64,000 nt of DNA from Ilumatobacteraceae bacterium (lineage in GTDB: Bacteria; Actinomycetota; Acidimicrobiia; Acidimicrobiales; Ilumatobacteraceae). The translations under genes and the position numbers were made by a program. The stretch is from positions 2,325 through 66,324 of the forward strand of contig JAYUCY010000094.1 of assembly GCA_043740085.1 (NCBI GenBank), given 5' to 3'. Positions 1 to 64,000 of this stretch are shown here, piece after piece. The stretch's first letter is position 1. Every line of letters starts with the position of its first letter. Under the pieces are notes generated by a model that searched no databases, had not been told where the DNA came from, and saw nothing but the letters and a program-made list of their open reading frames with translations.

Positions 1-565
1 GGTCGCGGCCATGCACCAACTGCTCGATCTGCTGGCGTGCCAGCTCGCGGCGGCGGGCAAGCTCGCCCAACACACGCTCGCGGTACGCGCGCGCTTCGTT
101 GACCATCTCGCGGCCCTGCTGCTTAGCCATCTGCAGTTCGGACTCGGCGTCAGAGCTGGCGTCCTGTCGGCGGCGAGACGACTCAATCTCGGCTTCCTCG
201 CGCAAGCGCTGGGCTTCGTCAGTGGCCTCGCGCAGGACTCGTCCAGCGCCGTCTTCGGCGCGTATTTTGATCTGCGTCGCAGCTTCACGCGCCGTGGAGA
301 GAATGCGGACGGCTTCCTCGCCCAGCATGCGCGTGACAACTTCTTCGTCGAGCGCGATTCCTGCGCTGGGCGAATTGCGCTGCGATGTCCGCAGCTCGCG
401 TTCGAGGAACTTCTCGCGCTCCTGCAGGCGAGCCAACTCGGCGGCAACCATGCGCAAGAACTCGCGCACCTCCCCCGGCTCGTACCCGCGACGGGCGCTC
501 GAAAAGTTGGCCGTCGACACAGCCGTCGGCGACGAGGGGTCGGGACGTGAGAACGAAATGGCCAT
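1..565 (-). CDS. DivIVA-domain protein (partial; C-terminus runs off the left edge)
   Basis: Absent from the ORF track because there is no stop in the window. My minus-strand translation from the ATG at 563-565 gives MAISFSRPDPSSPTAVSTANFSSARRGYEPGEVREFLRMVAAELARLQEREKFLERELR... This is the DivIVA N-terminal signature (F-x-x-x-x-RGY-x-x-x-EV-x-x-FL) followed by an E/R/A/Q-rich coiled coil. The + ORF 11..550 is its antisense shadow. Confidence 0.8.
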   Translation of the reverse strand, partial: MAISFSRPDPSSPTAVSTANFSSARRGYEPGEVREFLRMVAAELARLQEREKFLERELRTSQRNSPSAGIALDEEVVTRMLGEEAVRILSTAREAATQIKIRAEDGAGRVLREATDEAQRLREEAEIESSRRRQDASSDAESELQMAKQQGREMVNEARAYRERVLGELARRRELARQQIEQLVHGRD

Positions 566-644
566 CGGATGTAAATCGTAGGTGCGATGGCACTCGAAAG
601 GGTGGCATAGCGCCAGCGGCGCCAGGTGCACCCCCGCTGGAGGG

Positions 645-1943
645 CTAGGCGCCGGTGGCCGTCGGCGGGTTGACCGGCCGTACCGGGTCGCCGCCAATTC
701 TTTCAAGCGCCGCCAACGCTTCCTCAATAGTGGCGACAGGAATGATCTCTACCTCGTCGCCAACGACTTTTCGGGCGGCTGCAATCTTGTCGTTGTTGCC
801 TTGCTGATCCTGCGATGTGGGGACAAGGAAATACTTGACGCCCACCTGCAGCACCGCCGAGGCCTTGGAGTTGAGGCCACCGATGGCACCAACTTTTCCC
901 TCGACGTCGATCGTGCCGGTGACCGCCACTCGCTTGCCACCCATCAGATCGCCGGCGGTGAGCTCGTCGATGAGTGTCAGCGTGAACGCCAACCCGGCCG
1001 ACGGGCCACCGATGCTGTCGGTGTCGATAGCAACGTCCAGTCCATCGGGCAGCGCGACAGTGGTGGTATCGATTGGCCGGAAACCAATGATGGTGCGCGG
1101 CGGGTCCTCACCCGGCGAGAGAATCGTCTCGACTTGACCAGACATCTCCTTCCCTGCGCGCTCGAACTCGATATCAATCATCGCGCCAGGCTTCACGCCC
1201 TTCAGTGCCCCGGGCAGATCGTCAATGATGGTGACGTCCACGCCGTTGACTTTTTTCAGCACATCACCCGGGTCGAGCAGTTTGTCTGCCGGGCTGTACT
1301 GCAAGCACTCGGTGCCCGCCTCGTTGGCCTTCAGGCACAAGAGGAAGTCGATGATCACGTCGCCTGGCTTGATCTCCACCGGGTAACCAGCAGCCTTCAG
1401 CGCGACATACATCGCGTTGTCCTTCGCGCTGCGCATTTGCTGTTGGCCGGCCTGAATGAGCTGCGCCTGCGATTGGTCGCCGTACTTGTCGCGGTGGCTC
1501 TGGAACCGCGCCGCCGGGTTGTGCCGCGCAACGAACCAATCAACCATGCTGATGTTCGGTTGGGTGATGGTCACGAAATACACCTGACCGGCCGTGTCAA
1601 ATGTGGGAGCGCCGGTGATCGCCATGCGGGGCTCCACCGGCTCGGCATCCGCGGGCACCAGTGCGAACTCCATGGACTCCGAGGTCGGCTTCACACACTC
1701 CGGTGGGCTGGACGAATCGAACTCACGGCAGCGATCCTTCTCGATCAAGACCGTGCTGGGGATGAAGCTGAAGAGTACGGGAGCGGCTGCGGCAGCGATG
1801 CCCAAGGCCGCGAGCGGTATCGCCCACCGTCGGTCGCTCTTGCGCGGCGCCCTGACCGCTGGTGCGGGCTCCGGTACCATCTCTTCTTGCGTGAGTATCA
1901 CTGAAGTCACCACCGCTGCTGGCTGGATTGCCGGTCTTGCCAT
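645..1943 (-). CDS. PDZ domain-containing Lon-like (S16, YlbL/SdrC-type) membrane protease
   Basis: Track ORF 645..2369. It has an N-terminal TM (WAIPLAALGIAAAAAPVLFSF), a PDZ-like middle, and a C-terminal GGPSAGLAFTLTLIDELTAGDLMGGKRVAVTGTIDVEGKVGAIGG Lon protease motif. The first ~140 codons of the track ORF are R/P/H-rich and overlap other genes. I start at the ATG at 1943; the ATG at 1880 (MVPEPAP...) is equally possible. Confidence 0.8.
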   Translation of the reverse strand: MARPAIQPAAVVTSVILTQEEMVPEPAPAVRAPRKSDRRWAIPLAALGIAAAAAPVLFSFIPSTVLIEKDRCREFDSSSPPECVKPTSESMEFALVPADAEPVEPRMAITGAPTFDTAGQVYFVTITQPNISMVDWFVARHNPAARFQSHRDKYGDQSQAQLIQAGQQQMRSAKDNAMYVALKAAGYPVEIKPGDVIIDFLLCLKANEAGTECLQYSPADKLLDPGDVLKKVNGVDVTIIDDLPGALKGVKPGAMIDIEFERAGKEMSGQVETILSPGEDPPRTIIGFRPIDTTTVALPDGLDVAIDTDSIGGPSAGLAFTLTLIDELTAGDLMGGKRVAVTGTIDVEGKVGAIGGLNSKASAVLQVGVKYFLVPTSQDQQGNNDKIAAARKVVGDEVEIIPVATIEEALAALERIGGDPVRPVNPPTATGA

Positions 1944-2061
1944 TGTGGCCTTGATCGCGGCTGGATGGCGCAAGCCTGCCAGAGCGACGGCCGATCCGGC
2001 ACGCGCCCGACGTCCTTCTTCCGCGCCTGCAGGCGTGGAGGTGGCCGAGACCAAAGCTCCG

Positions 2062-2211
2062 ATGGCGCGCCGGTCTCCGTGGTGGCGCCGCCTGTGGTCG
2101 GTAGTGGCCGGTGGGGTGCTCGCGGTGTGGATCGGCGCCGTGCTGGCGACGATCATCGGTATCGGCACAGCCGCGCTGGTCATCACTCTCACGAACATGC
2201 TCAAGCGATGA
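2062..2211 (+). CDS. small hydrophobic protein (49 aa, one or two TM helices), hypothetical
   Basis: This is the C-terminal part of track ORF 1594..2211: MARRSPWWRRLWSVVAGGVLAVWIGAVLATIIGIGTAALVITLTNMLKR. Third-position G/C is high. The stop lies 19 nt before the ATG of the next gene. Confidence 0.35.
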   Translation: MARRSPWWRRLWSVVAGGVLAVWIGAVLATIIGIGTAALVITLTNMLKR

Positions 2212-2230
2212 CGTTCACCGAGACGCCGCG

Positions 2231-2887
2231 ATGACGACCCAGGACCATTGGCGGAACCTGGTGATCGCCGGCCATGAGGGCAACGAAACAGCTGCCCGCG
2301 CTGCGCTTGTCGAGGCAGATCCGGTCGCCAGGCAACTGGCGCTCGGGGCCTTGGCGCGTATGGACGCACTCACCGACGTCGACCTGCAATCGGCGTTCAC
2401 AGACGACACGGCAATTGTCCGTCACCGCGCGGTGACCTTGGCCGCAACTCATCGTCAGGTCTCGGTAGCAGCCATGCTTCGCGACCCGGACCCAACCGTC
2501 ATCGAAGCGGCTGCGTGGGCGGCTGGTGAGCAAGAAGACGTCGCCGACGATGTACTCGTGCTGCTCTGTGCTCTGGGCACCGACTCCGGCGACCCGCTCG
2601 TCCGTGAAGCCGCCGTCGCAGCCCTCGGTGCCATCGGCGACGAGCGCGGGCTGCCGGTGATTCTGCGCGCCTGTGCGGACAAGCCCAACATCCGCCGACG
2701 TGCCGTGCTGGCACTGGCGCCGTTCAGCGGACCGGAGGTAGACGCTGCACTCGCTGCCGCCTTGATCGACCGCGATTGGCAGGTACGCCAGGCCGCTGAG
2801 GACCTGGCACCGCATATGGATATTGAGGTTGCCAGCGACCCCGAAAATACTGAGAACTCAACCAAGTCCGGGGGACACCACGCGTAG
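2231..2887 (+). CDS. HEAT-repeat domain protein
   Basis: Track ORF 2111..2887, started at the ATG at 2231 (MTTQDHWRNL). It shows repeated helical D-P-x-V-R-x-x-A-x-x-A-L-G units (DPVARQLALGALA, DPLVREAAVAALGAIGD, NIRRRAVLALA, DWQVRQAAEDL). Confidence 0.7.
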   Translation: MTTQDHWRNLVIAGHEGNETAARAALVEADPVARQLALGALARMDALTDVDLQSAFTDDTAIVRHRAVTLAATHRQVSVAAMLRDPDPTVIEAAAWAAGEQEDVADDVLVLLCALGTDSGDPLVREAAVAALGAIGDERGLPVILRACADKPNIRRRAVLALAPFSGPEVDAALAAALIDRDWQVRQAAEDLAPHMDIEVASDPENTENSTKSGGHHA

Positions 2888-2957
2888 TTCACCACGATGG
2901 TTGAGACCCGTCCCCCGCTCACGTCGGGGGCAGGCCCGTTCCATCTGATGGAGACGA

Positions 2958-4028
2958 ATGGCACAACTCATCGAACGTCCACTGCACAGCGGGCTGCCCT
3001 ACAGTGCCCAGATGCGCCGTCTCGTGGGTTTGTTGTTTGCCGCTGCACTCGTTGCCTCGTGCAGTTCGTCCAGCGGCGCCGCCAGCGACACCAACGAAGC
3101 GAGTTCCGTCTCGACAATCGCACTAGCCATTGCTTCGGCACCCATGACCTCCGATGTCGTCGCCGAGCCCTCCACCACAGCCATCACAGAGAATACGGCG
3201 ACGGCATCATCGACCGCCGAACCCACAACAAGTAGGCCAGACGTCATCACCGGGCGGTCGTACGACGTGTTTGTTCCCTCCTCGTATAGCGCCAGCACGG
3301 CAATGCCGTTGGTCGTGTTGCTGCACGGTTTCGGCGCCACGGGCGCTATCCAAGAGGCCTACTTTCAGCTGCAGCCGCTGGCCGAGAGCCGTGGCTTTCT
3401 CTACGTGCACCCTGACGGCACGATCAACGCAATCAACAAGCGGTTCTGGAACGCGACCAACGCCTGCTGTGGTTTCGGCTCCACCGTTGACGATGTGGCG
3501 TACCTCACGGCGCTGGTGAAGGACGTGCAGAGCAGCTACAACGTTGATCCGAAACGTACCTTCTTCGTCGGCCACTCCAACGGCGGCTTTATGTCGTACC
3601 GAATGGCGTGTGACCGCGCCGACATGGTCGCTGCCATCGTCAGCCTGGCCGGCGCAACGTGGGACGACAACACGAAGTGCAACCCCTCGGAACCGGTGAG
3701 CGTGCTGCAGATCCACGGTACGGCCGACGGAACGATTGGCTTCGAGGGCGGCACACTGCTGGGCAACGATCATCCGGGAGCGCGCGAGACCGTGGCCACC
3801 TGGTCTGCCAACAACGGGTGCACGGGTTCCGCCACAGAACTGCCCACTCCGCTCGACCTCGAAGCCAACATCGCCGGCGACGAATCAATCGCCACTCAAT
3901 TCAGCGGGTGCCCCGTCGGCGGCGCGGTCGAGTTGTGGGCCATCCCTGACGCCTCGCACATTCCAGCAGTGTCGACAACGTTCGGCGCCGACATCATCGA
4001 CTTTCTGTTCGACCATCCCAAGCCGTAA
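2958..4028 (+). CDS. secreted lipoprotein, alpha/beta-hydrolase esterase (PHB-depolymerase/LpqC-like family)
   Basis: Lipobox LVASCSSS. HGFGATG oxyanion region and GHSNGGFMSYRMACD nucleophile elbow. Confidence 0.75.
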   Translation: MAQLIERPLHSGLPYSAQMRRLVGLLFAAALVASCSSSSGAASDTNEASSVSTIALAIASAPMTSDVVAEPSTTAITENTATASSTAEPTTSRPDVITGRSYDVFVPSSYSASTAMPLVVLLHGFGATGAIQEAYFQLQPLAESRGFLYVHPDGTINAINKRFWNATNACCGFGSTVDDVAYLTALVKDVQSSYNVDPKRTFFVGHSNGGFMSYRMACDRADMVAAIVSLAGATWDDNTKCNPSEPVSVLQIHGTADGTIGFEGGTLLGNDHPGARETVATWSANNGCTGSATELPTPLDLEANIAGDESIATQFSGCPVGGAVELWAIPDASHIPAVSTTFGADIIDFLFDHPKP

Positions 4029-4030
4029 TT

Positions 4031-4963
4031 GTGCGTCGAGTAGCAGCCGCTCTGGTGATCTGTGCGTTCACGATGGGTGCCTGTTCCGACGATCACGAAG
4101 CGCTGACTCGCACCACCGAGCCGACTGCCGTCGTGTCGACGTCGCACCCGGTGTCGACGCTCGAATCAGCACCTGATCCGGTGGCCGGCCGGCCCTTCGA
4201 CGTCTATCTGCCGTCCGCATACGACGGCATCACAGCGCTGCCGCTGGTGATCCTGCTGCATGGGTTCGGCGTCACCGGAGCGATGCAGGACGACTTTTTT
4301 CGTCTACGCGGCCTTGCCGAGTCCCGCCGCTACTTGATGGTGAGCCCCGACGGAACACGCAACCCCGAGGGCGCGCCCTTCTGGAACGCGACAGACGTGT
4401 GCTGCGGGTTCGGCGCAACGGTTGACGACTCCGCCTACCTGGCGGCCGTGATCCAACAAGTGCAATCGGACTACGCCGTTGATGCACAGAAGGTTTTCGT
4501 CGTCGGTTTTTCCAACGGCGGTTTCATGGCGTACCGGATGGCCTGCGACGATGCCGACCTCATTGCCGGCATCGTCAGCATCAGCGCGGCGACGTTTCTC
4601 GACACGGCGCGGTGTACGCCCACGTCACCGGTAAATGTTGTCGAAGTTCATGGCACCAACGACGAGACCATCACCTATGAGGGCGGCACGTTCGAGGGAA
4701 CCGCTCATCCCGGTGCCGAACAGACAGTTGCGGCATGGGCCGCGTACAACGGCTGTGCCATCTCACCCAAGACCACCCCTGCGGCACTCGACTTGGACCG
4801 CACACTCATCGGCAACGAGACGCGCGTCACTCGCTACCAAAACTGCCCGGCGGGCGGCGCGGTGGAACTATGGACGATTGTGGGCGGCACACACGTCCCC
4901 GAACTGTCGAGCTCATTCAGCGAACAGGTCATCGACTACCTCCTCGCCCACCCGAAACCCTGA
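4031..4963 (+). CDS. secreted lipoprotein esterase, tandem paralogue of 2958..4028
   Basis: GTG start 3 nt after the previous stop. Lipobox TMGACSDD, HGFGVTG and GFSNGGFMAYRMACD. Collinear with its neighbour along the whole catalytic domain. Confidence 0.75.
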   Translation: MRRVAAALVICAFTMGACSDDHEALTRTTEPTAVVSTSHPVSTLESAPDPVAGRPFDVYLPSAYDGITALPLVILLHGFGVTGAMQDDFFRLRGLAESRRYLMVSPDGTRNPEGAPFWNATDVCCGFGATVDDSAYLAAVIQQVQSDYAVDAQKVFVVGFSNGGFMAYRMACDDADLIAGIVSISAATFLDTARCTPTSPVNVVEVHGTNDETITYEGGTFEGTAHPGAEQTVAAWAAYNGCAISPKTTPAALDLDRTLIGNETRVTRYQNCPAGGAVELWTIVGGTHVPELSSSFSEQVIDYLLAHPKP

Positions 4964-4972
4964 ACCGAAGGG

Positions 4973-5404
4973 TCAGAGGTCGTAGCGGTAGACGTTGGTG
5001 TCGCGCTGGGTGAAGCCGATGCGCTGATACAGCCGATTCGCCGCCTCGCGCGACGGGCGACTGGTCAGGCTGACGGCCTTGACCCCGCGGGTGCGAGCCT
5101 CGGCCAACGCCGCCTGATTCAACGAGTCGCCGACACCGTGACCGCGAACGCTGCCGTCGACAACCACGTCCTCAATCCACGCCTTGAGACCCGTGGGAAT
5201 GCGGTACAGCACCAGCGTCAGGGTGCCAACAATCGCTCCGTCGAGACGGGCCAGAAACACCACCGACCCGGGGTCGGCGACCAGCAGCGCAACCTGCGCC
5301 GCGTCCGGCGGCGGCGAACTCTGCGACAACTGCGGAATGAGGTGGGCAAAGGCCTGCACCAATTCGTCGCTGGCAATGGTTGCAATCTCGATCGTGACAC
5401 TCAC
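4973..5404 (-). CDS. GNAT family N-acetyltransferase
   Basis: 143 aa. Acetyl-CoA binding motif VRGHGVGDSL followed by ANRLYQRIGF. Confidence 0.85.
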   Translation of the reverse strand: MSVTIEIATIASDELVQAFAHLIPQLSQSSPPPDAAQVALLVADPGSVVFLARLDGAIVGTLTLVLYRIPTGLKAWIEDVVVDGSVRGHGVGDSLNQAALAEARTRGVKAVSLTSRPSREAANRLYQRIGFTQRDTNVYRYDL

Positions 5405-5477
5405 GGCACTGCACGATAACGGTGTGCGGTTTGCTCAAGTGCGACTTGCGGCGCGCTGCTGCGTATGGTGCGCCCTC

Positions 5478-6374
5478 ATGGAACCAGCCCGCGCTCTCGC
5501 AGCCGCCCTCGAACCCGTCGTCGGCCAGGTGTATTTCTCCCCCGAATGCCACGCCGGCTACGCCGCGCTGGGGTTCGCTGTCAGCGTCAATCAGGCTGGT
5601 GGTGTTGCGCTGCCCGATGGGCCGGCCTACTTCACCAGTCGCGGCTCGGTGATGGGCCAGGTTCCGGGCGAAGTGGTCGCGGCCGCGTTTGCTGTGTTCA
5701 ACCCCGCTGCGGTCATCCCATCTGTGCGTTATGGCTGGACGCTCACTGACGCCGCCACCATCTGCCAGGCACGCGACGACGGCGCCATTGCACAGTTGGA
5801 ACGGCTGCTGGGCACGGCACCGGCAGGTGTCGAGCGCGCCAGCGCCATTCTCACCCGCGCCGTCGAGCCACTGCGGCCAGAAGGGCGTCCACTCTACGCG
5901 GGCGTGTGTTCGCTGCCGATGCCGGCCACTGACCTGGGCGTGGTGTGGCGTCTCGGCGACCAACTTCGCGAGTACCGCGGCGACAGCCACACGGCGGCCT
6001 GGATCAGCCTCGGAATCGATGCCACCGAGATCGGCTTGCTCAGCGAGCTGTATTGGGGACTTCCAATGCGCAGCTACAGCCGCACCCGCTCCTGGAGCGA
6101 CGAGCAGTTCGAGGCCGCACATCAACGGTTGCGGTCACGCGGGTTGGTCGACGAGATCGGTTTCACGACCGCCGGTCGCCGACTACGCGAAGAAGTCGAG
6201 ATCAACACCGACCTGCAGATGTCTGGCATCGTCAGCGGGATGGGCAGCGGTTTGCAAGAACTCGTCGACATCCTCACGCCGTGGGGCGAAGCAATCCGCG
6301 CCGGCCACGGCTACCCCGCGTCGGGTCCGCACGACCTTGCCAACCTCGCTTCCGACAGGGCCGGCGGCCACTGA
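5478..6374 (+). CDS. conserved hypothetical protein (helical, actinobacterial type)
   Basis: Track ORF 5184..6374, started at the ATG at 5478 (MEPARALAAALEPVVGQVYFSPECHAGYAALGF...). The upstream part overlaps the GNAT gene antisense. I recognise no catalytic motif. Confidence 0.6.
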   Translation: MEPARALAAALEPVVGQVYFSPECHAGYAALGFAVSVNQAGGVALPDGPAYFTSRGSVMGQVPGEVVAAAFAVFNPAAVIPSVRYGWTLTDAATICQARDDGAIAQLERLLGTAPAGVERASAILTRAVEPLRPEGRPLYAGVCSLPMPATDLGVVWRLGDQLREYRGDSHTAAWISLGIDATEIGLLSELYWGLPMRSYSRTRSWSDEQFEAAHQRLRSRGLVDEIGFTTAGRRLREEVEINTDLQMSGIVSGMGSGLQELVDILTPWGEAIRAGHGYPASGPHDLANLASDRAGGH

Positions 6375-6386
6375 TACGGTCCGCAC

Positions 6387-7487
6387 ATGATCCTGCACAC
6401 GCTCGCCGACGTCGACACCGACCAGTTTGGGGACCACACCGGTTGGCACCCCAAAGCTGAGGGCCTGTGCCAGGGCGAAGTGTGCGTGCCCGCCGCCGGC
6501 AGCCTGCGTGCCGACGGCACCGTCGACATCGAGATCGCTGCGCAGCGGCTGGGTATGCCGCTGGTCCACGACGCGGAAAACGGAGTCTGGGCACTCGGCC
6601 CGGCCACGTTGGGCGGCAAGGCACTGACCACCGCGGCCGCTGCCGATCCGCTGCTTCGGACGCACGACGGGCAGCCCTTCCGCCTGTCATCGCTGCGGGG
6701 CCGCAAGGTCCTGCTGGTCGCCTGGTCCAGTTATTGAGGCTGTCGCACCAGCCTGCCCGGGTGGCAGGCACTCCACACTGAACTCGCAGCACTTGGCCTC
6801 ACTGTCGTCACTGTCGCCCTCGACGTCGAGCCCGCACACACCACCAAATGGATCGAGGCCGCACGGCCCGCCGACCCCGCGCTGGCGCACCCAAGCCTGG
6901 TCGACACGCAGCACATCACCGATGAACTGTTTGGCTTCAGCAACATCCCGATGGCCGTGTGGATCGACGAGACCGGCACCATCGTGCGCCCCGCCGAGAG
7001 TGCCTCCATCGAGACCAGCCCGTTGCGCAGCATGGACATCCCCGAGGGTTTGCCCGAGCGAATCACGCGCATGCTCACCGAGGTGAAGAAGATCCCCGAC
7101 ATCGCGGTCAACTACCGCGCAGCCATTGTGGACTGGGCAACTCACGGCGACGCGTCGCGCTACGTCCTGTCAGCAGACGAGGTCGTTGCCCGCTCACAGC
7201 CGCGCGGCGACGATGAAGCTCGTGCTGCGGCCTGCTTCGAACTTGGTGAGCATCTGCGACGCACCGTCGGGCCGGATGCCGCCGTGGCATGGTGGCGAGA
7301 AGCACATCGCCTGTACCCAGCAAACTGGACATACAAGCGCCAAGCCTGGACGCTCGTCACCACCCCCGAAGGTGCGGACGACAACGACCTGATGCAGGGT
7401 CCCACCGACGTCTACGAAGGCAACTGGCTCGACGACGTCATCGCCTCCGGCGGCGGCGCGGCCTACATCGTCGTACCGCAGCTCTAA
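6387..7487 (+). CDS. thioredoxin-fold (TlpA/ResA-like) redox protein with in-frame UGA at 6735-6737, candidate selenoprotein (alternative: nonsense pseudogene)
   Basis: Track ORFs 6387..6737 and 6951..7487 are in the same frame (difference 564 nt). My translation of 6738-6950 has no stop: GCRTSLPGWQALHTELAALGLTVVTVALDVEPAHTTKWIEAARPADPALAHPSLVDTQHITDELFGFSNIPMAVWIDETG. The UGA sits in RGRKVLLVAWSSY-U-GCR, the position of the redox Cys motif of Trx-fold proteins. Confidence 0.6.
6751..6769 (+). promoter_or_regulatory. SECIS-like stem-loop downstream of the in-frame UGA
   Basis: GCCUGCC-CGGGU-GGCAGGC: a 7-bp G/C-rich stem and a 5-nt loop containing GGU. It starts 13 nt after the UGA. An alternative weaker hairpin is GGCUG-UCGCAC-CAGCC at 6738-6753. 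Confidence 0.45.
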
Positions 7488-7596
7488 CGACCTCACTCAC
7501 GGCGCGCTCGGCGGTGCCTGAGCGCTGGCAGTTCCTGAGCCGCGCGTGTTCGTTGTGCTCAAGTTGCATCGAGTGATGGCGATAGCGTGGCGAGCC

Positions 7597-8553
7597 ATGG
7601 AGCACGTCCGCTGGCTGGCGCAACCCTCGCTACAGCGTCCCATCGTTATTGCGGCATTTACGGGCTGGAACGATGCGGCCGATTCGGCCAGCAACAGCGT
7701 TCGACACCTTGTCGAAGCATGGCAGGCACAGCCGCTCGCCGAGATCGACCCCGAGGAGTTCACCGACTTCGCCACGGTTCGCCCACACGTACGCCTCACT
7801 GCTGAGCAACGGCGCACCATCGTCTGGCCGACAGTTGGCGCCTGGAGTGCCAGCACTCCAGGCGGCGATGTGATTTTGATCTTGGGGCCCGAGCCCGCGT
7901 TGCGCTGGCGGCTCTTCACGCAGCAGCTGATCGGAATTGCTCAGCACTTCGACGTTTCAATGGTGCTCACGCTCGGTGCGCTGTTGGCCGACGTGCCGCA
8001 CAGCCGGCCCGTGCAGCTGATCGGTACTGCCACCGAGCAAGACGTGATCGACCGTTTCGATCTGCAGCGCAGCCGCTACGAGGGCCCTACCGGCATCGTC
8101 GGCGTCGTGCAAGATGCGTGCACCCGCTCCGATATGTCATGCGCCTCGTTGTGGGCGGCGGTTCCGGCATACGCCGCGCAAGTCCCATCACCGAAGGCCT
8201 CGCTGGCTCTTGTCGAGCGCGCCTGCGAAATGATTGGAACTCCGGCACCCACGGCGCGGTTGCAGTCCGAGGCGCTCGCCTATGACGCTCGCGTTACCGC
8301 CTTCGTCTCCAACGACGCAGACCTCGTGGGCTACGTGGAACGGCTGGAGTCGCTCTCTGATAGCGGGCAGCTCGACGACGCCGATTTCGGCGAAGTCGAC
8401 GACGATGATGACGATGACGATGACGACACCGTTGGTGGCGAGCTGGAGCCTGTCGTTGATGTTGAGGTGGAAGTGAACAGCGAAGCCTTCATGGCCGATC
8501 TTGAGCGCTTCCTTCGCGACCAAGAGGGCGACGAACCGCACGGCGAGAAGTAA
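7597..8553 (+). CDS. PAC2 (proteasome assembly chaperone 2-like) family protein with poly-Asp tail region
   Basis: Track ORF 7546..8553, started at the ATG at 7597 (MEHVRWLAQPSLQRPIVIAAFTGWNDAADSAS, the typical PAC2 N-terminus). The acidic C-terminus contains DDDDDDDDD. Confidence 0.8.
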   Translation: MEHVRWLAQPSLQRPIVIAAFTGWNDAADSASNSVRHLVEAWQAQPLAEIDPEEFTDFATVRPHVRLTAEQRRTIVWPTVGAWSASTPGGDVILILGPEPALRWRLFTQQLIGIAQHFDVSMVLTLGALLADVPHSRPVQLIGTATEQDVIDRFDLQRSRYEGPTGIVGVVQDACTRSDMSCASLWAAVPAYAAQVPSPKASLALVERACEMIGTPAPTARLQSEALAYDARVTAFVSNDADLVGYVERLESLSDSGQLDDADFGEVDDDDDDDDDDTVGGELEPVVDVEVEVNSEAFMADLERFLRDQEGDEPHGEK

Positions 8554-8559
8554 CGATCG

Positions 8560-9261
8560 TCAGTCGTGCGGCCCGCGCCACACCGGGCGGCGCGGCGCCT
8601 CAAATGTAGCGGCCTGAAGGTTGCCGTCGATTGCGGCGAACGCCATCGGCCCCCACCACTCCGCCCCCACCGTTGGGTGCGGCAACTGATCACGTCGGAA
8701 CCAGCCCAGGTCGGCGGTCTCCAACGGGTGCGCCGCCAAACTGCCACCTGTGGCCCGGCAGTGAAAGAGCAGCAGGTACATCGCGAAGCGAGTGAAACCC
8801 ATTCGCTGCCCGTCAATCACGCTCAGCAGCTGCACCGGCTCGCACTCGATACCGGTCTCCTCCAGCACCTCCTTGACCACGACTTCACTGGGTGAGTAGC
8901 CGTTGTCGGCCCACCCAGTGGGGTACAGCCACACGCCACTGTCGCCCCGCTGCACCAGCAGAATCTCGCCGGCGTCGTTACCCACTACCGCACCAATTGC
9001 CACCTTGGGAGTCACGTAGCCGGGAATACCCTCGCCGACGTTCTCCATCCATTCCTGAATAAAATGGTCGGTTTCGCGTTGCACTTCCAGTGCCTCATCG
9101 GCGGCCGCCTTGATGTCGGCGGCAACGTGCAGCACCTCCTCGAACCGCTCGCGCTCATACAGGTTCTGAGAGAAGCCGAGACCGGTGCGGGCGATGCCAG
9201 CGAGCGCTTCGCTCCAGCGGGCAAGGTCGCGTGTGAAGTCCTGGGGCGTGGCGTCGCTCAC
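8560..9261 (-). CDS. NUDIX hydrolase with N-terminal helical NUDIX-associated domain
   Basis: Nudix box GWADNGYSPSEVVVKEVLEETGI. The N-terminal segment ALAGIARTGLGFSQNLYERERFEEV is typical of this subfamily. Confidence 0.85.
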   Translation of the reverse strand: MSDATPQDFTRDLARWSEALAGIARTGLGFSQNLYERERFEEVLHVAADIKAAADEALEVQRETDHFIQEWMENVGEGIPGYVTPKVAIGAVVGNDAGEILLVQRGDSGVWLYPTGWADNGYSPSEVVVKEVLEETGIECEPVQLLSVIDGQRMGFTRFAMYLLLFHCRATGGSLAAHPLETADLGWFRRDQLPHPTVGAEWWGPMAFAAIDGNLQAATFEAPRRPVWRGPHD

Positions 9262-9423
9262 GCCGCGACCATAGGCGGTTCAGAGATCGACTGCGACGGC
9301 GACCAGGGGGAAAATGACCCTGTCGTTGTTGGTCGTGGCACTGAACGTGAACTGGGAGCCGTTCATTCCGCTGGAACGCGAACACGACACCGTCAGTTGC
9401 GAGCGGCCTCCTACACTTCCCTC

Positions 9424-10704
9424 GTGTCCCACCCCAAACACCTTCGTGCCGTCGGCACGGCCGTAGTGCTGTCGCTCGTCGTGTTGGCTGCTTGCAGCGA
9501 TGCCAAGGGCTCGGGAGCCGGCGCAAACTCAGTTGACTCGGTCGCCGCGACGATCACGACCAACCATCCCGACGACGGCACCCTCGTCATCGGGGCCATT
9601 CTCCCGCGAAGTGGCGCCGCCGCCGACCTGGGGTCGTCGATGAGCGACGCACTGGCGGTGGGCATCGCCGAGATCAATGCGGCCGGGGGCATCAACGGGG
9701 GGCCGGTACGACTGATCACGGCCGAGGAGGGCACCAACCCAGCAACAGCGGCGCTTGCTGTCCAAAGCCTCGCGCCCCGAGTCGACGCCATCATCGGGCC
9801 GACTTCATCGCTCAACACACTCGGCACGCTCGGTGCGGCCGTCGAATCCGGCGTACTGACATGCAGCCCAACGGCCACGGCGATGGCGCTCGACAACTTT
9901 CCCGATGACGGCCTGTTCTTTCGCACGATCCCCAGCGACTCGCTGCAGGCCGAGGCCATCGCCAGCGTCGTGGAGGCCACCGGCAGCAGCACCGCCGTGG
10001 TGATGTATCTCGATGATGGCTATGGCCGCCCATTTGGCGAAGCAACCCAGGACGCCATCAACGCGCTCGGTACCAACGTGGCGGCGACGATCGGCGTCGC
10101 CGCCAACGAGGAGTCCATCTCGTCCGCGGTCGAGGAAGCGCTCGCGAGCGCACCGGAAGTAGTTGCCGTGATCGCCGATGGCGTGACCGGGCCGGCAATC
10201 ATCAACGCCATCGACGCCGCGGCACAGAACCGGCTGACCTACGTGGTCAACGACGCAATTCGGCGGCCCGCCGCATCTGCTCAGCCATTCAGTCCCGGGT
10301 TGGCGCTCCGTGTCAGCGGAGTGTCGCCGGTTGCCTACGCCGACTCAGCGATGTTCACTCAGGCGCTGTTGACCATCGACCCCGACGCCAGCGGCCTCTA
10401 TGCCCACAACGCGTACGACTGCCTCACCATCATCGCGTTGGCAGCCCAAGCCGCCGGCTCCAACCAACCCAGGGAGATCGCAGGTTCCATCGCCGGCGTC
10501 ACCACCAGTGGCACCGGTTGCGTGATGTTCGACGACTGCAACACATCGCTCGTCAACGGCCGCAACATCAATTACAACGGGCCGAGCGGCAACCTGTCAA
10601 TCGACGACAACGGCAACGTCATCGCTGCCAACTTCGAGCGCTTTACGTTTGACAGCAGCGGCCGCGATGTGGCCGACGGAGTCGTCGCCATCGGTATCGG
10701 CTGA
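9424..10704 (+). CDS. ABC transporter substrate-binding lipoprotein (branched-chain amino acid / type-1 periplasmic binding fold)
   Basis: Track ORF 9064..10704, started at the GTG at 9424 (VSHPKHLRAVGTAVVLSLVVLAACSD lipobox). LivK-like body (LVIGAILPRSGAAADLGSSM...). No permease or ATPase gene is adjacent. Confidence 0.8.
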   Translation: MSHPKHLRAVGTAVVLSLVVLAACSDAKGSGAGANSVDSVAATITTNHPDDGTLVIGAILPRSGAAADLGSSMSDALAVGIAEINAAGGINGGPVRLITAEEGTNPATAALAVQSLAPRVDAIIGPTSSLNTLGTLGAAVESGVLTCSPTATAMALDNFPDDGLFFRTIPSDSLQAEAIASVVEATGSSTAVVMYLDDGYGRPFGEATQDAINALGTNVAATIGVAANEESISSAVEEALASAPEVVAVIADGVTGPAIINAIDAAAQNRLTYVVNDAIRRPAASAQPFSPGLALRVSGVSPVAYADSAMFTQALLTIDPDASGLYAHNAYDCLTIIALAAQAAGSNQPREIAGSIAGVTTSGTGCVMFDDCNTSLVNGRNINYNGPSGNLSIDDNGNVIAANFERFTFDSSGRDVADGVVAIGIG

Positions 10705-10714
10705 TGCCTGCGCT

Positions 10715-11395
10715 TCAGAGCGACGTGACGAGTTCCTCCACCGATACGACCATGCCTGTGTAGAACGGGCCAAAGTCGGCGTACTTCGCCGAGGCCACAT
10801 CGAAGCGCATCGTGTACACAACTTCCTTGAGGTCGTCGGGGTGCACTGCAAAGAGGGTGACGCCCCACTCGTAGTCGTCCAGCCCGGTGGAGCCGGTGAT
10901 GTACTGCACGATTCGCCCTGCGAACTTGCGGCCGCTGGTGCCGTGCTCGTGCATCAGTGCCTTGCGCTCTTCGAATGGCAGCGTGAACCAGTTCGCGCCA
11001 GCTTCGCGCTTCTTCGACATCGGGTAGAAGCACCATGCAGGCATGTGATGGGCCTTGGGTGGAATCTCGGGGTAGAGGCGGCCCTGCAGCATCTCCTCGG
11101 GCATGCCCTTCGAGTACTCGCTGACCTCGGTAAGGCTGACGTAGCTATCAACTACTTCCAGCCCGGCGCGCTGCAGACCAGATTGCAACGCACGCAGCGC
11201 CTGCCAGTCTTCGTGCAGAGCCATGAAGGCGGCATCGCACTTGTGACCCAGCGTGGACACGGCCACGACCTGCACACCGTTGGCCTCGGCAGCCTTCACC
11301 GCGGCCACCACACTCTCACCGTCGAACATCGGCGTTGCCTTGCAGAACAGGTGCAACATGCCGCGACCAATGGAGGGCTTGATGGGTTCGCTCAT
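10715..11395 (-). CDS. hemQ: coproheme decarboxylase / chlorite-dismutase family protein
   Basis: 226 aa. WCFYPMSKKREAGANWFTLPFEERKALMHEHG and GLDDYEWGVTLFA are characteristic of actinobacterial HemQ (ChdC). Confidence 0.85.
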   Translation of the reverse strand: MSEPIKPSIGRGMLHLFCKATPMFDGESVVAAVKAAEANGVQVVAVSTLGHKCDAAFMALHEDWQALRALQSGLQRAGLEVVDSYVSLTEVSEYSKGMPEEMLQGRLYPEIPPKAHHMPAWCFYPMSKKREAGANWFTLPFEERKALMHEHGTSGRKFAGRIVQYITGSTGLDDYEWGVTLFAVHPDDLKEVVYTMRFDVASAKYADFGPFYTGMVVSVEELVTSL

Positions 11396-11404
11396 GTCTT
11401 CAGG

Positions 11405-12211
11405 CTACGGGGCGATGCGCTCCGGCGAGTAGATGTTCAACCGGTCCGCGCGCACAAAACCGGCCAACACCAGTCCCGCCAGACGGGCCGTGTGGACGGC
11501 CAGTGCAGTCGGTGCGCTGACGGCGACCAGCGTACTGAAGCCGGAGGACCACGCCTTTTGCACCAGCTCGAAGCTGGCCCGCCCGCTGACGAACAGGCCA
11601 AGGCCCGTAGCCGGCAGATGATCGTCGAGCAGGAGGCGCCCAATCACCTTGTCGACTGCGTTGTGTCGGCCGACGTCTTCGCGAGTCATCAGCACTTCGC
11701 CATCGTTCGTGAACGCGGCTGCGGCGTGCACCGAACCAGTGCTGTCGAACAGACCTTGCGCCGTGCGAACCGCATCGGGAATGGCATGCAGCACGTCGAA
11801 GGGGATCGGCGGCGTCGCTGGCAACGGCAGGAGGCGGGCACACAGCTCGTCGATTGCGTCGTTGCCACAGATGCCACAGCTGGACGTGGTGTTGCCCAGA
11901 CGTGGGCGCGGTACGGGAGCACGGCCACCGGTCTCCACCGTCACCACGTTGAATTCACTGTCCACTGCCGAGGCGCTGGCGCAGTACCGCACCCCAAGTA
12001 CGGGGAAGTCGGCCAACAAACCCTCCGTGTGGCAGAACCCGACCGCCAGCTCGTAGTCGTGGCCCGGGGTGCGCATGGTGGTGCTGACGGTCGCTCCATC
12101 GAGCTGCACCGTCATTGGCTCTTCCACTATCAACTCGTCGGGGTGACGCGCCCGCTCGCCAGCCATCACGGTGGTGACGAGGAGCGTCTCGCTGCGGCGA
12201 CGGGCTGCCAT
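11405..12211 (-). CDS. fdhD: formate dehydrogenase accessory sulfurtransferase FdhD
   Basis: EEPMTVQLDG..., CGICG, and the RHNAVDKVIG motif. Track ORF reaches 12268. I prefer the ATG at 12211 (MAARRRSE), which leaves 61 nt to the divergent aquaporin gene. Confidence 0.85.
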   Translation of the reverse strand: MAARRRSETLLVTTVMAGERARHPDELIVEEPMTVQLDGATVSTTMRTPGHDYELAVGFCHTEGLLADFPVLGVRYCASASAVDSEFNVVTVETGGRAPVPRPRLGNTTSSCGICGNDAIDELCARLLPLPATPPIPFDVLHAIPDAVRTAQGLFDSTGSVHAAAAFTNDGEVLMTREDVGRHNAVDKVIGRLLLDDHLPATGLGLFVSGRASFELVQKAWSSGFSTLVAVSAPTALAVHTARLAGLVLAGFVRADRLNIYSPERIAP

Positions 12212-12272
12212 GCGTGCGACGGTACCCGCACATTGCGCGATTGAGAACCGGCGGGCGAATAGGGTCATAGGA

Positions 12273-13064
12273 ATGGAGACTCAGAACAACGGGCGGATCC
12301 TGGTCGCAGAACTGGTGGGCACGCTGGTGCTCATGCTGGGTGGGCCGGGCGTCTTCATCTTCAGCTTCAACTACGTGGGCGTTGCTGGCGTGGCTGTCGG
12401 CTTCGGCCTCTCGCTGGCCATCATGGCCTACGTCATCGGGCCAATCAGCGGCTGCCACATCAACCCGGCGGTGACGCTTGGCCTGTTCCTGGCCAAGAAG
12501 GTCAACGGCGCGCATGCCGTGTTTGCAATCATTGGTCAGCTGATCGGTGCGATTGCGGGCGGCGCCATCATCCTCGGGATCGCCAGCGGCCGCGACGATT
12601 TCGAGCGCGGTTCATTCGCCGCCAATCTCTGGTCGGGCCCGTACTTCGGTGTCGGCGCCGCCATCGTCACGGAAATCATCTTCACTGCACTGCTCGTGAT
12701 GGTCGTGTTGTTCACCACTGCCCGCAAGTTTGCACCGGGCTTCGGCGGGCTGGTCGCCGGCTTCACGCTCACCCTGGTCCATCTCGTCGCCATCCCGATT
12801 GACCGCACCTCGGTCAACCCGGCGCGCAGCATCGGCACCGCACTTTTTGCTGAGACCTCAACAGGCGCACTGGAGCAATTGTGGGTGTTCATCGTGTTCC
12901 CACTGATCGGCGCAGTTGTTGGCGTGGTGCTGTTCCTGATTCTCGACGACACTCGCCTGGAAGACACGATGCTCGTTGCCGTGCCCGGCCTTGACGACGT
13001 CCGCGACTTTCTCGACAAGGTTGCCGACGAAGCCGTCGACGCGGTCGAAGACGCTGTCGACTGA
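12273..13064 (+). CDS. aqpZ: MIP-family channel (aquaporin Z-like)
   Basis: Started at the ATG at 12273 (METQNNGRILVAELVGT). Two NPA boxes: HINPAVTLG and SVNPARSIG. Confidence 0.85.
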   Translation: METQNNGRILVAELVGTLVLMLGGPGVFIFSFNYVGVAGVAVGFGLSLAIMAYVIGPISGCHINPAVTLGLFLAKKVNGAHAVFAIIGQLIGAIAGGAIILGIASGRDDFERGSFAANLWSGPYFGVGAAIVTEIIFTALLVMVVLFTTARKFAPGFGGLVAGFTLTLVHLVAIPIDRTSVNPARSIGTALFAETSTGALEQLWVFIVFPLIGAVVGVVLFLILDDTRLEDTMLVAVPGLDDVRDFLDKVADEAVDAVEDAVD

Positions 13065-13085
13065 ACCTCTGCACTGCCGAGCTAT

Positions 13086-14543
13086 CTAGGCGGGCAGTAG
13101 GGCGAGGAGTTCGACGCGGTGCTTCGGGCCGAGGGCTTCTTCGGGCGGCCTGTTCTCTCGGTCTTGCCACGCCGCCAAGACGCGGGCGCTGACATCGGCA
13201 TTCTGTGCCATTGACTCGGGCGTTGCCAGCAGGTTGAGGCTGCGGAAGAATGCCCGCAGTACAACGACGTCGGTGCGTATTGCAGGCAGCAATCCCTCGC
13301 GAAAGACGCTGCGCATGAACGTGCGCGGGTCGCTGCTGTCGCCGTCGGGGTCCTCGCCGACGAGCAAGGCAGCCGCGACGCGGCGCGCCTCGCGGTCCTG
13401 GGCGACACCTGAGCGGTAGAACGGGAAGATCTCGCTGCGCAGCGTTGCGTCGTAGGCCAGCGCCATGGCCAGCGGGTCGTCGGGGTGTGCCGCAACCGCA
13501 TCAGCCATCAGGTGCGCGCTCCAGAACCCGGTAGAGCAACCGCGGCCGTAGAGCGGGTTGGTGCACAGCACGGCATCGCCAACGGGCAGTACGCCGGTGG
13601 CGATCGGAGCACCGTCCACCACATGGTCGCGCCAGCGGTTCAACAGGCCGGCCATCATGTGCACCTGCTCGGTGATCGGCGCGGCGCGGCCATCGAGCCA
13701 TGGCGCGGTCGCGATCAATTTGCGGGCGCACTCGTCGAACACGACCGGATCGGCCAGCATTTTGCGCAGCTGGTCGTCGTTGGTGGGCGTGGCCAGCGTG
13801 ACGCTGAAGGTGTTGTTGTCGCCGACGAAGACGCCGTACTTCAAGTAACCAAGGTCGCCACCGATGGGACCCGTTCGCGGCGGGTATTCCTGGCCTTCGT
13901 TCAATCGGTAGAAGCGACTGAAGTAGACAATGCCGGTGTCGTCGACTTCTTCGGCGACTGGCAGCGACCCAACGGCTTCCAACCATTCGCTGAGTGCGCT
14001 GCGGCGCCCGGCGGCCACCACGGTGAGGTCGGCAGCAATCGTGGAGCCATCGGCCAACCGGACACCGGTGATGTGCGGCACTGCGGTGCCCGCGGCTGGC
14101 GGGTCGGTGAGTAGTCCGTCAACACCGACACCGGTGCGGAACGTGACGCGACCCTCTGCGACGGCGACGCGACGCACGACCCACTCGAAGGTGGTGCGAC
14201 GGCAGGCCAGCATGACCAGTTCGTCGTCCTCCGGCTCGCGCTCGAAGTTCACAATCGTGGGCGGCAAGTCGTCACCGAATCGCATTTCAGTCGCACCTTC
14301 GGCGAGCAGTTCGGCGTACACGTCTGGATAATCGTGGCGCAACAGCCCGACCAGCTTGGCGAGGAAGGCGTGACTATGACGAACTTGCGGCGCACCCCGA
14401 CGGTCCCACTCGAATGCCTCGTCAGCCGACGATGGCATTGGCGTGTCGTCGCGTTCGATCACGGTTACCTCGTGGCCTTGGCGCGCCAAAACCAGCGCCG
14501 AACCCAACCCAGAAACCCCGCCACCAACCACCACCACATGCAT
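13086..14543 (-). CDS. FAD-dependent oxidoreductase
   Basis: N-terminal Rossmann motif MHVVVVGGGVSGLGSALVLARQGHEVTVIERDD. 485 aa. Confidence 0.75.
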   Translation of the reverse strand: MHVVVVGGGVSGLGSALVLARQGHEVTVIERDDTPMPSSADEAFEWDRRGAPQVRHSHAFLAKLVGLLRHDYPDVYAELLAEGATEMRFGDDLPPTIVNFEREPEDDELVMLACRRTTFEWVVRRVAVAEGRVTFRTGVGVDGLLTDPPAAGTAVPHITGVRLADGSTIAADLTVVAAGRRSALSEWLEAVGSLPVAEEVDDTGIVYFSRFYRLNEGQEYPPRTGPIGGDLGYLKYGVFVGDNNTFSVTLATPTNDDQLRKMLADPVVFDECARKLIATAPWLDGRAAPITEQVHMMAGLLNRWRDHVVDGAPIATGVLPVGDAVLCTNPLYGRGCSTGFWSAHLMADAVAAHPDDPLAMALAYDATLRSEIFPFYRSGVAQDREARRVAAALLVGEDPDGDSSDPRTFMRSVFREGLLPAIRTDVVVLRAFFRSLNLLATPESMAQNADVSARVLAAWQDRENRPPEEALGPKHRVELLALLPA

Positions 14544-14612
14544 GGCGCGACCATACGGCGCAGCGCTCGGCGACTTCGTGTCGTGCCGTCCGGCGACGTA
14601 ACGCGTCGTTCG

Positions 14613-15290
14613 CTAGCTGCCCATCGAATAACCGAAGCCACGCACGGTGCGTACCCAACTCTTCGCATCGGGCATATCGATCTTCTTGCGCAGGTTGGCG
14701 ATGTGCACGTCCACCACATGGTCGTCGCCGTACCAGCCGGGGCCCCACACACGGTCGAGCAGCTGCTGACGGTTGAAGACGACTTTCGGGTTCGCGCTCA
14801 GCGTGTCGAGCAGGTCGAACTCAATGCGGGTGAGGTCGGTCATCACGCCGGCGACGGTGATCTCGCGGGCGGATGTGTCGATCGAGAGCTCGCCAAATTC
14901 CCGTCGCGACTCGCCGCCGGGTTCGGCGCGAGGGCGGCGCAGCAACGCTGCCACGCGCGCCGCCAGCTCGCGAGCGGAGAACGGCTTTGTCACGTAGTCG
15001 TCTGCACCCAGCCGAAAGCCCAGCAGCTTGTCGACTTCGTCATCACGACCGGTCAGCACGAGAACGTAGGCATTGGAACGCTCCCGAATCATTCGACAGA
15101 GGTCGAGGCCATCACCGTCTGGCAGACCAAGATCGAGAATCACCACGTCGGGAACTTGGGTATCCATCTCCGCCAACGCCTCGGCGATGGTGGTGGCCAG
15201 CCGCACGCGGTGGCCAGCGTTCTCCAGCACTGTCGCAACGATGAGCGAAAATTCTGGCGCATCCTCCACAACCAGCACATCGACGTTCAC
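14613..15290 (-). CDS. OmpR/PhoB-family response regulator
   Basis: Receiver domain (VLVVEDAPE, DVVILDLGLPDGDG, TKPF) plus winged-helix output (LTRIEFDLL, VRTVRGFGY). Started at the GTG at 15290. The upstream part of track ORF 14613..15476 is R/A-rich. Confidence 0.85.
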   Translation of the reverse strand: MNVDVLVVEDAPEFSLIVATVLENAGHRVRLATTIAEALAEMDTQVPDVVILDLGLPDGDGLDLCRMIRERSNAYVLVLTGRDDEVDKLLGFRLGADDYVTKPFSARELAARVAALLRRPRAEPGGESRREFGELSIDTSAREITVAGVMTDLTRIEFDLLDTLSANPKVVFNRQQLLDRVWGPGWYGDDHVVDVHIANLRKKIDMPDAKSWVRTVRGFGYSMGS

Positions 15291-15361
15291 GGTGTCATGT
15301 TCGCACAACGTGCTCGAAGTTGATGCCACCGCCGAGCGACGGCGAGATGATGAGCGCTGGC

Positions 15362-15721
15362 TCAGGCGTCGACAAGGGTGAGCAACTCGACCGGCTGCGG
15401 CTCGCACGGTCGGGCAAGCTCGGCGGCCACGAAGTGCTCGGTGGCGGCCGGGGTGGCGAGGGTGGCAGCGCTCCACCAGACCAGCGGGCTACGGCTGTCC
15501 AGCAGCGGGTGCCACAGGACACCGAAGTCGCTGAGGCCGCCGGTGACCAGACGGTCGATTGCCCACACGAAAAACACGGCGCAGGTGTCGTGGTAGACGG
15601 CGACCTGGTCGGCATCGGTGTGGAAGGCGGGACGGGTGGTGCGCAGCTGCTCGAGAGCGACCGCCGCACCACTCACCCGAACGGTGCGAAGAATGGAGGA
15701 GAGGAACTCGGTGTGCGTCAT
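15362..15721 (-). CDS. hypothetical protein (possibly cupin / AraC-N-terminal-like)
   Basis: Track ORF 15362..15835, started at the ATG at 15721 (MTHTEFLSSILRTVRVSGAAV...). The weak resemblance to AraC ligand-binding cupins is from memory only. Confidence 0.4.
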   Translation of the reverse strand: MTHTEFLSSILRTVRVSGAAVALEQLRTTRPAFHTDADQVAVYHDTCAVFFVWAIDRLVTGGLSDFGVLWHPLLDSRSPLVWWSAATLATPAATEHFVAAELARPCEPQPVELLTLVDA

Positions 15722-15782
15722 GACATCAGTATCGGGCGTTTCGCACTGCGAAAGTTCCCGATGTTGTGGCATAGTTGGTCGT

Positions 15783-16217
15783 ATGGCTGCGATTTCCTCA
15801 CCATTTGATCGTATCGACAGTGAAATTCTCACCATCCTGCGCGATGACGCGCGGATCCCGTATCAAGCGCTGGGCGATCGCGTGCATCTGTCCGCCAATG
15901 CTGCCGCCGACCGCGTGCGCCGCCTAGTGCGCACCGGCGTGATCCGCCGTTTCACCATCGATGTCGACCACAGCCGGCTTGGTCGCGACCTGGAGGCCGT
16001 GATCGATGTGCGCGCCGGCGATGTCGAGCGCTTCCGCCGCGGCGCGCTCACCTGCCCAGAGGTGACCTGGCTGGCCCACGTCACCGGGCGCACCGACTTC
16101 CAGGTACACGTCAATGTGGCCGGTACCACCGGGCTCAACGAGTTGTTGCAGCAATTCACCACCGAGTTCGGGGCGGCCGAAACGCTGACCACCGTCGTGC
16201 TGGAACGCGCCCGCTGA
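15783..16217 (+). CDS. Lrp/AsnC family transcriptional regulator
   Basis: Started at the ATG at 15783. HTH DSEILTILRDDARIPYQALGDRVHLSANAAADRVRRL followed by an RAM/ACT-like domain. Confidence 0.85.
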   Translation: MAAISSPFDRIDSEILTILRDDARIPYQALGDRVHLSANAAADRVRRLVRTGVIRRFTIDVDHSRLGRDLEAVIDVRAGDVERFRRGALTCPEVTWLAHVTGRTDFQVHVNVAGTTGLNELLQQFTTEFGAAETLTTVVLERAR

Positions 16218-16284
16218 CGCGTCACTGACCTGGGCCACTTCACGACCCTCGGCCGCCCATCTGAGGCGGCCGCGTGTTGCCGCT

Positions 16285-17998
<1,714 letters not shown>

Positions 17999-18061
17999 CC
18001 CAGTCAGCAGTCGTCCAAGTGAGTCAGTCTCGCAAGCAGTAGTTGTTCAAGTCAGTCAGTT

Positions 18062-18104
18062 GGAGGAAGGCCCGGTGCGCAAGCCCGGGCCTTCCTCCGT
18101 TTTC
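18062..18104 (+). terminator. rho-independent terminator of groEL
   Basis: 14-bp perfect stem GGAGGAAGGCCCGG / CCGGGCCTTCCTCC, a 9-nt loop, then GTTTTC. Confidence 0.75.
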
Positions 18105-18109
18105 GGCCC

Positions 18110-18221
18110 GTGTCCAAGTTGTGCCGTGTCGTGTCCAAGTTGTGGCACCTTCCCCGCCCATGGGCGAGTAAACCGGCCCTTTCCGTCACGTTTACCCACC
18201 CATGGGCGGCGGAAGGTGCCA
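18110..18221 (+). repeat. intergenic structured element: two 14-bp direct repeats followed by a long imperfect hairpin
   Basis: GTGTCCAAGTTGTG occurs at 18110 and 18131 (period 21). The arms TGGCACCTTCCCCGCCCATGGG (18143-18164) and CCCATGGGCGGCGGAAGGTGCCA (18199-18221) pair over 22 bp with one bulge. An inner GTAAAC...GTTTAC stem lies in the 34-nt loop. Confidence 0.5.
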
Positions 18222-18595
18222 CTTTGACGAACAGTCGGCGAGGGGCCCGCTGCAGTGCCTTGCCGAGCACCGCCAGGCTGACGGGTTTGGGCAGGCGTAT
18301 TCGGCTAGTTCGCCCGAGCGCGATTGCGCAAGCACCTCGTTGGTATGGCCGCGATCACCTGGCTCGATCATCGCCTCGAAGTGCAGGCCGACCAGGTCGT
18401 CGGGGTCAGCTCAAAGACCGCTAGGTACTCGCGGCTGCCTGCTCGGTGTACTAGGCCGTGACCGTCAACCACGCGACTGGCGCCTGTAGCAGCGCTTCAG
18501 CGACAGCCGAGCGTCGATCCTGCGTTCGACCTAGCCATTGTGACCGACGGACCGGGCCGAATGTGCGACCGATGGCCCAGCCAACGCAGTGAGTG

Positions 18596-18871
18596 TCAGC
18601 CGCCGGCGACGGCGGGGATGATGCTGATAGTGCTGCCCGCAGGCGTGGGCGTGTTCAGCCCGTCGAGGTAGCGAACATCGTCGTCGGCCACGAACAGGTT
18701 GACGAACTTGCGCATCGCGCCGGACTCATCCAACAACCGGTCACTAAAACCGGGATGTGCGACTTCGAGGTTGGCGATCACTTCGGTGAGGGTGGCGCCC
18801 TCCACCTGCACTGTGGACGCGCCGCCCGAGAGAGGACGCAGGGTGGTGGGGATTCGAACTGTGACAGCCAT
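18596..18871 (-). CDS. MoaD/ThiS-family ubiquitin-like sulfur carrier (CysO-like)
   Basis: 91 aa with a beta-grasp pattern, ending in ...IIPAVAGG (C-terminal Gly-Gly). Confidence 0.85.
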   Translation of the reverse strand: MAVTVRIPTTLRPLSGGASTVQVEGATLTEVIANLEVAHPGFSDRLLDESGAMRKFVNLFVADDDVRYLDGLNTPTPAGSTISIIPAVAGG

Positions 18872-18945
18872 GCGCCAAACTCTACCAACCTGGTCGGGAT
18901 TTCAACTCGCCACGGCGGCGACCTTGCTCGCCTAGCCTTTCCGCA

Positions 18946-19938
18946 ATGCGAGTGCTGGCCGCGGTCGACAAATTCAAGGGTACGGCCACCGCTGCACAGG
19001 TCGCTGCGGCCATCGGCCATGCGTGCTGGGAACTCGGCCACGAGTGCGTCGAGCAGCCAGTTGCCGACGGCGGCGAAGGCACGTTGGAAGCACTGGGCGG
19101 CGCCAACCGCACCAGCGTCGTGACCGGCCCACTTGGCGACGCGGTGAAGGCTGAGTGGCGCCTGCACCGCGGCACGGCGGTCATCGAGATGGCTCGCGCC
19201 TCAGGCCTCACGCTGGTGGGCGGGGCCGCCGGCAACGACGCAATGGCCGCCACTACCACCGGCACCGGCGAGCTGATTGATCAGGCGCTGGACTTGGGGG
19301 CGAAGAAGATTGTCGTGTGCCTCGGCGGCTCGGCGACTACCGACGGCGGCCTCGGCTGTGTGCGCGCCATCACCGCGCCGCATCGCTTGCGCAGTGTGCA
19401 ACTCTTAGTGGCGTGCGATGTCCAAACCCTCTTTGCCGATGCGGCCCCCGTATTCGGGCCACAGAAGGGTGCCTCGCCAGCGCAGGTCGACATGCTGCGC
19501 GGCCGGCTCGAGCGCCTGGCCCAGCTCTACGAAGAGCAGTACGGGGTGGATGTGCGCAACCTGCCCGGCACCGGTGCGGCGGGCGGCCTGGCTGGCGGCT
19601 TGGTCGCACTTGGTGGACGACTGCTGCCCGGCTTCGATCTGGTGGCCGACGAGGTGGACCTGCACGACCACATCGCTGCGGTTGACGTGGTGATCACCGG
19701 CGAGGGCTACCTTGACGAGCAGAGCTTCGATGGCAAGGTGATCGGCGGTGTGCAGGCGTTGTGCGCGGACGCTGGCCGACCCGTTGCCGCCATCGTTGGC
19801 GACAGCGCGCCAGAGGTCAGCGACCGCATCAAACACCGATCACTTGCTCAGGAATTCGGCCTCGAACGAGCGATGAACGAGCCACTTTGGTGCATCGAGA
19901 GGGCTGCTTTCAGCCTGCTTTGTGAACTCTTCGCCTGA
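18946..19938 (+). CDS. glxK: glycerate kinase
   Basis: MRVLAAVDKFKGTATAAQVAAAI...PVADGGEGTLEALGG is the typical N-terminus, and ITGEGYLDEQSFDGKV matches as well. 330 aa, somewhat shorter than typical. Confidence 0.8.
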   Translation: MRVLAAVDKFKGTATAAQVAAAIGHACWELGHECVEQPVADGGEGTLEALGGANRTSVVTGPLGDAVKAEWRLHRGTAVIEMARASGLTLVGGAAGNDAMAATTTGTGELIDQALDLGAKKIVVCLGGSATTDGGLGCVRAITAPHRLRSVQLLVACDVQTLFADAAPVFGPQKGASPAQVDMLRGRLERLAQLYEEQYGVDVRNLPGTGAAGGLAGGLVALGGRLLPGFDLVADEVDLHDHIAAVDVVITGEGYLDEQSFDGKVIGGVQALCADAGRPVAAIVGDSAPEVSDRIKHRSLAQEFGLERAMNEPLWCIERAAFSLLCELFA

Positions 19939-19977
19939 CAGCTGTTCACGGTGCCTCTGCTCCACTAGTTTCGCTGC

Positions 19978-21339
19978 ATGTCCGATGAGCCAGCGCGCCA
20001 ACCTGCCGATCTTGCGATTGTCAATTGCATCGCGTTGCTGGGGGTGACGGGCGACCGCACGACGTTTGCCCCTGGTACCACGTTGGAGATCACGGGTGGC
20101 CGCCTCACGAGCATCGATCAGAACCCGGCGCAGCCGCCGGTCGCTCGTGAGGTCATCGACGCACGCGGCATGGTCGCCATGCCGGGGCTCATCAACACCC
20201 ATTGCCATGCAGCGATGACATTCCTTCGCGGTGCCGCCGAGGACGTCAGCGTGGCGCATTGGTTCAACGATTACATCTGGCCAATGGAGGTCAACGTCGG
20301 CGAGCGCGAGGTCTACCTGGGCACGCTGGTGGCGGCGGCGGAGATGATTGAATGCGGCGTCACCACGTTCGCCGATCACTATTTCTTCATGGACCAGGCA
20401 GCGCAGGCAGTGATGGACACCGGCATACGCGCCAACCTTGGCTCCGCCTTCTTCAGTTCGCAGGGGCCGGAAGGTTTGGCGCAATCTGTTGCGTTCGCCG
20501 AACGTTGGCACGGCAAGGCCGACGGTCGTATCACCACCTCTCTTGCCCCGCACGCGCCGTACACGGTCAGCGACGAGGATCTGCGTGGCGCCGCCGACGC
20601 AGCCCGCCGCATCGGTGTACGTGTGCACCTGCACGCCTCCGAGGACATTGCACAGGCCAACGCCAGCATTGCGTCGCGTGGTATCTCGCCCATCCAGGTC
20701 TTGCAGGACACGGGCGTGCTCGACGCAGGCGTGATCATCGCTCACGGCAACGGCATCATCCCCAGCGACATCCCGCTGCTGGCTGCCGTGCGCGACCGGG
20801 CCGGCGTTACGCACGGCCCGAAGGGCTACCTCAAGTTTGCACTCGGCCCGTTGACACCTATCCCTGCGCTGCGCGCCGCCGGGGTGCCGGTGGGCTACTG
20901 CACCGACGGCGTGGCCTCCAACAACACGATGAACATCTTGGAGACCATGCGCATCACGGCCATCACGCAGAAGCAGATCGCCGATGACGCCACCTGGTTC
21001 AAGAGTTCGATGGCGCTGGAGATGGCTGGGTCCGAATCGGCAGCGGTGCTGGGTATGCGTGGCCAGATCGGTGAGCTGACGGTGGGGTCGCGCGCGGACG
21101 TGATCCTGGTGGATGTCAGTGGCTTCCACTGCCAGCCAATGCACGACCTGGCCGCGGCGCTGGTCTATTCGGTGCAACCCTCAGATGTGCAGACCACCAT
21201 TGTCGATGGCCGCGTGCTGATGCGCGACCGCAGGCTGCTCACCATCAACCGTGAGGCGCTGCTAGCCGAGTTCCGCCTACGAGCGCGGGAGATCACGGAC
21301 CGTACGCACGGCCGATCCATCCAGGACTACAACACCTAA
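19978..21339 (+). CDS. amidohydrolase (MtaD / chlorohydrolase-type deaminase family)
   Basis: PGLINTHCHAAMTFLRGAAEDV HxH metal motif. 453 aa with TIM-barrel amidohydrolase layout. Confidence 0.8.
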   Translation: MSDEPARQPADLAIVNCIALLGVTGDRTTFAPGTTLEITGGRLTSIDQNPAQPPVAREVIDARGMVAMPGLINTHCHAAMTFLRGAAEDVSVAHWFNDYIWPMEVNVGEREVYLGTLVAAAEMIECGVTTFADHYFFMDQAAQAVMDTGIRANLGSAFFSSQGPEGLAQSVAFAERWHGKADGRITTSLAPHAPYTVSDEDLRGAADAARRIGVRVHLHASEDIAQANASIASRGISPIQVLQDTGVLDAGVIIAHGNGIIPSDIPLLAAVRDRAGVTHGPKGYLKFALGPLTPIPALRAAGVPVGYCTDGVASNNTMNILETMRITAITQKQIADDATWFKSSMALEMAGSESAAVLGMRGQIGELTVGSRADVILVDVSGFHCQPMHDLAAALVYSVQPSDVQTTIVDGRVLMRDRRLLTINREALLAEFRLRAREITDRTHGRSIQDYNT

Positions 21340-21340
21340 A

Positions 21341-21455
21341 CGCCCCCTGTGCGAGTGCCACGCCGCCTGTGCGAGTGCCAGGTGACCATGCGAGTGCCAA
21401 CTCGCATTCCGGGATGCGAGTACCCACTCGGGTGTCGGCCTCGCACTCGCACCGG
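21341..21455. repeat. intergenic GCGAGT/ACTCGC motif cluster with a 20-bp tandem repeat
   Basis: CGCC(C/G)CCTGTGCGAGTGCCA occurs at 21341 and 21361, with a partial third copy to 21399. A hairpin ACTCGCAT-TCCGGG-ATGCGAGT follows at 21400-21421, and further GCGAGT/ACTCGC copies run to about 21455. The cluster lies between convergent genes. Confidence 0.6.
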
Positions 21456-21475
21456 AGGCGTGAGCCCTGGGTGAG

Positions 21476-22099
21476 CTAGACGGTGGTCGTTGTGGGGGCA
21501 GTGGTGACACCGGTGACGGGGGCGCCACCGATCTCAGCCAGCGTCTTGCCAGCGGCGTCATTGCCGAGCATCAGCACCACGCCGCTGCCTTCGGCGAAGT
21601 TACCACTGGCGACCGGGACAGGAGTGGGTGCGGCGGCAACCTCGATGTTGCCGAACAATGCCGCCAGCGAAGTCGCCACGGGCAGTGCGGCCGGGTCGTC
21701 AGGGTTGTAGAGCACCTTGCTCAGTTCCAACTTCTCGGAGGCGCTGACCGGCTCCGCCATGTCGTAGCCCTTGCCGCCGACGGCGGTGGACATCCGGGCG
21801 GCGGCACCATCAATGCTGCTGGCATTGGCCACTTGCACCTTGGTACCAGTGGTCACCGCCACCGTGGTGGTGGGCAATTCGGTGACGGGCGCGACCGTCG
21901 CGGAGGGATCGAGTGTGGTACCGGGTGCAGCCGTCGTGCTACTGGGCTTGACCGTGGTGCTCTCGCCGCCATCGTTGACCTTGCGCAAAATGAGGAAGCC
22001 GAGCACCAGCGCGACGAGCGTGACAACAATGGCCACGGTGCTCCCCATAGGGGCTGCGCCGTTCGTGCGACCGGTGCGGCCAGCGTTTTCGTTGCTCAT
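21476..22099 (-). CDS. LytR_C domain-containing membrane protein
   Basis: N-terminal TM (VAIVVTLVALVLGFLIL), a T/P-rich linker, and a C-terminal VQVANASSIDGAAARMSTAVGGKGY...GSGVVLMLGND pattern. Confidence 0.7.
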   Translation of the reverse strand: MSNENAGRTGRTNGAAPMGSTVAIVVTLVALVLGFLILRKVNDGGESTTVKPSSTTAAPGTTLDPSATVAPVTELPTTTVAVTTGTKVQVANASSIDGAAARMSTAVGGKGYDMAEPVSASEKLELSKVLYNPDDPAALPVATSLAALFGNIEVAAAPTPVPVASGNFAEGSGVVLMLGNDAAGKTLAEIGGAPVTGVTTAPTTTTV

Positions 22100-22131
22100 C
22101 GGGACTCCTCAGTTGTGAAGGGCAGTTGTGG

Positions 22132-22419
22132 TCAGGTGCGTCGGCTCTGTTCGCCTGTAGCTGCGCCATCAATCATTGCCCGACGACGGCGCTCGCGGTG
22201 ACGGCGCAGGCGGCGAACCACCAACTGGTCGACGAGCAACGCCGCCGGATGATCAATCACCCGGTTGAGTTCGAGATTGTAGTCTTCCACGGAACAGGCA
22301 AACCGCGCACGGATCGCATCATGGCGATCTTCGTTCAACATGAACCACGTTGCCTCGAACTGCAAGATGCCCAGCTCGCGCTCATTGAGTGTCTCAGCGG
22401 TCGTGTCGTGCTCGCTCAT
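22132..22419 (-). CDS. DUF3263-family small protein
   Basis: Started at the ATG at 22419: MSEHDTTAETLNERELGILQFEATWFMLNEDRHDAIRARFACSVEDYNLELNRVID. Confidence 0.7.
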   Translation of the reverse strand: MSEHDTTAETLNERELGILQFEATWFMLNEDRHDAIRARFACSVEDYNLELNRVIDHPAALLVDQLVVRRLRRHRERRRRAMIDGAATGEQSRRT

Positions 22420-22503
22420 GGTGCCACCAGCTTGGCCCAGTTGTCTCCGTGAAACCGGGCATCGCACAGGTGTTCGTGCCCTGGTCAGCTAACGTGCGCG
22501 GCC

Positions 22504-23130
22504 ATGTCGACTCGCCCGTTCATGATCGGTGTTGCTGGTGGTACGTGCTCCGGCAAGACAACCGTCAGCGAGAAGCTGGCAGAGCTCGCCGGCGACGAGC
22601 GGTTGGCGCTGATCAAGCTGGATTCGTACTACGTCTCGCACGACGACCAACCGTTCGAGGTACGCGAGAAGGCAAACTACGACCACCCGGACGCGTTCGA
22701 TTGGCAGTTACTCAACGATCACCTGGCCGCGCTGTCGCATGGCTCGACGGTGCCGGTGCCCATCTACGACTACACCAATCATCGGCGTAGTGGTGCGGTG
22801 CGAATGGTGCCGCCGGCGAACATCGTGGTGGTCGAGGGCATCTTGGTGCTCTATGAGCCGACGCTGCGTGAGCGCTTCGATCTGAAGGTGTACATCGATA
22901 CCGACGCCGACTTGCGCTTCATCCGCAGGCTGCAGCGCGACGTGGCCGAGCGCGGCCGCACGCCAGAAAGCATCATCGCCCAGTACCTGGATTCGGTGCG
23001 CCCGGCACACGAGCAGTTCATCGAACCCAGCAAGCGCCACGCCGACGTGATCTTCCCCCAGGGTGGCATGAACGCCCCCGCCATCGACGTGCTACTCGCA
23101 AGAGTCCGCGAGCTAGCCGTCATCGAGTAG
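22504..23130 (+). CDS. udk: uridine kinase
   Basis: P-loop IGVAGGTCSGKTT, plus YDHPDAFD and the VVVEGIL motif. Confidence 0.9.
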   Translation: MSTRPFMIGVAGGTCSGKTTVSEKLAELAGDERLALIKLDSYYVSHDDQPFEVREKANYDHPDAFDWQLLNDHLAALSHGSTVPVPIYDYTNHRRSGAVRMVPPANIVVVEGILVLYEPTLRERFDLKVYIDTDADLRFIRRLQRDVAERGRTPESIIAQYLDSVRPAHEQFIEPSKRHADVIFPQGGMNAPAIDVLLARVRELAVIE

Positions 23131-23135
23131 CAACT

Positions 23136-23190
23136 CGAAGTGACGCGGTGCTGCGTCTACGACCTGGGGTTGTGAGAAACAAGCGCGTCA
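23136..23190 (+). repeat. 55-nt repeat, copy 1 (upstream of tRNA-Thr)
   Basis: CGAAGTGACGCGGTGCTGCGTCTACGACCTGGGGTTGTGAGAAACAAGCGCGTCA. The ends TGACGCG / CGCGTCA are self-complementary. Confidence 0.7.
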
Positions 23191-23227
23191 GTTTCGTCTC
23201 GTGGGCGTGACACAAGGCTCGCGTCGG

Positions 23228-23282
23228 CGAAGTGACGCGAGGTTGCGTCTGCGACCTGGGATTGTGAGGAACAAGCGCGTCA
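23228..23282 (+). repeat. 55-nt repeat, copy 2
   Basis: CGAAGTGACGCGAGGTTGCGTCTGCGACCTGGGATTGTGAGGAACAAGCGCGTCA. 49 of 55 positions match copy 1. It is followed by TATGTT, a possible -10 for the tRNA. Confidence 0.7.
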
Positions 23283-23333
23283 TATGTTGGCTATGGGCGC
23301 GGCAGGGCGGCCGTTACACTCGGCGGACGAGTC

Positions 23334-23406
23334 GCCGGGTTAGCTCAGCTGGCAGAGCAACGCACTTGTAATGCGTAGGTCAAGGGTTCGATTCCCTTAC
23401 CCGGCT
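23334..23406 (+). tRNA. tRNA-Thr (anticodon UGU)
   Basis: Manual cloverleaf: acceptor GCCGGGT/ACCCGGC, D arm GCTC-AGCTGGCA-GAGC, anticodon arm ACGCA-CTTGTAA-TGCGT, variable AGGTC, T arm AAGGG-TTCGATT-CCCTT, discriminator T. CCA is encoded at 23407-23409. Confidence 0.9.
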
Positions 23407-23485
23407 CCACATAACACCAGGTAGATGGCACGTTTGCTGAGACTGCGCTTCTCCACAAAGTGGGTCGGCCAAGATTCGGGTGGTT

Positions 23486-23735
23486 TGCCGGTCCTGAAGG
23501 GATTGATGCACGAACGCGGCAGGGTGCGTGGGAGTAGATCGTGCAGCTGCCGTGCGATCCTCTGACGGGTACCGCCAAGCAAGTGAGCCGTACGGTGGAC
23601 GGCACCAAACGCGAAGCCCGGCGCGCTGGCCGAGCTGGTGACGAAGGTTTCGGCAGGCAAGATCTCGTCAACGACGACAACGCTCGACCAGCTGCTGGTG
23701 CAATGGCTCGAGCTCCTTCGTCTTCACGCACTCGT
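23486..23735 (+). pseudogene. tyrosine-integrase N-terminal stub (frameshifted, catalytic domain absent)
   Basis: Reading across two frames gives ...GRVRGSRS / VQLPCDPLTGTAKQVSRTVDGTKREARR / ALAELVTKVSAGKISSTTTTLDQLLVQWLELL. This is the arm-binding/SAM-like N-terminus typical of actinobacterial phage/ICE integrases. No R-H-R-Y catalytic region follows. Confidence 0.5.
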
Positions 23736-23782
23736 AAACGCCTTTTGGTGGCGTCCGGGCGTGTATCCGCGTGGCCGGGCAC

Positions 23783-24067
23783 CTACTCGGCAGTAGTCGG
23801 CACAGTTCTCGTGCCGACTAGCGAAGACTTTGCGAGTACTCGGAAGCCGTCTCGTGAACTCGGCACGTTCAGCGCCCCGATCTCTGCCGAGTAGACCGCC
23901 GAGTTACGGACATCGAGCTGATCCTGCGGTCGCCAGAGAGCAAGACGGGTGGAGTTCAAGAGAGATCTGACGTCGCCCGACTGTGTTCTTCGCACGATCG
24001 TGGCGTTCGCGAACTCCGCGGTGGGGTGCTCGTTGTCGGGGTTGAGGACGCGTCGTGGGTTCGCCAT
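23783..24067 (-). CDS. hypothetical protein (94 aa), no recognisable domain
   Basis: Track ORF 23783..24118, started at the ATG at 24067 (MANPRRVLNPDNEHPTAEFANATIVRR...). Third-position G/C is high in the first half. It may be a fragment. Confidence 0.3.
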   Translation of the reverse strand: MANPRRVLNPDNEHPTAEFANATIVRRTQSGDVRSLLNSTRLALWRPQDQLDVRNSAVYSAEIGALNVPSSRDGFRVLAKSSLVGTRTVPTTAE

Positions 24068-24197
24068 CTCCGCTCGCGGATGAGGAGCAGCTCGCGAGCC
24101 TGATCGCCTTGATGCCACGCATCGAACCGCAACTCGTGCCGGACATCGCGATTGTGCCGTGGCGTCGCACCCAGCTGCTGGTGGTCAACGTTCAGCT

Positions 24198-24361
24198 CAC
24201 GCGGCGCGAACAGCTCCAACGACTGCTCAGCGAGTTCGACCGGCACGCCGACAGCCTTCTCGACGCGTTCGCGCACGTCGACGGCGTCGTCGGCACGCCG
24301 ATCACCTAATACACCGCGGAACTGCGGCGCGAGCTGGGCATCACCTGACCCATCGGTCGTC
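24198..24361 (+). repeat. 164-bp direct repeat, copy A (degenerate 3-prime tail of a SEC-C-type gene)
   Basis: Matches 28918-29081 at a constant offset of 4720 nt with 4 mismatches (24217, 24309, 24310, 24336). Here the TAC codon of copy B is TAA, so track ORF 24055..24309 ends 15 codons early. Confidence 0.85.
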
Positions 24362-24534
24362 GCGGCGCGTCGACGCCCACCTCCCGGGCTTCTTGTGTGG
24401 GAGCGCGCATCGGGCGCATCGCGTTGGGTTGTCCTTACGGAAAGATGCCGTCTGGGGTCAAGGAGGCTGCGCCTCCAGCCCAACCGTCTGTGTCGTGGAA
24501 ACCTCAGCGGTCGCAGTCGTCGATGTCGTCGTCA

Positions 24535-24589
24535 ATAATGATGGCTGTCTACGCCATTATGGCCCATAATGATGTATACGACGATCATT
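24535..24589 (+). promoter_or_regulatory. AT-rich operator/promoter region of hipBA
   Basis: ATAATGATG occurs at 24535 and 24566. Reverse copies are CCATTAT (24555-24561) and GATCATT (24583-24589), and a GCCATTATGGC palindrome lies at 24553-24563. An RBS GGAGAGGAG precedes the ATG at 24604. Confidence 0.4.
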
Positions 24590-24603
24590 GGAGAGGAGTT
24601 GTT

Positions 24604-24897
24604 ATGCCGAAGCTGAACGCTCGTACGCAGCGCTCTGCCGCACAATTCGGGACACACCTCGCCACCTGGCGCAAACTACTGAACCTCACCGCTGACCAGG
24701 TAGCGCAACGGGCCGACATTGACCGCGGCACACTGCGTCGCCTCGAGAAGGGTGACCCGGTCGGCTTCGACGTAGTGCTGTCCGTCGCCCGGGCTCTCGG
24801 AGTGCTCGACAAACTCGTCGACGCCGTCGACCCGTGGGAATCTGACCTTGGTCGTGCACGCGCCGGCGCCGTGCTCCCCAAACGGGTGTACCGATGA
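24604..24897 (+). CDS. hipB: XRE-family helix-turn-helix antitoxin (HipB-like)
   Basis: 97 aa with HTH LRKLLNLTADQVAQRADIDRGTLRRLEKGD. The stop overlaps the hipA start (ATGA at 24894-24897). Confidence 0.75.
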   Translation: MPKLNARTQRSAAQFGTHLATWRKLLNLTADQVAQRADIDRGTLRRLEKGDPVGFDVVLSVARALGVLDKLVDAVDPWESDLGRARAGAVLPKRVYR

Positions 24898-26234
24898 TCG
24901 ACCGACTGGACGTACACATCGAACTCGACGGGCGAACACACCCGGCGGGTACCGCCTATTTCGTTCAACGTCGCGGCGGACCGGTGGCGACAACGTTCGC
25001 GTACTCCGTCGAATACCTCGCGAACCCGACAGCAATCAGCATCGATCCGAACCTGCCGCTCGTCAGCGGCCAACAAGCCACCAACGGCATGCCGGGAGCG
25101 TTCCAGGATTGCGCACCAGACAGGTGGGGACGCAACCTCATTCTGAAACGATCCCGGACCAGCGTCAGCGCCGGTGATCGAACCCCGGCGCTGAACGACG
25201 CCGACTTCCTCGCCGTGGTGAGCGACATCACCCGCCAAGGGGCGCTTCGGTTCTCACTGTCAGGCACCGCCGAATTCATCGACGCTGGTCTGCGTGTGCC
25301 GAAACTGATCGCGTTGCCCCGGCTGCTCTACGCTGTTGACCGGCTGGCCGACGACGACGAAAGTGACGAAGCGGTCAAAGTGCTGCTCGACGCCGGCTCC
25401 GGGTCGCTCGGCGGCGCACGACCAAAGGCGTCAGTGCTCGACAACGGGCGGCTGCTGCTGGCAAAGTTTCCGCATCGCAGCGACGGCTGGGATGTGATGG
25501 GCTGGGAAAAAACAGCGTTGGACATCGCCGGCCGGGCAGGTATCAACGTTCCGGGTAGACGCCTCGTTGGTCTCGACGGCCGCCAGATCTTGTTGCTCGA
25601 ACGATTCGACCGCGACGACCAGCACCGCATCGCCTACATCAGCGCGATGACACTCGTCGGTGGGCGCATCGGTGAGGACTACGACTACGCCGACATCGCA
25701 GCCACTCTTCCCGATTTCGGGTCCCGAGTGGCTGCTGATCTCGACGAGATGTTCCGGCGTGTTGTCGTGAGCTGCGCCATCCACAACACCGACGACCACT
25801 TTCTCAACCATGGGTTCCTTGGCAGCGCGGCCGGATGGAAACTGGCGCCTGTTTTTGACATCAACCCGAACCCTGATCTCAACGAAGGCAGGGTCACGTC
25901 GATCGCCGCGGCCAGCCGCGCTGAAGACGAACCAGCAGGACTGATAGCGGTAGCAGGCGACTTCCGTCTCACTGAAAGCGCCGCCCGTTCCATCGTGACT
26001 GAGGTGGTCGACGCCGTTGCCGACTGGGCTGACATCGCCACCGCCAACGGGATCAGCGCCCGCGAGCGCGAACAGTTCCGACCGATGTTCAACGACCGGA
26101 TCGCAGCGCTCGCCAGCACCGCCCTCCTGCCCCGGCCGGGGCCAGCTCGTGCTGCCTCGACGACACAGCGGCGAGTTCCCAAGGGCTCCCCGACCGCAGG
26201 CCAGTTTGCCAAGAAAGACACCCATCACCCCTGA
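24894..26234 (+). CDS. hipA: HipA-family serine/threonine kinase toxin
   Basis: HipA N-terminal domain (DCAPDRWGRNLI). P-loop-like SGSLGGARPKASV, catalytic IHNTDDHFLNHGF, and Mg-binding LAPVFDINPN. Confidence 0.85.
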   Translation: MIDRLDVHIELDGRTHPAGTAYFVQRRGGPVATTFAYSVEYLANPTAISIDPNLPLVSGQQATNGMPGAFQDCAPDRWGRNLILKRSRTSVSAGDRTPALNDADFLAVVSDITRQGALRFSLSGTAEFIDAGLRVPKLIALPRLLYAVDRLADDDESDEAVKVLLDAGSGSLGGARPKASVLDNGRLLLAKFPHRSDGWDVMGWEKTALDIAGRAGINVPGRRLVGLDGRQILLLERFDRDDQHRIAYISAMTLVGGRIGEDYDYADIAATLPDFGSRVAADLDEMFRRVVVSCAIHNTDDHFLNHGFLGSAAGWKLAPVFDINPNPDLNEGRVTSIAAASRAEDEPAGLIAVAGDFRLTESAARSIVTEVVDAVADWADIATANGISAREREQFRPMFNDRIAALASTALLPRPGPARAASTTQRRVPKGSPTAGQFAKKDTHHP

Positions 26235-26386
26235 CGGACCGGACGACCAGGAGGCTCAATTCCAACTCGCAACGGTCAAAGCGTCTCACCCGAAGCGAAT
26301 TGCAGCTGCGACGAGCCCGTCCGTCGCGCGTCACTGAAGTGCCTACTTGAGACTGCGGGCATGCTGCGACGGTAGCGTCGGCACGC

Positions 26387-29068
26387 ATGGCGCCTGACCT
26401 TGACCGGATCAGCTTTCTGTTTGGTGAGGACGCTCTCACCGACCTCGACGCGTACGACTTCGACGTCGAGTCAGACGTCGTTGCAGCCATCGAGCGGTTC
26501 GTGGCCATGCCGAGCGGCTCAGCGGTGGATGGCATGCGTTCGGCCGTCCGCACCATCGCGGTCCGGCAAGTTCTTGATGACGACCCGCCCGAGGCGTGGC
26601 GGGCCGCGATCCGCATGCGCGATGCTGGGTTCGATCGCGACGAAGTGCTCCGCCAGCTGTCGATGGTGATCTCCGAGCACGTCATCGAAAGCCTCTCCAC
26701 GGTCGAGCCGAGCGACCCGGCACAGCTGGCCTTCGCGCTGGACGCGCTCCCGTTGCCCTCGGCCGAACAGATCGCCGAGGTACTGGTCGGCATCGCCCGC
26801 GCCACCCCTGGGCTCGACGCCGACGACCACATCCAGCAAGCCGTTGCGGCGCTCGGGTCGGGAGCGGGCGGGCGAGTCCTGCAGGCCCTGGTCGAGCGCG
26901 TACTCGACGCTCTCGTGGAAGGCCCGTTGCACTGGTTGGCCGATGATGTGACGGTCGCCTTCTTCGACACGATTGCCGGCCGAACGTTCACTCACCGTTT
27001 CAACGACTCCGAACGCGAGATGGGCGTGCTCAGCATCTCCGTCGACATCGCCGGGTATCAGCGCTTCGACAGCGTGCGCCTCGCCGACGGAACCGAGCTC
27101 GAGCAGTTCTCAGTGGAGCACGGTCACATGGCATGGCGTGGCCCTGAGGGTTGGCTTGGTGGTTTCACTGCGGACGACCTTCTCGCTGTCACGGCGGAGT
27201 TCACTACGCCGAGCGGCGACCAACGTGTCGATGCGACGGTCACGATCCGCGTGGTCGCCGACTCTCCGGCAGTGACTGGCGAACTCACCTCGGCGGTACG
27301 CGCTGCCTACGACGCAGAGCAGCACGAGCACGGCCTGCCGGTTGCGGCGGAAGATCTGGTTGTGTGGCTCTGCCACCACCACCCGGAAATGTTCAGGGTT
27401 CCGCTGCCACCGATCTCCGACCTGATCGAACATGCCGGGCTGGAGCTGAACGGCGGCTTCATGGCGCATGACGATTCGGTGTGGCGGCAGGATCTGTTGG
27501 TACGACGAACTCGCCGGCTGCTCGACATCGTGCCCGAGCCGCACTGGCGCAAGGTGCTCGGCCGCGCCATCGAGGTGCTTGCCGACCCAGAGGCGGAGGT
27601 TGACCTCATTCGCGCATCACTCGACGAGTGCGCAGAACCCGCGACGCTCGACGAGCTCGTCGACCTGTTGATCCCCGAGTATCTGGCACCGCAGGACGAG
27701 TACGACCTCGCCGGTGTCGATGCGCCCGGTCGCGCGTTCGAGCTCGTCCACCGGGCGATCGCAGTCGCCCGTCGACCGCGTCAGGTGGCCACGGCTGAAT
27801 ACCTCGCATGTGGTTTACGTGAGCGGTGCGGGCAGCCCATGGCCGCCCTGGAGCACCTCACCCGGGCGGTGGAGGCGCAACCCCGGCTCGGGCCGATTGT
27901 CGAGCGGATGGGGTGGTACTGCTTCGACCGAGGTGATGCCCGCGGCGCGATGCGTTGGTGGCGTGAGCTGGAGGAGGCTCACCCAGCGGCGAGCACCATT
28001 GCTGGGTTCCTCGCTCGAGCTGATGGCAATCCCAAGGTTGGGCGCAACGACCCGTGCTGGTGCGGGTCTGGCCGGAAGTTCAAGCAGTGCCATCAGGGCA
28101 CGAGCGACCAGCCGGCGCTTCCCGACCGGGTGGGCTGGTTGTGCCGCAAGGCATCAGCTTGGGTCGAACACTCCACCGGCGAGGCACGTAATCTGGTGAC
28201 GGATCTGGCCATCGCATACGTCACCGGAGACCCCGACGCCGATGCATCCGACGTGGTGAGTGCTGACGAGCGCAGGATGCAGCAGCAGTTCGAGGTTGCG
28301 TTTGCCGACCCGCTGCTGTTCGATGCGACGCTCCACGAAGGGGGCCAGTTCCGGCGTTTTCTGTCCGAACGCGGCGACCTGCTACCCGATGACGAGCGGC
28401 TCCTCGCCACAGCGTGGCTCACCGTCGATCGCAGTGTGCACGAGGTGCTGTCGGTCGAGCGTGGTGTTGGACTGCAGCTGCGCAATCTCGCCACCGGAGA
28501 TGTTGTCGATGTACGCGAACGCACCGCGTCGAAGCAGGCGCACGTGGGCGAGCGTTACTGTGCGCGCGTGGTGCCCGATGGTGCATCGCACCAGATCATC
28601 GGCGGCGTGTTCGAGGTGCGCACCGGCCACGAACAGCAAGTACTGGACCTGTGCCTGGCGGCCGACGCTGCGGCGTTGTGTGCATGGGCTGGTGCACTGA
28701 ACCAGCCACCACGGATCGTTCACCGACCGGGCATGATCGACTCGATGCTGGACCGAAGCGCGCTGCAAGCCGCGCTGGACGAAGGGGAATTCGCCGACGA
28801 GACCGAGATGCTGTCGCGACTCAACGCCGAACTGTCGCGGCAAGCCCAATCACGGTGGCTTGACGACAACGTTCCGGCTCTCGGAGGCCTGACCCCACGG
28901 CAGGCCGCCGCCGACCCCACGCGGCGCGAACAGCTCGAACGACTGCTCAGCGAGTTCGACCGGCACGCCGACAGCCTTCTCGACGCGTTCGCGCACGTCG
29001 ACGGCGTCGTCGGCACGCCGATCACCTACGACACCGCGGAACTGCGGCGCGAGCTAGGCATCACCTGA
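26387..29068 (+). CDS. 893-aa SEC-C-motif (zinc knuckle) protein of unknown function
   Basis: An internal GRNDPCWCGSGRKFKQCH lies at codons ~552-569 (DNA 28055-28093 for C..CH). The C-terminal WLDDNVPALGGLTPRQAA segment is followed by the repeated tail. I recognise no enzymatic motif. Confidence 0.75.
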   Translation: MAPDLDRISFLFGEDALTDLDAYDFDVESDVVAAIERFVAMPSGSAVDGMRSAVRTIAVRQVLDDDPPEAWRAAIRMRDAGFDRDEVLRQLSMVISEHVIESLSTVEPSDPAQLAFALDALPLPSAEQIAEVLVGIARATPGLDADDHIQQAVAALGSGAGGRVLQALVERVLDALVEGPLHWLADDVTVAFFDTIAGRTFTHRFNDSEREMGVLSISVDIAGYQRFDSVRLADGTELEQFSVEHGHMAWRGPEGWLGGFTADDLLAVTAEFTTPSGDQRVDATVTIRVVADSPAVTGELTSAVRAAYDAEQHEHGLPVAAEDLVVWLCHHHPEMFRVPLPPISDLIEHAGLELNGGFMAHDDSVWRQDLLVRRTRRLLDIVPEPHWRKVLGRAIEVLADPEAEVDLIRASLDECAEPATLDELVDLLIPEYLAPQDEYDLAGVDAPGRAFELVHRAIAVARRPRQVATAEYLACGLRERCGQPMAALEHLTRAVEAQPRLGPIVERMGWYCFDRGDARGAMRWWRELEEAHPAASTIAGFLARADGNPKVGRNDPCWCGSGRKFKQCHQGTSDQPALPDRVGWLCRKASAWVEHSTGEARNLVTDLAIAYVTGDPDADASDVVSADERRMQQQFEVAFADPLLFDATLHEGGQFRRFLSERGDLLPDDERLLATAWLTVDRSVHEVLSVERGVGLQLRNLATGDVVDVRERTASKQAHVGERYCARVVPDGASHQIIGGVFEVRTGHEQQVLDLCLAADAAALCAWAGALNQPPRIVHRPGMIDSMLDRSALQAALDEGEFADETEMLSRLNAELSRQAQSRWLDDNVPALGGLTPRQAAADPTRREQLERLLSEFDRHADSLLDAFAHVDGVVGTPITYDTAELRRELGIT

Positions 29069-29081
29069 CCCATCGGTCGTC
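28918..29081 (+). repeat. 164-bp direct repeat, copy B (authentic 3-prime end of the SEC-C gene plus 13 nt)
   Basis: See copy A. 160 of 164 positions are identical. Weaker similarity continues about 12 nt further with a 1-nt indel. Confidence 0.85.
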
Positions 29082-29089
29082 CCGAGCGT

Positions 29090-29339
29090 CGACTGGTGCC
29101 CCGGCGAGGTGGGATCGGCGTTCGTGACGATCTGGCCGCCAGCCGCTGCGATCGCGTCGAGTGTCGGCTCTGGCGGGAGCATCGCGAAGACGCCGAGTGG
29201 GGTGAGGACCGTTCGCGACTCGGTTCGACATCAACTCCAGCGCCGAGAAACTGAACGCATCGCCCTGCACGATCAGCGCCGTCTTGTCACCGAAACGCCG
29301 GGCGGCCTCCGGAACAATCTCACCGATCGTCGATGCCAT
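29090..29339 (-). pseudogene. acyl-CoA synthetase (AMP-binding) N-terminal remnant
   Basis: MASTIGEIVPEAARRFGDKTALIVQGDAFSFSALELMSNRVAN is a typical ligase N-terminus. The frame then breaks. A second frame reads VLTPLGVFAMLPPEPTLDAIAAAGGQIVTNAD, and nothing further follows. Confidence 0.5.
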
Positions 29340-29404
29340 ACGGGAACGGTAGCCGACATTGTCCTGAGCAGGTGAAAAGCCTCCTACCAGGTACGCAGCA
29401 ATCG

Positions 29405-29530
29405 TTCGCGCACAACCCGAAGGTCGCAAGTTGTCAGATGGACATCGTTGGTGGTGTGCAGTTGGTCAACGGTTGGAAGGCGTCGATCGTGTCGGGGATC
29501 GACGACCACTCGCGTTCGTGATCTCGGCGC
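29405..29530 (+). mobile_element. IS481-like (rve integrase core) transposase fragment
   Basis: CQMDIVGGVQLVNGWKASIVSGIDDHSRS then a stop. This resembles the W-Q-x-D...DDHSR segment of IS481/IS3-type DDE transposases. Only about 40 codons are present. Confidence 0.4.
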
Positions 29531-29706
29531 ATGGCGCCAGGAGCCGGCCACCTCGTTCGTCGAAATCGTCAGCGCCGAGAACATCGGCGCCAACACCTAC
29601 CTGATCACTTCAGGATCGAACCGATCAGGGCCGCGACAGCCTCGTTCCACCAGCCCCGCGACATTGCGGTTGAGGACGTCGATGATCCGAAGATCTAGGC
29701 GGCCGC

Positions 29707-30684
29707 TCACGCGCTGAGCCGCGCCAGCACCTCGTCGTCGAGCGAAAAGTCGTAGTCGTAGCTGTCGCGACCGACGCGGTTGAACCAGGCGTACGAATCG
29801 CGGTAGGCGGCCTCGAGGCCGAATCGCGGCTCCCAGTCGAGATCGCGTAGCGCCTTGTCGACCGAGTAGATCGCGCCGCCATTGAGCGCCTCGCCCCAGT
29901 GGACCAGCGGCGCACGCAGGCCACGGGCCATCTCTGCCGGGACATGGACGATGTTGGCCTCGACTCCAGCTGCCGCCGCCATCATCTTCATCGAGCCGAG
30001 CACGCTGGTGATCTCCCGACCGGCCACGTTGTACAGCTGGCCGATGGAACGCGGGTTTCCGGCTACCGCGGCCATCAAGGTAGCGACGTCGGTGACGTGG
30101 ATGAGGTGCACGAACGGCAGTCCATCGCCCGGCACCAGGATCGGCCGACCCGCCTCGAGCCGGGCGAAGAAGATCGGCTCACGCGACGCCAGCGGGCTCA
30201 TCGGCCCAATGGTGTGGGTGACGCGCAGCGCCGTCCACGGCAGGCCGCCACGTTCGTGTTCGCGCCGCAGGTACTCCTCGCAGCGCACCTTGCCGACTCC
30301 GTACGCCTTGCCCTTGGCCTCGTCGGCGGGATCATGGCTGCGGAAGGTCTCGGTGATCGGCTGCAGGAAGCTGCGACGATAGGCAGCCACCGAACTGGTG
30401 AACACGAGCTGTTCGATGCGGCCGCGAAACAGCTCGACCATCGGTTCGAGATCGGCCACGACATATGCGGTGTTGTCGTAGACGATGTCGAAGTCGTCGC
30501 GGTGCGGGCCGAGCACCTCGCGCAACACTCCGGGCTGTTGGCGATCGCCGTGAAGCCGGCGCACCCCTACGGGCAGCTCGACCTCGTGGCTGTTCATCAC
30601 CGTCACGTCGTGACCCCGACGGGCGAGCTCGCGCACCAGGTGAAGACCGATGTAGCGGTTACCACCCATCACCAATGCCCGCAT
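29707..30684 (-). CDS. NAD-dependent epimerase/dehydratase family protein
   Basis: Started at the ATG at 30684: MRALVMGGNRYIGLHLVRELARRGHDVTVMN (GxxxxxG Rossmann). A YGVGK catalytic Y-x-x-x-K is present. Confidence 0.8.
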   Translation of the reverse strand: MRALVMGGNRYIGLHLVRELARRGHDVTVMNSHEVELPVGVRRLHGDRQQPGVLREVLGPHRDDFDIVYDNTAYVVADLEPMVELFRGRIEQLVFTSSVAAYRRSFLQPITETFRSHDPADEAKGKAYGVGKVRCEEYLRREHERGGLPWTALRVTHTIGPMSPLASREPIFFARLEAGRPILVPGDGLPFVHLIHVTDVATLMAAVAGNPRSIGQLYNVAGREITSVLGSMKMMAAAAGVEANIVHVPAEMARGLRAPLVHWGEALNGGAIYSVDKALRDLDWEPRFGLEAAYRDSYAWFNRVGRDSYDYDFSLDDEVLARLSA

Positions 30685-31004
30685 CAGAAACCACCCGTGC
30701 TTGGGGCCGTCGCGCGCCGGCTGGCCCGGATCAACGTGAGGAGCTCGCATTCATGTTCGCCAACGCGGCGTCCGCTGGCGGCCATCACCACCGACGGTAA
30801 CCTAGACGCTGGCCTGGCGTCATTCCGGAACATGCAAATGTCCGCAGGATCTTGGAAGTCACTTCCAAAATCTAGCAGCTGGTCATCGCTCTGGCGATCC
30901 CCGGCCTGCGTATCGAATAGTTCCGTCGAGCGGCGGTTGTCGCTCGCTGAGGCCCGGTGGGCTCACGCTGAGTCGATCCGGCGCTGGTGGAACCAGATGG
31001 GCGG

Positions 31005-31095
31005 GACCCTCGGTTCTGGGAGGACGTCGAGATCGGTGACGATCTCGACGAGATCATCAAAGGGCCGATCGGGACTACCGACGCCATCCTGCGTG
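31005..31095 (+). pseudogene. MaoC/hot-dog dehydratase-like fragment
   Basis: RFWEDVEIGDDLDEIIKGPIGTTDAI within track ORF 30987..31286. This is the typical N-terminal strand of acyl dehydratases. The rest of the ORF is R/S/P-rich noise. Confidence 0.3.
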
Positions 31096-31396
31096 GGCGT
31101 TCCGCGATCCGACGACGAGCGCGCTCGAGCCCATCTACTCAGTGCATTGACGTGATGCCGGGGAGCGCTGTCATTGCATTGCCGAGCCGTACCGACGTGA
31201 CCTCTCCAGCAGGTCGTCGCGCAAGGCGTCTCTCATCGCCCATCCGTCAAGGTCCTTCACCACCTCGCCATCTGGCCGCTCCGTGAGTTGACGTCCGTGT
31301 CATTTACGGCCAACGGGAAGGTGTACGGTTCAGCCGGGCACGGGGTGTCCCGCTGGGCCGAGGGTGGGGGGAGCCAGCGCCAGAGAGGAGAGCGCA

Positions 31397-32488
31397 ATGA
31401 CCGGGACCGTATTGATCGCAGGCGCCAGCGGGCTTGTCGGAGTGGCAGCTGTCGAGAGCTTCCTGAAAGCCGGGTACGAGGTCGTCGCGCTCTCGCGGCG
31501 GAAGCCCGAGATCGACGGCGACGGCGAGTTCCGGCACCTCGCGCTCGATCTGCAGGACGAGGCCGCGTGCAAGGCAGCCATGGCGGACCTCGCCGACGTC
31601 ACCCACGTCGTCTACACCGCCGTGTTCGAGAAGCCGGGGTTGATCGCCGGGTGGAGCGAGCGCGACCAGATGGAGACCAACCTGGCGATGCTGAAGAACC
31701 TCATGGAACCGCTCGCCGCGACCGCGACCGGCCTCCAGCACGTGAGCCTGCTCCAGGGGACCAAGGCGTATGGCATCCACCTCCACCCGATGCGGATCCC
31801 AGGTCGGGAGCGCTACCCACGCGACGAGCACGCCAACTTCTACTGGCTCCAGGAGGACTACATCCGCGAGATGTCGGCGCGCGACGGCTGGACGTTCAGC
31901 ATCTGGCGCCCGCAGCTCATCGTCGGTCCGAACTACGGCGTGGTCATGAACCTGCCGCCGATCATCGGGGCCTACGCGGCGATCCGTCGTGAAGAAGGTC
32001 TGCCATTCAGCTATCCAGGTGGTGTGTCGTGGGCGTGGGAGGCCGTTGACACCCGTCTCGTGGCCAACGCTCTGGTCTGGGGGGCCAGCTCCCCGAACGC
32101 CGCCGGCGAGACGTTCAACCTCACGAATGGTGAGGTGTTCGAGTGGCGCGACCTGTGGCCGGCGCTGGCCGAGGAGCTGGGCGTCGAGGTGGGCCCGGAC
32201 GAGCCCATTCAGCTGTCGACGTACCTCCCCTCGAAGGCCGACGTATGGGACAGGATCGTGGCCAAGCACGGCCTGCGCAAGGTGAGCATGGCCGAGCTCG
32301 TCGGCGAGTCGCACCATTACGCCGACTTCTGCTTCGCCTACGGTGCGCAGGGTCCGATTCCTGCCGCGTTCGTCAGCACAGTGAAGATCAAACAAGCTGG
32401 CTTCTGCGAGGTGCACGACACCGAGGAAACGTTCCGCTACTGGCTGGGCAAGCTGATCGAGCGCAAAGTCCTCCCGCCAGCCGGCTGA
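31397..32488 (+). CDS. atypical SDR-family NAD(P)-dependent oxidoreductase
   Basis: Started at the ATG at 31397: MTGTVLIAGASGLVGVAAVESFLKAGYEVVALSRR. 363 aa. Confidence 0.75.
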   Translation: MTGTVLIAGASGLVGVAAVESFLKAGYEVVALSRRKPEIDGDGEFRHLALDLQDEAACKAAMADLADVTHVVYTAVFEKPGLIAGWSERDQMETNLAMLKNLMEPLAATATGLQHVSLLQGTKAYGIHLHPMRIPGRERYPRDEHANFYWLQEDYIREMSARDGWTFSIWRPQLIVGPNYGVVMNLPPIIGAYAAIRREEGLPFSYPGGVSWAWEAVDTRLVANALVWGASSPNAAGETFNLTNGEVFEWRDLWPALAEELGVEVGPDEPIQLSTYLPSKADVWDRIVAKHGLRKVSMAELVGESHHYADFCFAYGAQGPIPAAFVSTVKIKQAGFCEVHDTEETFRYWLGKLIERKVLPPAG

Positions 32489-32518
32489 CCGAGGTGGACG
32501 ACGCGCCCGGGTCGCCAG

Positions 32519-34054
<1,536 letters not shown>

Positions 34055-34281
34055 AATCGATCCCCAATCGTCGCTCTACTTGACGATCGTATCAACTTCG
34101 TCGAACGCTGTCACACTGGCTTCAAAGGGGCCGCACGCAGCGTCTCAGCACGGTGTGGACGGACCCCGGTGACCGTACGAGCGGGCGGTTGCGACCGAGT
34201 GCAGGTTGACGAAGTGGGTCGCCATCGTTGATGATGCGTCGCGCGCGTCGCTGCTGTTACGGCGCCGGGAAGGGGCTTGCC

Positions 34282-35268
34282 ATGGAGATCTCGTGTGCGT
34301 TCCCGACGACGCTGTCGTCGGCCGCTGACATCGCAGTTGCCGAGGAGCTCGGCTACGACCGGGCCTGGCTGTACGACACCCCCCAGAACAGTCCCGACGT
34401 CTGGATGACGCTGGCGCTCGCCGCCGAGCGTACGGAACGGATCGGCCTGGGGCCGGGGGTGTTGATCCCGACATTGCGGCACCCGATGGTGAACGCAGCC
34501 GCAACGGCGACGCTCGCCGCGATGGCACCTGGTCGGGTGGCGGTGTCATTCGGCACGGGGTTCACCGGCCGTCGGGCGATGGGTTACCGGGCGATCCCGT
34601 GGTCGTTCATGGAGGCCTACATTCGGGCGTTCAATGGTCTGCTGCGCGGCGAGGTGGTGGAGTGGGAGGGGGCGAAGATGCAGATGCTGCATCCCGGCGG
34701 AAGTGCACCACCGCGGCCGGTCGTCGTCCCCGTGCTGATCGGTGCGCTCGGCCCGAAGGGCCGCCAGATCGCCCACGACCTCGGTGACGGCCTCTACGTC
34801 GCGTTGAGCGTCGATGAGGCCGCGAAGGAGTTCGCGTGGGTCTCGCTGCTGTATTGGGGAACCGTGCTCGATGACGGCGAGAGCGCCGACTCGGAACGGG
34901 CGAAGGCTGCTGCCGGCCCCGGCTGGGCGCTCGCCTACCACAGCACCTATGAGCTGATCGGACGTGAGGCGGTGCGCGAGATCCCCGGCGGCAACGAATG
35001 GTTGGCGGTCGTCGACGGTTCGCCGGAGGACGAACGTCATCTCGCGGTACACGTCGGCCACTGCATCGAGCTCAGCCCCGCCGACCACGCGGCGTGGAAC
35101 GCCGGCGGCGCCGCACTCGTCGATCAGGTGACGATCACCGGCACCGCTGAACATGTCCGCCGGCGCCTCGACGCGCTCGGGGAGCAAGGCGTGACGGAAC
35201 TCGTCTACCAACCGGCAGGACCCGACATCCGCCGCGAGCTCGAGCGCTTGATCAACGCCGCGCGCTGA
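34282..35268 (+). CDS. LLM-class (luciferase-like) F420-dependent oxidoreductase
   Basis: Started at the ATG at 34282: MEISCAFPTTLSSAADIAVAEELGYDRAWLYDTPQ. Also RVAVSFGTG. Confidence 0.75.
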   Translation: MEISCAFPTTLSSAADIAVAEELGYDRAWLYDTPQNSPDVWMTLALAAERTERIGLGPGVLIPTLRHPMVNAAATATLAAMAPGRVAVSFGTGFTGRRAMGYRAIPWSFMEAYIRAFNGLLRGEVVEWEGAKMQMLHPGGSAPPRPVVVPVLIGALGPKGRQIAHDLGDGLYVALSVDEAAKEFAWVSLLYWGTVLDDGESADSERAKAAAGPGWALAYHSTYELIGREAVREIPGGNEWLAVVDGSPEDERHLAVHVGHCIELSPADHAAWNAGGAALVDQVTITGTAEHVRRRLDALGEQGVTELVYQPAGPDIRRELERLINAAR

Positions 35269-35366
35269 CATCAGAACCGGATCACCGCGAGCGTCCGGAC
35301 GGCTGATCGAGGGCGTGTGGTACGGTCCGGCAAACAACGGTACCCGACGGGAAACGGAAGTGGAAG

Positions 35367-36257
35367 ATGGGCGACTTCACGACGCTGATCGAGGGCTTGT
35401 CCTTCACCGAGTGCCCGCGCTGGCGCGAAGGCCGGCTGTGGATCTCCGACTTCTACACGCATCGCGTTCTGGCCGTGTCGTCGGACGGCACGGCGGAGAC
35501 GGTCGCGGAGGTCCCGCAGCAACCCGCGGGTCTCGGCTGGCTGCCCGACGGCCGGATGCTGATCGTGTCGATGCGCGACCGGCGGATCCTGCGACGCGAG
35601 CACGACGGCTCGCTGGCCACACACGCGAACCTGATCGATCTCGCACCCTGGCACCTCAACGACATGGTGGTCGATTCGGGGGGCCGCGCCTATGTGGGGA
35701 ACTTTGGCTTCGACCTCATGGGTGGAGCGCAGGCTCGGTCGACGTGCCTGATCCGAGTCGACCCGGACGGTTCGGCGAGCATCGCCGCCGAGGACCTCGG
35801 CTTCCCGAACGGCATGGTCATCACGCCGGACGGGTCGACACTCGTCGTCGCGGAGTCGTTCAACGATCGACTCACCGCCTTCTCCGTCGCTGCCGATGGC
35901 GCCCTCAGCGGGCGTCGGGACTGGGCGGAGTTCGGTCCACGGCCGACAGCGACCGACGTGGCCACAGTACTCGGAGAGGTCTCCGTCGTGCCCGACGGCA
36001 TCTGCCTCGACGCCGAGGGCGCGATCTGGGTCGCCGACGCCGTCCACGGCCGCCTGTTACGGGTGGCAGACGGCGGGGAGATCCTCGACGAGCTCCACGG
36101 TCCGATGGGGATCTTCGCCTGCATGCTCGGCGGCGAGGATGGCCGCACGCTGTTCGCCTGCGCAGCCCCGACGTTCGCCGAGCACGAGGCCTCCGTTCAC
36201 CACAGGGCGGCGATTCTGATGACCGAGGTCGCGGTTCCCCACGCCGGTCTTCCCTAG
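35367..36257 (+). CDS. SMP-30/gluconolactonase/LRE-family protein
   Basis: LSFTECPRWREGRLWISDF, NDMVVDSGGRAYVGN and FPNGMVITPDGSTLVVAES beta-propeller motifs. Confidence 0.8.
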   Translation: MGDFTTLIEGLSFTECPRWREGRLWISDFYTHRVLAVSSDGTAETVAEVPQQPAGLGWLPDGRMLIVSMRDRRILRREHDGSLATHANLIDLAPWHLNDMVVDSGGRAYVGNFGFDLMGGAQARSTCLIRVDPDGSASIAAEDLGFPNGMVITPDGSTLVVAESFNDRLTAFSVAADGALSGRRDWAEFGPRPTATDVATVLGEVSVVPDGICLDAEGAIWVADAVHGRLLRVADGGEILDELHGPMGIFACMLGGEDGRTLFACAAPTFAEHEASVHHRAAILMTEVAVPHAGLP

Positions 36258-36274
36258 ATGAGTAGTTCCAAGGG

Positions 36275-36530
36275 ATTCGCGCGTTCCATGATCAGTGGGC
36301 TTACACACGCCTCATTTGCCACGCCCGCACCCATCTCAGCGGTCTGTTCCCGTATCTGCCGCAGCGACCCGCGTACAACAAGCGGCTTCGCGACGCCACC
36401 GCGACCATGCAACACATCAATGCCGCTCTCGCCCGCGGCTGCCCGTCCTACAACGACGACCTGTGGTTGGTCGATTCCACCCTGGTCGATGGCCGCACAC
36501 GCGAGACCGATCACTCGAGCAATGATCGTG
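36275..36530 (+). mobile_element. IS982-like transposase fragment (internal ~85 codons only)
   Basis: My translation gives HLSGLFPYLPQRPAYNKRLRDATATMQHINAALARGCPSYNDDLWLVDSTLVDGRTRETDHSS. This matches the recalled pattern H-L-S-G-x-F-P-Y-L-P-x-x-P-G-Y-N-K-R-L-R...W-x-V-D-S-T-P-V of the IS982 family. The N-terminus and DDE C-terminus are missing. Confidence 0.5.
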
Positions 36531-36714
36531 GTGGAGTCGTCCAGCCACAGATCGTCTGCGGTGCAGCGGGACCCGCCGTCGTCCAGGTCGTGTTCAGTTC
36601 ACCTCTTTCAGATTTGCGGCCGGTGAAAAGTCATCTCCACCGGAACACCGAGAGCCGCTCCCCGACGGGGTTGTCGGACAACACCCCAGGTCGATCCAAT
36701 CGATGTCGGGTTGA

Positions 36715-36831
36715 TTCACGCGTGCACGGAGTTGACGATCGCCGGTGAACGATCGGCGAATCCGAATAAGGTAAACTGACAAAGAGTCGCCGCCCAGCGC
36801 CCAGCGCCCGCACCCTTGGAACCATTCGTCT
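36715..36831. repeat. 117-bp inverted repeat, left copy
   Basis: It is the reverse complement of 52205-52322, with 5 transitions and 1 single-base indel. It contains tandem GGGCGCT and CGATCG-N8-CGATCG. Confidence 0.85.
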
Positions 36832-36920
36832 GGACCTTCCGTTGACCAGAGGGACCACGAGTCCTGGCGCTCGGTGGCAAACCCGGTACCTCGGGTTGCA
36901 CTCAGTCGGCGATGGCCGCC

Positions 36921-37604
36921 CTAGAGATCGCGGTGGTACGGCAATCCGAGCGCATTGCAGTAGAGACGTGTCAGTTGTTCGGTTGCCTCGTCGAGGTCAT
37001 ACGGCTCGCCGAGCACGACCCACACGTACGCCGACCGATCGACCATCGACCCGAGCGCATTTGCCGCGTAGCGGGCATCGATCCGCTGATCGACAAGGCC
37101 GTTCTGCTGCCAGCGGCAGATCGACTCGGTGGCGCGGTCGACCCAGAACCGCCGCCTTTCCCGGCGAGCTTCGGCAAACCGCGGGTTGAACGTCGCGACC
37201 TGCTCGAGCACCGCCATCATGCGCCCGTTCGCCTGATACGCCCGGATGTACCTGCGGTTCGCGCGCTCGATCCGCTCCGACAGCTCTCCCGACACCGCCG
37301 GCTCGTCGTCGGCGACCCGCTGTAAGTCGCCGACCAGGCCGTCGACCACCTCCAAAAAAATCTCCTCCTTGGAGCTGAAGTAGGTGTAAAAGGTGCCATG
37401 TGCCACCCGGGCGCGCCGCGCGATGTGGTCGACGTTGACATCGATGTAGCCGCTCTTTTCGAACAACGCCCGAGCAGCCTTGACAAGTGCGGTCCGCGTA
37501 CGCGCCCCCCGTGCCGTGACAGGTGCCGTCGCCAGCGGCGGGGCGGTTGGACGCTTGGCTCTCGATAGCGGTGCGGCTTTGGTGTCCGTGGTCGTGGTGC
37601 CCAT
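36921..37604 (-). CDS. TetR/AcrR-family transcriptional regulator
   Basis: HTH VNVDHIARRARVAHGTFYTYFSSKEEIF. Confidence 0.9.
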   Translation of the reverse strand: MGTTTTDTKAAPLSRAKRPTAPPLATAPVTARGARTRTALVKAARALFEKSGYIDVNVDHIARRARVAHGTFYTYFSSKEEIFLEVVDGLVGDLQRVADDEPAVSGELSERIERANRRYIRAYQANGRMMAVLEQVATFNPRFAEARRERRRFWVDRATESICRWQQNGLVDQRIDARYAANALGSMVDRSAYVWVVLGEPYDLDEATEQLTRLYCNALGLPYHRDL

Positions 37605-37626
37605 GGCGTCAGTGTCTACACAAAAC

Positions 37627-37640
37627 TGACGTGCGCGTCA
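37627..37640. promoter_or_regulatory. palindromic operator candidate TGACGTGCGCGTCA (TetR / ligase divergent region)
   Basis: It lies 23 nt upstream of the TetR start codon, inside the 119-nt divergent intergenic region. It belongs to the same TGAC-N6-GTCA class as the sites at 47353 and 48457. Confidence 0.5.
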
Positions 37641-37723
37641 ACCCTCTTGCGGGTCGGGCTCGCCGTCGATACTGTGGAGACAGGCGGGCGTCGGGGACGC
37701 TCAGCCACCATCAGGGGGTCACG

Positions 37724-39280
37724 GTGACAGATCAGGACACACTCGGCGAGCCGATCGTCAAGCAGGGTAGGACGCCGCAGATCATGCCGTTCGACATGTC
37801 CGGGATCGTCCGCACCGAGGACGGCGTTCTCCGCTACGGAAACCTCCCGGGATCGCTGCTCGAAATGTTCCGCACCTCGGTGGACCGCACTCCCGATCGA
37901 GAGTGCATCGTCGTGCTCGGTGGCGAGCGCGTCACGTACCAGCAGGTGTGGGATCGTGCCGCACGTGTCGCCGGTGGGCTCGCCGCAGCTGGCGTCCGCC
38001 CTGGGGACCGCGTGGCGAACCGTCACGGCAACAGCCTCGACTGGTGCCTCGGGTTCTGGGGCACGCTCATGGCCGGCGCTGTGGTCGTGCCCGTGAACAC
38101 CCGCTTCTCCGAGTCTGAGGTCGACTACGTCGTCACCGACTCCGGCGCGTCGCACGTTCTGCTTCCCGACGAGCCGTTGCCCGACGGCGACCCGCTCGTC
38201 GTCGACGTGGAGCGCAACGCGTTGGCCGCGATCTTCTACACGAGCGGCACGACCGGCTTCCCGAAGGGTGCGATGACCACCCACGAGAACTTCCTCTCCA
38301 ACAGCGAGACCTGCCGACGAATCATGTCCCTGCCGACCGATACCCATCTCCGCAACCTCGTGTCGGTGCCGCTATTCCACGTGACGGGGTGCAACAGCCA
38401 GCTGATCGTTACCACGCAACTGGGCGGTACCACAGTCATCATGCCGGCGTTCGAGGTGCAGGCATTTCTCCGGGCAACCGTCGACGAGCAGATCAACATC
38501 CTCACGTCCGTCCCGGCGATCTTCTGGCTCGCCATGAGCCAGCCGAACTTCCCCGACTTCGACCTGAGCAACGTGCGCTTCGTCACCTACGGCGGTGCCC
38601 CCACTGCTCCGGATGTGGTCGCGCGGCTGCGGTCATCGTTCCCGAACGCCCGCCTCGGCAACGGCTTCGGTCTCACGGAGACGTCGTCGGTGTCGACGTT
38701 CCTCCCCGATGAGTACGCGGAGTTGCGTCCCGAGACGGTCGGCTTCACGGCGCCGCCCGTCGAGGTCGACCTCCATGACGTCGACCCCACCTCGGGGGTC
38801 GGCGAACTGTTGATCCGCGGCCAGAACGTCGTCACCGGCTACTGGAACAAGCCGGAGCAGACGACGCACACGTTCGTCGACGGGTGGCTCCACACCGGTG
38901 ACCTGGCCCGTGTGGACGACGACGGGTTCGTTCAGATCGTCGACCGCAAGAAGGACATGGTCAACCGCGGTGGCGAGAACGTCTACTGCGTGGAGGTGGA
39001 GAACGCGCTCGTCGAGCACCCGCAGGTGTTCGAGGTCGCGGTGCTCGGTGTGCCCGACGAGATGATGGGGGAAAAGGTTGGCGCAGTGGTCGTGCCCCGA
39101 CCTGGGACCGACCCTGATCCGCGCGAGATCCGCGCCTTCGTGAAGGCGCGGATCGCCGACTTCAAGGTGCCGCAGTTCATCGCGTTCCGCAAGGACCCGC
39201 TGCCGCGCAACGCTGGCGGCAAGGTGCTGAAGCCGGTGTTGCGAGAAGAAACCGAGTGGGGCGAGCAGCTCCGCGGCTGA
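37724..39280 (+). CDS. AMP-dependent acyl-CoA synthetase/ligase
   Basis: GTG start at 37724 preceded by AGGGGG. IFYTSGTTGFPKGAMTTHEN, LHTGDLARVDDDGFVQIVDRKKDMV and GKVLK motifs. Confidence 0.85.
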   Translation: MTDQDTLGEPIVKQGRTPQIMPFDMSGIVRTEDGVLRYGNLPGSLLEMFRTSVDRTPDRECIVVLGGERVTYQQVWDRAARVAGGLAAAGVRPGDRVANRHGNSLDWCLGFWGTLMAGAVVVPVNTRFSESEVDYVVTDSGASHVLLPDEPLPDGDPLVVDVERNALAAIFYTSGTTGFPKGAMTTHENFLSNSETCRRIMSLPTDTHLRNLVSVPLFHVTGCNSQLIVTTQLGGTTVIMPAFEVQAFLRATVDEQINILTSVPAIFWLAMSQPNFPDFDLSNVRFVTYGGAPTAPDVVARLRSSFPNARLGNGFGLTETSSVSTFLPDEYAELRPETVGFTAPPVEVDLHDVDPTSGVGELLIRGQNVVTGYWNKPEQTTHTFVDGWLHTGDLARVDDDGFVQIVDRKKDMVNRGGENVYCVEVENALVEHPQVFEVAVLGVPDEMMGEKVGAVVVPRPGTDPDPREIRAFVKARIADFKVPQFIAFRKDPLPRNAGGKVLKPVLREETEWGEQLRG

Positions 39281-39307
39281 CGCGAGAACTGCCGTGATGT
39301 CGAGGGG

Positions 39308-40966
39308 TTACGGGGACGGCTGGACGCGCAGCTCGCGGCGGAGGATCTTGCCGGTCACCGTCTTCGGCAACTCGTCGACGAACTCGATCGAGCGCGGGTA
39401 CTTGTAGGCCGACATCCGCTCCTTGCAGAATTTGATCAGCTCCGCCTCGTCGGTCTGCTCACCTGGCCGGAGGCTGACGAAGGCCTTGACTGTCTCTCCC
39501 CGGTACTCGTCGGGCACACCGACGACTGCGGCCTCGCGGACCGCGGGATGCTGGTAGAGCACGTCCTCGACCTCGCGCGGCCACACCTTGTAGCCGGCAG
39601 CGATGATCATGTCCTTCTTGCGGTCGACGACGTAGTACCAGCCTTCGGGATCCATGAAACCGACGTCACCGGTGTACAGGCTCCCGCCTGGCAACGCATG
39701 AGCTGTCTCCTCTGGCTTGTTCCAGTAGCCAGCGACGACCTGCGGACCGCTCGTCACGAACTCACCGATCTCGCCAACAGGTACGTCGACGCCCTGCTCG
39801 TCCACGACGCGGACGATCGTGTTGAAGATCGGCACGCCGACGGAGAGTGCGCCCGATGTCGGGTCTACCGGCGCACGCGCACCCATCGGTACCCCGTGTG
39901 AGGGTGAGGTCGTCTCGGTGAGGCCGTAGATGTTGTGGATGTACGCGCCCACCTCGCTCTCGAATCGCTCGACCATGGTCGGGGCGATCGGCGCACCACC
40001 GCTGTAGATCTTCGTCAGCGACGAGAGGTCGCGTCCCTTGCATGACGGGTCGTTCATCAGCGCGATGAACACAGTGATCGCACCGACCGTGAACGTGGGG
40101 CGGTAACGCTCGATCAGGTCGAGCACGGTCACAGGGTCGAAGCGGTACCCGAGCACGATCGGCATCGGCACCAAGAGCCCGACCGTGAGGTGGGCGATGA
40201 GGCCCGTGATGTGGAACAGCGGAGCGATGGCGAGTACGACGTCGTCGGGCGTGAGCGACATCCACGTCCGGTACGCCTCCGAGTTGAACACGACGTTGCG
40301 GTGCGTGTTCATCGCGCCCTTCGGCGGCCCGGTCGTTCCCGAGGTGTATGTGAGGAAGGCGACGTCGTCGGCGCTCAGCGACACCGCCGGCGGGCGCTGT
40401 CCGTCGTGCAGGGCGATCAGGTCGACCAGATCGAGCGTCGCGTCCTGTGCAGCCTTCACCGACCCCGCCAACATCGCAGGCCGCTCGTCGCCAAGGTAGT
40501 CGAGCTCGCTCGTGGTGATCACCGTGCGGACCCCTGGACACGCGGCCACGACGTCGCGGGCGACGTCGACGTACAACGACTCGAGCGTCACGAGTACGCA
40601 AGCACCGGAGTCCTCGAGCGCATAGGTGAGCTCGCGGCCCTTGTTCATCGGGTTGACCGGCACCACGACGCCACCGGCTTTCCACGTGGCGAGGACGCCG
40701 AGGACGAATTGCGGCACGTTCTGCATGTAGATCGCGACGCGGTCACCGCGAGCGAAACCGTGGTGGATGATCGCCGCTGCCAGCGCGTCGGAGGCCCGGT
40801 CGACCTCGGCGACCGTCATGGTGCGCCCGAAGAAGTGGACCAGCGGACTCTCCGGTGACGACGCGCACGAGTGACGGAACATGTCGAGCGCGTTGGCGAA
40901 GGGGATCTCGATGTCGGTCGGCGTCCCTGGCGGATATTGGCGTAACCACGGTCGCTGCTCGTACAT
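39308..40966 (-). CDS. long-chain fatty-acid-CoA ligase (FadD-like)
   Basis: LTYTSGTTGPPKGAMNTHRN, LYTGDVGFMDPEGWYYVVDRKKDMI and GKILRRELR motifs. Confidence 0.9.
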   Translation of the reverse strand: MYEQRPWLRQYPPGTPTDIEIPFANALDMFRHSCASSPESPLVHFFGRTMTVAEVDRASDALAAAIIHHGFARGDRVAIYMQNVPQFVLGVLATWKAGGVVVPVNPMNKGRELTYALEDSGACVLVTLESLYVDVARDVVAACPGVRTVITTSELDYLGDERPAMLAGSVKAAQDATLDLVDLIALHDGQRPPAVSLSADDVAFLTYTSGTTGPPKGAMNTHRNVVFNSEAYRTWMSLTPDDVVLAIAPLFHITGLIAHLTVGLLVPMPIVLGYRFDPVTVLDLIERYRPTFTVGAITVFIALMNDPSCKGRDLSSLTKIYSGGAPIAPTMVERFESEVGAYIHNIYGLTETTSPSHGVPMGARAPVDPTSGALSVGVPIFNTIVRVVDEQGVDVPVGEIGEFVTSGPQVVAGYWNKPEETAHALPGGSLYTGDVGFMDPEGWYYVVDRKKDMIIAAGYKVWPREVEDVLYQHPAVREAAVVGVPDEYRGETVKAFVSLRPGEQTDEAELIKFCKERMSAYKYPRSIEFVDELPKTVTGKILRRELRVQPSP

Positions 40967-40996
40967 GAGATCCCCTCCTCGGTGTTGTGTGTGGAC

Positions 40997-41965
40997 TTAC
41001 TTGATCACGACAGGGTTGACCGGCGCGCCGGTCGCGTTGACGACCTTCAACGGCGCCGCCACGTACAGGAACGTCCACTGACCGTCGGCGGCACAGTCGT
41101 CGGCCAGGTCGTCGAGCCACGCGATTTCGGTGAGCGTGACACCGAGGTTGCGCATCAGCGCATTGTGCAATGGCAGAGTGACGCCCGACACCGGATCGGT
41201 CGTGACCTCGTTGGCGATGGTGTCCGTGACGAGGTTCGGGATCTCCATGTCGTGGAACCACTGGACGAGCTCATTGCTGTGGGTGAGGCCCGGCTCGACG
41301 AAGTTGCCGTAGAACTCCTCACGGCTGACTTTGTAGAACTTGCCGATCCACCCCGTGCGGATGACGAGGATGTCGCGCGGTTGGATCTCGGTCCCCTGAG
41401 CCTTTGCGCAGGCCATCAGGTCCTCGTGGGTGAACGTCTCCCCGACGTCGAGGACGTCCTTGCCCCGGAACCGTGCCATGTCGAGCAGGATTCCACGCCC
41501 GACCACGCCCTTTACTGCGATCGCCATGACGCTCGCCTTCGCGAGGCCGCCGTTGGTGGTGCTCGCGTCGTATCCGTTCCAGATCTGGTCGTCGTACCAG
41601 ACGTGGCCGAGTGCGTCGTACTGGGTGCTCCCCTGCAGGAAGCAGGTCATGAAGTCGTCCGCATAGTGCGCCCCACCGGAGAACGCGGGACCTTTGCCGG
41701 CGGCGTACATCCCCTCGTCCATCACCATGGTGCGCACCGCGCCGGTACGGCCTGGCCAGACCGGGTCACCCTCTGGATTGGCCATCTTGACCTGGAGGGT
41801 GAAGACCTTGCCCTGCTTGATCGAGCCAGCGGCCGCAAGGATGACGTCGGCCGTGAGGTAGTTGAGGCAGCCGACCTCGTCGTCGGGCCCCCACTTACCC
41901 CAGTTCTTGGGCGAGTCCTTCAACAGCTCCTTGACGCTGATCTGTTCCTTGTCCGTAGCGGTCAT
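40997..41965 (-). CDS. cyclase-family protein (kynurenine-formamidase-like fold)
   Basis: NWGKWGPDDEVGCLNY and STQYDALGHVWYDDQIWNGY. Paralogous to 48515..49456. Confidence 0.7.
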   Translation of the reverse strand: MTATDKEQISVKELLKDSPKNWGKWGPDDEVGCLNYLTADVILAAAGSIKQGKVFTLQVKMANPEGDPVWPGRTGAVRTMVMDEGMYAAGKGPAFSGGAHYADDFMTCFLQGSTQYDALGHVWYDDQIWNGYDASTTNGGLAKASVMAIAVKGVVGRGILLDMARFRGKDVLDVGETFTHEDLMACAKAQGTEIQPRDILVIRTGWIGKFYKVSREEFYGNFVEPGLTHSNELVQWFHDMEIPNLVTDTIANEVTTDPVSGVTLPLHNALMRNLGVTLTEIAWLDDLADDCAADGQWTFLYVAAPLKVVNATGAPVNPVVIK

Positions 41966-41980
41966 GATGTTCTCCTTGGC

Positions 41981-42253
41981 TCATTGATGGGTTGACTGAG
42001 GGATACTGAGTTCGTTCAGGGTTCCGGGACGGAGGCCGGGCTGGCTGTCCTGGAGTCGGCGAGGTCGGCCATGTGTGTGCCGTTGAGGTAGTACCGACGG
42101 CCCACGCGGGGTGAACAAGATGTCGTCGCCGTTCCGGATGAACCAGATCGGCAACACCGACGCATACCCGTCGCTGTCGATTGTGCCGATCCGCAACAGA
42201 TGCCCGGGCTCGTCGAGGAACTGAACAATCTCGGTGGTGGTGAACTTCGGCAT
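41981..42253 (-). CDS. pyridoxamine 5-prime-phosphate oxidase-family protein, probably truncated
   Basis: MPKFTTTEIVQFLDEPGHLLRIGTIDSDGYASVLPIWFIRNGDDILFTPRG is a typical PPOX N-terminal half. The last ~35 codons look non-native, and family members are usually 130-150 aa. Confidence 0.4.
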   Translation of the reverse strand: MPKFTTTEIVQFLDEPGHLLRIGTIDSDGYASVLPIWFIRNGDDILFTPRGPSVLPQRHTHGRPRRLQDSQPGLRPGTLNELSIPQSTHQ

Positions 42254-43053
42254 CAGAACAGGTCCCAGTAGCTGTCGCGGGCGCGCATCTGCCCGACCGT
42301 CTCTTCGACGATCACGCGTCCGGAACGCATGACGTAGACGCGATCGACGATCCGCAGCGCCTGGCCGACGTTCTGCTCGAGGAGGAGCACCGCCAGTCCT
42401 TCCTCATCGGCCAACCGGCGCACCGTGTCGAAGATCTGCTGGACGACCGACGGGGCAAGGCCGAGGGAGGGCTCATCGAGCATCAACAGCTTCGGGCTGG
42501 CCATCAGCGCCATGCCGAGGCTGACCATCCGCTGCTGGCCACCCGACATCGTTCCTGCAAGCTGCGCGTCGCGTTCGACGAGAATCGGGAAGAGGCGCTG
42601 GACAAGCTCCATCCGTTTCGCCCGACGATCCTGGTCAGGGTCGTTCTCGGCTCCGAGGAGCAGGTTGTCGCGCACGGAGAGGTCGGCGAACACGAATCGC
42701 TCGGACGGGATCATCGCCATACCGGCCTTCACGTTGTGGCGTGAGCCGGATCGCGTGACGTCGGCGCCGTTGAACCGAACCTGCCCACCAAGGGCACGGT
42801 TGATCCCCAGGATGGTGCGGATCGTCGTGCTCTTCCCACTGCCGTTGTGACCGAGCACGCCGACGATCTCACCTTCGTCCACGTGGAGATCCACCTCGAA
42901 CACGACCTGCTTGCGGCCGTATCCGGCTTGCAGGCGCTCCAGGGTGAGCAGCCGACGGTCGGGGGTCGCTTCTGCGACGAGCGCGTCGCTCTTGGGCTCA
43001 TGCTGTTCCAAAGTACGCCTCCGCCAATCGGGGGGTGTTCGTGAGCTCGGCAA
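42253..43053 (-). CDS. branched-chain-amino-acid-type ABC transporter ATP-binding protein (LivF-like)
   Basis: GVLGHNGSGKSTT Walker A, LSGGQQRM signature and LLMLDEPS Walker B. The ATG at 43053 overlaps the upstream gene by 56 nt. A TTG near 43011 is an alternative start. Confidence 0.85.
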   Translation of the reverse strand: MPSSRTPPDWRRRTLEQHEPKSDALVAEATPDRRLLTLERLQAGYGRKQVVFEVDLHVDEGEIVGVLGHNGSGKSTTIRTILGINRALGGQVRFNGADVTRSGSRHNVKAGMAMIPSERFVFADLSVRDNLLLGAENDPDQDRRAKRMELVQRLFPILVERDAQLAGTMSGGQQRMVSLGMALMASPKLLMLDEPSLGLAPSVVQQIFDTVRRLADEEGLAVLLLEQNVGQALRIVDRVYVMRSGRVIVEETVGQMRARDSYWDLF

Positions 43054-44785
43054 CCGTCCCCTGGGCCGTGATCCGCCCCAGCTCCATGAAGTACGTGTGG
43101 TCGGCGAGGCGACGCACGACGTGCAGGTTGTGCTCGACGATGCACACCGTGCGGCCCTGCTCGCGCACCGCCGCGATGAGGTCGAGCATTGTGTCGACCC
43201 ACTTCGTGTCGATGCCGGAAGCCGGTTCGTCGAGCAGGATCACCTCGGCCTCGGTGGCGAGGACGCGGGCAAGCGAGACCAGCTTCGTCTGCCCGTAGGA
43301 CAGCGCGCCGGCGGGCACATCGGCGAACTCACCCATGCCGACGAAGGCCAGCCACTCCATCGCCTTCTCGCGCGTTCGCTCCTCGATCCGCTTCACCTGG
43401 CGATGGTTGAACGCGAGTGTCGCAAAGTTCTCGCCCGCCTGGTTCTGCACGGCCATCATGACGTTCTGCAGGCACGACAGCCGGCTGAAGAGCCGTACAT
43501 CCTGGAAAGAACGCACGAGACCGAGACGCGCAACCTTGGCAGGAGTAAGGCCCACGAGCTCTTGACCGTTCAACTTCACAGACCCCGCATCGGGCGTGAT
43601 GAAACCTGTGAGGAGGTTGAACACGGTGGTCTTCCCCGCGCCATTCGGCCCGACGAGAGCGGTGATCGTGCCGCGCCGGAGCTCGATCTGCAGATCCTCT
43701 GCGGCGATGATCCCACCGAACCGTTTGCTCACGCCCACGGTCTGCAGCACCACCGGCGCCTCGTGCCACCGCCGTTCGGTGTCTCTCTCGCGCCTGTCCT
43801 CGGCTTCGTCGCTGAGGCCGGCGCCCGGTTGATGGACCTCGATGCGCGGCTGCGGCGTCCAGCCTTCCACCATCTCGACGCGCTTGCCCGTGCCGCGCTG
43901 CCCGCGGAGCCATCGCCAAGGCGAGAAGCCCTCCGGGAGTGCTCCCTGCGGGCGGACCCTCATCAGCACGACCAGCGCGACGCCGTAGATGATGAGCTGG
44001 ACGACGCTCGCTCGCGCTGCATCCATGTCGACCGCGCGCTTCAGCAGCGGGTCGAGGAGGACGACGATGGTCGCGCCGAGGATGCTGCCGGGTAGGTTGC
44101 CCATCCCACCGAAGATCACGATCGCGAACACGGTCAACGAGAAGGCAAAGCCGAAGACGCCCGGCGTCGCCAGCCGAAGCCATGCAGAGATGAAACCCCC
44201 GGCGAGGGCGGCGAGCGCCGACGTCGTCCCGAAGACGGCGACCTTGTAGCCGAGCACGTTCTTGCCGAGTGCCTGGGTGGAGATCGGGTCCTCGCGGATT
44301 CCCTTCAGCACCCGACCCGTCGGCGACTCACCAATCCGCCTGCAGATGAAATAGACCACGAGCATCACTACGAGCGACGGGATCACCCAATCGCGTGGCC
44401 GGAGCAGGTGCCAGCCGAAGATGTCGGCCGCAGGCAGATTGATCAGCCCGTAGGAACCGCCCATCGACGGCGTCGCGATGAGCAGGCCGAGGATCACCGA
44501 CGACACCGCGAGCGTCAGCAGGATCAGGTACTCGACGCTGAGCTTCAGCGCGGGCAGGGCCACGACGCTGCCCACCACGAACGCGATGACCATGCCGATC
44601 GCAGAGCCGAGGAGGAAGTTCCAATGGTGATTGAGAGTGATGTAGCCCATCGCGTATCCGCCGATCGCGCCGAAGGACGCGTGTGCAACGGAAACCTGTC
44701 CCGCGTAGCCGAGCAGCAGGTTCAGTGAGAGCGCCAAGGTGGCGTAGAGCAGGATCTGGTCGAGGTAGTTGAGCCACAGGTCCAT
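42998..44785 (-). CDS. fused LivM-like permease / LivG-like ATPase
   Basis: The N-terminal ~330 aa are polytopic (MDLWLNYLDQILLYATLALSLNLLLGYAGQVSVAHASFG). The C-terminal half carries LVGPNGAGKTTVFN, LSYGQTKL and ILLDEPASG. Confidence 0.85.
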   Translation of the reverse strand: MDLWLNYLDQILLYATLALSLNLLLGYAGQVSVAHASFGAIGGYAMGYITLNHHWNFLLGSAIGMVIAFVVGSVVALPALKLSVEYLILLTLAVSSVILGLLIATPSMGGSYGLINLPAADIFGWHLLRPRDWVIPSLVVMLVVYFICRRIGESPTGRVLKGIREDPISTQALGKNVLGYKVAVFGTTSALAALAGGFISAWLRLATPGVFGFAFSLTVFAIVIFGGMGNLPGSILGATIVVLLDPLLKRAVDMDAARASVVQLIIYGVALVVLMRVRPQGALPEGFSPWRWLRGQRGTGKRVEMVEGWTPQPRIEVHQPGAGLSDEAEDRRERDTERRWHEAPVVLQTVGVSKRFGGIIAAEDLQIELRRGTITALVGPNGAGKTTVFNLLTGFITPDAGSVKLNGQELVGLTPAKVARLGLVRSFQDVRLFSRLSCLQNVMMAVQNQAGENFATLAFNHRQVKRIEERTREKAMEWLAFVGMGEFADVPAGALSYGQTKLVSLARVLATEAEVILLDEPASGIDTKWVDTMLDLIAAVREQGRTVCIVEHNLHVVRRLADHTYFMELGRITAQGTVAELTNTPRLAEAYFGTA

Positions 44786-44789
44786 CGGG

Positions 44790-45713
44790 TCAGACCGCCG
44801 TCAGACGCGGACGGCGCACGCGCGCTCTGAAGGAGCTCGATTTCACCGCGAGCACGGTCAGGTACCCGACCAGCACCACGAACACCGCTGTCTGCGTCCA
44901 GCGCACCGACAGCCAGATCGACGAGTACTGCTCGATGAGGGCGACGACAATGCCGGTGACGAACACCCGGACCGGCGAGCTGGCCGTGCCGGCCAGGAAT
45001 GCGACGACGAAGGCATAGATCACGGGCGATGCCCCCATCGCGGGGTCAACGGTGAATTTGAGGGCGTACCAGAACGCGGCGACGCCGGCGCAGATGGTGC
45101 CGAGAAAGAAGCAGACGAGGTACGTCGTGTCCGCGTTGATCCCGATGGTGCGGGCGAGGTCGGGGTTCACTCGGGTCGCCTTGATCCGCCGGCCGAGCGC
45201 CGAGTAGCGCAGCATCAGGGCGAGCAGGGAGGTGATCACGATCGCGCTGATCGCCTGCCACACGTCGAAGTTGACGAAGATGGTGTCCCATAGGTGGTAT
45301 GGCTTCTTCACAGGGCCGTAGAACGACTGGGTCTGCGACCCCCAGAAGAGCGCAATGATGTTGACGCCGGCGATGGCGAGGCCGAGCGCGGCGACGAACA
45401 CCGCAAGCAGCGCAGTCGGACCCGCGTTGGCCGCCAGCGGGCGGTAGACGACTCGCTCGATGAGGGTGCCGATCACGGCTGCGACCAGTACGCCGAGGAT
45501 CGCCGACGGCCAGAACGGCAGATCGACGCGAAACGTGAACGTGAACGCGAGGTACGCAGCCAGCGTGTAGGTGAACCCGTATGCGAAGTGGAAGCGGCCG
45601 GTGACGCCGAGGATCAGCGCGAAGCCGACACCGAGCAGCCCGAAACTGCAGCCGCGGAAGAAACCGTCGACAGTCAACTGACGCAACGTCTGGAAGTCGA
45701 CGGCGATGAGCAT
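44790..45713 (-). CDS. branched-chain-amino-acid-type ABC transporter permease (LivH-like)
   Basis: 307 aa, polytopic. GLLGVGFALILGVTGRFHFAYG is typical of LivH. Confidence 0.85.
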   Translation of the reverse strand: MLIAVDFQTLRQLTVDGFFRGCSFGLLGVGFALILGVTGRFHFAYGFTYTLAAYLAFTFTFRVDLPFWPSAILGVLVAAVIGTLIERVVYRPLAANAGPTALLAVFVAALGLAIAGVNIIALFWGSQTQSFYGPVKKPYHLWDTIFVNFDVWQAISAIVITSLLALMLRYSALGRRIKATRVNPDLARTIGINADTTYLVCFFLGTICAGVAAFWYALKFTVDPAMGASPVIYAFVVAFLAGTASSPVRVFVTGIVVALIEQYSSIWLSVRWTQTAVFVVLVGYLTVLAVKSSSFRARVRRPRLTAV

Positions 45714-45795
45714 GTATTTCCTTTTCTCGGATGTGGGATCGAGCGGGACAAGTGAGCACGCGGAGGGGTCCGGTTGGACCCCTCCGCGAAACGGA

Positions 45796-47157
45796 TCAGA
45801 CCTTGCTGTAGTCCTCGCCGTTGATGCCGAAGAATGCCTTCGGTGTCACCACGCCGTCCTTGTACTCGAACACCCCCATGTTCCGCTTGAGCACGGAGTG
45901 GGTCGTCTCGTCGAGGGTGGAGGTCCCGAGGGTACTGTCGTCGCCGCCATACACCGAGACGACCGTAAGGTTCGATCGCAGGGCTGCATCAAGGGTGTCG
46001 CCGGTGATCTCGCCACCGTCTTTCAGCACTCGCCGCATGAGCTCCCACATCACGAACGCGTTCTCGTAGAAGTTCGCTGCGTAGAAGTCGGGCAACTCGC
46101 CGAACTCCTTCTCGAACTCGGCGACGAAGTGCTTCGCAAGCGGGCTGACCGGCTTCGCGGAGTCGAAGTAGTCGTACGCGAACGTGTAGCCGTCACGGTC
46201 GTATGCGCCCTTCGACGCCTTGAGCCCGTCGGGGGTGAACTCGGAACCGATCTGGATCGCCTTGATGCCGGCTGTCGACGCCTGGTCCGCGAAGGACCCC
46301 GGGTCCTGGCCGTAGATGCTGACGAGCAGGATGTCCGGCTCGTTGGCCTTGATCTTCGGCATGACCTGAGAGAAGTCCTGGCCGCCGATGGGAACGAGCT
46401 CGTACAGGCCGTTGTGCTCGTAGCCGCCGGCGGCCAACTTCTTGAGGATGTCTTCCTTGATGATGCCGTTGGCAGGTTCGCCGATGTCCCACCCGACGAA
46501 TCCGACCGTCTTCGCATCTGGCGCGGTTTCCTTCAGATACCGGAACAGGCCCGGCATCGGGTCGTTCGGAGTGATCGCGCGGGTTCCCCAGAAGTACGGC
46601 TGGCCCTGACCGAAGATGCTCGTGCCCCCGCCTCCGTCGAGCGTGAACACCTTGTACTGCGCCGTGCCCGCCAGCATCGCACCGAGGTCGTCGACGTACG
46701 AGGCGAACTTCGCCACCACTCCCTTCGCGCCCATTTCGGTGATCGCGGCCACCCCCGCGGGTGCATCGCCCGACTTGTGGTCGAAGTAGAGGTAGTTGAA
46801 CTTTGGGCCGCCCAAAGCCTCGATGTGCTTCGCGGCGAGGTCGAGCCCGCGGCTCATCGTCTTGCCGTAGAAGGAGCCCGTGCCGGTGAGGGCGAGCACG
46901 GCACCCAGGTCGATCGAGAGCCCCTTGCCGGAGCTCGCCGGATCGACGCCGAGCAGCGCGACGAGGTCACTCGTGGCGGAGGCACCTACGGTCGTGTCGG
47001 CTGCGGCATTGGTGGCGGGCGTCTTGCTGCTGCCTTTGTCGCTGCCGCACGCGGCGAGGAGTGCAGCGGCACCCATTGCTCCTGTCGCGCCGAGCAACAG
47101 TGTGCGGCGCGTGACGCGCCCTTCGTGCACGATACCGAACTTGTCGGAATTGGTCAT
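45796..47157 (-). CDS. ABC transporter substrate-binding lipoprotein (LivK / type-1 PBP-like)
   Basis: Tat-like RRTLLLGATGAMGAAALLAACGS signal with lipobox. 453 aa. Confidence 0.8.
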   Translation of the reverse strand: MTNSDKFGIVHEGRVTRRTLLLGATGAMGAAALLAACGSDKGSSKTPATNAAADTTVGASATSDLVALLGVDPASSGKGLSIDLGAVLALTGTGSFYGKTMSRGLDLAAKHIEALGGPKFNYLYFDHKSGDAPAGVAAITEMGAKGVVAKFASYVDDLGAMLAGTAQYKVFTLDGGGGTSIFGQGQPYFWGTRAITPNDPMPGLFRYLKETAPDAKTVGFVGWDIGEPANGIIKEDILKKLAAGGYEHNGLYELVPIGGQDFSQVMPKIKANEPDILLVSIYGQDPGSFADQASTAGIKAIQIGSEFTPDGLKASKGAYDRDGYTFAYDYFDSAKPVSPLAKHFVAEFEKEFGELPDFYAANFYENAFVMWELMRRVLKDGGEITGDTLDAALRSNLTVVSVYGGDDSTLGTSTLDETTHSVLKRNMGVFEYKDGVVTPKAFFGINGEDYSKV

Positions 47158-47352
47158 TTCCTGTTTCTCCCTCTCGGTGGTGGATTGGGAGACCCTCGTT
47201 CAGTCCGAAAAGCTCCGACGCGGACAGAGTCCACCCGCTACCAAGCCGTGCTCAAACGTCCCTGCAGACCCCCTGGCGAACGGCCGAAATCCTTCGAACC
47301 GGTCGCCTATTCGGACCATACACAAGCGACTCGTCGAAGGCAAGAGATTTGT

Positions 47353-47366
47353 TGACGAGCACGTCA
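47353..47366. promoter_or_regulatory. palindromic operator candidate TGACGAGCACGTCA
   Basis: Read on the minus strand it is TGACGTGCTCGTCA, matching the 37627 site at 13 of 14 positions. It lies 196 nt upstream of the ABC substrate-binding gene. Confidence 0.45.
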
Positions 47367-47399
47367 TGTTCTGGCGTGGCAGGAGGCCAGCAGCGACTC

Positions 47400-48329
47400 T
47401 CAGGTGTTGAGATGCTGCAGCTTGGCGCCCGGGCGCGGCCACTGCATCGAGAGCAGCTTCCCCGTGGCCGAGATCGTGATGTACGCGGTCCGCAGGTCGG
47501 GTCCACCGAAGCAGATGTTGGTGGTCAGGATGTCGCCGGTCGCGATGAAGTCGATCAGCTCGCCCTGTGGCGAGATGACCGAGATGCCGCCGGCGACGAG
47601 GGTCGCGACACAGACGTTGCCGTCGCTGTCGACTGCCAGGGAGTCGAGCAGCTGCAACCCGGGGAAGCCGTGGAGACAGACGGAGGAGTCGACGATCGTC
47701 GTCTCGGCGACCTTCCCCGGCGAGGTGATGTCGCGCTGCATGACGCGTCCGTGCCACGTCTCAGCCCAGTACAGCTTCTTCCCGTCGGGCGAGAGGCCGA
47801 TCCCGTTCGCGTCGTGAACGGGGAACACCACTTCGTGGATCTCCGAGCCGTCCGCCTTCGCGTAGTGGATCCCCGACAAATGGGCGACGTGCTTCTCCTC
47901 GTCGGTGAGCCCGTGGTCAGTGAAGTAGAAGCCACCGTGAGCGTCGAAGACGAGGTCGTTCGGCGCCCACAACGGCTTGCCGTCGGACTCGGTGTAGAGG
48001 TCCTCGACCTTGCCCGTGCCAAGGTCGACGGTTTGGATCCGGCCGCCGATGTATTTCTCCTTCGTGGTCGGGCCAGGGAAGGTCATCCCGTCGAGCTGCG
48101 TCTCGGTGAAACGACCACCGTTGTTGCAGACGTAGATCTTGTTGTCAGGCCCCATCGCAGCGCCATTCGGGCCGCCGGGGATCTCGGCGATCGTCTCCTT
48201 GGACCCATCGGGCTTGACCCTTGTGAGTCGTGGGCCGAACATCTCGACGAGGATGACCGAACCATCGGGCATCGCGATTGGGCCTTCCGGGAACGACAGG
48301 CCGCTGGTGACTTCTTTCAACTCGGGCAT
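47400..48329 (-). CDS. SMP-30/gluconolactonase/LRE-family protein
   Basis: Started at the ATG at 48329: MPELKEVTSGLSFPEGPIAMPDGSVILVE. Also PNDLVFDAHGGFYFTD. Confidence 0.8.
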   Translation of the reverse strand: MPELKEVTSGLSFPEGPIAMPDGSVILVEMFGPRLTRVKPDGSKETIAEIPGGPNGAAMGPDNKIYVCNNGGRFTETQLDGMTFPGPTTKEKYIGGRIQTVDLGTGKVEDLYTESDGKPLWAPNDLVFDAHGGFYFTDHGLTDEEKHVAHLSGIHYAKADGSEIHEVVFPVHDANGIGLSPDGKKLYWAETWHGRVMQRDITSPGKVAETTIVDSSVCLHGFPGLQLLDSLAVDSDGNVCVATLVAGGISVISPQGELIDFIATGDILTTNICFGGPDLRTAYITISATGKLLSMQWPRPGAKLQHLNT

Positions 48330-48456
48330 CAGAACTCCTCTTGTGCTTGGGCGGGGGGTGGCGTCGGCAGCACCGAAATCTGTGCGGACCGATCCCCTTC
48401 GGCGCCCGACGGGCCCATCCAACTTCATCGCCGACGTACTGTCAAGCGACCATTAC

Positions 48457-48472
48457 TTGACACGCGTGTCAA
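48457..48472. promoter_or_regulatory. perfect 16-bp palindrome TTGACACGCGTGTCAA (divergent SMP-30 / cyclase promoter region)
   Basis: It is self-complementary over all 16 positions. An extra half-site TGTCAA lies at 48440-48445. The site is 43 nt upstream of the cyclase start codon. Confidence 0.5.
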
Positions 48473-48514
48473 GTTAAAGTACAACAGGAAAGTCGGCATT
48501 CTGTATCCGGCGGA

Positions 48515-49456
48515 TTGGGGTCCGAGGTGGAGAACCACTCGGTGAAGGACTTTCGTGAGCTTGGCTCACAGCTGAGCAACTGGGGGCGTTGGGGCCACGA
48601 CGACGAACGGGGCACCGTCAACCTGATCACGCCGGAGTGCCTCGTCACCGCCGCGCAGCTGGTCAAGCGTGGCGCCATCTTCGATCTCGGCATCCCGTTC
48701 GACAGCAACGGACCACAACCCGGCGGCGGGCGGATCAACCCCGTGCGGCTGATGTCGGAGACCGGTGCTGACCAACAGTTCCCGGGGGCGTTCCACTACG
48801 CCGACGACTACGTGTTCATGCCGCTCCAGGCGGCGTCGCAGTGGGACGGGCTCGCCCACGTCTATTACGACGACCTCCTCTACAACGGGTTTCCGGCGAG
48901 CGACGTTTCGGCGCACGGGGCGAAGCACTGTTCGATCGACAAGATGGCGAAGGGGATCGCGGGCCGCGGTGTCCTGCTCGACATTGCCCGGTTGCGAGGC
49001 GTCGACTGGCTCGAGCAGGGCGCCGTGATCAGCCCGGCCGATCTCGATGAAGCGGCCCAGCGCCAGGGCGTGGAGGTGCGCAGTGGCGACATCCTGCTGT
49101 TCAGGACCGGCTGGCGGACGAAGTTCGTCACCGACAAGAACGCAGCGGAGTTCATGGCCGGCGAGCCGGGCCTCGGGCTCGCCTGCTGCCGGTGGCTGCA
49201 CGATCACGAGGTCGCCGCCGTCGCGTCGGACAACTGGGCGATCGAAGTTCTGCCTGGGGAGATCGACACCGAGCTGCTCCCCGTGCACATGGTGCTGATC
49301 CGCGACATGGGAATGACACTCGGGGAGATCCTCGACTTCGACGAGCTCGCTGCTGATTGCGAGGCAGACGGGGTGTGGGAGTTCTTCTTCACCGCACCGC
49401 CGATCAAGTTCACCAATGCAGTCGGGTCGCCGATCAACCCGCTCGCGATCAAGTGA
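48515..49456 (+). CDS. cyclase-family protein
   Basis: NWGRWGHDDERGTVNL and ASQWDGLAHVYYDDLLYNGF. TTG start at 48515; the GTG at 48527 is an alternative. Confidence 0.7.
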   Translation: MGSEVENHSVKDFRELGSQLSNWGRWGHDDERGTVNLITPECLVTAAQLVKRGAIFDLGIPFDSNGPQPGGGRINPVRLMSETGADQQFPGAFHYADDYVFMPLQAASQWDGLAHVYYDDLLYNGFPASDVSAHGAKHCSIDKMAKGIAGRGVLLDIARLRGVDWLEQGAVISPADLDEAAQRQGVEVRSGDILLFRTGWRTKFVTDKNAAEFMAGEPGLGLACCRWLHDHEVAAVASDNWAIEVLPGEIDTELLPVHMVLIRDMGMTLGEILDFDELAADCEADGVWEFFFTAPPIKFTNAVGSPINPLAIK

Positions 49457-49474
49457 CCGCACTGCTGACTCGGA

Positions 49475-49517
49475 CCAGCACCAGCACCACAACCACAACC
49501 TGAACCTGAACCTGAAC
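49475..49517 (+). repeat. intergenic hexanucleotide run (ACCNNN)x7
   Basis: ACCAGC ACCAGC ACCACA ACCACA ACCTGA ACCTGA ACCTGA AC, ending 14 nt before the acyl-CoA dehydrogenase ATG. Confidence 0.7.
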
Positions 49518-49531
49518 AAGGACGGCATGCC

Positions 49532-50806
49532 ATGAACTTCGACATCCCACCCGAGATCGCGTCGTACCTCGACGAGCTCGACGAGTTCATCGAGCGCGAG
49601 ATCAAGCCGCTCGAGCAGGAGAACGACAACATCCGGTTCTTCGATCACCGGCGCGAGGACGCGCGTACCGACTGGGATCGCGGGGGGCTCCCCAACGACG
49701 AGTGGGAGGAGCTACTCGGTGAGGCGCGACGGCGCGCCGACAAGGCTGGCCACTACCGCTATCCGTTGGCGAAGGAGTACGGCGGCAAGGACGGCACGAA
49801 CCTCGGGATGGCGATCATCCGCGAGCACTTCGCGACGAAGGGTCTCGGGTTGCACAACGATCTACAGAACGAGCACTCGATCGTTGGCAACAACGTCGCT
49901 CTGCTGCTGATGATCCGCTACGGCACGGAGTCGCAGAAGAAGGAGTGGATCGACGACCTCGCCGAAGGCCGGCGCGGGTTCGCGTTCGGTATCACGGAGC
50001 CGAACCACGGCTCGGACGCGACACACATGGAGACGACGGCGGTCCGCGACGGCGACGAGTGGATCATCAACGGCGAGAAGACCTGGAACACCGGCATCCA
50101 CAAGGCGAAGTACGACCTGATCTTCGCCCGTACGAGCGGCAACGCCGGCGACGGCGAGGGGATCACGGCATTCCTGACGCCGACCGACTCGCCCGGTTTC
50201 GAGATCCTCGAGTTCCTGTGGACCTTCAACATGCCAACCGATCACGCCCACGTATCGTTCACCGACATCCGCGTGCCGGACGAGGCGATCTTCGGCGGAG
50301 AGGGTCGCGGCCTCCAGGTCGTGCAGCACTTCTTCAACGAGAACCGCATCCGCCAGGCTGCGTCGAGCCTCGGCGCCGCACAGTTCTGCATCAACGAGTC
50401 GGTCGAATACGCCAAGGTTCGCCAGCCGTTCGGCAAGGCGCTGGCGACGAACCAGGCGATCCAATTCCCGCTCGTCGAGCTGCAGACACAGTGCGAGATG
50501 CTCCGCGCCCTGATCCACAAGACGGCGTGGATGATGGACACCTATGGCGCGTTCTCGGTGTCGGACAAGGTGTCGATGTGCAACTACTGGTCGAACCGGT
50601 TGTGCTGCGAGGCGGCCGACCGGGCGATGCAGGTGCACGGTGGCATGGGCTACAGCCGGCACAAGCCGTTCGAGCACATCTACCGCCACCACCGCCGCTA
50701 CCGGATCACCGAGGGCGCCGAGGAGATCCAGATGCGTCGTGTCGCCGGCTACATGTTCGGCTTCATGAACCAGCGCCAGCCCAAGGGCGTCACGTCGGAC
50801 GACTGA
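49532..50806 (+). CDS. acyl-CoA dehydrogenase
   Basis: GITEPNHGSDATHMETTA and QVHGGMGYSRHKPFEHIYRHHRRYRITEGAEEIQ motifs. Confidence 0.9.
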   Translation: MNFDIPPEIASYLDELDEFIEREIKPLEQENDNIRFFDHRREDARTDWDRGGLPNDEWEELLGEARRRADKAGHYRYPLAKEYGGKDGTNLGMAIIREHFATKGLGLHNDLQNEHSIVGNNVALLLMIRYGTESQKKEWIDDLAEGRRGFAFGITEPNHGSDATHMETTAVRDGDEWIINGEKTWNTGIHKAKYDLIFARTSGNAGDGEGITAFLTPTDSPGFEILEFLWTFNMPTDHAHVSFTDIRVPDEAIFGGEGRGLQVVQHFFNENRIRQAASSLGAAQFCINESVEYAKVRQPFGKALATNQAIQFPLVELQTQCEMLRALIHKTAWMMDTYGAFSVSDKVSMCNYWSNRLCCEAADRAMQVHGGMGYSRHKPFEHIYRHHRRYRITEGAEEIQMRRVAGYMFGFMNQRQPKGVTSDD

Positions 50807-50842
50807 CCGCCACCCGAGAAGTCCCTGTCATAATCAGGCACG

Positions 50843-51214
50843 ATGCAACCACGACCAACGGCCCACGAGCTCCTCGCGATCGTCGCCGAGGTACTTGAGC
50901 GCGACCTCGTCCCCGCGCTCACCGGTCCGGCGCAACACCATGCACGCGTGGCGGCGAGCCTCGTCGGGATCGTCGAGCGGGAGTTGCGCCTCGGCCCGGC
51001 GGCGGCCGACCACGAGACCATCGTGCTGCGCCGATTGATCGGCGCGGAGAGCGATAACCTCCTCGGGCTACGCGCGCGGCTCGCCCGCGACCTGCGTGGT
51101 GGCCTCGCCGACGATCCTGCACGGGCGGCCGAGATCTGGCCGGCGTTGATGGAGTTCGTCCGAGCCGACCTGTCGATCGTCAAGCCTGGTCACGACTCCT
51201 GGGAAGGCGAGTGA
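50843..51214 (+). CDS. small helical protein (DUF6285-like, usually found between an ACAD and a phosphotransferase)
   Basis: 123 aa, beginning MQPRPTAHELLAIVAEVLERDLVPAL. The family name is from memory. The stop overlaps the next start (GTGA). Confidence 0.5.
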   Translation: MQPRPTAHELLAIVAEVLERDLVPALTGPAQHHARVAASLVGIVERELRLGPAAADHETIVLRRLIGAESDNLLGLRARLARDLRGGLADDPARAAEIWPALMEFVRADLSIVKPGHDSWEGE

Positions 51215-52206
51215 TCGGCGGCGACCTCTCCGCGCGGTTGGCAGCGTGGCTGAGCGAGCAGCGCAGCGACACGGTGGACGTGCGCGGGCTGGCGATGTCG
51301 TCCGCTGGAGCGAGGCGCGTCAACGCCCTCTTCGAGGCGGTCGGCTCGTCGGGCTCGACCAGGCTTGCGCTCACGATGATCCCGACGGCCGCTGTCCAGA
51401 TCCTCGACGTGAGCGACGAGGCCGGTGTGCTCGCCCTCGCCGAGGAGGCCGGGGTGCCGGTACCGCATGTCCACCACGTGTGCACCGACGCGGCCGTGCT
51501 CGGCGGACCGTTCTTCATCAGCACGGCCGTCGACGGCGAGACGGTGCCGCGTCGTGTGCTGCGGCTCGCACAGTCGGCGGGCATCGGAGACCTGGTGGCC
51601 ACGCAGCTCGGCGATGCCATCGCCCACCTCCACCGCCTCGACCCGGGCGCCGCGCCGGCGGCCCTCGTGCGCCCGCCGTCGGACGCGCCCATCGCAGCCG
51701 CGCTGGCGGGAGTCGACGTACTGCTCGACGCCCTGCTCGATCCTTCGCCGACGTTCGCGTACGGCACGAGATGGCTGGAGCGCAACGCACCGGCGGAGCC
51801 CGCGGCGCTGACCGTCCTCCACAGCGACATCCGGACCGGCAACATCATCGTCGGCGAGGATGGCCTGCGGGCCATCCTCGACTGGGAGACCGCACGCGTT
51901 GGCGACCCGATGGAGGATGTCGCCTGGCCGTGCATGCGGATGTGGCGGTTCCGCGAGGACGATCGGCTGGTCGGTGGGCTCGGTGGCCTCGATCCGTTCC
52001 GCGACGCGTATGTCGCGGCGGGCGGCTCGTGGGACGAGGAGCGGTTCCGATGGTGGCGCGTCCTGGGCACGATCCGCTGGGGGCTCGGCCTCGCCGACCA
52101 GGCCCGCGCCCACCTCGACGGGAGCTTCCCGTCGATCGTCATGGCCGGTAGCGGCCGCCGCGTCCCCGAACTCGAATACGACACCCTCCTCCTCGTCCGC
52201 CCATAG
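51211..52206 (+). CDS. phosphotransferase (APH/choline-kinase fold) family protein
   Basis: LHSDIRTGNIIV catalytic loop and ILDWETARVGDP. Confidence 0.8.
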   Translation: MIGGDLSARLAAWLSEQRSDTVDVRGLAMSSAGARRVNALFEAVGSSGSTRLALTMIPTAAVQILDVSDEAGVLALAEEAGVPVPHVHHVCTDAAVLGGPFFISTAVDGETVPRRVLRLAQSAGIGDLVATQLGDAIAHLHRLDPGAAPAALVRPPSDAPIAAALAGVDVLLDALLDPSPTFAYGTRWLERNAPAEPAALTVLHSDIRTGNIIVGEDGLRAILDWETARVGDPMEDVAWPCMRMWRFREDDRLVGGLGGLDPFRDAYVAAGGSWDEERFRWWRVLGTIRWGLGLADQARAHLDGSFPSIVMAGSGRRVPELEYDTLLLVRP

Positions 52207-52322
52207 ACGAATGGTTCCAAGGGGTGCGGGCGCTGGGCGCTGGGCGGCGACTCTTTGTCAGTTCACCTCATTCAGATTCGCCGATCGTTCGCCGGCGATC
52301 GTCAACCCCGTGCACGCGTGAA
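52205..52322. repeat. 118-bp inverted repeat, right copy
   Basis: Reverse complement of 36715-36831. It begins inside the stop codon of the phosphotransferase gene. Confidence 0.85.
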
Positions 52323-52489
52323 CTGTCTTGGAACGATCGATGTTCTGCCCGCGCTGCTCGGCGAGGTTGACAGCTACTTGCTCTTGACGCAAGCAATCGT
52401 GCAGGCTCGGACGTCGAACTGGGGATGCAGGAGACAGTCGACGTCGCCACTGTCATCGAGGGCATCGTGCCGCGGCGATGGGTCCATGC

Positions 52490-54184
52490 TCAGAAGCCGT
52501 CGTCGAGGTCGATCTCAGGGGGTAGTGCGACATCGTCGGAGACGTCGAGACCGGAGAAGGATTCCGACGGTGAGTCGAACGGCGAAGCATCGGTGGCTGA
52601 CATCGACACGGTCAGGTGATCGAGCGCCATCGACGAATCGTCGACTGGCGGGACGTCGGTGACCGGGGTAGTGCTGCCCTGCTCGGTTCCGGTATCAGCG
52701 ACCGCGTCATTTGGCCCGGATGGCGCTGTCATGCCGGTCACGTCGTCGGCGACGGTGTGGATACCGGCACCGCTGGAGGCGCTGTCGACGACGGTGACGC
52801 TGTTCGCGTCGCTGCTCGACGAGTCGGCTGCGGTCGCGGCGTCGGAGGAGTGGGCGTAGTTGCCCGAGCCGACACCGTCACCGCCGCCTGTCTGCGGGCC
52901 CGGCGACGGGGCGCGACCGAGGTCGAACCCGCCGTCGTTGTTGAACGTGTGGCTGATCTCTACGCCAGGAGGCGCTGTCAGCGGTGTGTCGATGTGGGTT
53001 GTGCTCTCCCGTTCGATGGGATCGCGGACGAAGTCGATCGCCTGCTTGGGTGGTGCGTCACCCTCGATCTGGGGCCCGTCGAAGTCTTGGACGACATCGG
53101 TCGCGCCGCCGTGAACACCGACAACCCGAGCCACCACCACCGGGGTGAGCACGACGGTGCCGCCACCGGCGTCGGGGTCTTCCATCTTGCCGGCATTCTT
53201 CTTCTCCCACGCCGCCAGTTCGGCCGCGTCCTTCTGTGCAGGGGAGGCCGATTCGCGCTTGAACTTCTCCTCCGGGGTCTCCTTCTTCGTCGTCGTTTCC
53301 GCGGGCTTCACCCCGGCCAGCGCCCTCAGGTTGTCGTTGCTGAACAGGGACATGTTGTGGTCGGGGTCGGCCGAACCGGAGAGTTCTTCTCCCGGTGGTG
53401 GTGGCGAGTCACTGGCGAAGTAGAGCGCGACCGGGGCGCCTCGATTTCCACCGATTGTTCCGGTGCTGGGTCCCGGGGCCCGCCCGAGTGTGTCCGTGAG
53501 GGCGTCGTGCCCTGCCTTTGGGCCGGCAGCACGGTTGGCTTCGGTGGGGTCGCGTTGGACGTCGGCGACCGAGTTCGCTCCACCGGCGTGTTCACCAAGG
53601 GGGGTGTTGTCGCCGATGCCGTAATGGTTCGGGCCTGAACGGACCTGTGTGCCATCGAGATTGGTCGGCAGTGTCTGCTCGGCTGAAAACCCGGCAGGCG
53701 CGCCGCTGGTGACATCGACGATTGTGGTGTGCTCGAGGGTGGCCGGGCGCAGGTCACCGCGCGGGTCGTTGGTCGTGATGGCGGCATTGAGGGTCGGCTC
53801 CGTGGCCGGCGCCGCGCCCATCAACAGATCGTCATGCGGCGGAACTCGCACAGCCTCGGCCTGGCCCAAACCAGCTGGGTCCAAATCTTCGGGGCCGCGA
53901 TCCCCCGGTTCGGTCGGCGTCGGGTCTCCGTACGGCGGAGGGTCGGACTCGGCGGGGTCGTGCCCAGCCGGGACGGGCGGCGATTCAACGTCCGATTCAT
54001 CCAATCGGCTCGGGGCGACGTTGAGTTGTTCGGCTTCGTGCGTTGTCGACGGGAGACCAAGACCGATTCGGAGATCCGCTTCGCTGGCGGGATCGCCGGT
54101 CGTTTCTGACTCGTGCCTCTGCCGAGCTGTGTCCTCCTCAGCGTGGACTTCCTGATCCGACATTGATACGTCGCGGCTGGACAT
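52490..54184 (-). CDS. 564-aa acidic, low-complexity protein, no recognisable domain
   Basis: Rich in D/E/T/S/P/G, with no TM or signal peptide seen. A central K/E-rich patch reads KKETPEEKFKRESASPAQKDAAELAAWEKKNAGK. The C-terminus is EIDLDDGF. Third-position G/C is high. The antisense ORF 52616..53638 looks like noise. Confidence 0.55.
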   Translation of the reverse strand: MSSRDVSMSDQEVHAEEDTARQRHESETTGDPASEADLRIGLGLPSTTHEAEQLNVAPSRLDESDVESPPVPAGHDPAESDPPPYGDPTPTEPGDRGPEDLDPAGLGQAEAVRVPPHDDLLMGAAPATEPTLNAAITTNDPRGDLRPATLEHTTIVDVTSGAPAGFSAEQTLPTNLDGTQVRSGPNHYGIGDNTPLGEHAGGANSVADVQRDPTEANRAAGPKAGHDALTDTLGRAPGPSTGTIGGNRGAPVALYFASDSPPPPGEELSGSADPDHNMSLFSNDNLRALAGVKPAETTTKKETPEEKFKRESASPAQKDAAELAAWEKKNAGKMEDPDAGGGTVVLTPVVVARVVGVHGGATDVVQDFDGPQIEGDAPPKQAIDFVRDPIERESTTHIDTPLTAPPGVEISHTFNNDGGFDLGRAPSPGPQTGGGDGVGSGNYAHSSDAATAADSSSSDANSVTVVDSASSGAGIHTVADDVTGMTAPSGPNDAVADTGTEQGSTTPVTDVPPVDDSSMALDHLTVSMSATDASPFDSPSESFSGLDVSDDVALPPEIDLDDGF

Positions 54185-54371
54185 GACGAGCCCCCGTTCA
54201 TTCGGCGCAATCGGCCGTTCAGGATGAAACCTACGCCCGCACCGGGGTACCTGTCACCGGGCAATTCTTCGATCCGGAGGTTCTCGACGATCCGGAGGTT
54301 GCAGGTTCACATCGATCCGGTATACGGGGTCTCCATGTTCGGGTACGGTGGCCGTTACCGGGAGGTGCGTG

Positions 54372-55424
54372 ATGGCCGACGACACGACAGCCTCGCAGGA
54401 CGGCGTCAGTGCGACCGCCGGCGAGGACGAGATCGACGACGACGCGAAGCGGCGAATCGCAGCCGCCGGGGTCACCGGCGCAGCTGTTGGCGGGCTCGGC
54501 AGCGCTGCCATGACCGGCGAAGCGACGACCGCAGCTGCCCCACTGCTCGGTCCGGCGGGTGTGTCGTTGGGATCTGGTGGTGTGGTCGGTCCTGCCGGGG
54601 TGTCGTTGGGATCTGGTAGTGCAGTGGGGCCTGCCGGGGTGTCGTTGGGTTCGGGTGGTGTGGTCGGTCCTGCCGGGGTGTCGTTGGGTTCGGGTGGTGT
54701 GGTCGGCCCGGCGGGTGTCTCGATGGGGTCTGGTGCGCCGGCGACCGGCGGTCCTCGCGGTCGCCTCGGTCTGATCATCGGCGCAGCAGCCGTTGTGGTA
54801 GTGGTCGCGGTCGGCACGGTGATCGCGGTGTCCTCCGGCGACGATCGGATGGCTCCGGCCGCGGTCGCGCCCGTGGTGTCCGAAGCGGCGCCGACCGAAG
54901 CGGCCGAGACAACCAGCACCGCAGCGGCCCCGGCGACCACCGCGGTTTCGGCCGCAGCGAGTTGCACCGTCGGTTCGTGGGTGGCCGACAACAAGAGCCT
55001 GATCAACGCGATCATCGGAGCGTCGGATGCGCTCGGCGGCTTTCCGCTGGAGAACGGTGACGTCACCGGTACCGCGCGCCTCGACATCACCGCCGACGGG
55101 CATGTCGTCACCACGTTCGACAACTGGTTGCTCACGAGCCCGCTCCCCCAAGGCATCGGTACCGCGACCGTCTCGGTAACGGGAGTCGAGACTCACGACA
55201 TCACCTTTGCCGATGACGACTCGTATACGATCAACGCCGCCACCCAGGCCGGTACGCATCTGGCGATCACCATCGTCGGCGACTCAGTGTTCGATAGTGC
55301 GTTGCCGAGCGGGGTGTTGATCGAATCGGGTACCTACACCTGCGCGGGGGATCAACTCGTCATCGTCGAATCCACGATCCTGTCGACCGAAACCTTCACC
55401 CGCACTGCATCAAACCCGGGGTGA
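54372..55424 (+). CDS. single-pass membrane protein with five GPAGVSLGSGGVV repeats and a Cys-bracketed C-terminal domain
   Basis: Started at the ATG at 54372 (MADDTTASQDG). The TM is LGLIIGAAAVVVVVAVGTVIAVS. The C-terminal domain runs from CTVGSWVADNKSL to TYTCAGDQLVI. Confidence 0.65.
   Translation: MADDTTASQDGVSATAGEDEIDDDAKRRIAAAGVTGAAVGGLGSAAMTGEATTAAAPLLGPAGVSLGSGGVVGPAGVSLGSGSAVGPAGVSLGSGGVVGPAGVSLGSGGVVGPAGVSMGSGAPATGGPRGRLGLIIGAAAVVVVVAVGTVIAVSSGDDRMAPAAVAPVVSEAAPTEAAETTSTAAAPATTAVSAAASCTVGSWVADNKSLINAIIGASDALGGFPLENGDVTGTARLDITADGHVVTTFDNWLLTSPLPQGIGTATVSVTGVETHDITFADDDSYTINAATQAGTHLAITIVGDSVFDSALPSGVLIESGTYTCAGDQLVIVESTILSTETFTRTASNPG
54549..54743 (+). repeat. 39-bp in-frame tandem repeat, 5 copies
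   Basis: GGTCCGGCGGGTGTGTCGTTGGGATCTGGTGGTGTGGTC and variants. Copies 3 and 4 are identical, and copy 5 is the most diverged. Confidence 0.85.
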
Positions 55425-55585
55425 CTCACTCCTTACTTCGAAGGTAGAGAACCTCCATCAAATCCAGGGGGATAACAGCATCCCAGTTCGTCGAGAAGTC
55501 GATCGCGATGGTGTCCCAGCGCTTCGCAAACGATGTCAATTCTCGGAGGGGTCACTCGCCAGGCTGCACGGCGGCAGTCCAGAAG

Positions 55586-55810
55586 TCATGTACGTGTCGC
55601 GGATCCGCGTGTCGACTCCGACAGACATGCGGAGCTCATGATCAACACCGCGGACGCACCGTCAGAGATCTGCGACGAGTTGCCGGCGGTGATGAGGTCG
55701 TCCTCCTTGAAGGCGAGCTTGAGCGTGGCGAGGTCATCGCGGGTGATGCCGTACTCGACGGCGATCATGTCGGCACCGATGGCCTGCGCTGGTAACCCGG
55801 TCGCTGCGAC
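55586..55810 (-). pseudogene. thiolase (acetyl-CoA acetyltransferase) remnant with internal deletion
   Basis: AATGLPAQAIGADMIAVEYGITRDDLATLKLAFKEDDLITAGNSSQISDGASAVLIMS joins the G-I-T-R-E-x-x-D segment directly to the K-P-A-F-K-x-D-G-T-V-T-A-G-N-S-S-x-x-x-D-G-A-A segment. There is no catalytic Cys region. Confidence 0.5.
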
Positions 55811-55819
55811 GCGGTCATG

Positions 55820-58342
55820 TCACTCGCTGCTCAACACTGCGGCAGGATGATCACGCAGACCACGGCGAACGGGAACGGCGCCGACCACCGCCGCCAACGC
55901 CAGCACCCCGACGACGAGCAGCACCATCGGCGTGAGCGGAACGACGGGTTCGGCCAGCGTCCCGAAGCGGTTGGCCAGCAGTATCCAGAACCATCTCCCG
56001 GCGATGATGCCGAGCGGGACACCGATCAGCATGCCGGCCACGCCGATCGTGACACCCTGCCAGACTCCGACCGCCGTGACCCCGCCCGTGGTCGTACCGA
56101 TGGCCTGGAGGATCGCCAGGTCGCGGCGCCGACGGCGCACGGCGACCACCATGGCGTTCACGACGGTGACCGCGACGAGCACGACGAGCACGGTGGACAA
56201 CACGATGGGCAACGATTGCAGCCGATCGAGGCTCTCGATGTCGGACGGCCGCGCAACGCCCTGGAAGCGCAACGATCCGTAGCTGCCGAGCGCTTCGGTC
56301 ATGCGGGCCTCGAACGCCGGTCGGTCCGCACCCTTCGCGAGGTCGACGACCACGAACGCCTTGCTGGAGTCGTCTCGCGGCCCGAGCGCTGCGGGTGGGA
56401 CCAACGCGCCGACGCCGATCGACGTGCGGTCCGAACCGTTGTACAGGCCGAGGCCCGGCAGCACCACACGGCCGACCACCTCAGCCGTGCCCTTGAACCC
56501 CGACGTTTCGACCGACACCACGTCACCGATCGACACCCCGAGCTGGTGCATCGTCGTCGAGCCGAGCGCAATCTCGCCGGCGCTCGACGGAGCACGTCCG
56601 GCCCCGATCGTCGGCGGCACGGCATCGTTACCCGCACTGAACCTGACGGCTGTGACGGGCGAGCCGTCGACGGTGATCTCGCTGATCCGCAGCTCGCCGA
56701 GCCGCTCGACGTCGGGGTCGGCGCCGACGGTGGCCAGCACGTCGCCGACGCGGCTGTCGTCGGTCAATACGTTTCCGTCGAACTCGATCCGCGCATCGAA
56801 GTTGGAGCCATAGAACCGTCCGTTGTCGACGACCCGGCCAAGGCTCGACGCGAACACGATGGTTGCGGCGGCGACGGCCACGGCGGTTACCGCTCCGATG
56901 ATCGTGGCCCGTGTGGGCACTGCCGACGCGCCGCGCCCCGGCTCGAGGCCGAACCGGACCCCGGTGGTCACGTTCGGAGACGATCCACGAGCTGCCATCC
57001 AGGCTGCCACCGACGATCCCCGCACCGTCGAGCCCTGGTCCACGAAGCGAGCGTTGCGCCACGCCGGGATCACGCTGACCAGCACGACAACGAGAAAGAG
57101 GATGATCGCTCCGCCAAGCATGGCGGGCAGGTTGATCGACCAGCCCGGATGCGGTTCTGCATTACGTGCCGGGCCGACCGGTGTGAACCACGACAGCGCC
57201 GCAGCGATGGTCACCGCAGTCGCGACACCGACAGCGGCGGCGAGCATCAGGCGAACCATCATCGTGATCCACCGGTCTCGCTGCGTCGTGCCGAGTGCCG
57301 CCAAGGTGAGATTGTCACGGGCATCGAGTTGGCAGCGGCGCGAGACGGTCTGACCGACGAGCAGCAGACCGAGGAGCGCGGTGATGCCGGCGAAGATCGC
57401 CAACGCCACCGCTGCCGGTTGTGTACCACGCACCGCCTTGGCCCTTGTGACCCCGAGCGTCTGGTAGACGATCTTCTCGGCCGGAGCGAGCGCATCGACG
57501 GCGGCTCGGAACGCCGACAGCTCACCGGGGCTCGTCAACCGGACGATGGCACCTCCGTAGCCGGCTGACGGCTCGCCGAGCTGGGCATAGAGCGCGGGCG
57601 TGAGCCACACTCCGACGGGTTCGTACCCCTGGTCGACAACGACACCATCCAGGGTGTTGCCGATGCCGACCACGGTCAACTCGACGTGCGCACCGAACCC
57701 GGCAGCGTTTACAGCGGCGAGTCCCGCGTCAGGACCGGACGCGGCGGCGAACACCTTGTCGAAATCGGCGCCACTCGCGATGGTCGCCTCGAATGGGTCG
57801 CCCACGTGCAGACCAGCTGTTCGCGCGTAGGTCCGATCGAGGAAGACCTCATCAGGCGAGCCGGGATCAGCCAGCCTGCCTTCGAGCACCACCGGTCGAT
57901 CGAACGTGAACCCTGCCCGACCGTCGGTCGCGATGGCGAGTGGCCCCATGAAGAGGTCGTCGAGAGAGCTGAGCGAGCCCTGGTTGACCACCACGATCAC
58001 GCCGTGCACTCGCGAGAATTCGGCGACCATCGGCAGCGCGGCGACCTCGTCGAAGTCGAGGGCCGAGTCATCGCCGTTGTTGGGGTTGACCAGCACGTCG
58101 GCGGTACCGGTGGCGTCGATCATCCGGTCGACCGCTGATGCGGTGCGGGTTGCACCGGCCAGACCGGCGAGTACGAGACCTCCTGCCAGACCGACGAGCA
58201 CTGCGATGCCCACAAGGCTGCGCCAGCCGTGTCTGAGCTGGGCAGCGGCGACGATGAGGGCGGTCCGCACCACAGGATCAAACCACCGCGCGCCCACGTC
58301 GGACAAGGGTGCTGGCCCCCTCATCGGGTGTGCTGGCACCAC
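55820..58342 (-). CDS. FtsX-like (MacB-type, double FtsX domain) ABC transporter permease
   Basis: 840 aa with two 4-TM FtsX blocks, each preceded by a large extracytoplasmic domain. No ATPase gene is adjacent. Confidence 0.75.
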   Translation of the reverse strand: MVPAHPMRGPAPLSDVGARWFDPVVRTALIVAAAQLRHGWRSLVGIAVLVGLAGGLVLAGLAGATRTASAVDRMIDATGTADVLVNPNNGDDSALDFDEVAALPMVAEFSRVHGVIVVVNQGSLSSLDDLFMGPLAIATDGRAGFTFDRPVVLEGRLADPGSPDEVFLDRTYARTAGLHVGDPFEATIASGADFDKVFAAASGPDAGLAAVNAAGFGAHVELTVVGIGNTLDGVVVDQGYEPVGVWLTPALYAQLGEPSAGYGGAIVRLTSPGELSAFRAAVDALAPAEKIVYQTLGVTRAKAVRGTQPAAVALAIFAGITALLGLLLVGQTVSRRCQLDARDNLTLAALGTTQRDRWITMMVRLMLAAAVGVATAVTIAAALSWFTPVGPARNAEPHPGWSINLPAMLGGAIILFLVVVLVSVIPAWRNARFVDQGSTVRGSSVAAWMAARGSSPNVTTGVRFGLEPGRGASAVPTRATIIGAVTAVAVAAATIVFASSLGRVVDNGRFYGSNFDARIEFDGNVLTDDSRVGDVLATVGADPDVERLGELRISEITVDGSPVTAVRFSAGNDAVPPTIGAGRAPSSAGEIALGSTTMHQLGVSIGDVVSVETSGFKGTAEVVGRVVLPGLGLYNGSDRTSIGVGALVPPAALGPRDDSSKAFVVVDLAKGADRPAFEARMTEALGSYGSLRFQGVARPSDIESLDRLQSLPIVLSTVLVVLVAVTVVNAMVVAVRRRRRDLAILQAIGTTTGGVTAVGVWQGVTIGVAGMLIGVPLGIIAGRWFWILLANRFGTLAEPVVPLTPMVLLVVGVLALAAVVGAVPVRRGLRDHPAAVLSSE

Positions 58343-58397
58343 ACGCGCTCCACCGGCCTGTCATGGCGTCGATCAGATCGCGGCGGTGCCCTGTGGC

Positions 58398-60827
58398 TCA
58401 GTCGGGGCGGGCAAGGAGGGCGGCAATGGTCATCGGCCGCCCCAGCAAGAAGCCCTGGGCATAGTCGCAGCCCAGTTGCGTCACGGCTGCCATCTCCTCT
58501 TCTGTCTCGACACCTTCGGCGCAGATCCGCATCGAGCCGGTGCGCGCGATCGCCACGCACATGGTGACGATGGCACGGTTGGCGACGTCGACTTGGAGGT
58601 TCGTGATGAACGAGCGGTCGACCTTGACCTCGTCGAGGGGCAACTTCCGTAAGAAGGCGAGTGAGGACTGGCCGGTACCGAAGTCGTCGAGAGCGACCGA
58701 CACGCCAAGCATCGAGATCTGCTCGAGACCGGCTTGAACGTCGGCGATGTTGCCGATGAGCCCACGTTCGGACAACTCGATCTGCAGCCACGAAGGGTCC
58801 GCACCGACGCTGACGAGTTCGTCGGCGAGCTGCTCGAGGAAGTCGAGGTCGGTGATGAGCCGCACGGGGACGTTGACCGCTACCTTCGACCCCGGGAAGC
58901 GCGCGGCCACCGGCGCCCACTGGCTGAGCGCCTGGAGGATCGCCCACATGGTGAACGGTCGGCAGAGAACACTCGCTTCGACACCCTCGACGAACCCCTC
59001 CGGGCTCAGCCGGCCCCTGTCGGGATGCGTCCAGCGCACCAGCGCCTCGGCACCGACGAGTCGATGGGTGAGGACATCGAGCTTCGGTTGAAACTCGAAG
59101 AAGAGCTCGCCACTCGCCATAGCCTTCGCGAACTCGCCCAGCAGGGACGCCCGTTCGAGCTGCGCTGCGTCGAGTTCCGCGCGCCACTGTATGACGTTCG
59201 CTCCCGTCATGCTCGCAGACCACGCGGCGGTCTTGGACCGCCGGACGAGCGCTTCGGCGCCGACTTCGCGCAACGGACCGATGGTGCAGCCGATGGCAGG
59301 GCCGAGCAAGAGCGACATCGATTCGTAGACGAACGGCTTGGACAGCTCCGTCGCCATGTCATCGGCAATGCGCTGCACGTGTGCACCGGAGGCCACGTCC
59401 GGAACGAGGACGGCAAGCGCCGAGTCCTCCGGTTGCGTTGCGATGGCCCCGTGCTGTTCTGCAATCGCGGTCACGCGTGACGCGGCAGACAGCAGCGCTG
59501 CATCACCGGCCGCGAACCCGAAGGTCGGCCGGATCGTGTCGAGCTCGGTGAGGCTGATCCAGATCAGCGCAAAGGAGCCGCCGGTCTGCTGAGTGCACTG
59601 CTGGACGACGCTGAGCAAGCCGTCCAGATTGAGCATCCTCGACTGCCGCTGGTGCGTGGCGAACCACTCCAACTCAGCCGCGTGACGCGCGATGTCGGTG
59701 ATGTCGGTGGCGACGCTGACGACCTCGTCGCCGATCTGAACCAGGCTGGTGCGCAACGTCTTACTATTGCCGGCCATTCCGTTCAGGGCCGTGGTGGTCG
59801 TCATCGGCCGCCCATCCAACAAGAACGCCTGTCGGGCGACCTCGACGAAATCAAGATCGGCGGGGACGTTCGACCCCAATGTTCCCACTGCGAGCTCGGT
59901 GCTGAGCGACGGGTTCGCGTAGCGCAGGACGAAGTCGATGATCTCACCGCTCGTGTTGCGGATCGGATCCCAGATGCCGACAGCTTCCGACAGTGCCTCG
60001 ATCGTGCTGCGGAAACGCCCCTCGGCCGCGTACTTGCCGCGGGTCGATCGCATCTCCTCGGTCATATCGCGCACCACCTGCAGGATGAGCCCGCCCACTC
60101 GTGTGGCCTCCAGCTCCACGAACACGCCAGGCTGCTCTCCGGCAACGACGCCGAGTCGGTCGATGATCCGGACCGCGGGGGCGTCGGTCTCCCATGCTCT
60201 TCTGGCCGCGTCGAGCTCGTCACCTTGGCCGCTGGCACCCTCGAAGACGCCGACATTGCTGCCGCGGAACCCGTGCGCGGCTTGGTTGGCATACAGCACC
60301 CGAGTACCGGTCATCTGCCGGCTCTCGTCGAACACGGGGGCGAGCAGCGTCACGCCCTCGCTGAGCGTGTCGAGGATCAGCCGTTGCTGCGACTCCGTGC
60401 GCTGCAGATCGTCGGCGACGGTGAAGTCGGTGGACGTCTGGAGAATCATCTCGGCGACGCGCCGGGTCCTGATCTCGAAGCGGGTCGAGCGCTCGACCCC
60501 GTCGACAAAACCGTTGCGCTCGATGTAGTACGGCGTGCACTGCCCGTCGAGCCAGGCCACCTCGGCTTCGATGATGGCCAACTCGGGATCCTCGAAAACC
60601 CTACTGGCGAGCGCACCCTCGACAATGCCGTCGGTGAATGGCAGCGCTCGCGCTGCCGCGTTGCAGTAGACGATCTCCAGGTCGACGATGCGTTCGCCAC
60701 ACCAGATTGGACGGTAGAGATAGATCGCCTGCTGCAGGTTGTCCACCGTGGCGCGGAAGAGCGCCTCGGCATCGGCCACCGAATCGCTGAGAGGCTGCAT
60801 AGCGACCTCTCTGCCGTGCTCGATCAA
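58398..60827 (-). CDS. PAS-domain / degenerate GGDEF / EAL-domain signalling protein
   Basis: EAL domain motifs EFQPKLD, EALVRW and ALDDFGTGQSSLAFLRKLPLDEVKVDRSF. PAS-like N-terminal repeats are present. I saw no intact GG(D/E)EF. The ATG at 60800 is an alternative start. Confidence 0.8.
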   Translation of the reverse strand: MIEHGREVAMQPLSDSVADAEALFRATVDNLQQAIYLYRPIWCGERIVDLEIVYCNAAARALPFTDGIVEGALASRVFEDPELAIIEAEVAWLDGQCTPYYIERNGFVDGVERSTRFEIRTRRVAEMILQTSTDFTVADDLQRTESQQRLILDTLSEGVTLLAPVFDESRQMTGTRVLYANQAAHGFRGSNVGVFEGASGQGDELDAARRAWETDAPAVRIIDRLGVVAGEQPGVFVELEATRVGGLILQVVRDMTEEMRSTRGKYAAEGRFRSTIEALSEAVGIWDPIRNTSGEIIDFVLRYANPSLSTELAVGTLGSNVPADLDFVEVARQAFLLDGRPMTTTTALNGMAGNSKTLRTSLVQIGDEVVSVATDITDIARHAAELEWFATHQRQSRMLNLDGLLSVVQQCTQQTGGSFALIWISLTELDTIRPTFGFAAGDAALLSAASRVTAIAEQHGAIATQPEDSALAVLVPDVASGAHVQRIADDMATELSKPFVYESMSLLLGPAIGCTIGPLREVGAEALVRRSKTAAWSASMTGANVIQWRAELDAAQLERASLLGEFAKAMASGELFFEFQPKLDVLTHRLVGAEALVRWTHPDRGRLSPEGFVEGVEASVLCRPFTMWAILQALSQWAPVAARFPGSKVAVNVPVRLITDLDFLEQLADELVSVGADPSWLQIELSERGLIGNIADVQAGLEQISMLGVSVALDDFGTGQSSLAFLRKLPLDEVKVDRSFITNLQVDVANRAIVTMCVAIARTGSMRICAEGVETEEEMAAVTQLGCDYAQGFLLGRPMTIAALLARPD

Positions 60828-60957
60828 TGCATCTCCCGCAGACTCATCTTGTCGTTCGATACTGTCACGTGCGGGCCAGCTTTCCTGTCATCTCGCGATG
60901 AGAAATTGAACACTGCCCAGCGACACCCGGTCCGTTTCGACGTCCTTGCACTCCTCG

Positions 60958-62772
60958 TCAATTGACGACGGTGGGTGACGTCGTGAGAAGACGACCCAAC
61001 AGCGGGTTGTCAATGTCTTCGGCGAGCATCGACGCGGCAGCGCCGTCGCCCTGGTGACCGAACGCGGCACTGTGCAGCAGCGAGCGAACGATCAGCTCCC
61101 TCATACCGGTGCGCGAGGCCAGCTCGCGCATCGTGTCGACCCACCGCTTCGTCGCAGGGTGTTCATGTCGCCGGCCGAGCTCGCACTGCGCGTCGAGGAT
61201 GTAACCATCGAGCCACACGTACGGGTCGGCGAGACGATTGCAACGCACTCGAGCGTCAGCGAGGATCTCGAAGGCGCTGTCGGTCTCGCCATTCTTCTCA
61301 GCGAGGAGCGCGAGACCTCGCGCTGCCATGCCCTCCCAACACGGATCGCCGAGGTGGCACGCCCTGGCGAACGCCTGCTGCAGCAACTCTGCTGCTCCCG
61401 ACACGTCGGCTCGGGCCAGCTGGACCTCGCCGCGCAGCGCTTGTGGCCATGGAAGGAAGGCAAGCCAATGATCTCCCTCGGCGAGCTCGATGGACAGGTC
61501 GAGTTCGTCCGCGGCCGAGTCCAAGTCCGAACGCAGCAGATGGACGCGGCCGAGCATCGAGCGAGCGTACGCCTCACGCCGACGGTCGCCGGCCGCGCGG
61601 GAGAGCCCAATGGCGTCTTCGAGCAGGGATGTCGCCCGGACGTAGTCGGCGCGATCGCTCTCCACCGAACCGAGGTAGATCGTCAACTTCGCCGTGATCA
61701 CCGGCGAGCCAGCGGCGAACTCGAGTCCCTCGGTGAGCCACCGCACGGCTCGGTTGTAGCGTGCTCGGAGGAAGTCGACGTAGCCGATCTCGGCGCGTGC
61801 TCGGGATACCGTCTCGTGGTCATGGTTGGCCAGCGCGATCGCGTCAGCCTCGTGCAGTGTGGCCAAACCTTCCTCGTCCAGCCCTCTGAGCGAGTGGATC
61901 AATGCCTCGGCCAGTACGAGTCGAGAACTCGTTCGCAGCCACGCGGCATCTGCACGGTCGGCCATTCGAACGGCGATGCGCAACGAATGAACCCCGGCTT
62001 CGACGGCACCGGCGGAAACGGCCGCCGAGCCCGCCTCCACCATTGCATGAATCGAAACGACGTCGACGGCTCCTTCGCGCGTCAACCGCGTCTCGCGCAT
62101 CGCGGCCTCGACCGCAGGACCGGGTGCGATTCCGAACTGTGTCGTGAGCAGCGCGCGACAGGCTGCGAACTGTCGCTCCGCAGCGACATCGTCGCCAGCG
62201 AGCCGGTACAGGCGAATCAGTAGCGCTTGGTGGTTCTCGTCGAGCGGACTCATCGCGGTGGCGCGCACTGCGTAGCCGATCGCCGTGTACAGCGCCCCTT
62301 GCGACAGCGATCCGAGTGCTGCCTCGTGCAGGATCGCTTCCGACGCGGCCGCAACATGGCGCTGCTGAGATAACAGCCACGACTCGAACGCCGCGGCATC
62401 TCGAACGGTCAAGCCTTCCAGCAGCTCAGTACCGAGTCCTGGAAGGTCAACGGCTGTGATCCATGATCCGCTGGTCACCTGCGAGACATCGACGATGGTG
62501 CCCGGTGGAAGACGCAAGACGACGGGGTCGCCGTCGATCGAGCCCTCTCCGCCGAGGCCCCGGCGAATCTCGGACAGGTTCCACCGCAGGGCGCGGAGGG
62601 GATCGTCGGCCTCGGCGAAGAGCAGCGCTGCCAGTTGACTCCGCGTTGGCGAGCGCTCGCTCAAGATCAGATACGCGAGCACGGCCCAGCTCTTGCGGCT
62701 CCGGAACTGGTACGCCTCACCGGAATCGCGCTCGAGGCTCGGGCGGCCTAGAAGATGGATGACGAGGCTCAT
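60958..62772 (-). CDS. SARP/AfsR-type transcriptional regulator (winged helix + BTAD + TPR-like repeats)
   Basis: N-terminus MSLVIHLLGRPSLERDSGEAYQFRSRKSWAVLAYLIL...LRWNLSEIRR, then the BTAD segment (HQALLIRLYRLAGDDVAAERQFAACRALL). Confidence 0.75.
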   Translation of the reverse strand: MSLVIHLLGRPSLERDSGEAYQFRSRKSWAVLAYLILSERSPTRSQLAALLFAEADDPLRALRWNLSEIRRGLGGEGSIDGDPVVLRLPPGTIVDVSQVTSGSWITAVDLPGLGTELLEGLTVRDAAAFESWLLSQQRHVAAASEAILHEAALGSLSQGALYTAIGYAVRATAMSPLDENHQALLIRLYRLAGDDVAAERQFAACRALLTTQFGIAPGPAVEAAMRETRLTREGAVDVVSIHAMVEAGSAAVSAGAVEAGVHSLRIAVRMADRADAAWLRTSSRLVLAEALIHSLRGLDEEGLATLHEADAIALANHDHETVSRARAEIGYVDFLRARYNRAVRWLTEGLEFAAGSPVITAKLTIYLGSVESDRADYVRATSLLEDAIGLSRAAGDRRREAYARSMLGRVHLLRSDLDSAADELDLSIELAEGDHWLAFLPWPQALRGEVQLARADVSGAAELLQQAFARACHLGDPCWEGMAARGLALLAEKNGETDSAFEILADARVRCNRLADPYVWLDGYILDAQCELGRRHEHPATKRWVDTMRELASRTGMRELIVRSLLHSAAFGHQGDGAAASMLAEDIDNPLLGRLLTTSPTVVN

Positions 62773-62913
62773 GAGTCCTGAAATGGTCCCACGAGCCTCG
62801 CCGGTGGTGCAATAGCCCTCACCACAAGTAGGCGCCTCAGGCCAGATGATCTGGATCGCAGAGGATGGTGAAGGGCCGTTCGTGGGTGGCTCGGTAGTCA
62901 GCCTCGGCGGCCC

Positions 62914-63165
62914 TCAGGAGTGCTCGCTGACGAGATAGATCTCGTCAGCGACAAGGCCGTGAGCCTCGCGGTGAACTGTGTTGGCGGCCTCCGCATTCGG
63001 CGCCTCGACGAGGCAGAAGATCTTGCCCGCCTGCTCGTCGACCCAGTAGCGGAGGTAGTTGACCCCGTGCGCACCCTGGGCGGCAAGGTCTGCCTGATGG
63101 GCGGCAGCCACATCGGCCGCCGGTACCCCTCCGTCGATGTTGTGAACGTCCATGAAAAGTGGCAT
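62914..63165 (-). CDS. DUF4242-family small protein (SCO4226-like)
   Basis: Started at the ATG at 63165: MPLFMDVHNIDGGVPAADVAAAHQADLAAQGAHGVNYLRYWVDEQAGKIFCLVEAPNAEAANTVHREAHG. Confidence 0.7.
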   Translation of the reverse strand: MPLFMDVHNIDGGVPAADVAAAHQADLAAQGAHGVNYLRYWVDEQAGKIFCLVEAPNAEAANTVHREAHGLVADEIYLVSEHS

Positions 63166-63321
63166 GTCGTTGCCCTTCCTATTCGGAACCCGACGCTTGT
63201 TCGTCGTGTTGTGAGATCTCATCGAACACCACCCGCGTTTGACGCGGCGTTTGACCGACACGGTTCGCTGCACACGCCGATGTCGAATCGGCCGCATGAC
63301 CACGCCGCGGAGAGTGGATCA

Positions 63322-63711
63322 TTACGGCGACGGCATCCGGCCTACGAGTGGTAGCCGAGCTGCGTCCCAGGCGACGAGGCCGCCCTGCAGATGGGCGACA
63401 TTGGCGTAGCCGAGCGTGCGGAGCGAGGCGCCGGCCAGCGCTGAGCGGGCGCCGTCGGTGCAGTAGAGCAGTATGCGGGCGTCCGGTCGAAGACGAGGGT
63501 CGTGCCCGGCGTGGGTGGGATCGGCGCGGAACTCGAGCCGGCCGCGAGGCACGTGGATGGCATGGGCGATGCTGCCGGACGCAACCCGTTCGTCGGCTTC
63601 GCGTACGTCGATGACGACCGTGCTCGGGTTGTCTGCCTCGGAGGCGAACTGCTCGGCACTGAGTGTGGTGACTGTTCGATCGGCCTCCTCGACAAGGGTG
63701 GCGGCGCTCAT
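63322..63711 (-). CDS. rhodanese-like sulfurtransferase domain protein
   Basis: Active-site loop LLYCTDGARSA (C-x-x-G-x-R). The start overlaps the globin stop (ATGA at 63708-63711). Confidence 0.8.
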   Translation of the reverse strand: MSAATLVEEADRTVTTLSAEQFASEADNPSTVVIDVREADERVASGSIAHAIHVPRGRLEFRADPTHAGHDPRLRPDARILLYCTDGARSALAGASLRTLGYANVAHLQGGLVAWDAARLPLVGRMPSP

Positions 63712-64000
63712 TTCGCGATGATCTCTGACTTCATGCCGTACGCGACGTACAGCAGTTCGGCCTGTTCCTGCTGGCCGATGTTGTGTTGTTGCAACGCGGC
63801 GAGGATGTCGTCGAGCACGGCGACGTACTCGGCTTCGGTGATGCCCATGCCGGCATGCGCCTCGGGCATGGACAGGCCGTCGTATGTGGCGAGACCGCTG
63901 AGACCGGTGGCGAAGAACTCGATGGCGAGCCGGATCAACTCATCCGGCGACTTCTTCGCGGCGCGGAAGCGCTCGCCGCAGACCGGGTTCTCCAGGTGCA
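63708..64000 (-). CDS. truncated haemoglobin (group I-like), N-terminus beyond the right edge
   Basis: Track ORF 63708..63938 starts at an internal TTG. The frame stays open to the window edge (...HLENPVCGERFRAAKKSPDELIRLAIEFFATGLSG...MPEAHAGMGITEAEYVAVLDDILAAL), which aligns by eye to GlbN-type globins. Confidence 0.7.
   Translation of the reverse strand, partial: HLENPVCGERFRAAKKSPDELIRLAIEFFATGLSGLATYDGLSMPEAHAGMGITEAEYVAVLDDILAALQQHNIGQQEQAELLYVAYGMKSEIIAK

What the first reader, a model, noticed from the sequence alone, without database searches (positions are those of the whole stretch)
36715..52322. 15.4-kb catabolic module bounded by 117/118-bp inverted repeats
The sequence at 36715-36831 is the reverse complement of 52205-52322, with five transitions and one single-base indel (about 95 percent identity). 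The 15,373 bp between them form a self-contained gene set: a TetR regulator, two AMP-ligases, two cyclase-family proteins, an SMP-30 lactonase-like protein, a complete Liv-type ABC importer, and an acyl-CoA dehydrogenase with DUF6285-like and phosphotransferase genes. The right copy begins inside the stop codon of the last gene, and the left copy lies about 180 nt from an IS982-like transposase scrap. The repeats contain internal symmetry (tandem GGGCGCT, CGATCG-N8-CGATCG). In their shared reading frame the substitutions are 2 synonymous and 3 non-synonymous, so they are probably not coding. The repeats could be the ends of a composite or mobilised unit, or substrates for inversion of the whole module.
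Basis: seen in the sequence. Interest (0 to 1): 0.6.

Follow-up and report, generated by a model that had tools for sequence, protein, structure and literature searches.

The report
Dead IS982 relics flank catabolic cluster
The two 118-bp inverted repeats are the matching right ends of two decayed copies of an IS982-family insertion sequence that carried a small acetyltransferase gene. They landed at stop codons on either side of a catabolic gene cluster that was already in place, so they are ordinary transposon debris and not the borders of a mobile module.

Summary
Bases 36715-36831 and 52205-52322 are inverted copies (95% identical, 5 transitions and 1 indel), and they are the only two copies in this 3.47-Mb Ilumatobacteraceae MAG.

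- The module-facing tip of each copy is a genuine IS982-family terminal inverted repeat. It matches the right end of full-length, transposase-bearing copies in congeners.
- The rest of each repeat is the upstream region of a small GNAT acetyltransferase cassette that lies inside that IS end.
- The left copy is a 580-bp, internally deleted element that keeps both IS ends (36254-36833). The right copy keeps one end plus the GNAT 5' part.
- The outer limit of the repeat is a deletion junction in the left copy, not an element end.

The cluster is not delimited by the repeats. At least 15 other Ilumatobacteraceae/Acidimicrobiia MAGs carry the same gene order without any repeat. In them the TetR gene is followed within about 100 nt by the AMP-ligase that here lies 2.9 kb outside the left repeat. 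DUF6285-APH is not next to the ACAD gene in those genomes.

The cluster's binding-protein gene found no close homologue in the 51 congeners. The cluster lies in a stretch of more than 40 kb next to tRNA-Thr that is not syntenic in the five congeners compared. It is therefore probably acquired, but on a larger scale.

The parts
36254..36833 (+). Left element: a 580-bp internally deleted IS982-family element with both terminal repeats, flanked by CTAG (36254-36257, overlapping the TAG stop of the outside SMP-30 gene) and CTGG (36830-36833).
   Evidence: the 19-nt terminal inverted repeats 36256-36274 / 36813-36831 are 84% complementary; the left end matches IS left ends in G000:C1, G059:C302 and G073:C94; both ends are preceded by TA or CA.
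36256..36287 (+). Left terminal repeat (IRL) of the IS982-family element.
   Evidence: 94-97% identical over 32 nt to IS ends in G000:C1:2779-2810, G002:C17 and G059:C302.
36308..36532 (+). Transposase pseudogene fragment (residues 82-157 only).
   Evidence: tblastn, 57% identity, E = 4e-25, to the 323-aa transposase of G059:C302; that protein and the G073 protein score 168-173 bits on NF033520 (IS982 family transposase, cutoff 130).
36596..36714 (-). GNAT acetyltransferase pseudogene, C-terminal fragment (..NQPDIDWIDLG / GVLSDNPVGERL.., frameshifted), followed by the right-hand 20-nt motif (36616-36596).
   Evidence: 81-86% nt identity to GNAT genes of G006:C63, G011:C9 and G027:C489 (E = 2e-10 to 6e-10); protein fragments; motif.
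36715..36831 (+). Left 117-nt repeat. Read on the minus strand it is: IS right terminal repeat (IRR, 36831-36808), tandem heptads, a degenerate left-hand 20-nt motif (36779-36760), and the GNAT 5' region ending at a deletion junction (36715).
52205..52322 (-). Right 118-nt repeat: IS right terminal repeat (52205-52230) abutting the APH stop codon, tandem heptads, the intact left-hand motif (52259-52278), and the GNAT 5' region.
   Evidence: the tip is 89-95% identical to the right ends of IS982-family copies in G062:C1, G008:C3 and G073:C94; 52251-52417 aligns colinearly (69% over 169 nt, E = 3e-14) with the GNAT locus of G006:C63.
52318..52480 (+). Right element continued: GNAT N-terminal coding remnant (..TIDVLPALLGEVDSYLLLTQAI..), then a short second fragment (CGAACTGGGGATG, 52415-52427). 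There is no transposase and no left terminal repeat. It ends against the stop of the acidic 564-aa ORF (52490).
   Evidence: 64% over 22 aa, E = 5e-5..
31364..50806 (.). Catabolic cluster as conserved in other Ilumatobacteraceae: PRISE-like reductase, AMP-ligase (32519-34054), TetR, two AMP-ligases, cyclase, Liv-type ABC importer, SMP-30, cyclase, ACAD. It is interrupted at 34055-36920.
34228..36257 (+). Inserted pair (luciferase-like monooxygenase plus a second SMP-30 gene), absent between the TetR gene and the AMP-ligase in relatives. G+C is 0.68.
50843..52206 (+). DUF6285 plus APH-family phosphotransferase. They are not next to the ACAD gene in cluster-bearing relatives. G+C is 0.69-0.72. 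The closest APH homologue found is 56% identical.

Best explanation
The two repeats are the homologous right-end portions of two decayed copies of one IS982-family insertion sequence. Between its transposase gene and its right terminal repeat, that IS carried a small GNAT acetyltransferase cassette pointing towards the transposase; whether it was a passenger gene or an earlier insertion cannot be told. Shown: the repeat tip is an IS982-family terminal repeat, the interior is the 5' flank of the GNAT cassette, the left copy keeps both IS ends, and the identity between the copies stops exactly at the IS terminus. Inferred: the element transposed twice, each time into or beside a TAG stop codon (CTAG-type target). 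One insertion was after the outside SMP-30 gene and one after the APH gene, in opposite orientations. Both copies then lost the transposase and most of the GNAT gene through different internal deletions, which left only 118 nt in common. The catabolic cluster between them was already in place. The same gene order occurs without the repeats in many other Ilumatobacteraceae, and it continues past the left repeat. The repeats have no function today. At most they are a weak substrate (about 39 nt of perfect identity) for rare RecA-mediated inversion.
For:: only two copies, E = 4e-47; 36256-36287 is an IS left end, and 36813-36831 is its inverted partner; the tip CCCGCACCCCTTGGAACCATTCGTCTA matches the right ends of full IS982-family elements (G073:C94:10073-11125 with an intact transposase; G062:C1) at 89-95%; those transposases pass NF033520 (IS982 family); transposase residues 82-157 lie at 36308-36532; the repeat interior and the sequence beyond it on each side are colinear with GNAT (PF00583) loci of congeners. 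The left copy carries the C-terminal part and the right copy the N-terminal part, and the left junction lies at a short microhomology (GTGCACGCGTGAA against GTGGGCGCGGAA); all four IS982-type ends in this genome abut TA or CA, and CTAG is at 0.12 of expectation; 15 or more relatives have the cluster without repeat, motif or IS end (three stray near-matches to an 11-nt IR core, none with blastn support), with the TetR gene about 100 nt from the AMP-ligase. Searches, against the family consensus: at least 4 of the 5 substitutions are derived in the left copy, which fits relic decay.
Against: No intact IS982 element with the GNAT gene inside it was found (52 congeners, 400 genomes of the order, two exact metagenome scans), so the progenitor is inferred. 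In other genomes the GNAT cassette is not next to IS982 ends. The right copy has only one IS end, so its insertion cannot be confirmed by a target duplication. The putative TA duplication of the left element is TA/TG, and the target is palindromic. The IS982 transposition mechanism and target preference are inferred here from four or five elements. The assembly is a draft MAG, so repeats may be under-assembled.
Confidence: 0.72

Rival explanations
1. Composite transposon: the two inverted IS copies mobilised the 15.4-kb segment as a unit, and it transposed into this site.
For: The arrangement is Tn10-like, with the same IS end facing inward at both sides. The cluster's binding-protein gene has no close homologue in the 51 congeners, so the cluster is probably acquired.
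Against: The AMP-ligase and the PRISE-like reductase outside the left repeat belong to the same conserved cluster. The AMP-ligase keeps the conserved position, orientation and operator relative to the TetR gene. The left element by itself is a simple insertion with CTAG/CTGG flanks at the stop of the outside SMP-30 gene. Relatives carry the cluster with no IS. The non-syntenic region is more than 40 kb and starts at tRNA-Thr.
Confidence: 0.06
2. Segmental inverted duplication or gene conversion of a GNAT-cassette flank without transposition. Alternatively, intramolecular replicative transposition that duplicated the IS and inverted the segment.
For: Only two copies exist and they lie 15 kb apart. 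Intramolecular transposition does yield inverted IS copies. CTAG is palindromic, so the flanks cannot discriminate between the models.
Against: Identity ends exactly at the IS terminus in both copies, next to unrelated DNA. A random duplication would not end there. The TetR-to-AMP-ligase orientation is the conserved one, so an inversion model needs two events.
Confidence: 0.12
3. The repeats are functional: paired regulatory elements, transcript-end elements or recombination sites that control or invert the module.
For: Both copies lie just downstream of outward-facing terminal genes. The core holds a 20-nt motif that is 95-100% conserved across species, and a half-site (TTGACGATCG) is shared with the TetR-type operator upstream of the AMP-ligase.
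Against: There is no significant fold on either strand (z = 0.05 to 1.4). There is no Rfam match. The motif in the left copy carries 3 substitutions, so it is decaying. Relatives run the same cluster without the repeats. No recombinase gene is adjacent.
Confidence: 0.05

Closest known systems
IS982-family insertion sequences (ISfinder family; NCBIfam NF033520)
   Same: A single DDE transposase of about 320 aa, an element of about 1.05 kb, terminal inverted repeats of about 20-30 bp, and the transposase stop codon close to the right end (G059:C302, G073:C94). The window holds three such ends and one transposase fragment.
   Different: Both window copies are dead. The right end is preceded by a GNAT-cassette fragment and tandem heptads instead of the transposase C-terminus. 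The elements of this clade are flanked by CTAG.
Transporter IS (tIS: IS derivatives carrying passenger genes) and composite transposons, as defined in PMC9330008
   Same: A GNAT gene fragment lies between the transposase fragment and the terminal repeat in the left element. Two inverted IS remnants bracket a gene cluster.
   Different: No intact passenger-carrying copy was found. The bracketed cluster is in its conserved context and shows no sign of having moved with the IS copies.
MITEs and solo IS ends produced by internal deletion of IS elements
   Same: The left element (580 bp, both terminal repeats, no functional transposase) is a deletion derivative. The right one is a one-ended remnant.
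   Different: There are only two copies, with no sign of amplification. The apparent second terminal repeat at the outer end of the right copy is weak (3-12 of 300 shuffles score as well) and lies in the GNAT 5' region.
tRNA-linked genomic islands or variable regions carrying catabolic clusters
   Same: Synteny with the five congeners compared stops at tRNA-Thr (window about 23.4 kb). Everything from there to beyond the window end is not syntenic in them, including this cluster.
   Different: The region is mosaic.

Membership tests
IS982-family insertion sequence (relic) | DDE transposase matching the IS982 family model | tested here: met
   full-length relatives (G073:C94, G059:C302) score 173 and 168 bits on NF033520 (cutoff 130); window 36308-36532 is 57% identical to residues 82-157 of one of them (E = 4e-25). 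The window fragment alone is too short to pass a model (no Pfam hit).
IS982-family insertion sequence (relic) | Terminal inverted repeats shared with transposase-bearing copies | tested here: met
   the left end is 94-97% identical to other copies. The tip of both 118-bp repeats is 89-95% identical to the right ends of G073:C94, G062:C1 and G008:C3.
IS982-family insertion sequence (relic) | Target-site duplication flanking a complete element | tested here: inconclusive
   The left element is flanked by CTAG and CTGG. The full copies in G073 and G059 are flanked by CTAG on both sides. The site is palindromic and only 2-4 nt long, so this is weak evidence.
Composite (compound) transposon | Two functional IS copies, or at least two functional outer ends plus a transposase supplied in trans | tested here: not met
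   The right element has no outer end or transposase. The left transposase is a 76-residue fragment. The only other IS982 copy seen in the assembly (C1) is interrupted by another IS.
Composite (compound) transposon | The bracketed DNA is foreign to the insertion site and the flanks are contiguous in empty sites | tested here: not met
   genes inside and outside the left repeat are neighbours in relatives (the TetR gene and the AMP-ligase are about 100 nt apart).
Transporter IS (IS with passenger gene) | Passenger ORF located between the terminal repeats of one element, seen in an intact copy | tested here: inconclusive
   The left element has GNAT fragments between its two terminal repeats. 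No intact copy was found in 52 congeners, 400 genomes of the order or genome contigs.
Invertible DNA segment (site-specific or RecA-dependent) | Both orientations present in a population | not testable with these tools
Metagenome exact scans found nothing.
Structured RNA or terminator element | A stable or conserved secondary structure, or an Rfam match | tested here: not met
   z-scores are 0.05 to 1.43 on both strands of both copies and of the C124 relative; no credible Rfam match.

The most novel reading that the evidence does not exclude
The GNAT gene bracketed by an inverted pair of a 20-nt motif (AATCTGAAWGAGGTGAACTG) may be a previously undescribed small mobile cassette of this Ilumatobacteraceae genus. 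Alternatively it may be the passenger of a new passenger-carrying IS982 variant. The motif is 95-100% conserved across species, while the gene is only 62-64% identical. The cassette occurs in at least 5 unrelated contexts, it is often internally deleted, and one orthologous site is empty. The 118-bp repeats would be its first recognised footprints.
Probability: 0.2. Interest if true: 0.45.

Novelty: new member of a known kind. Interest (0 to 1): 0.2.

Why it matters
Mainly as a correction. The repeats should not be used to delimit a mobile catabolic unit or to predict an invertible switch. For annotation, 36254-36833 and 52204-52480 should be marked as IS982-family/GNAT pseudogene remnants. 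The cluster should be drawn from the PRISE-like reductase and AMP-ligase (31.4 kb) to the ACAD gene, with two later additions. The useful biology is on a larger scale. The cluster's binding-protein gene has no close homologue in the 51 congeners, and the cluster sits in a variable region of more than 40 kb linked to tRNA-Thr. It arrived with an ACAD gene whose resident counterpart elsewhere in the genome has decayed to a 52-codon stub. The conserved 20-nt motif around the GNAT gene is a small open question.

Tried and rejected
1. Dispersed generic repeat: rejected, because there are only two copies in the assembly and none in 52 congeners or 400 genomes of the order.

2. Structured RNA, riboswitch or terminator: rejected.

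3. A MITE of about 135 bp with IS-like repeats at both ends of the right copy: the outer 'GTTCCAAG..TTCACGCG' resembles the IS left end, but only weakly (3-12 of 300 shuffles score as well). It falls in the GNAT 5' region, which is colinear with G006:C63. Dropped.

4. The unit as a leftover of the ancestral TetR/AMP-ligase intergenic operator: only a 10-nt half-site is shared. Dropped.

5. Whether the two inserted gene pairs (34228-36257 and 50843-52206) were once contiguous, which would be the signature of an inversion: no relative shows them together, and the present orientation is the conserved one.

7. Two exact-pattern scans of metagenome contigs: nothing found.

8. Search for an intact GNAT-carrying IS982: none found.

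9. The 19.9-kb blastn against the genus scored only 5 candidates per genome, so it could not show absence of the cluster. It was replaced by a protein search.
Full report
OBSERVATION. The window is G000:C94:2325-66324 of a 3.47-Mb, 155-contig Ilumatobacteraceae (Acidimicrobiales) MAG. The organism name comes from record titles.
- Bases 36715-36831 and 52205-52322 are inverted copies. The global alignment shows 5 substitutions, all transitions, and one 1-nt indel. The longest perfect stretch is about 39 nt.
- A whole-assembly BLAST finds exactly these two copies (E = 4e-47).

WHAT THE REPEAT IS MADE OF.

(a) The module-facing tip is an IS982-family end.
- 36256-36287 is 94-97% identical to the ends of other elements (G000:C1, G002:C17, G059:C302). 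It is the inverted partner of 36813-36831 (19 nt, 84%).
- G059:C302 and G073:C94:10073-11125 are full elements of about 1.05 kb. Their transposases pass NCBIfam NF033520, IS982 family (168 and 173 bits against a cutoff of 130).
- The right ends of these elements (..CCCCTTGGAACCAATCGTCTAG; G062:C1..CCCCCGCACCCCTTGGAACCAATCATCTAG) match the repeat tip CCCGCACCCCTTGGAACCATTCGTCTA at 89-95%.
- Window 36308-36532 encodes residues 82-157 of such a transposase (57% identity).

(b) The interior of the repeat is the 5' flank of a GNAT acetyltransferase cassette.
- A 20-nt core, AATCTGAAWGAGGTGAACTG, recurs in congeners. There an inverted pair of it brackets a GNAT gene of about 180 aa (PF00583).
- The gene is full-length in G027:C489, G006:C63 and G011:C9. 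It is internally deleted in G002:C41, G006:C12, G033:C366 and G000:C124.
- The right copy, 52251-52417, aligns colinearly with the G006:C63 locus from upstream of the left motif into the N-terminal codons (69% over 169 nt, E = 3e-14). The peptide TIDVLPALLGEVDSYLLLTQAI matches at 64%.
- In the left copy, read on the minus strand, the repeat runs straight into a GNAT C-terminal fragment (36728-36668, 81% to G006:C63; 36705-36663, 86% to G011) and then the right-hand motif (36616-36596).

The outer limit of the repeat (36715 / 52322) is therefore an internal deletion junction in the left copy, at a short microhomology. It is not an element terminus. The inner limit is the true IS terminus.

HISTORY.
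- The left structure (36254-36833) has both IS ends. It is flanked by CTAG, which includes the TAG stop of the outside SMP-30 gene, and by CTGG. Full copies elsewhere are flanked by CTAG on both sides.
- The right structure begins with the IS end directly after the TA of the APH stop codon.
- CTAG is strongly depleted in this genome (observed/expected 0.12).
- Both copies share the junction [GNAT 5' region - heptads - terminal repeat], and their identity stops exactly at the IS terminus next to unrelated DNA. I therefore infer two transposition events of one progenitor element that contained the GNAT cassette. Independent deletions followed.
- Compared with the family consensus (C124 copy and congeners), at least 4 of the 5 substitutions are derived in the left copy, and 3 of them lie in the 20-nt motif. 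This is relic decay.

THE CLUSTER IS NOT BOUNDED BY THE REPEATS. A search with the solute-binding protein retrieved 21 loci.
- At least 15 loci carry the cluster, or the part of it their contig covers, in one order: ACAD, cyclase, SMP-30, binding protein, LivH, LivM-G fusion, LivF, small ORF, cyclase, AMP-ligase, AMP-ligase, TetR, AMP-ligase.
- The last AMP-ligase corresponds to window 32519-34054, which lies outside the left repeat. In relatives it starts about 100 nt after the TetR gene, behind a conserved palindrome TTGATAnnnTCGTCAA. That palindrome is retained at window positions about 34075-34095.
- In the window, 34055-36920 is therefore an insertion. It holds a luciferase-like monooxygenase, a second SMP-30 gene, the IS relic, and about 90 nt between the IS tip and the TetR stop.
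- A PRISE-like reductase (31364-32488) is also linked to the cluster in L109 and L110.
- DUF6285 and APH are not next to the ACAD gene in any of these loci. The pair is common elsewhere in the order, sometimes with an ACAD gene.
- Both added pairs have higher G+C (0.68-0.72 against 0.62-0.66).
- None of the 21 loci contains the repeat or the motif. Three have stray near-matches to an 11-nt IR core, and none of these has blastn support.
- The TetR-to-AMP-ligase orientation in the window is the conserved one, so there is no net inversion.

LARGER CONTEXT.
- None of the 51 other genomes of the genus has a close homologue of the binding protein (E <= 1e-100).
- Synteny with five congeners holds up to tRNA-Thr (window about 23.4 kb) and then stops. 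Window 52.3-64 kb has no match, and the next 20 kb of the contig has only scattered matches.
- In the ten congeners examined, the ACAD orthologue lies among genes that are on G000 contig C72. At that place G000 keeps only a 52-codon N-terminal remnant.
- The cluster is therefore most likely acquired cargo of a large variable region next to tRNA-Thr. Its ACAD gene has replaced the resident one.

FUNCTION OF THE REPEATS. None is indicated.
- There is no significant fold on either strand.
- There is no Rfam match.
- Recombination between the arms is conceivable but would be inefficient, with about 39 nt of perfect identity.
- The read-based test could not be run.

COMPARISON WITH KNOWN SYSTEMS. 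These are IS982-family relics. The geometry is that of a composite transposon, and the left element looks like a decayed transporter IS (terms as defined in PMC9330008). The defining features of a working or formerly mobile composite transposon were tested and are not met.

WHAT REMAINS OPEN.
- Whether the GNAT gene was a true passenger of the IS.
- What the ultra-conserved 20-nt motif pair does.
- Whether the segment ever inverts.

VERDICT. The reading as mobile-element debris is right, and the reading as the borders of a module is wrong.

Noticed in passing
window 36596-36616 (-), 36760-36779 (+, degenerate), 52259-52278 (-); G000:C124:30302-30524; C129:14172; C109:9448; L130, L132, L134: A 20-nt motif, AATCTGAAWGAGGTGAACTG, is 95-100% conserved across species. 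As an inverted pair it brackets a patchy, often deleted GNAT gene that sits in at least 5 different genomic contexts. Solitary copies also occur. The exact 20-mer is found in only about 6 MAGs out of 185k species. Its function is unknown.
   Followed up: partly
G000:C72:12911-13067 (outside the window): A 52-codon N-terminal remnant of an ACAD gene lies at the locus where the ten congeners examined keep their orthologue. The only intact copy in this genome is the one inside the acquired cluster (49532-50806).
   Followed up: partly
window 23413-64000 and G000:C94 up to about 86 kb: No colinear synteny with five congeners downstream of tRNA-Thr. The region is a large variable or island region, and each congener has different content there.
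   Followed up: partly
window about 34075-34095 and the TetR/AMP-ligase spacers of L092-L111: A palindrome, TTGATAnnnTCGTCAA, is conserved about 25-30 nt upstream of the AMP-ligase start in all relatives. It is a likely TetR operator. A half-site, TTGACGATCG, also occurs inside the 118-bp repeat.
   Followed up: partly
window 36455-36487 vs 36524-36556: A 33-nt inverted mini-duplication (79%) of the transposase codons DDLWLVDST lies at the point where the transposase fragment breaks off. It looks like a scar of the deletion event.
   Followed up: no
whole genome G000: CTAG is at 0.12 of the frequency expected from base composition (1304 sites). The IS982-family elements of this clade are flanked by CTAG, and two of three ends in the window sit on TAG stop codons.
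   Followed up: partly
L050 (G008:C3:about 339,900-339,985): An IS982-type right end is preceded by three 19-nt tandem repeats instead of a transposase C-terminus. This echoes the tandem heptads before the right end in the window copies.
   Followed up: no
window 42998-44785 (-): LivM-type permease and LivG-type ATPase are fused in one 595-aa ORF. The fusion is conserved full-length in nearly all cluster-bearing relatives.
   Followed up: no
G000:C1:1279-4310 (L038): The only other IS982-family copy in the assembly is itself interrupted, after about residue 150 of its transposase, by another element (IS21-like by eye, not tested).
   Followed up: no
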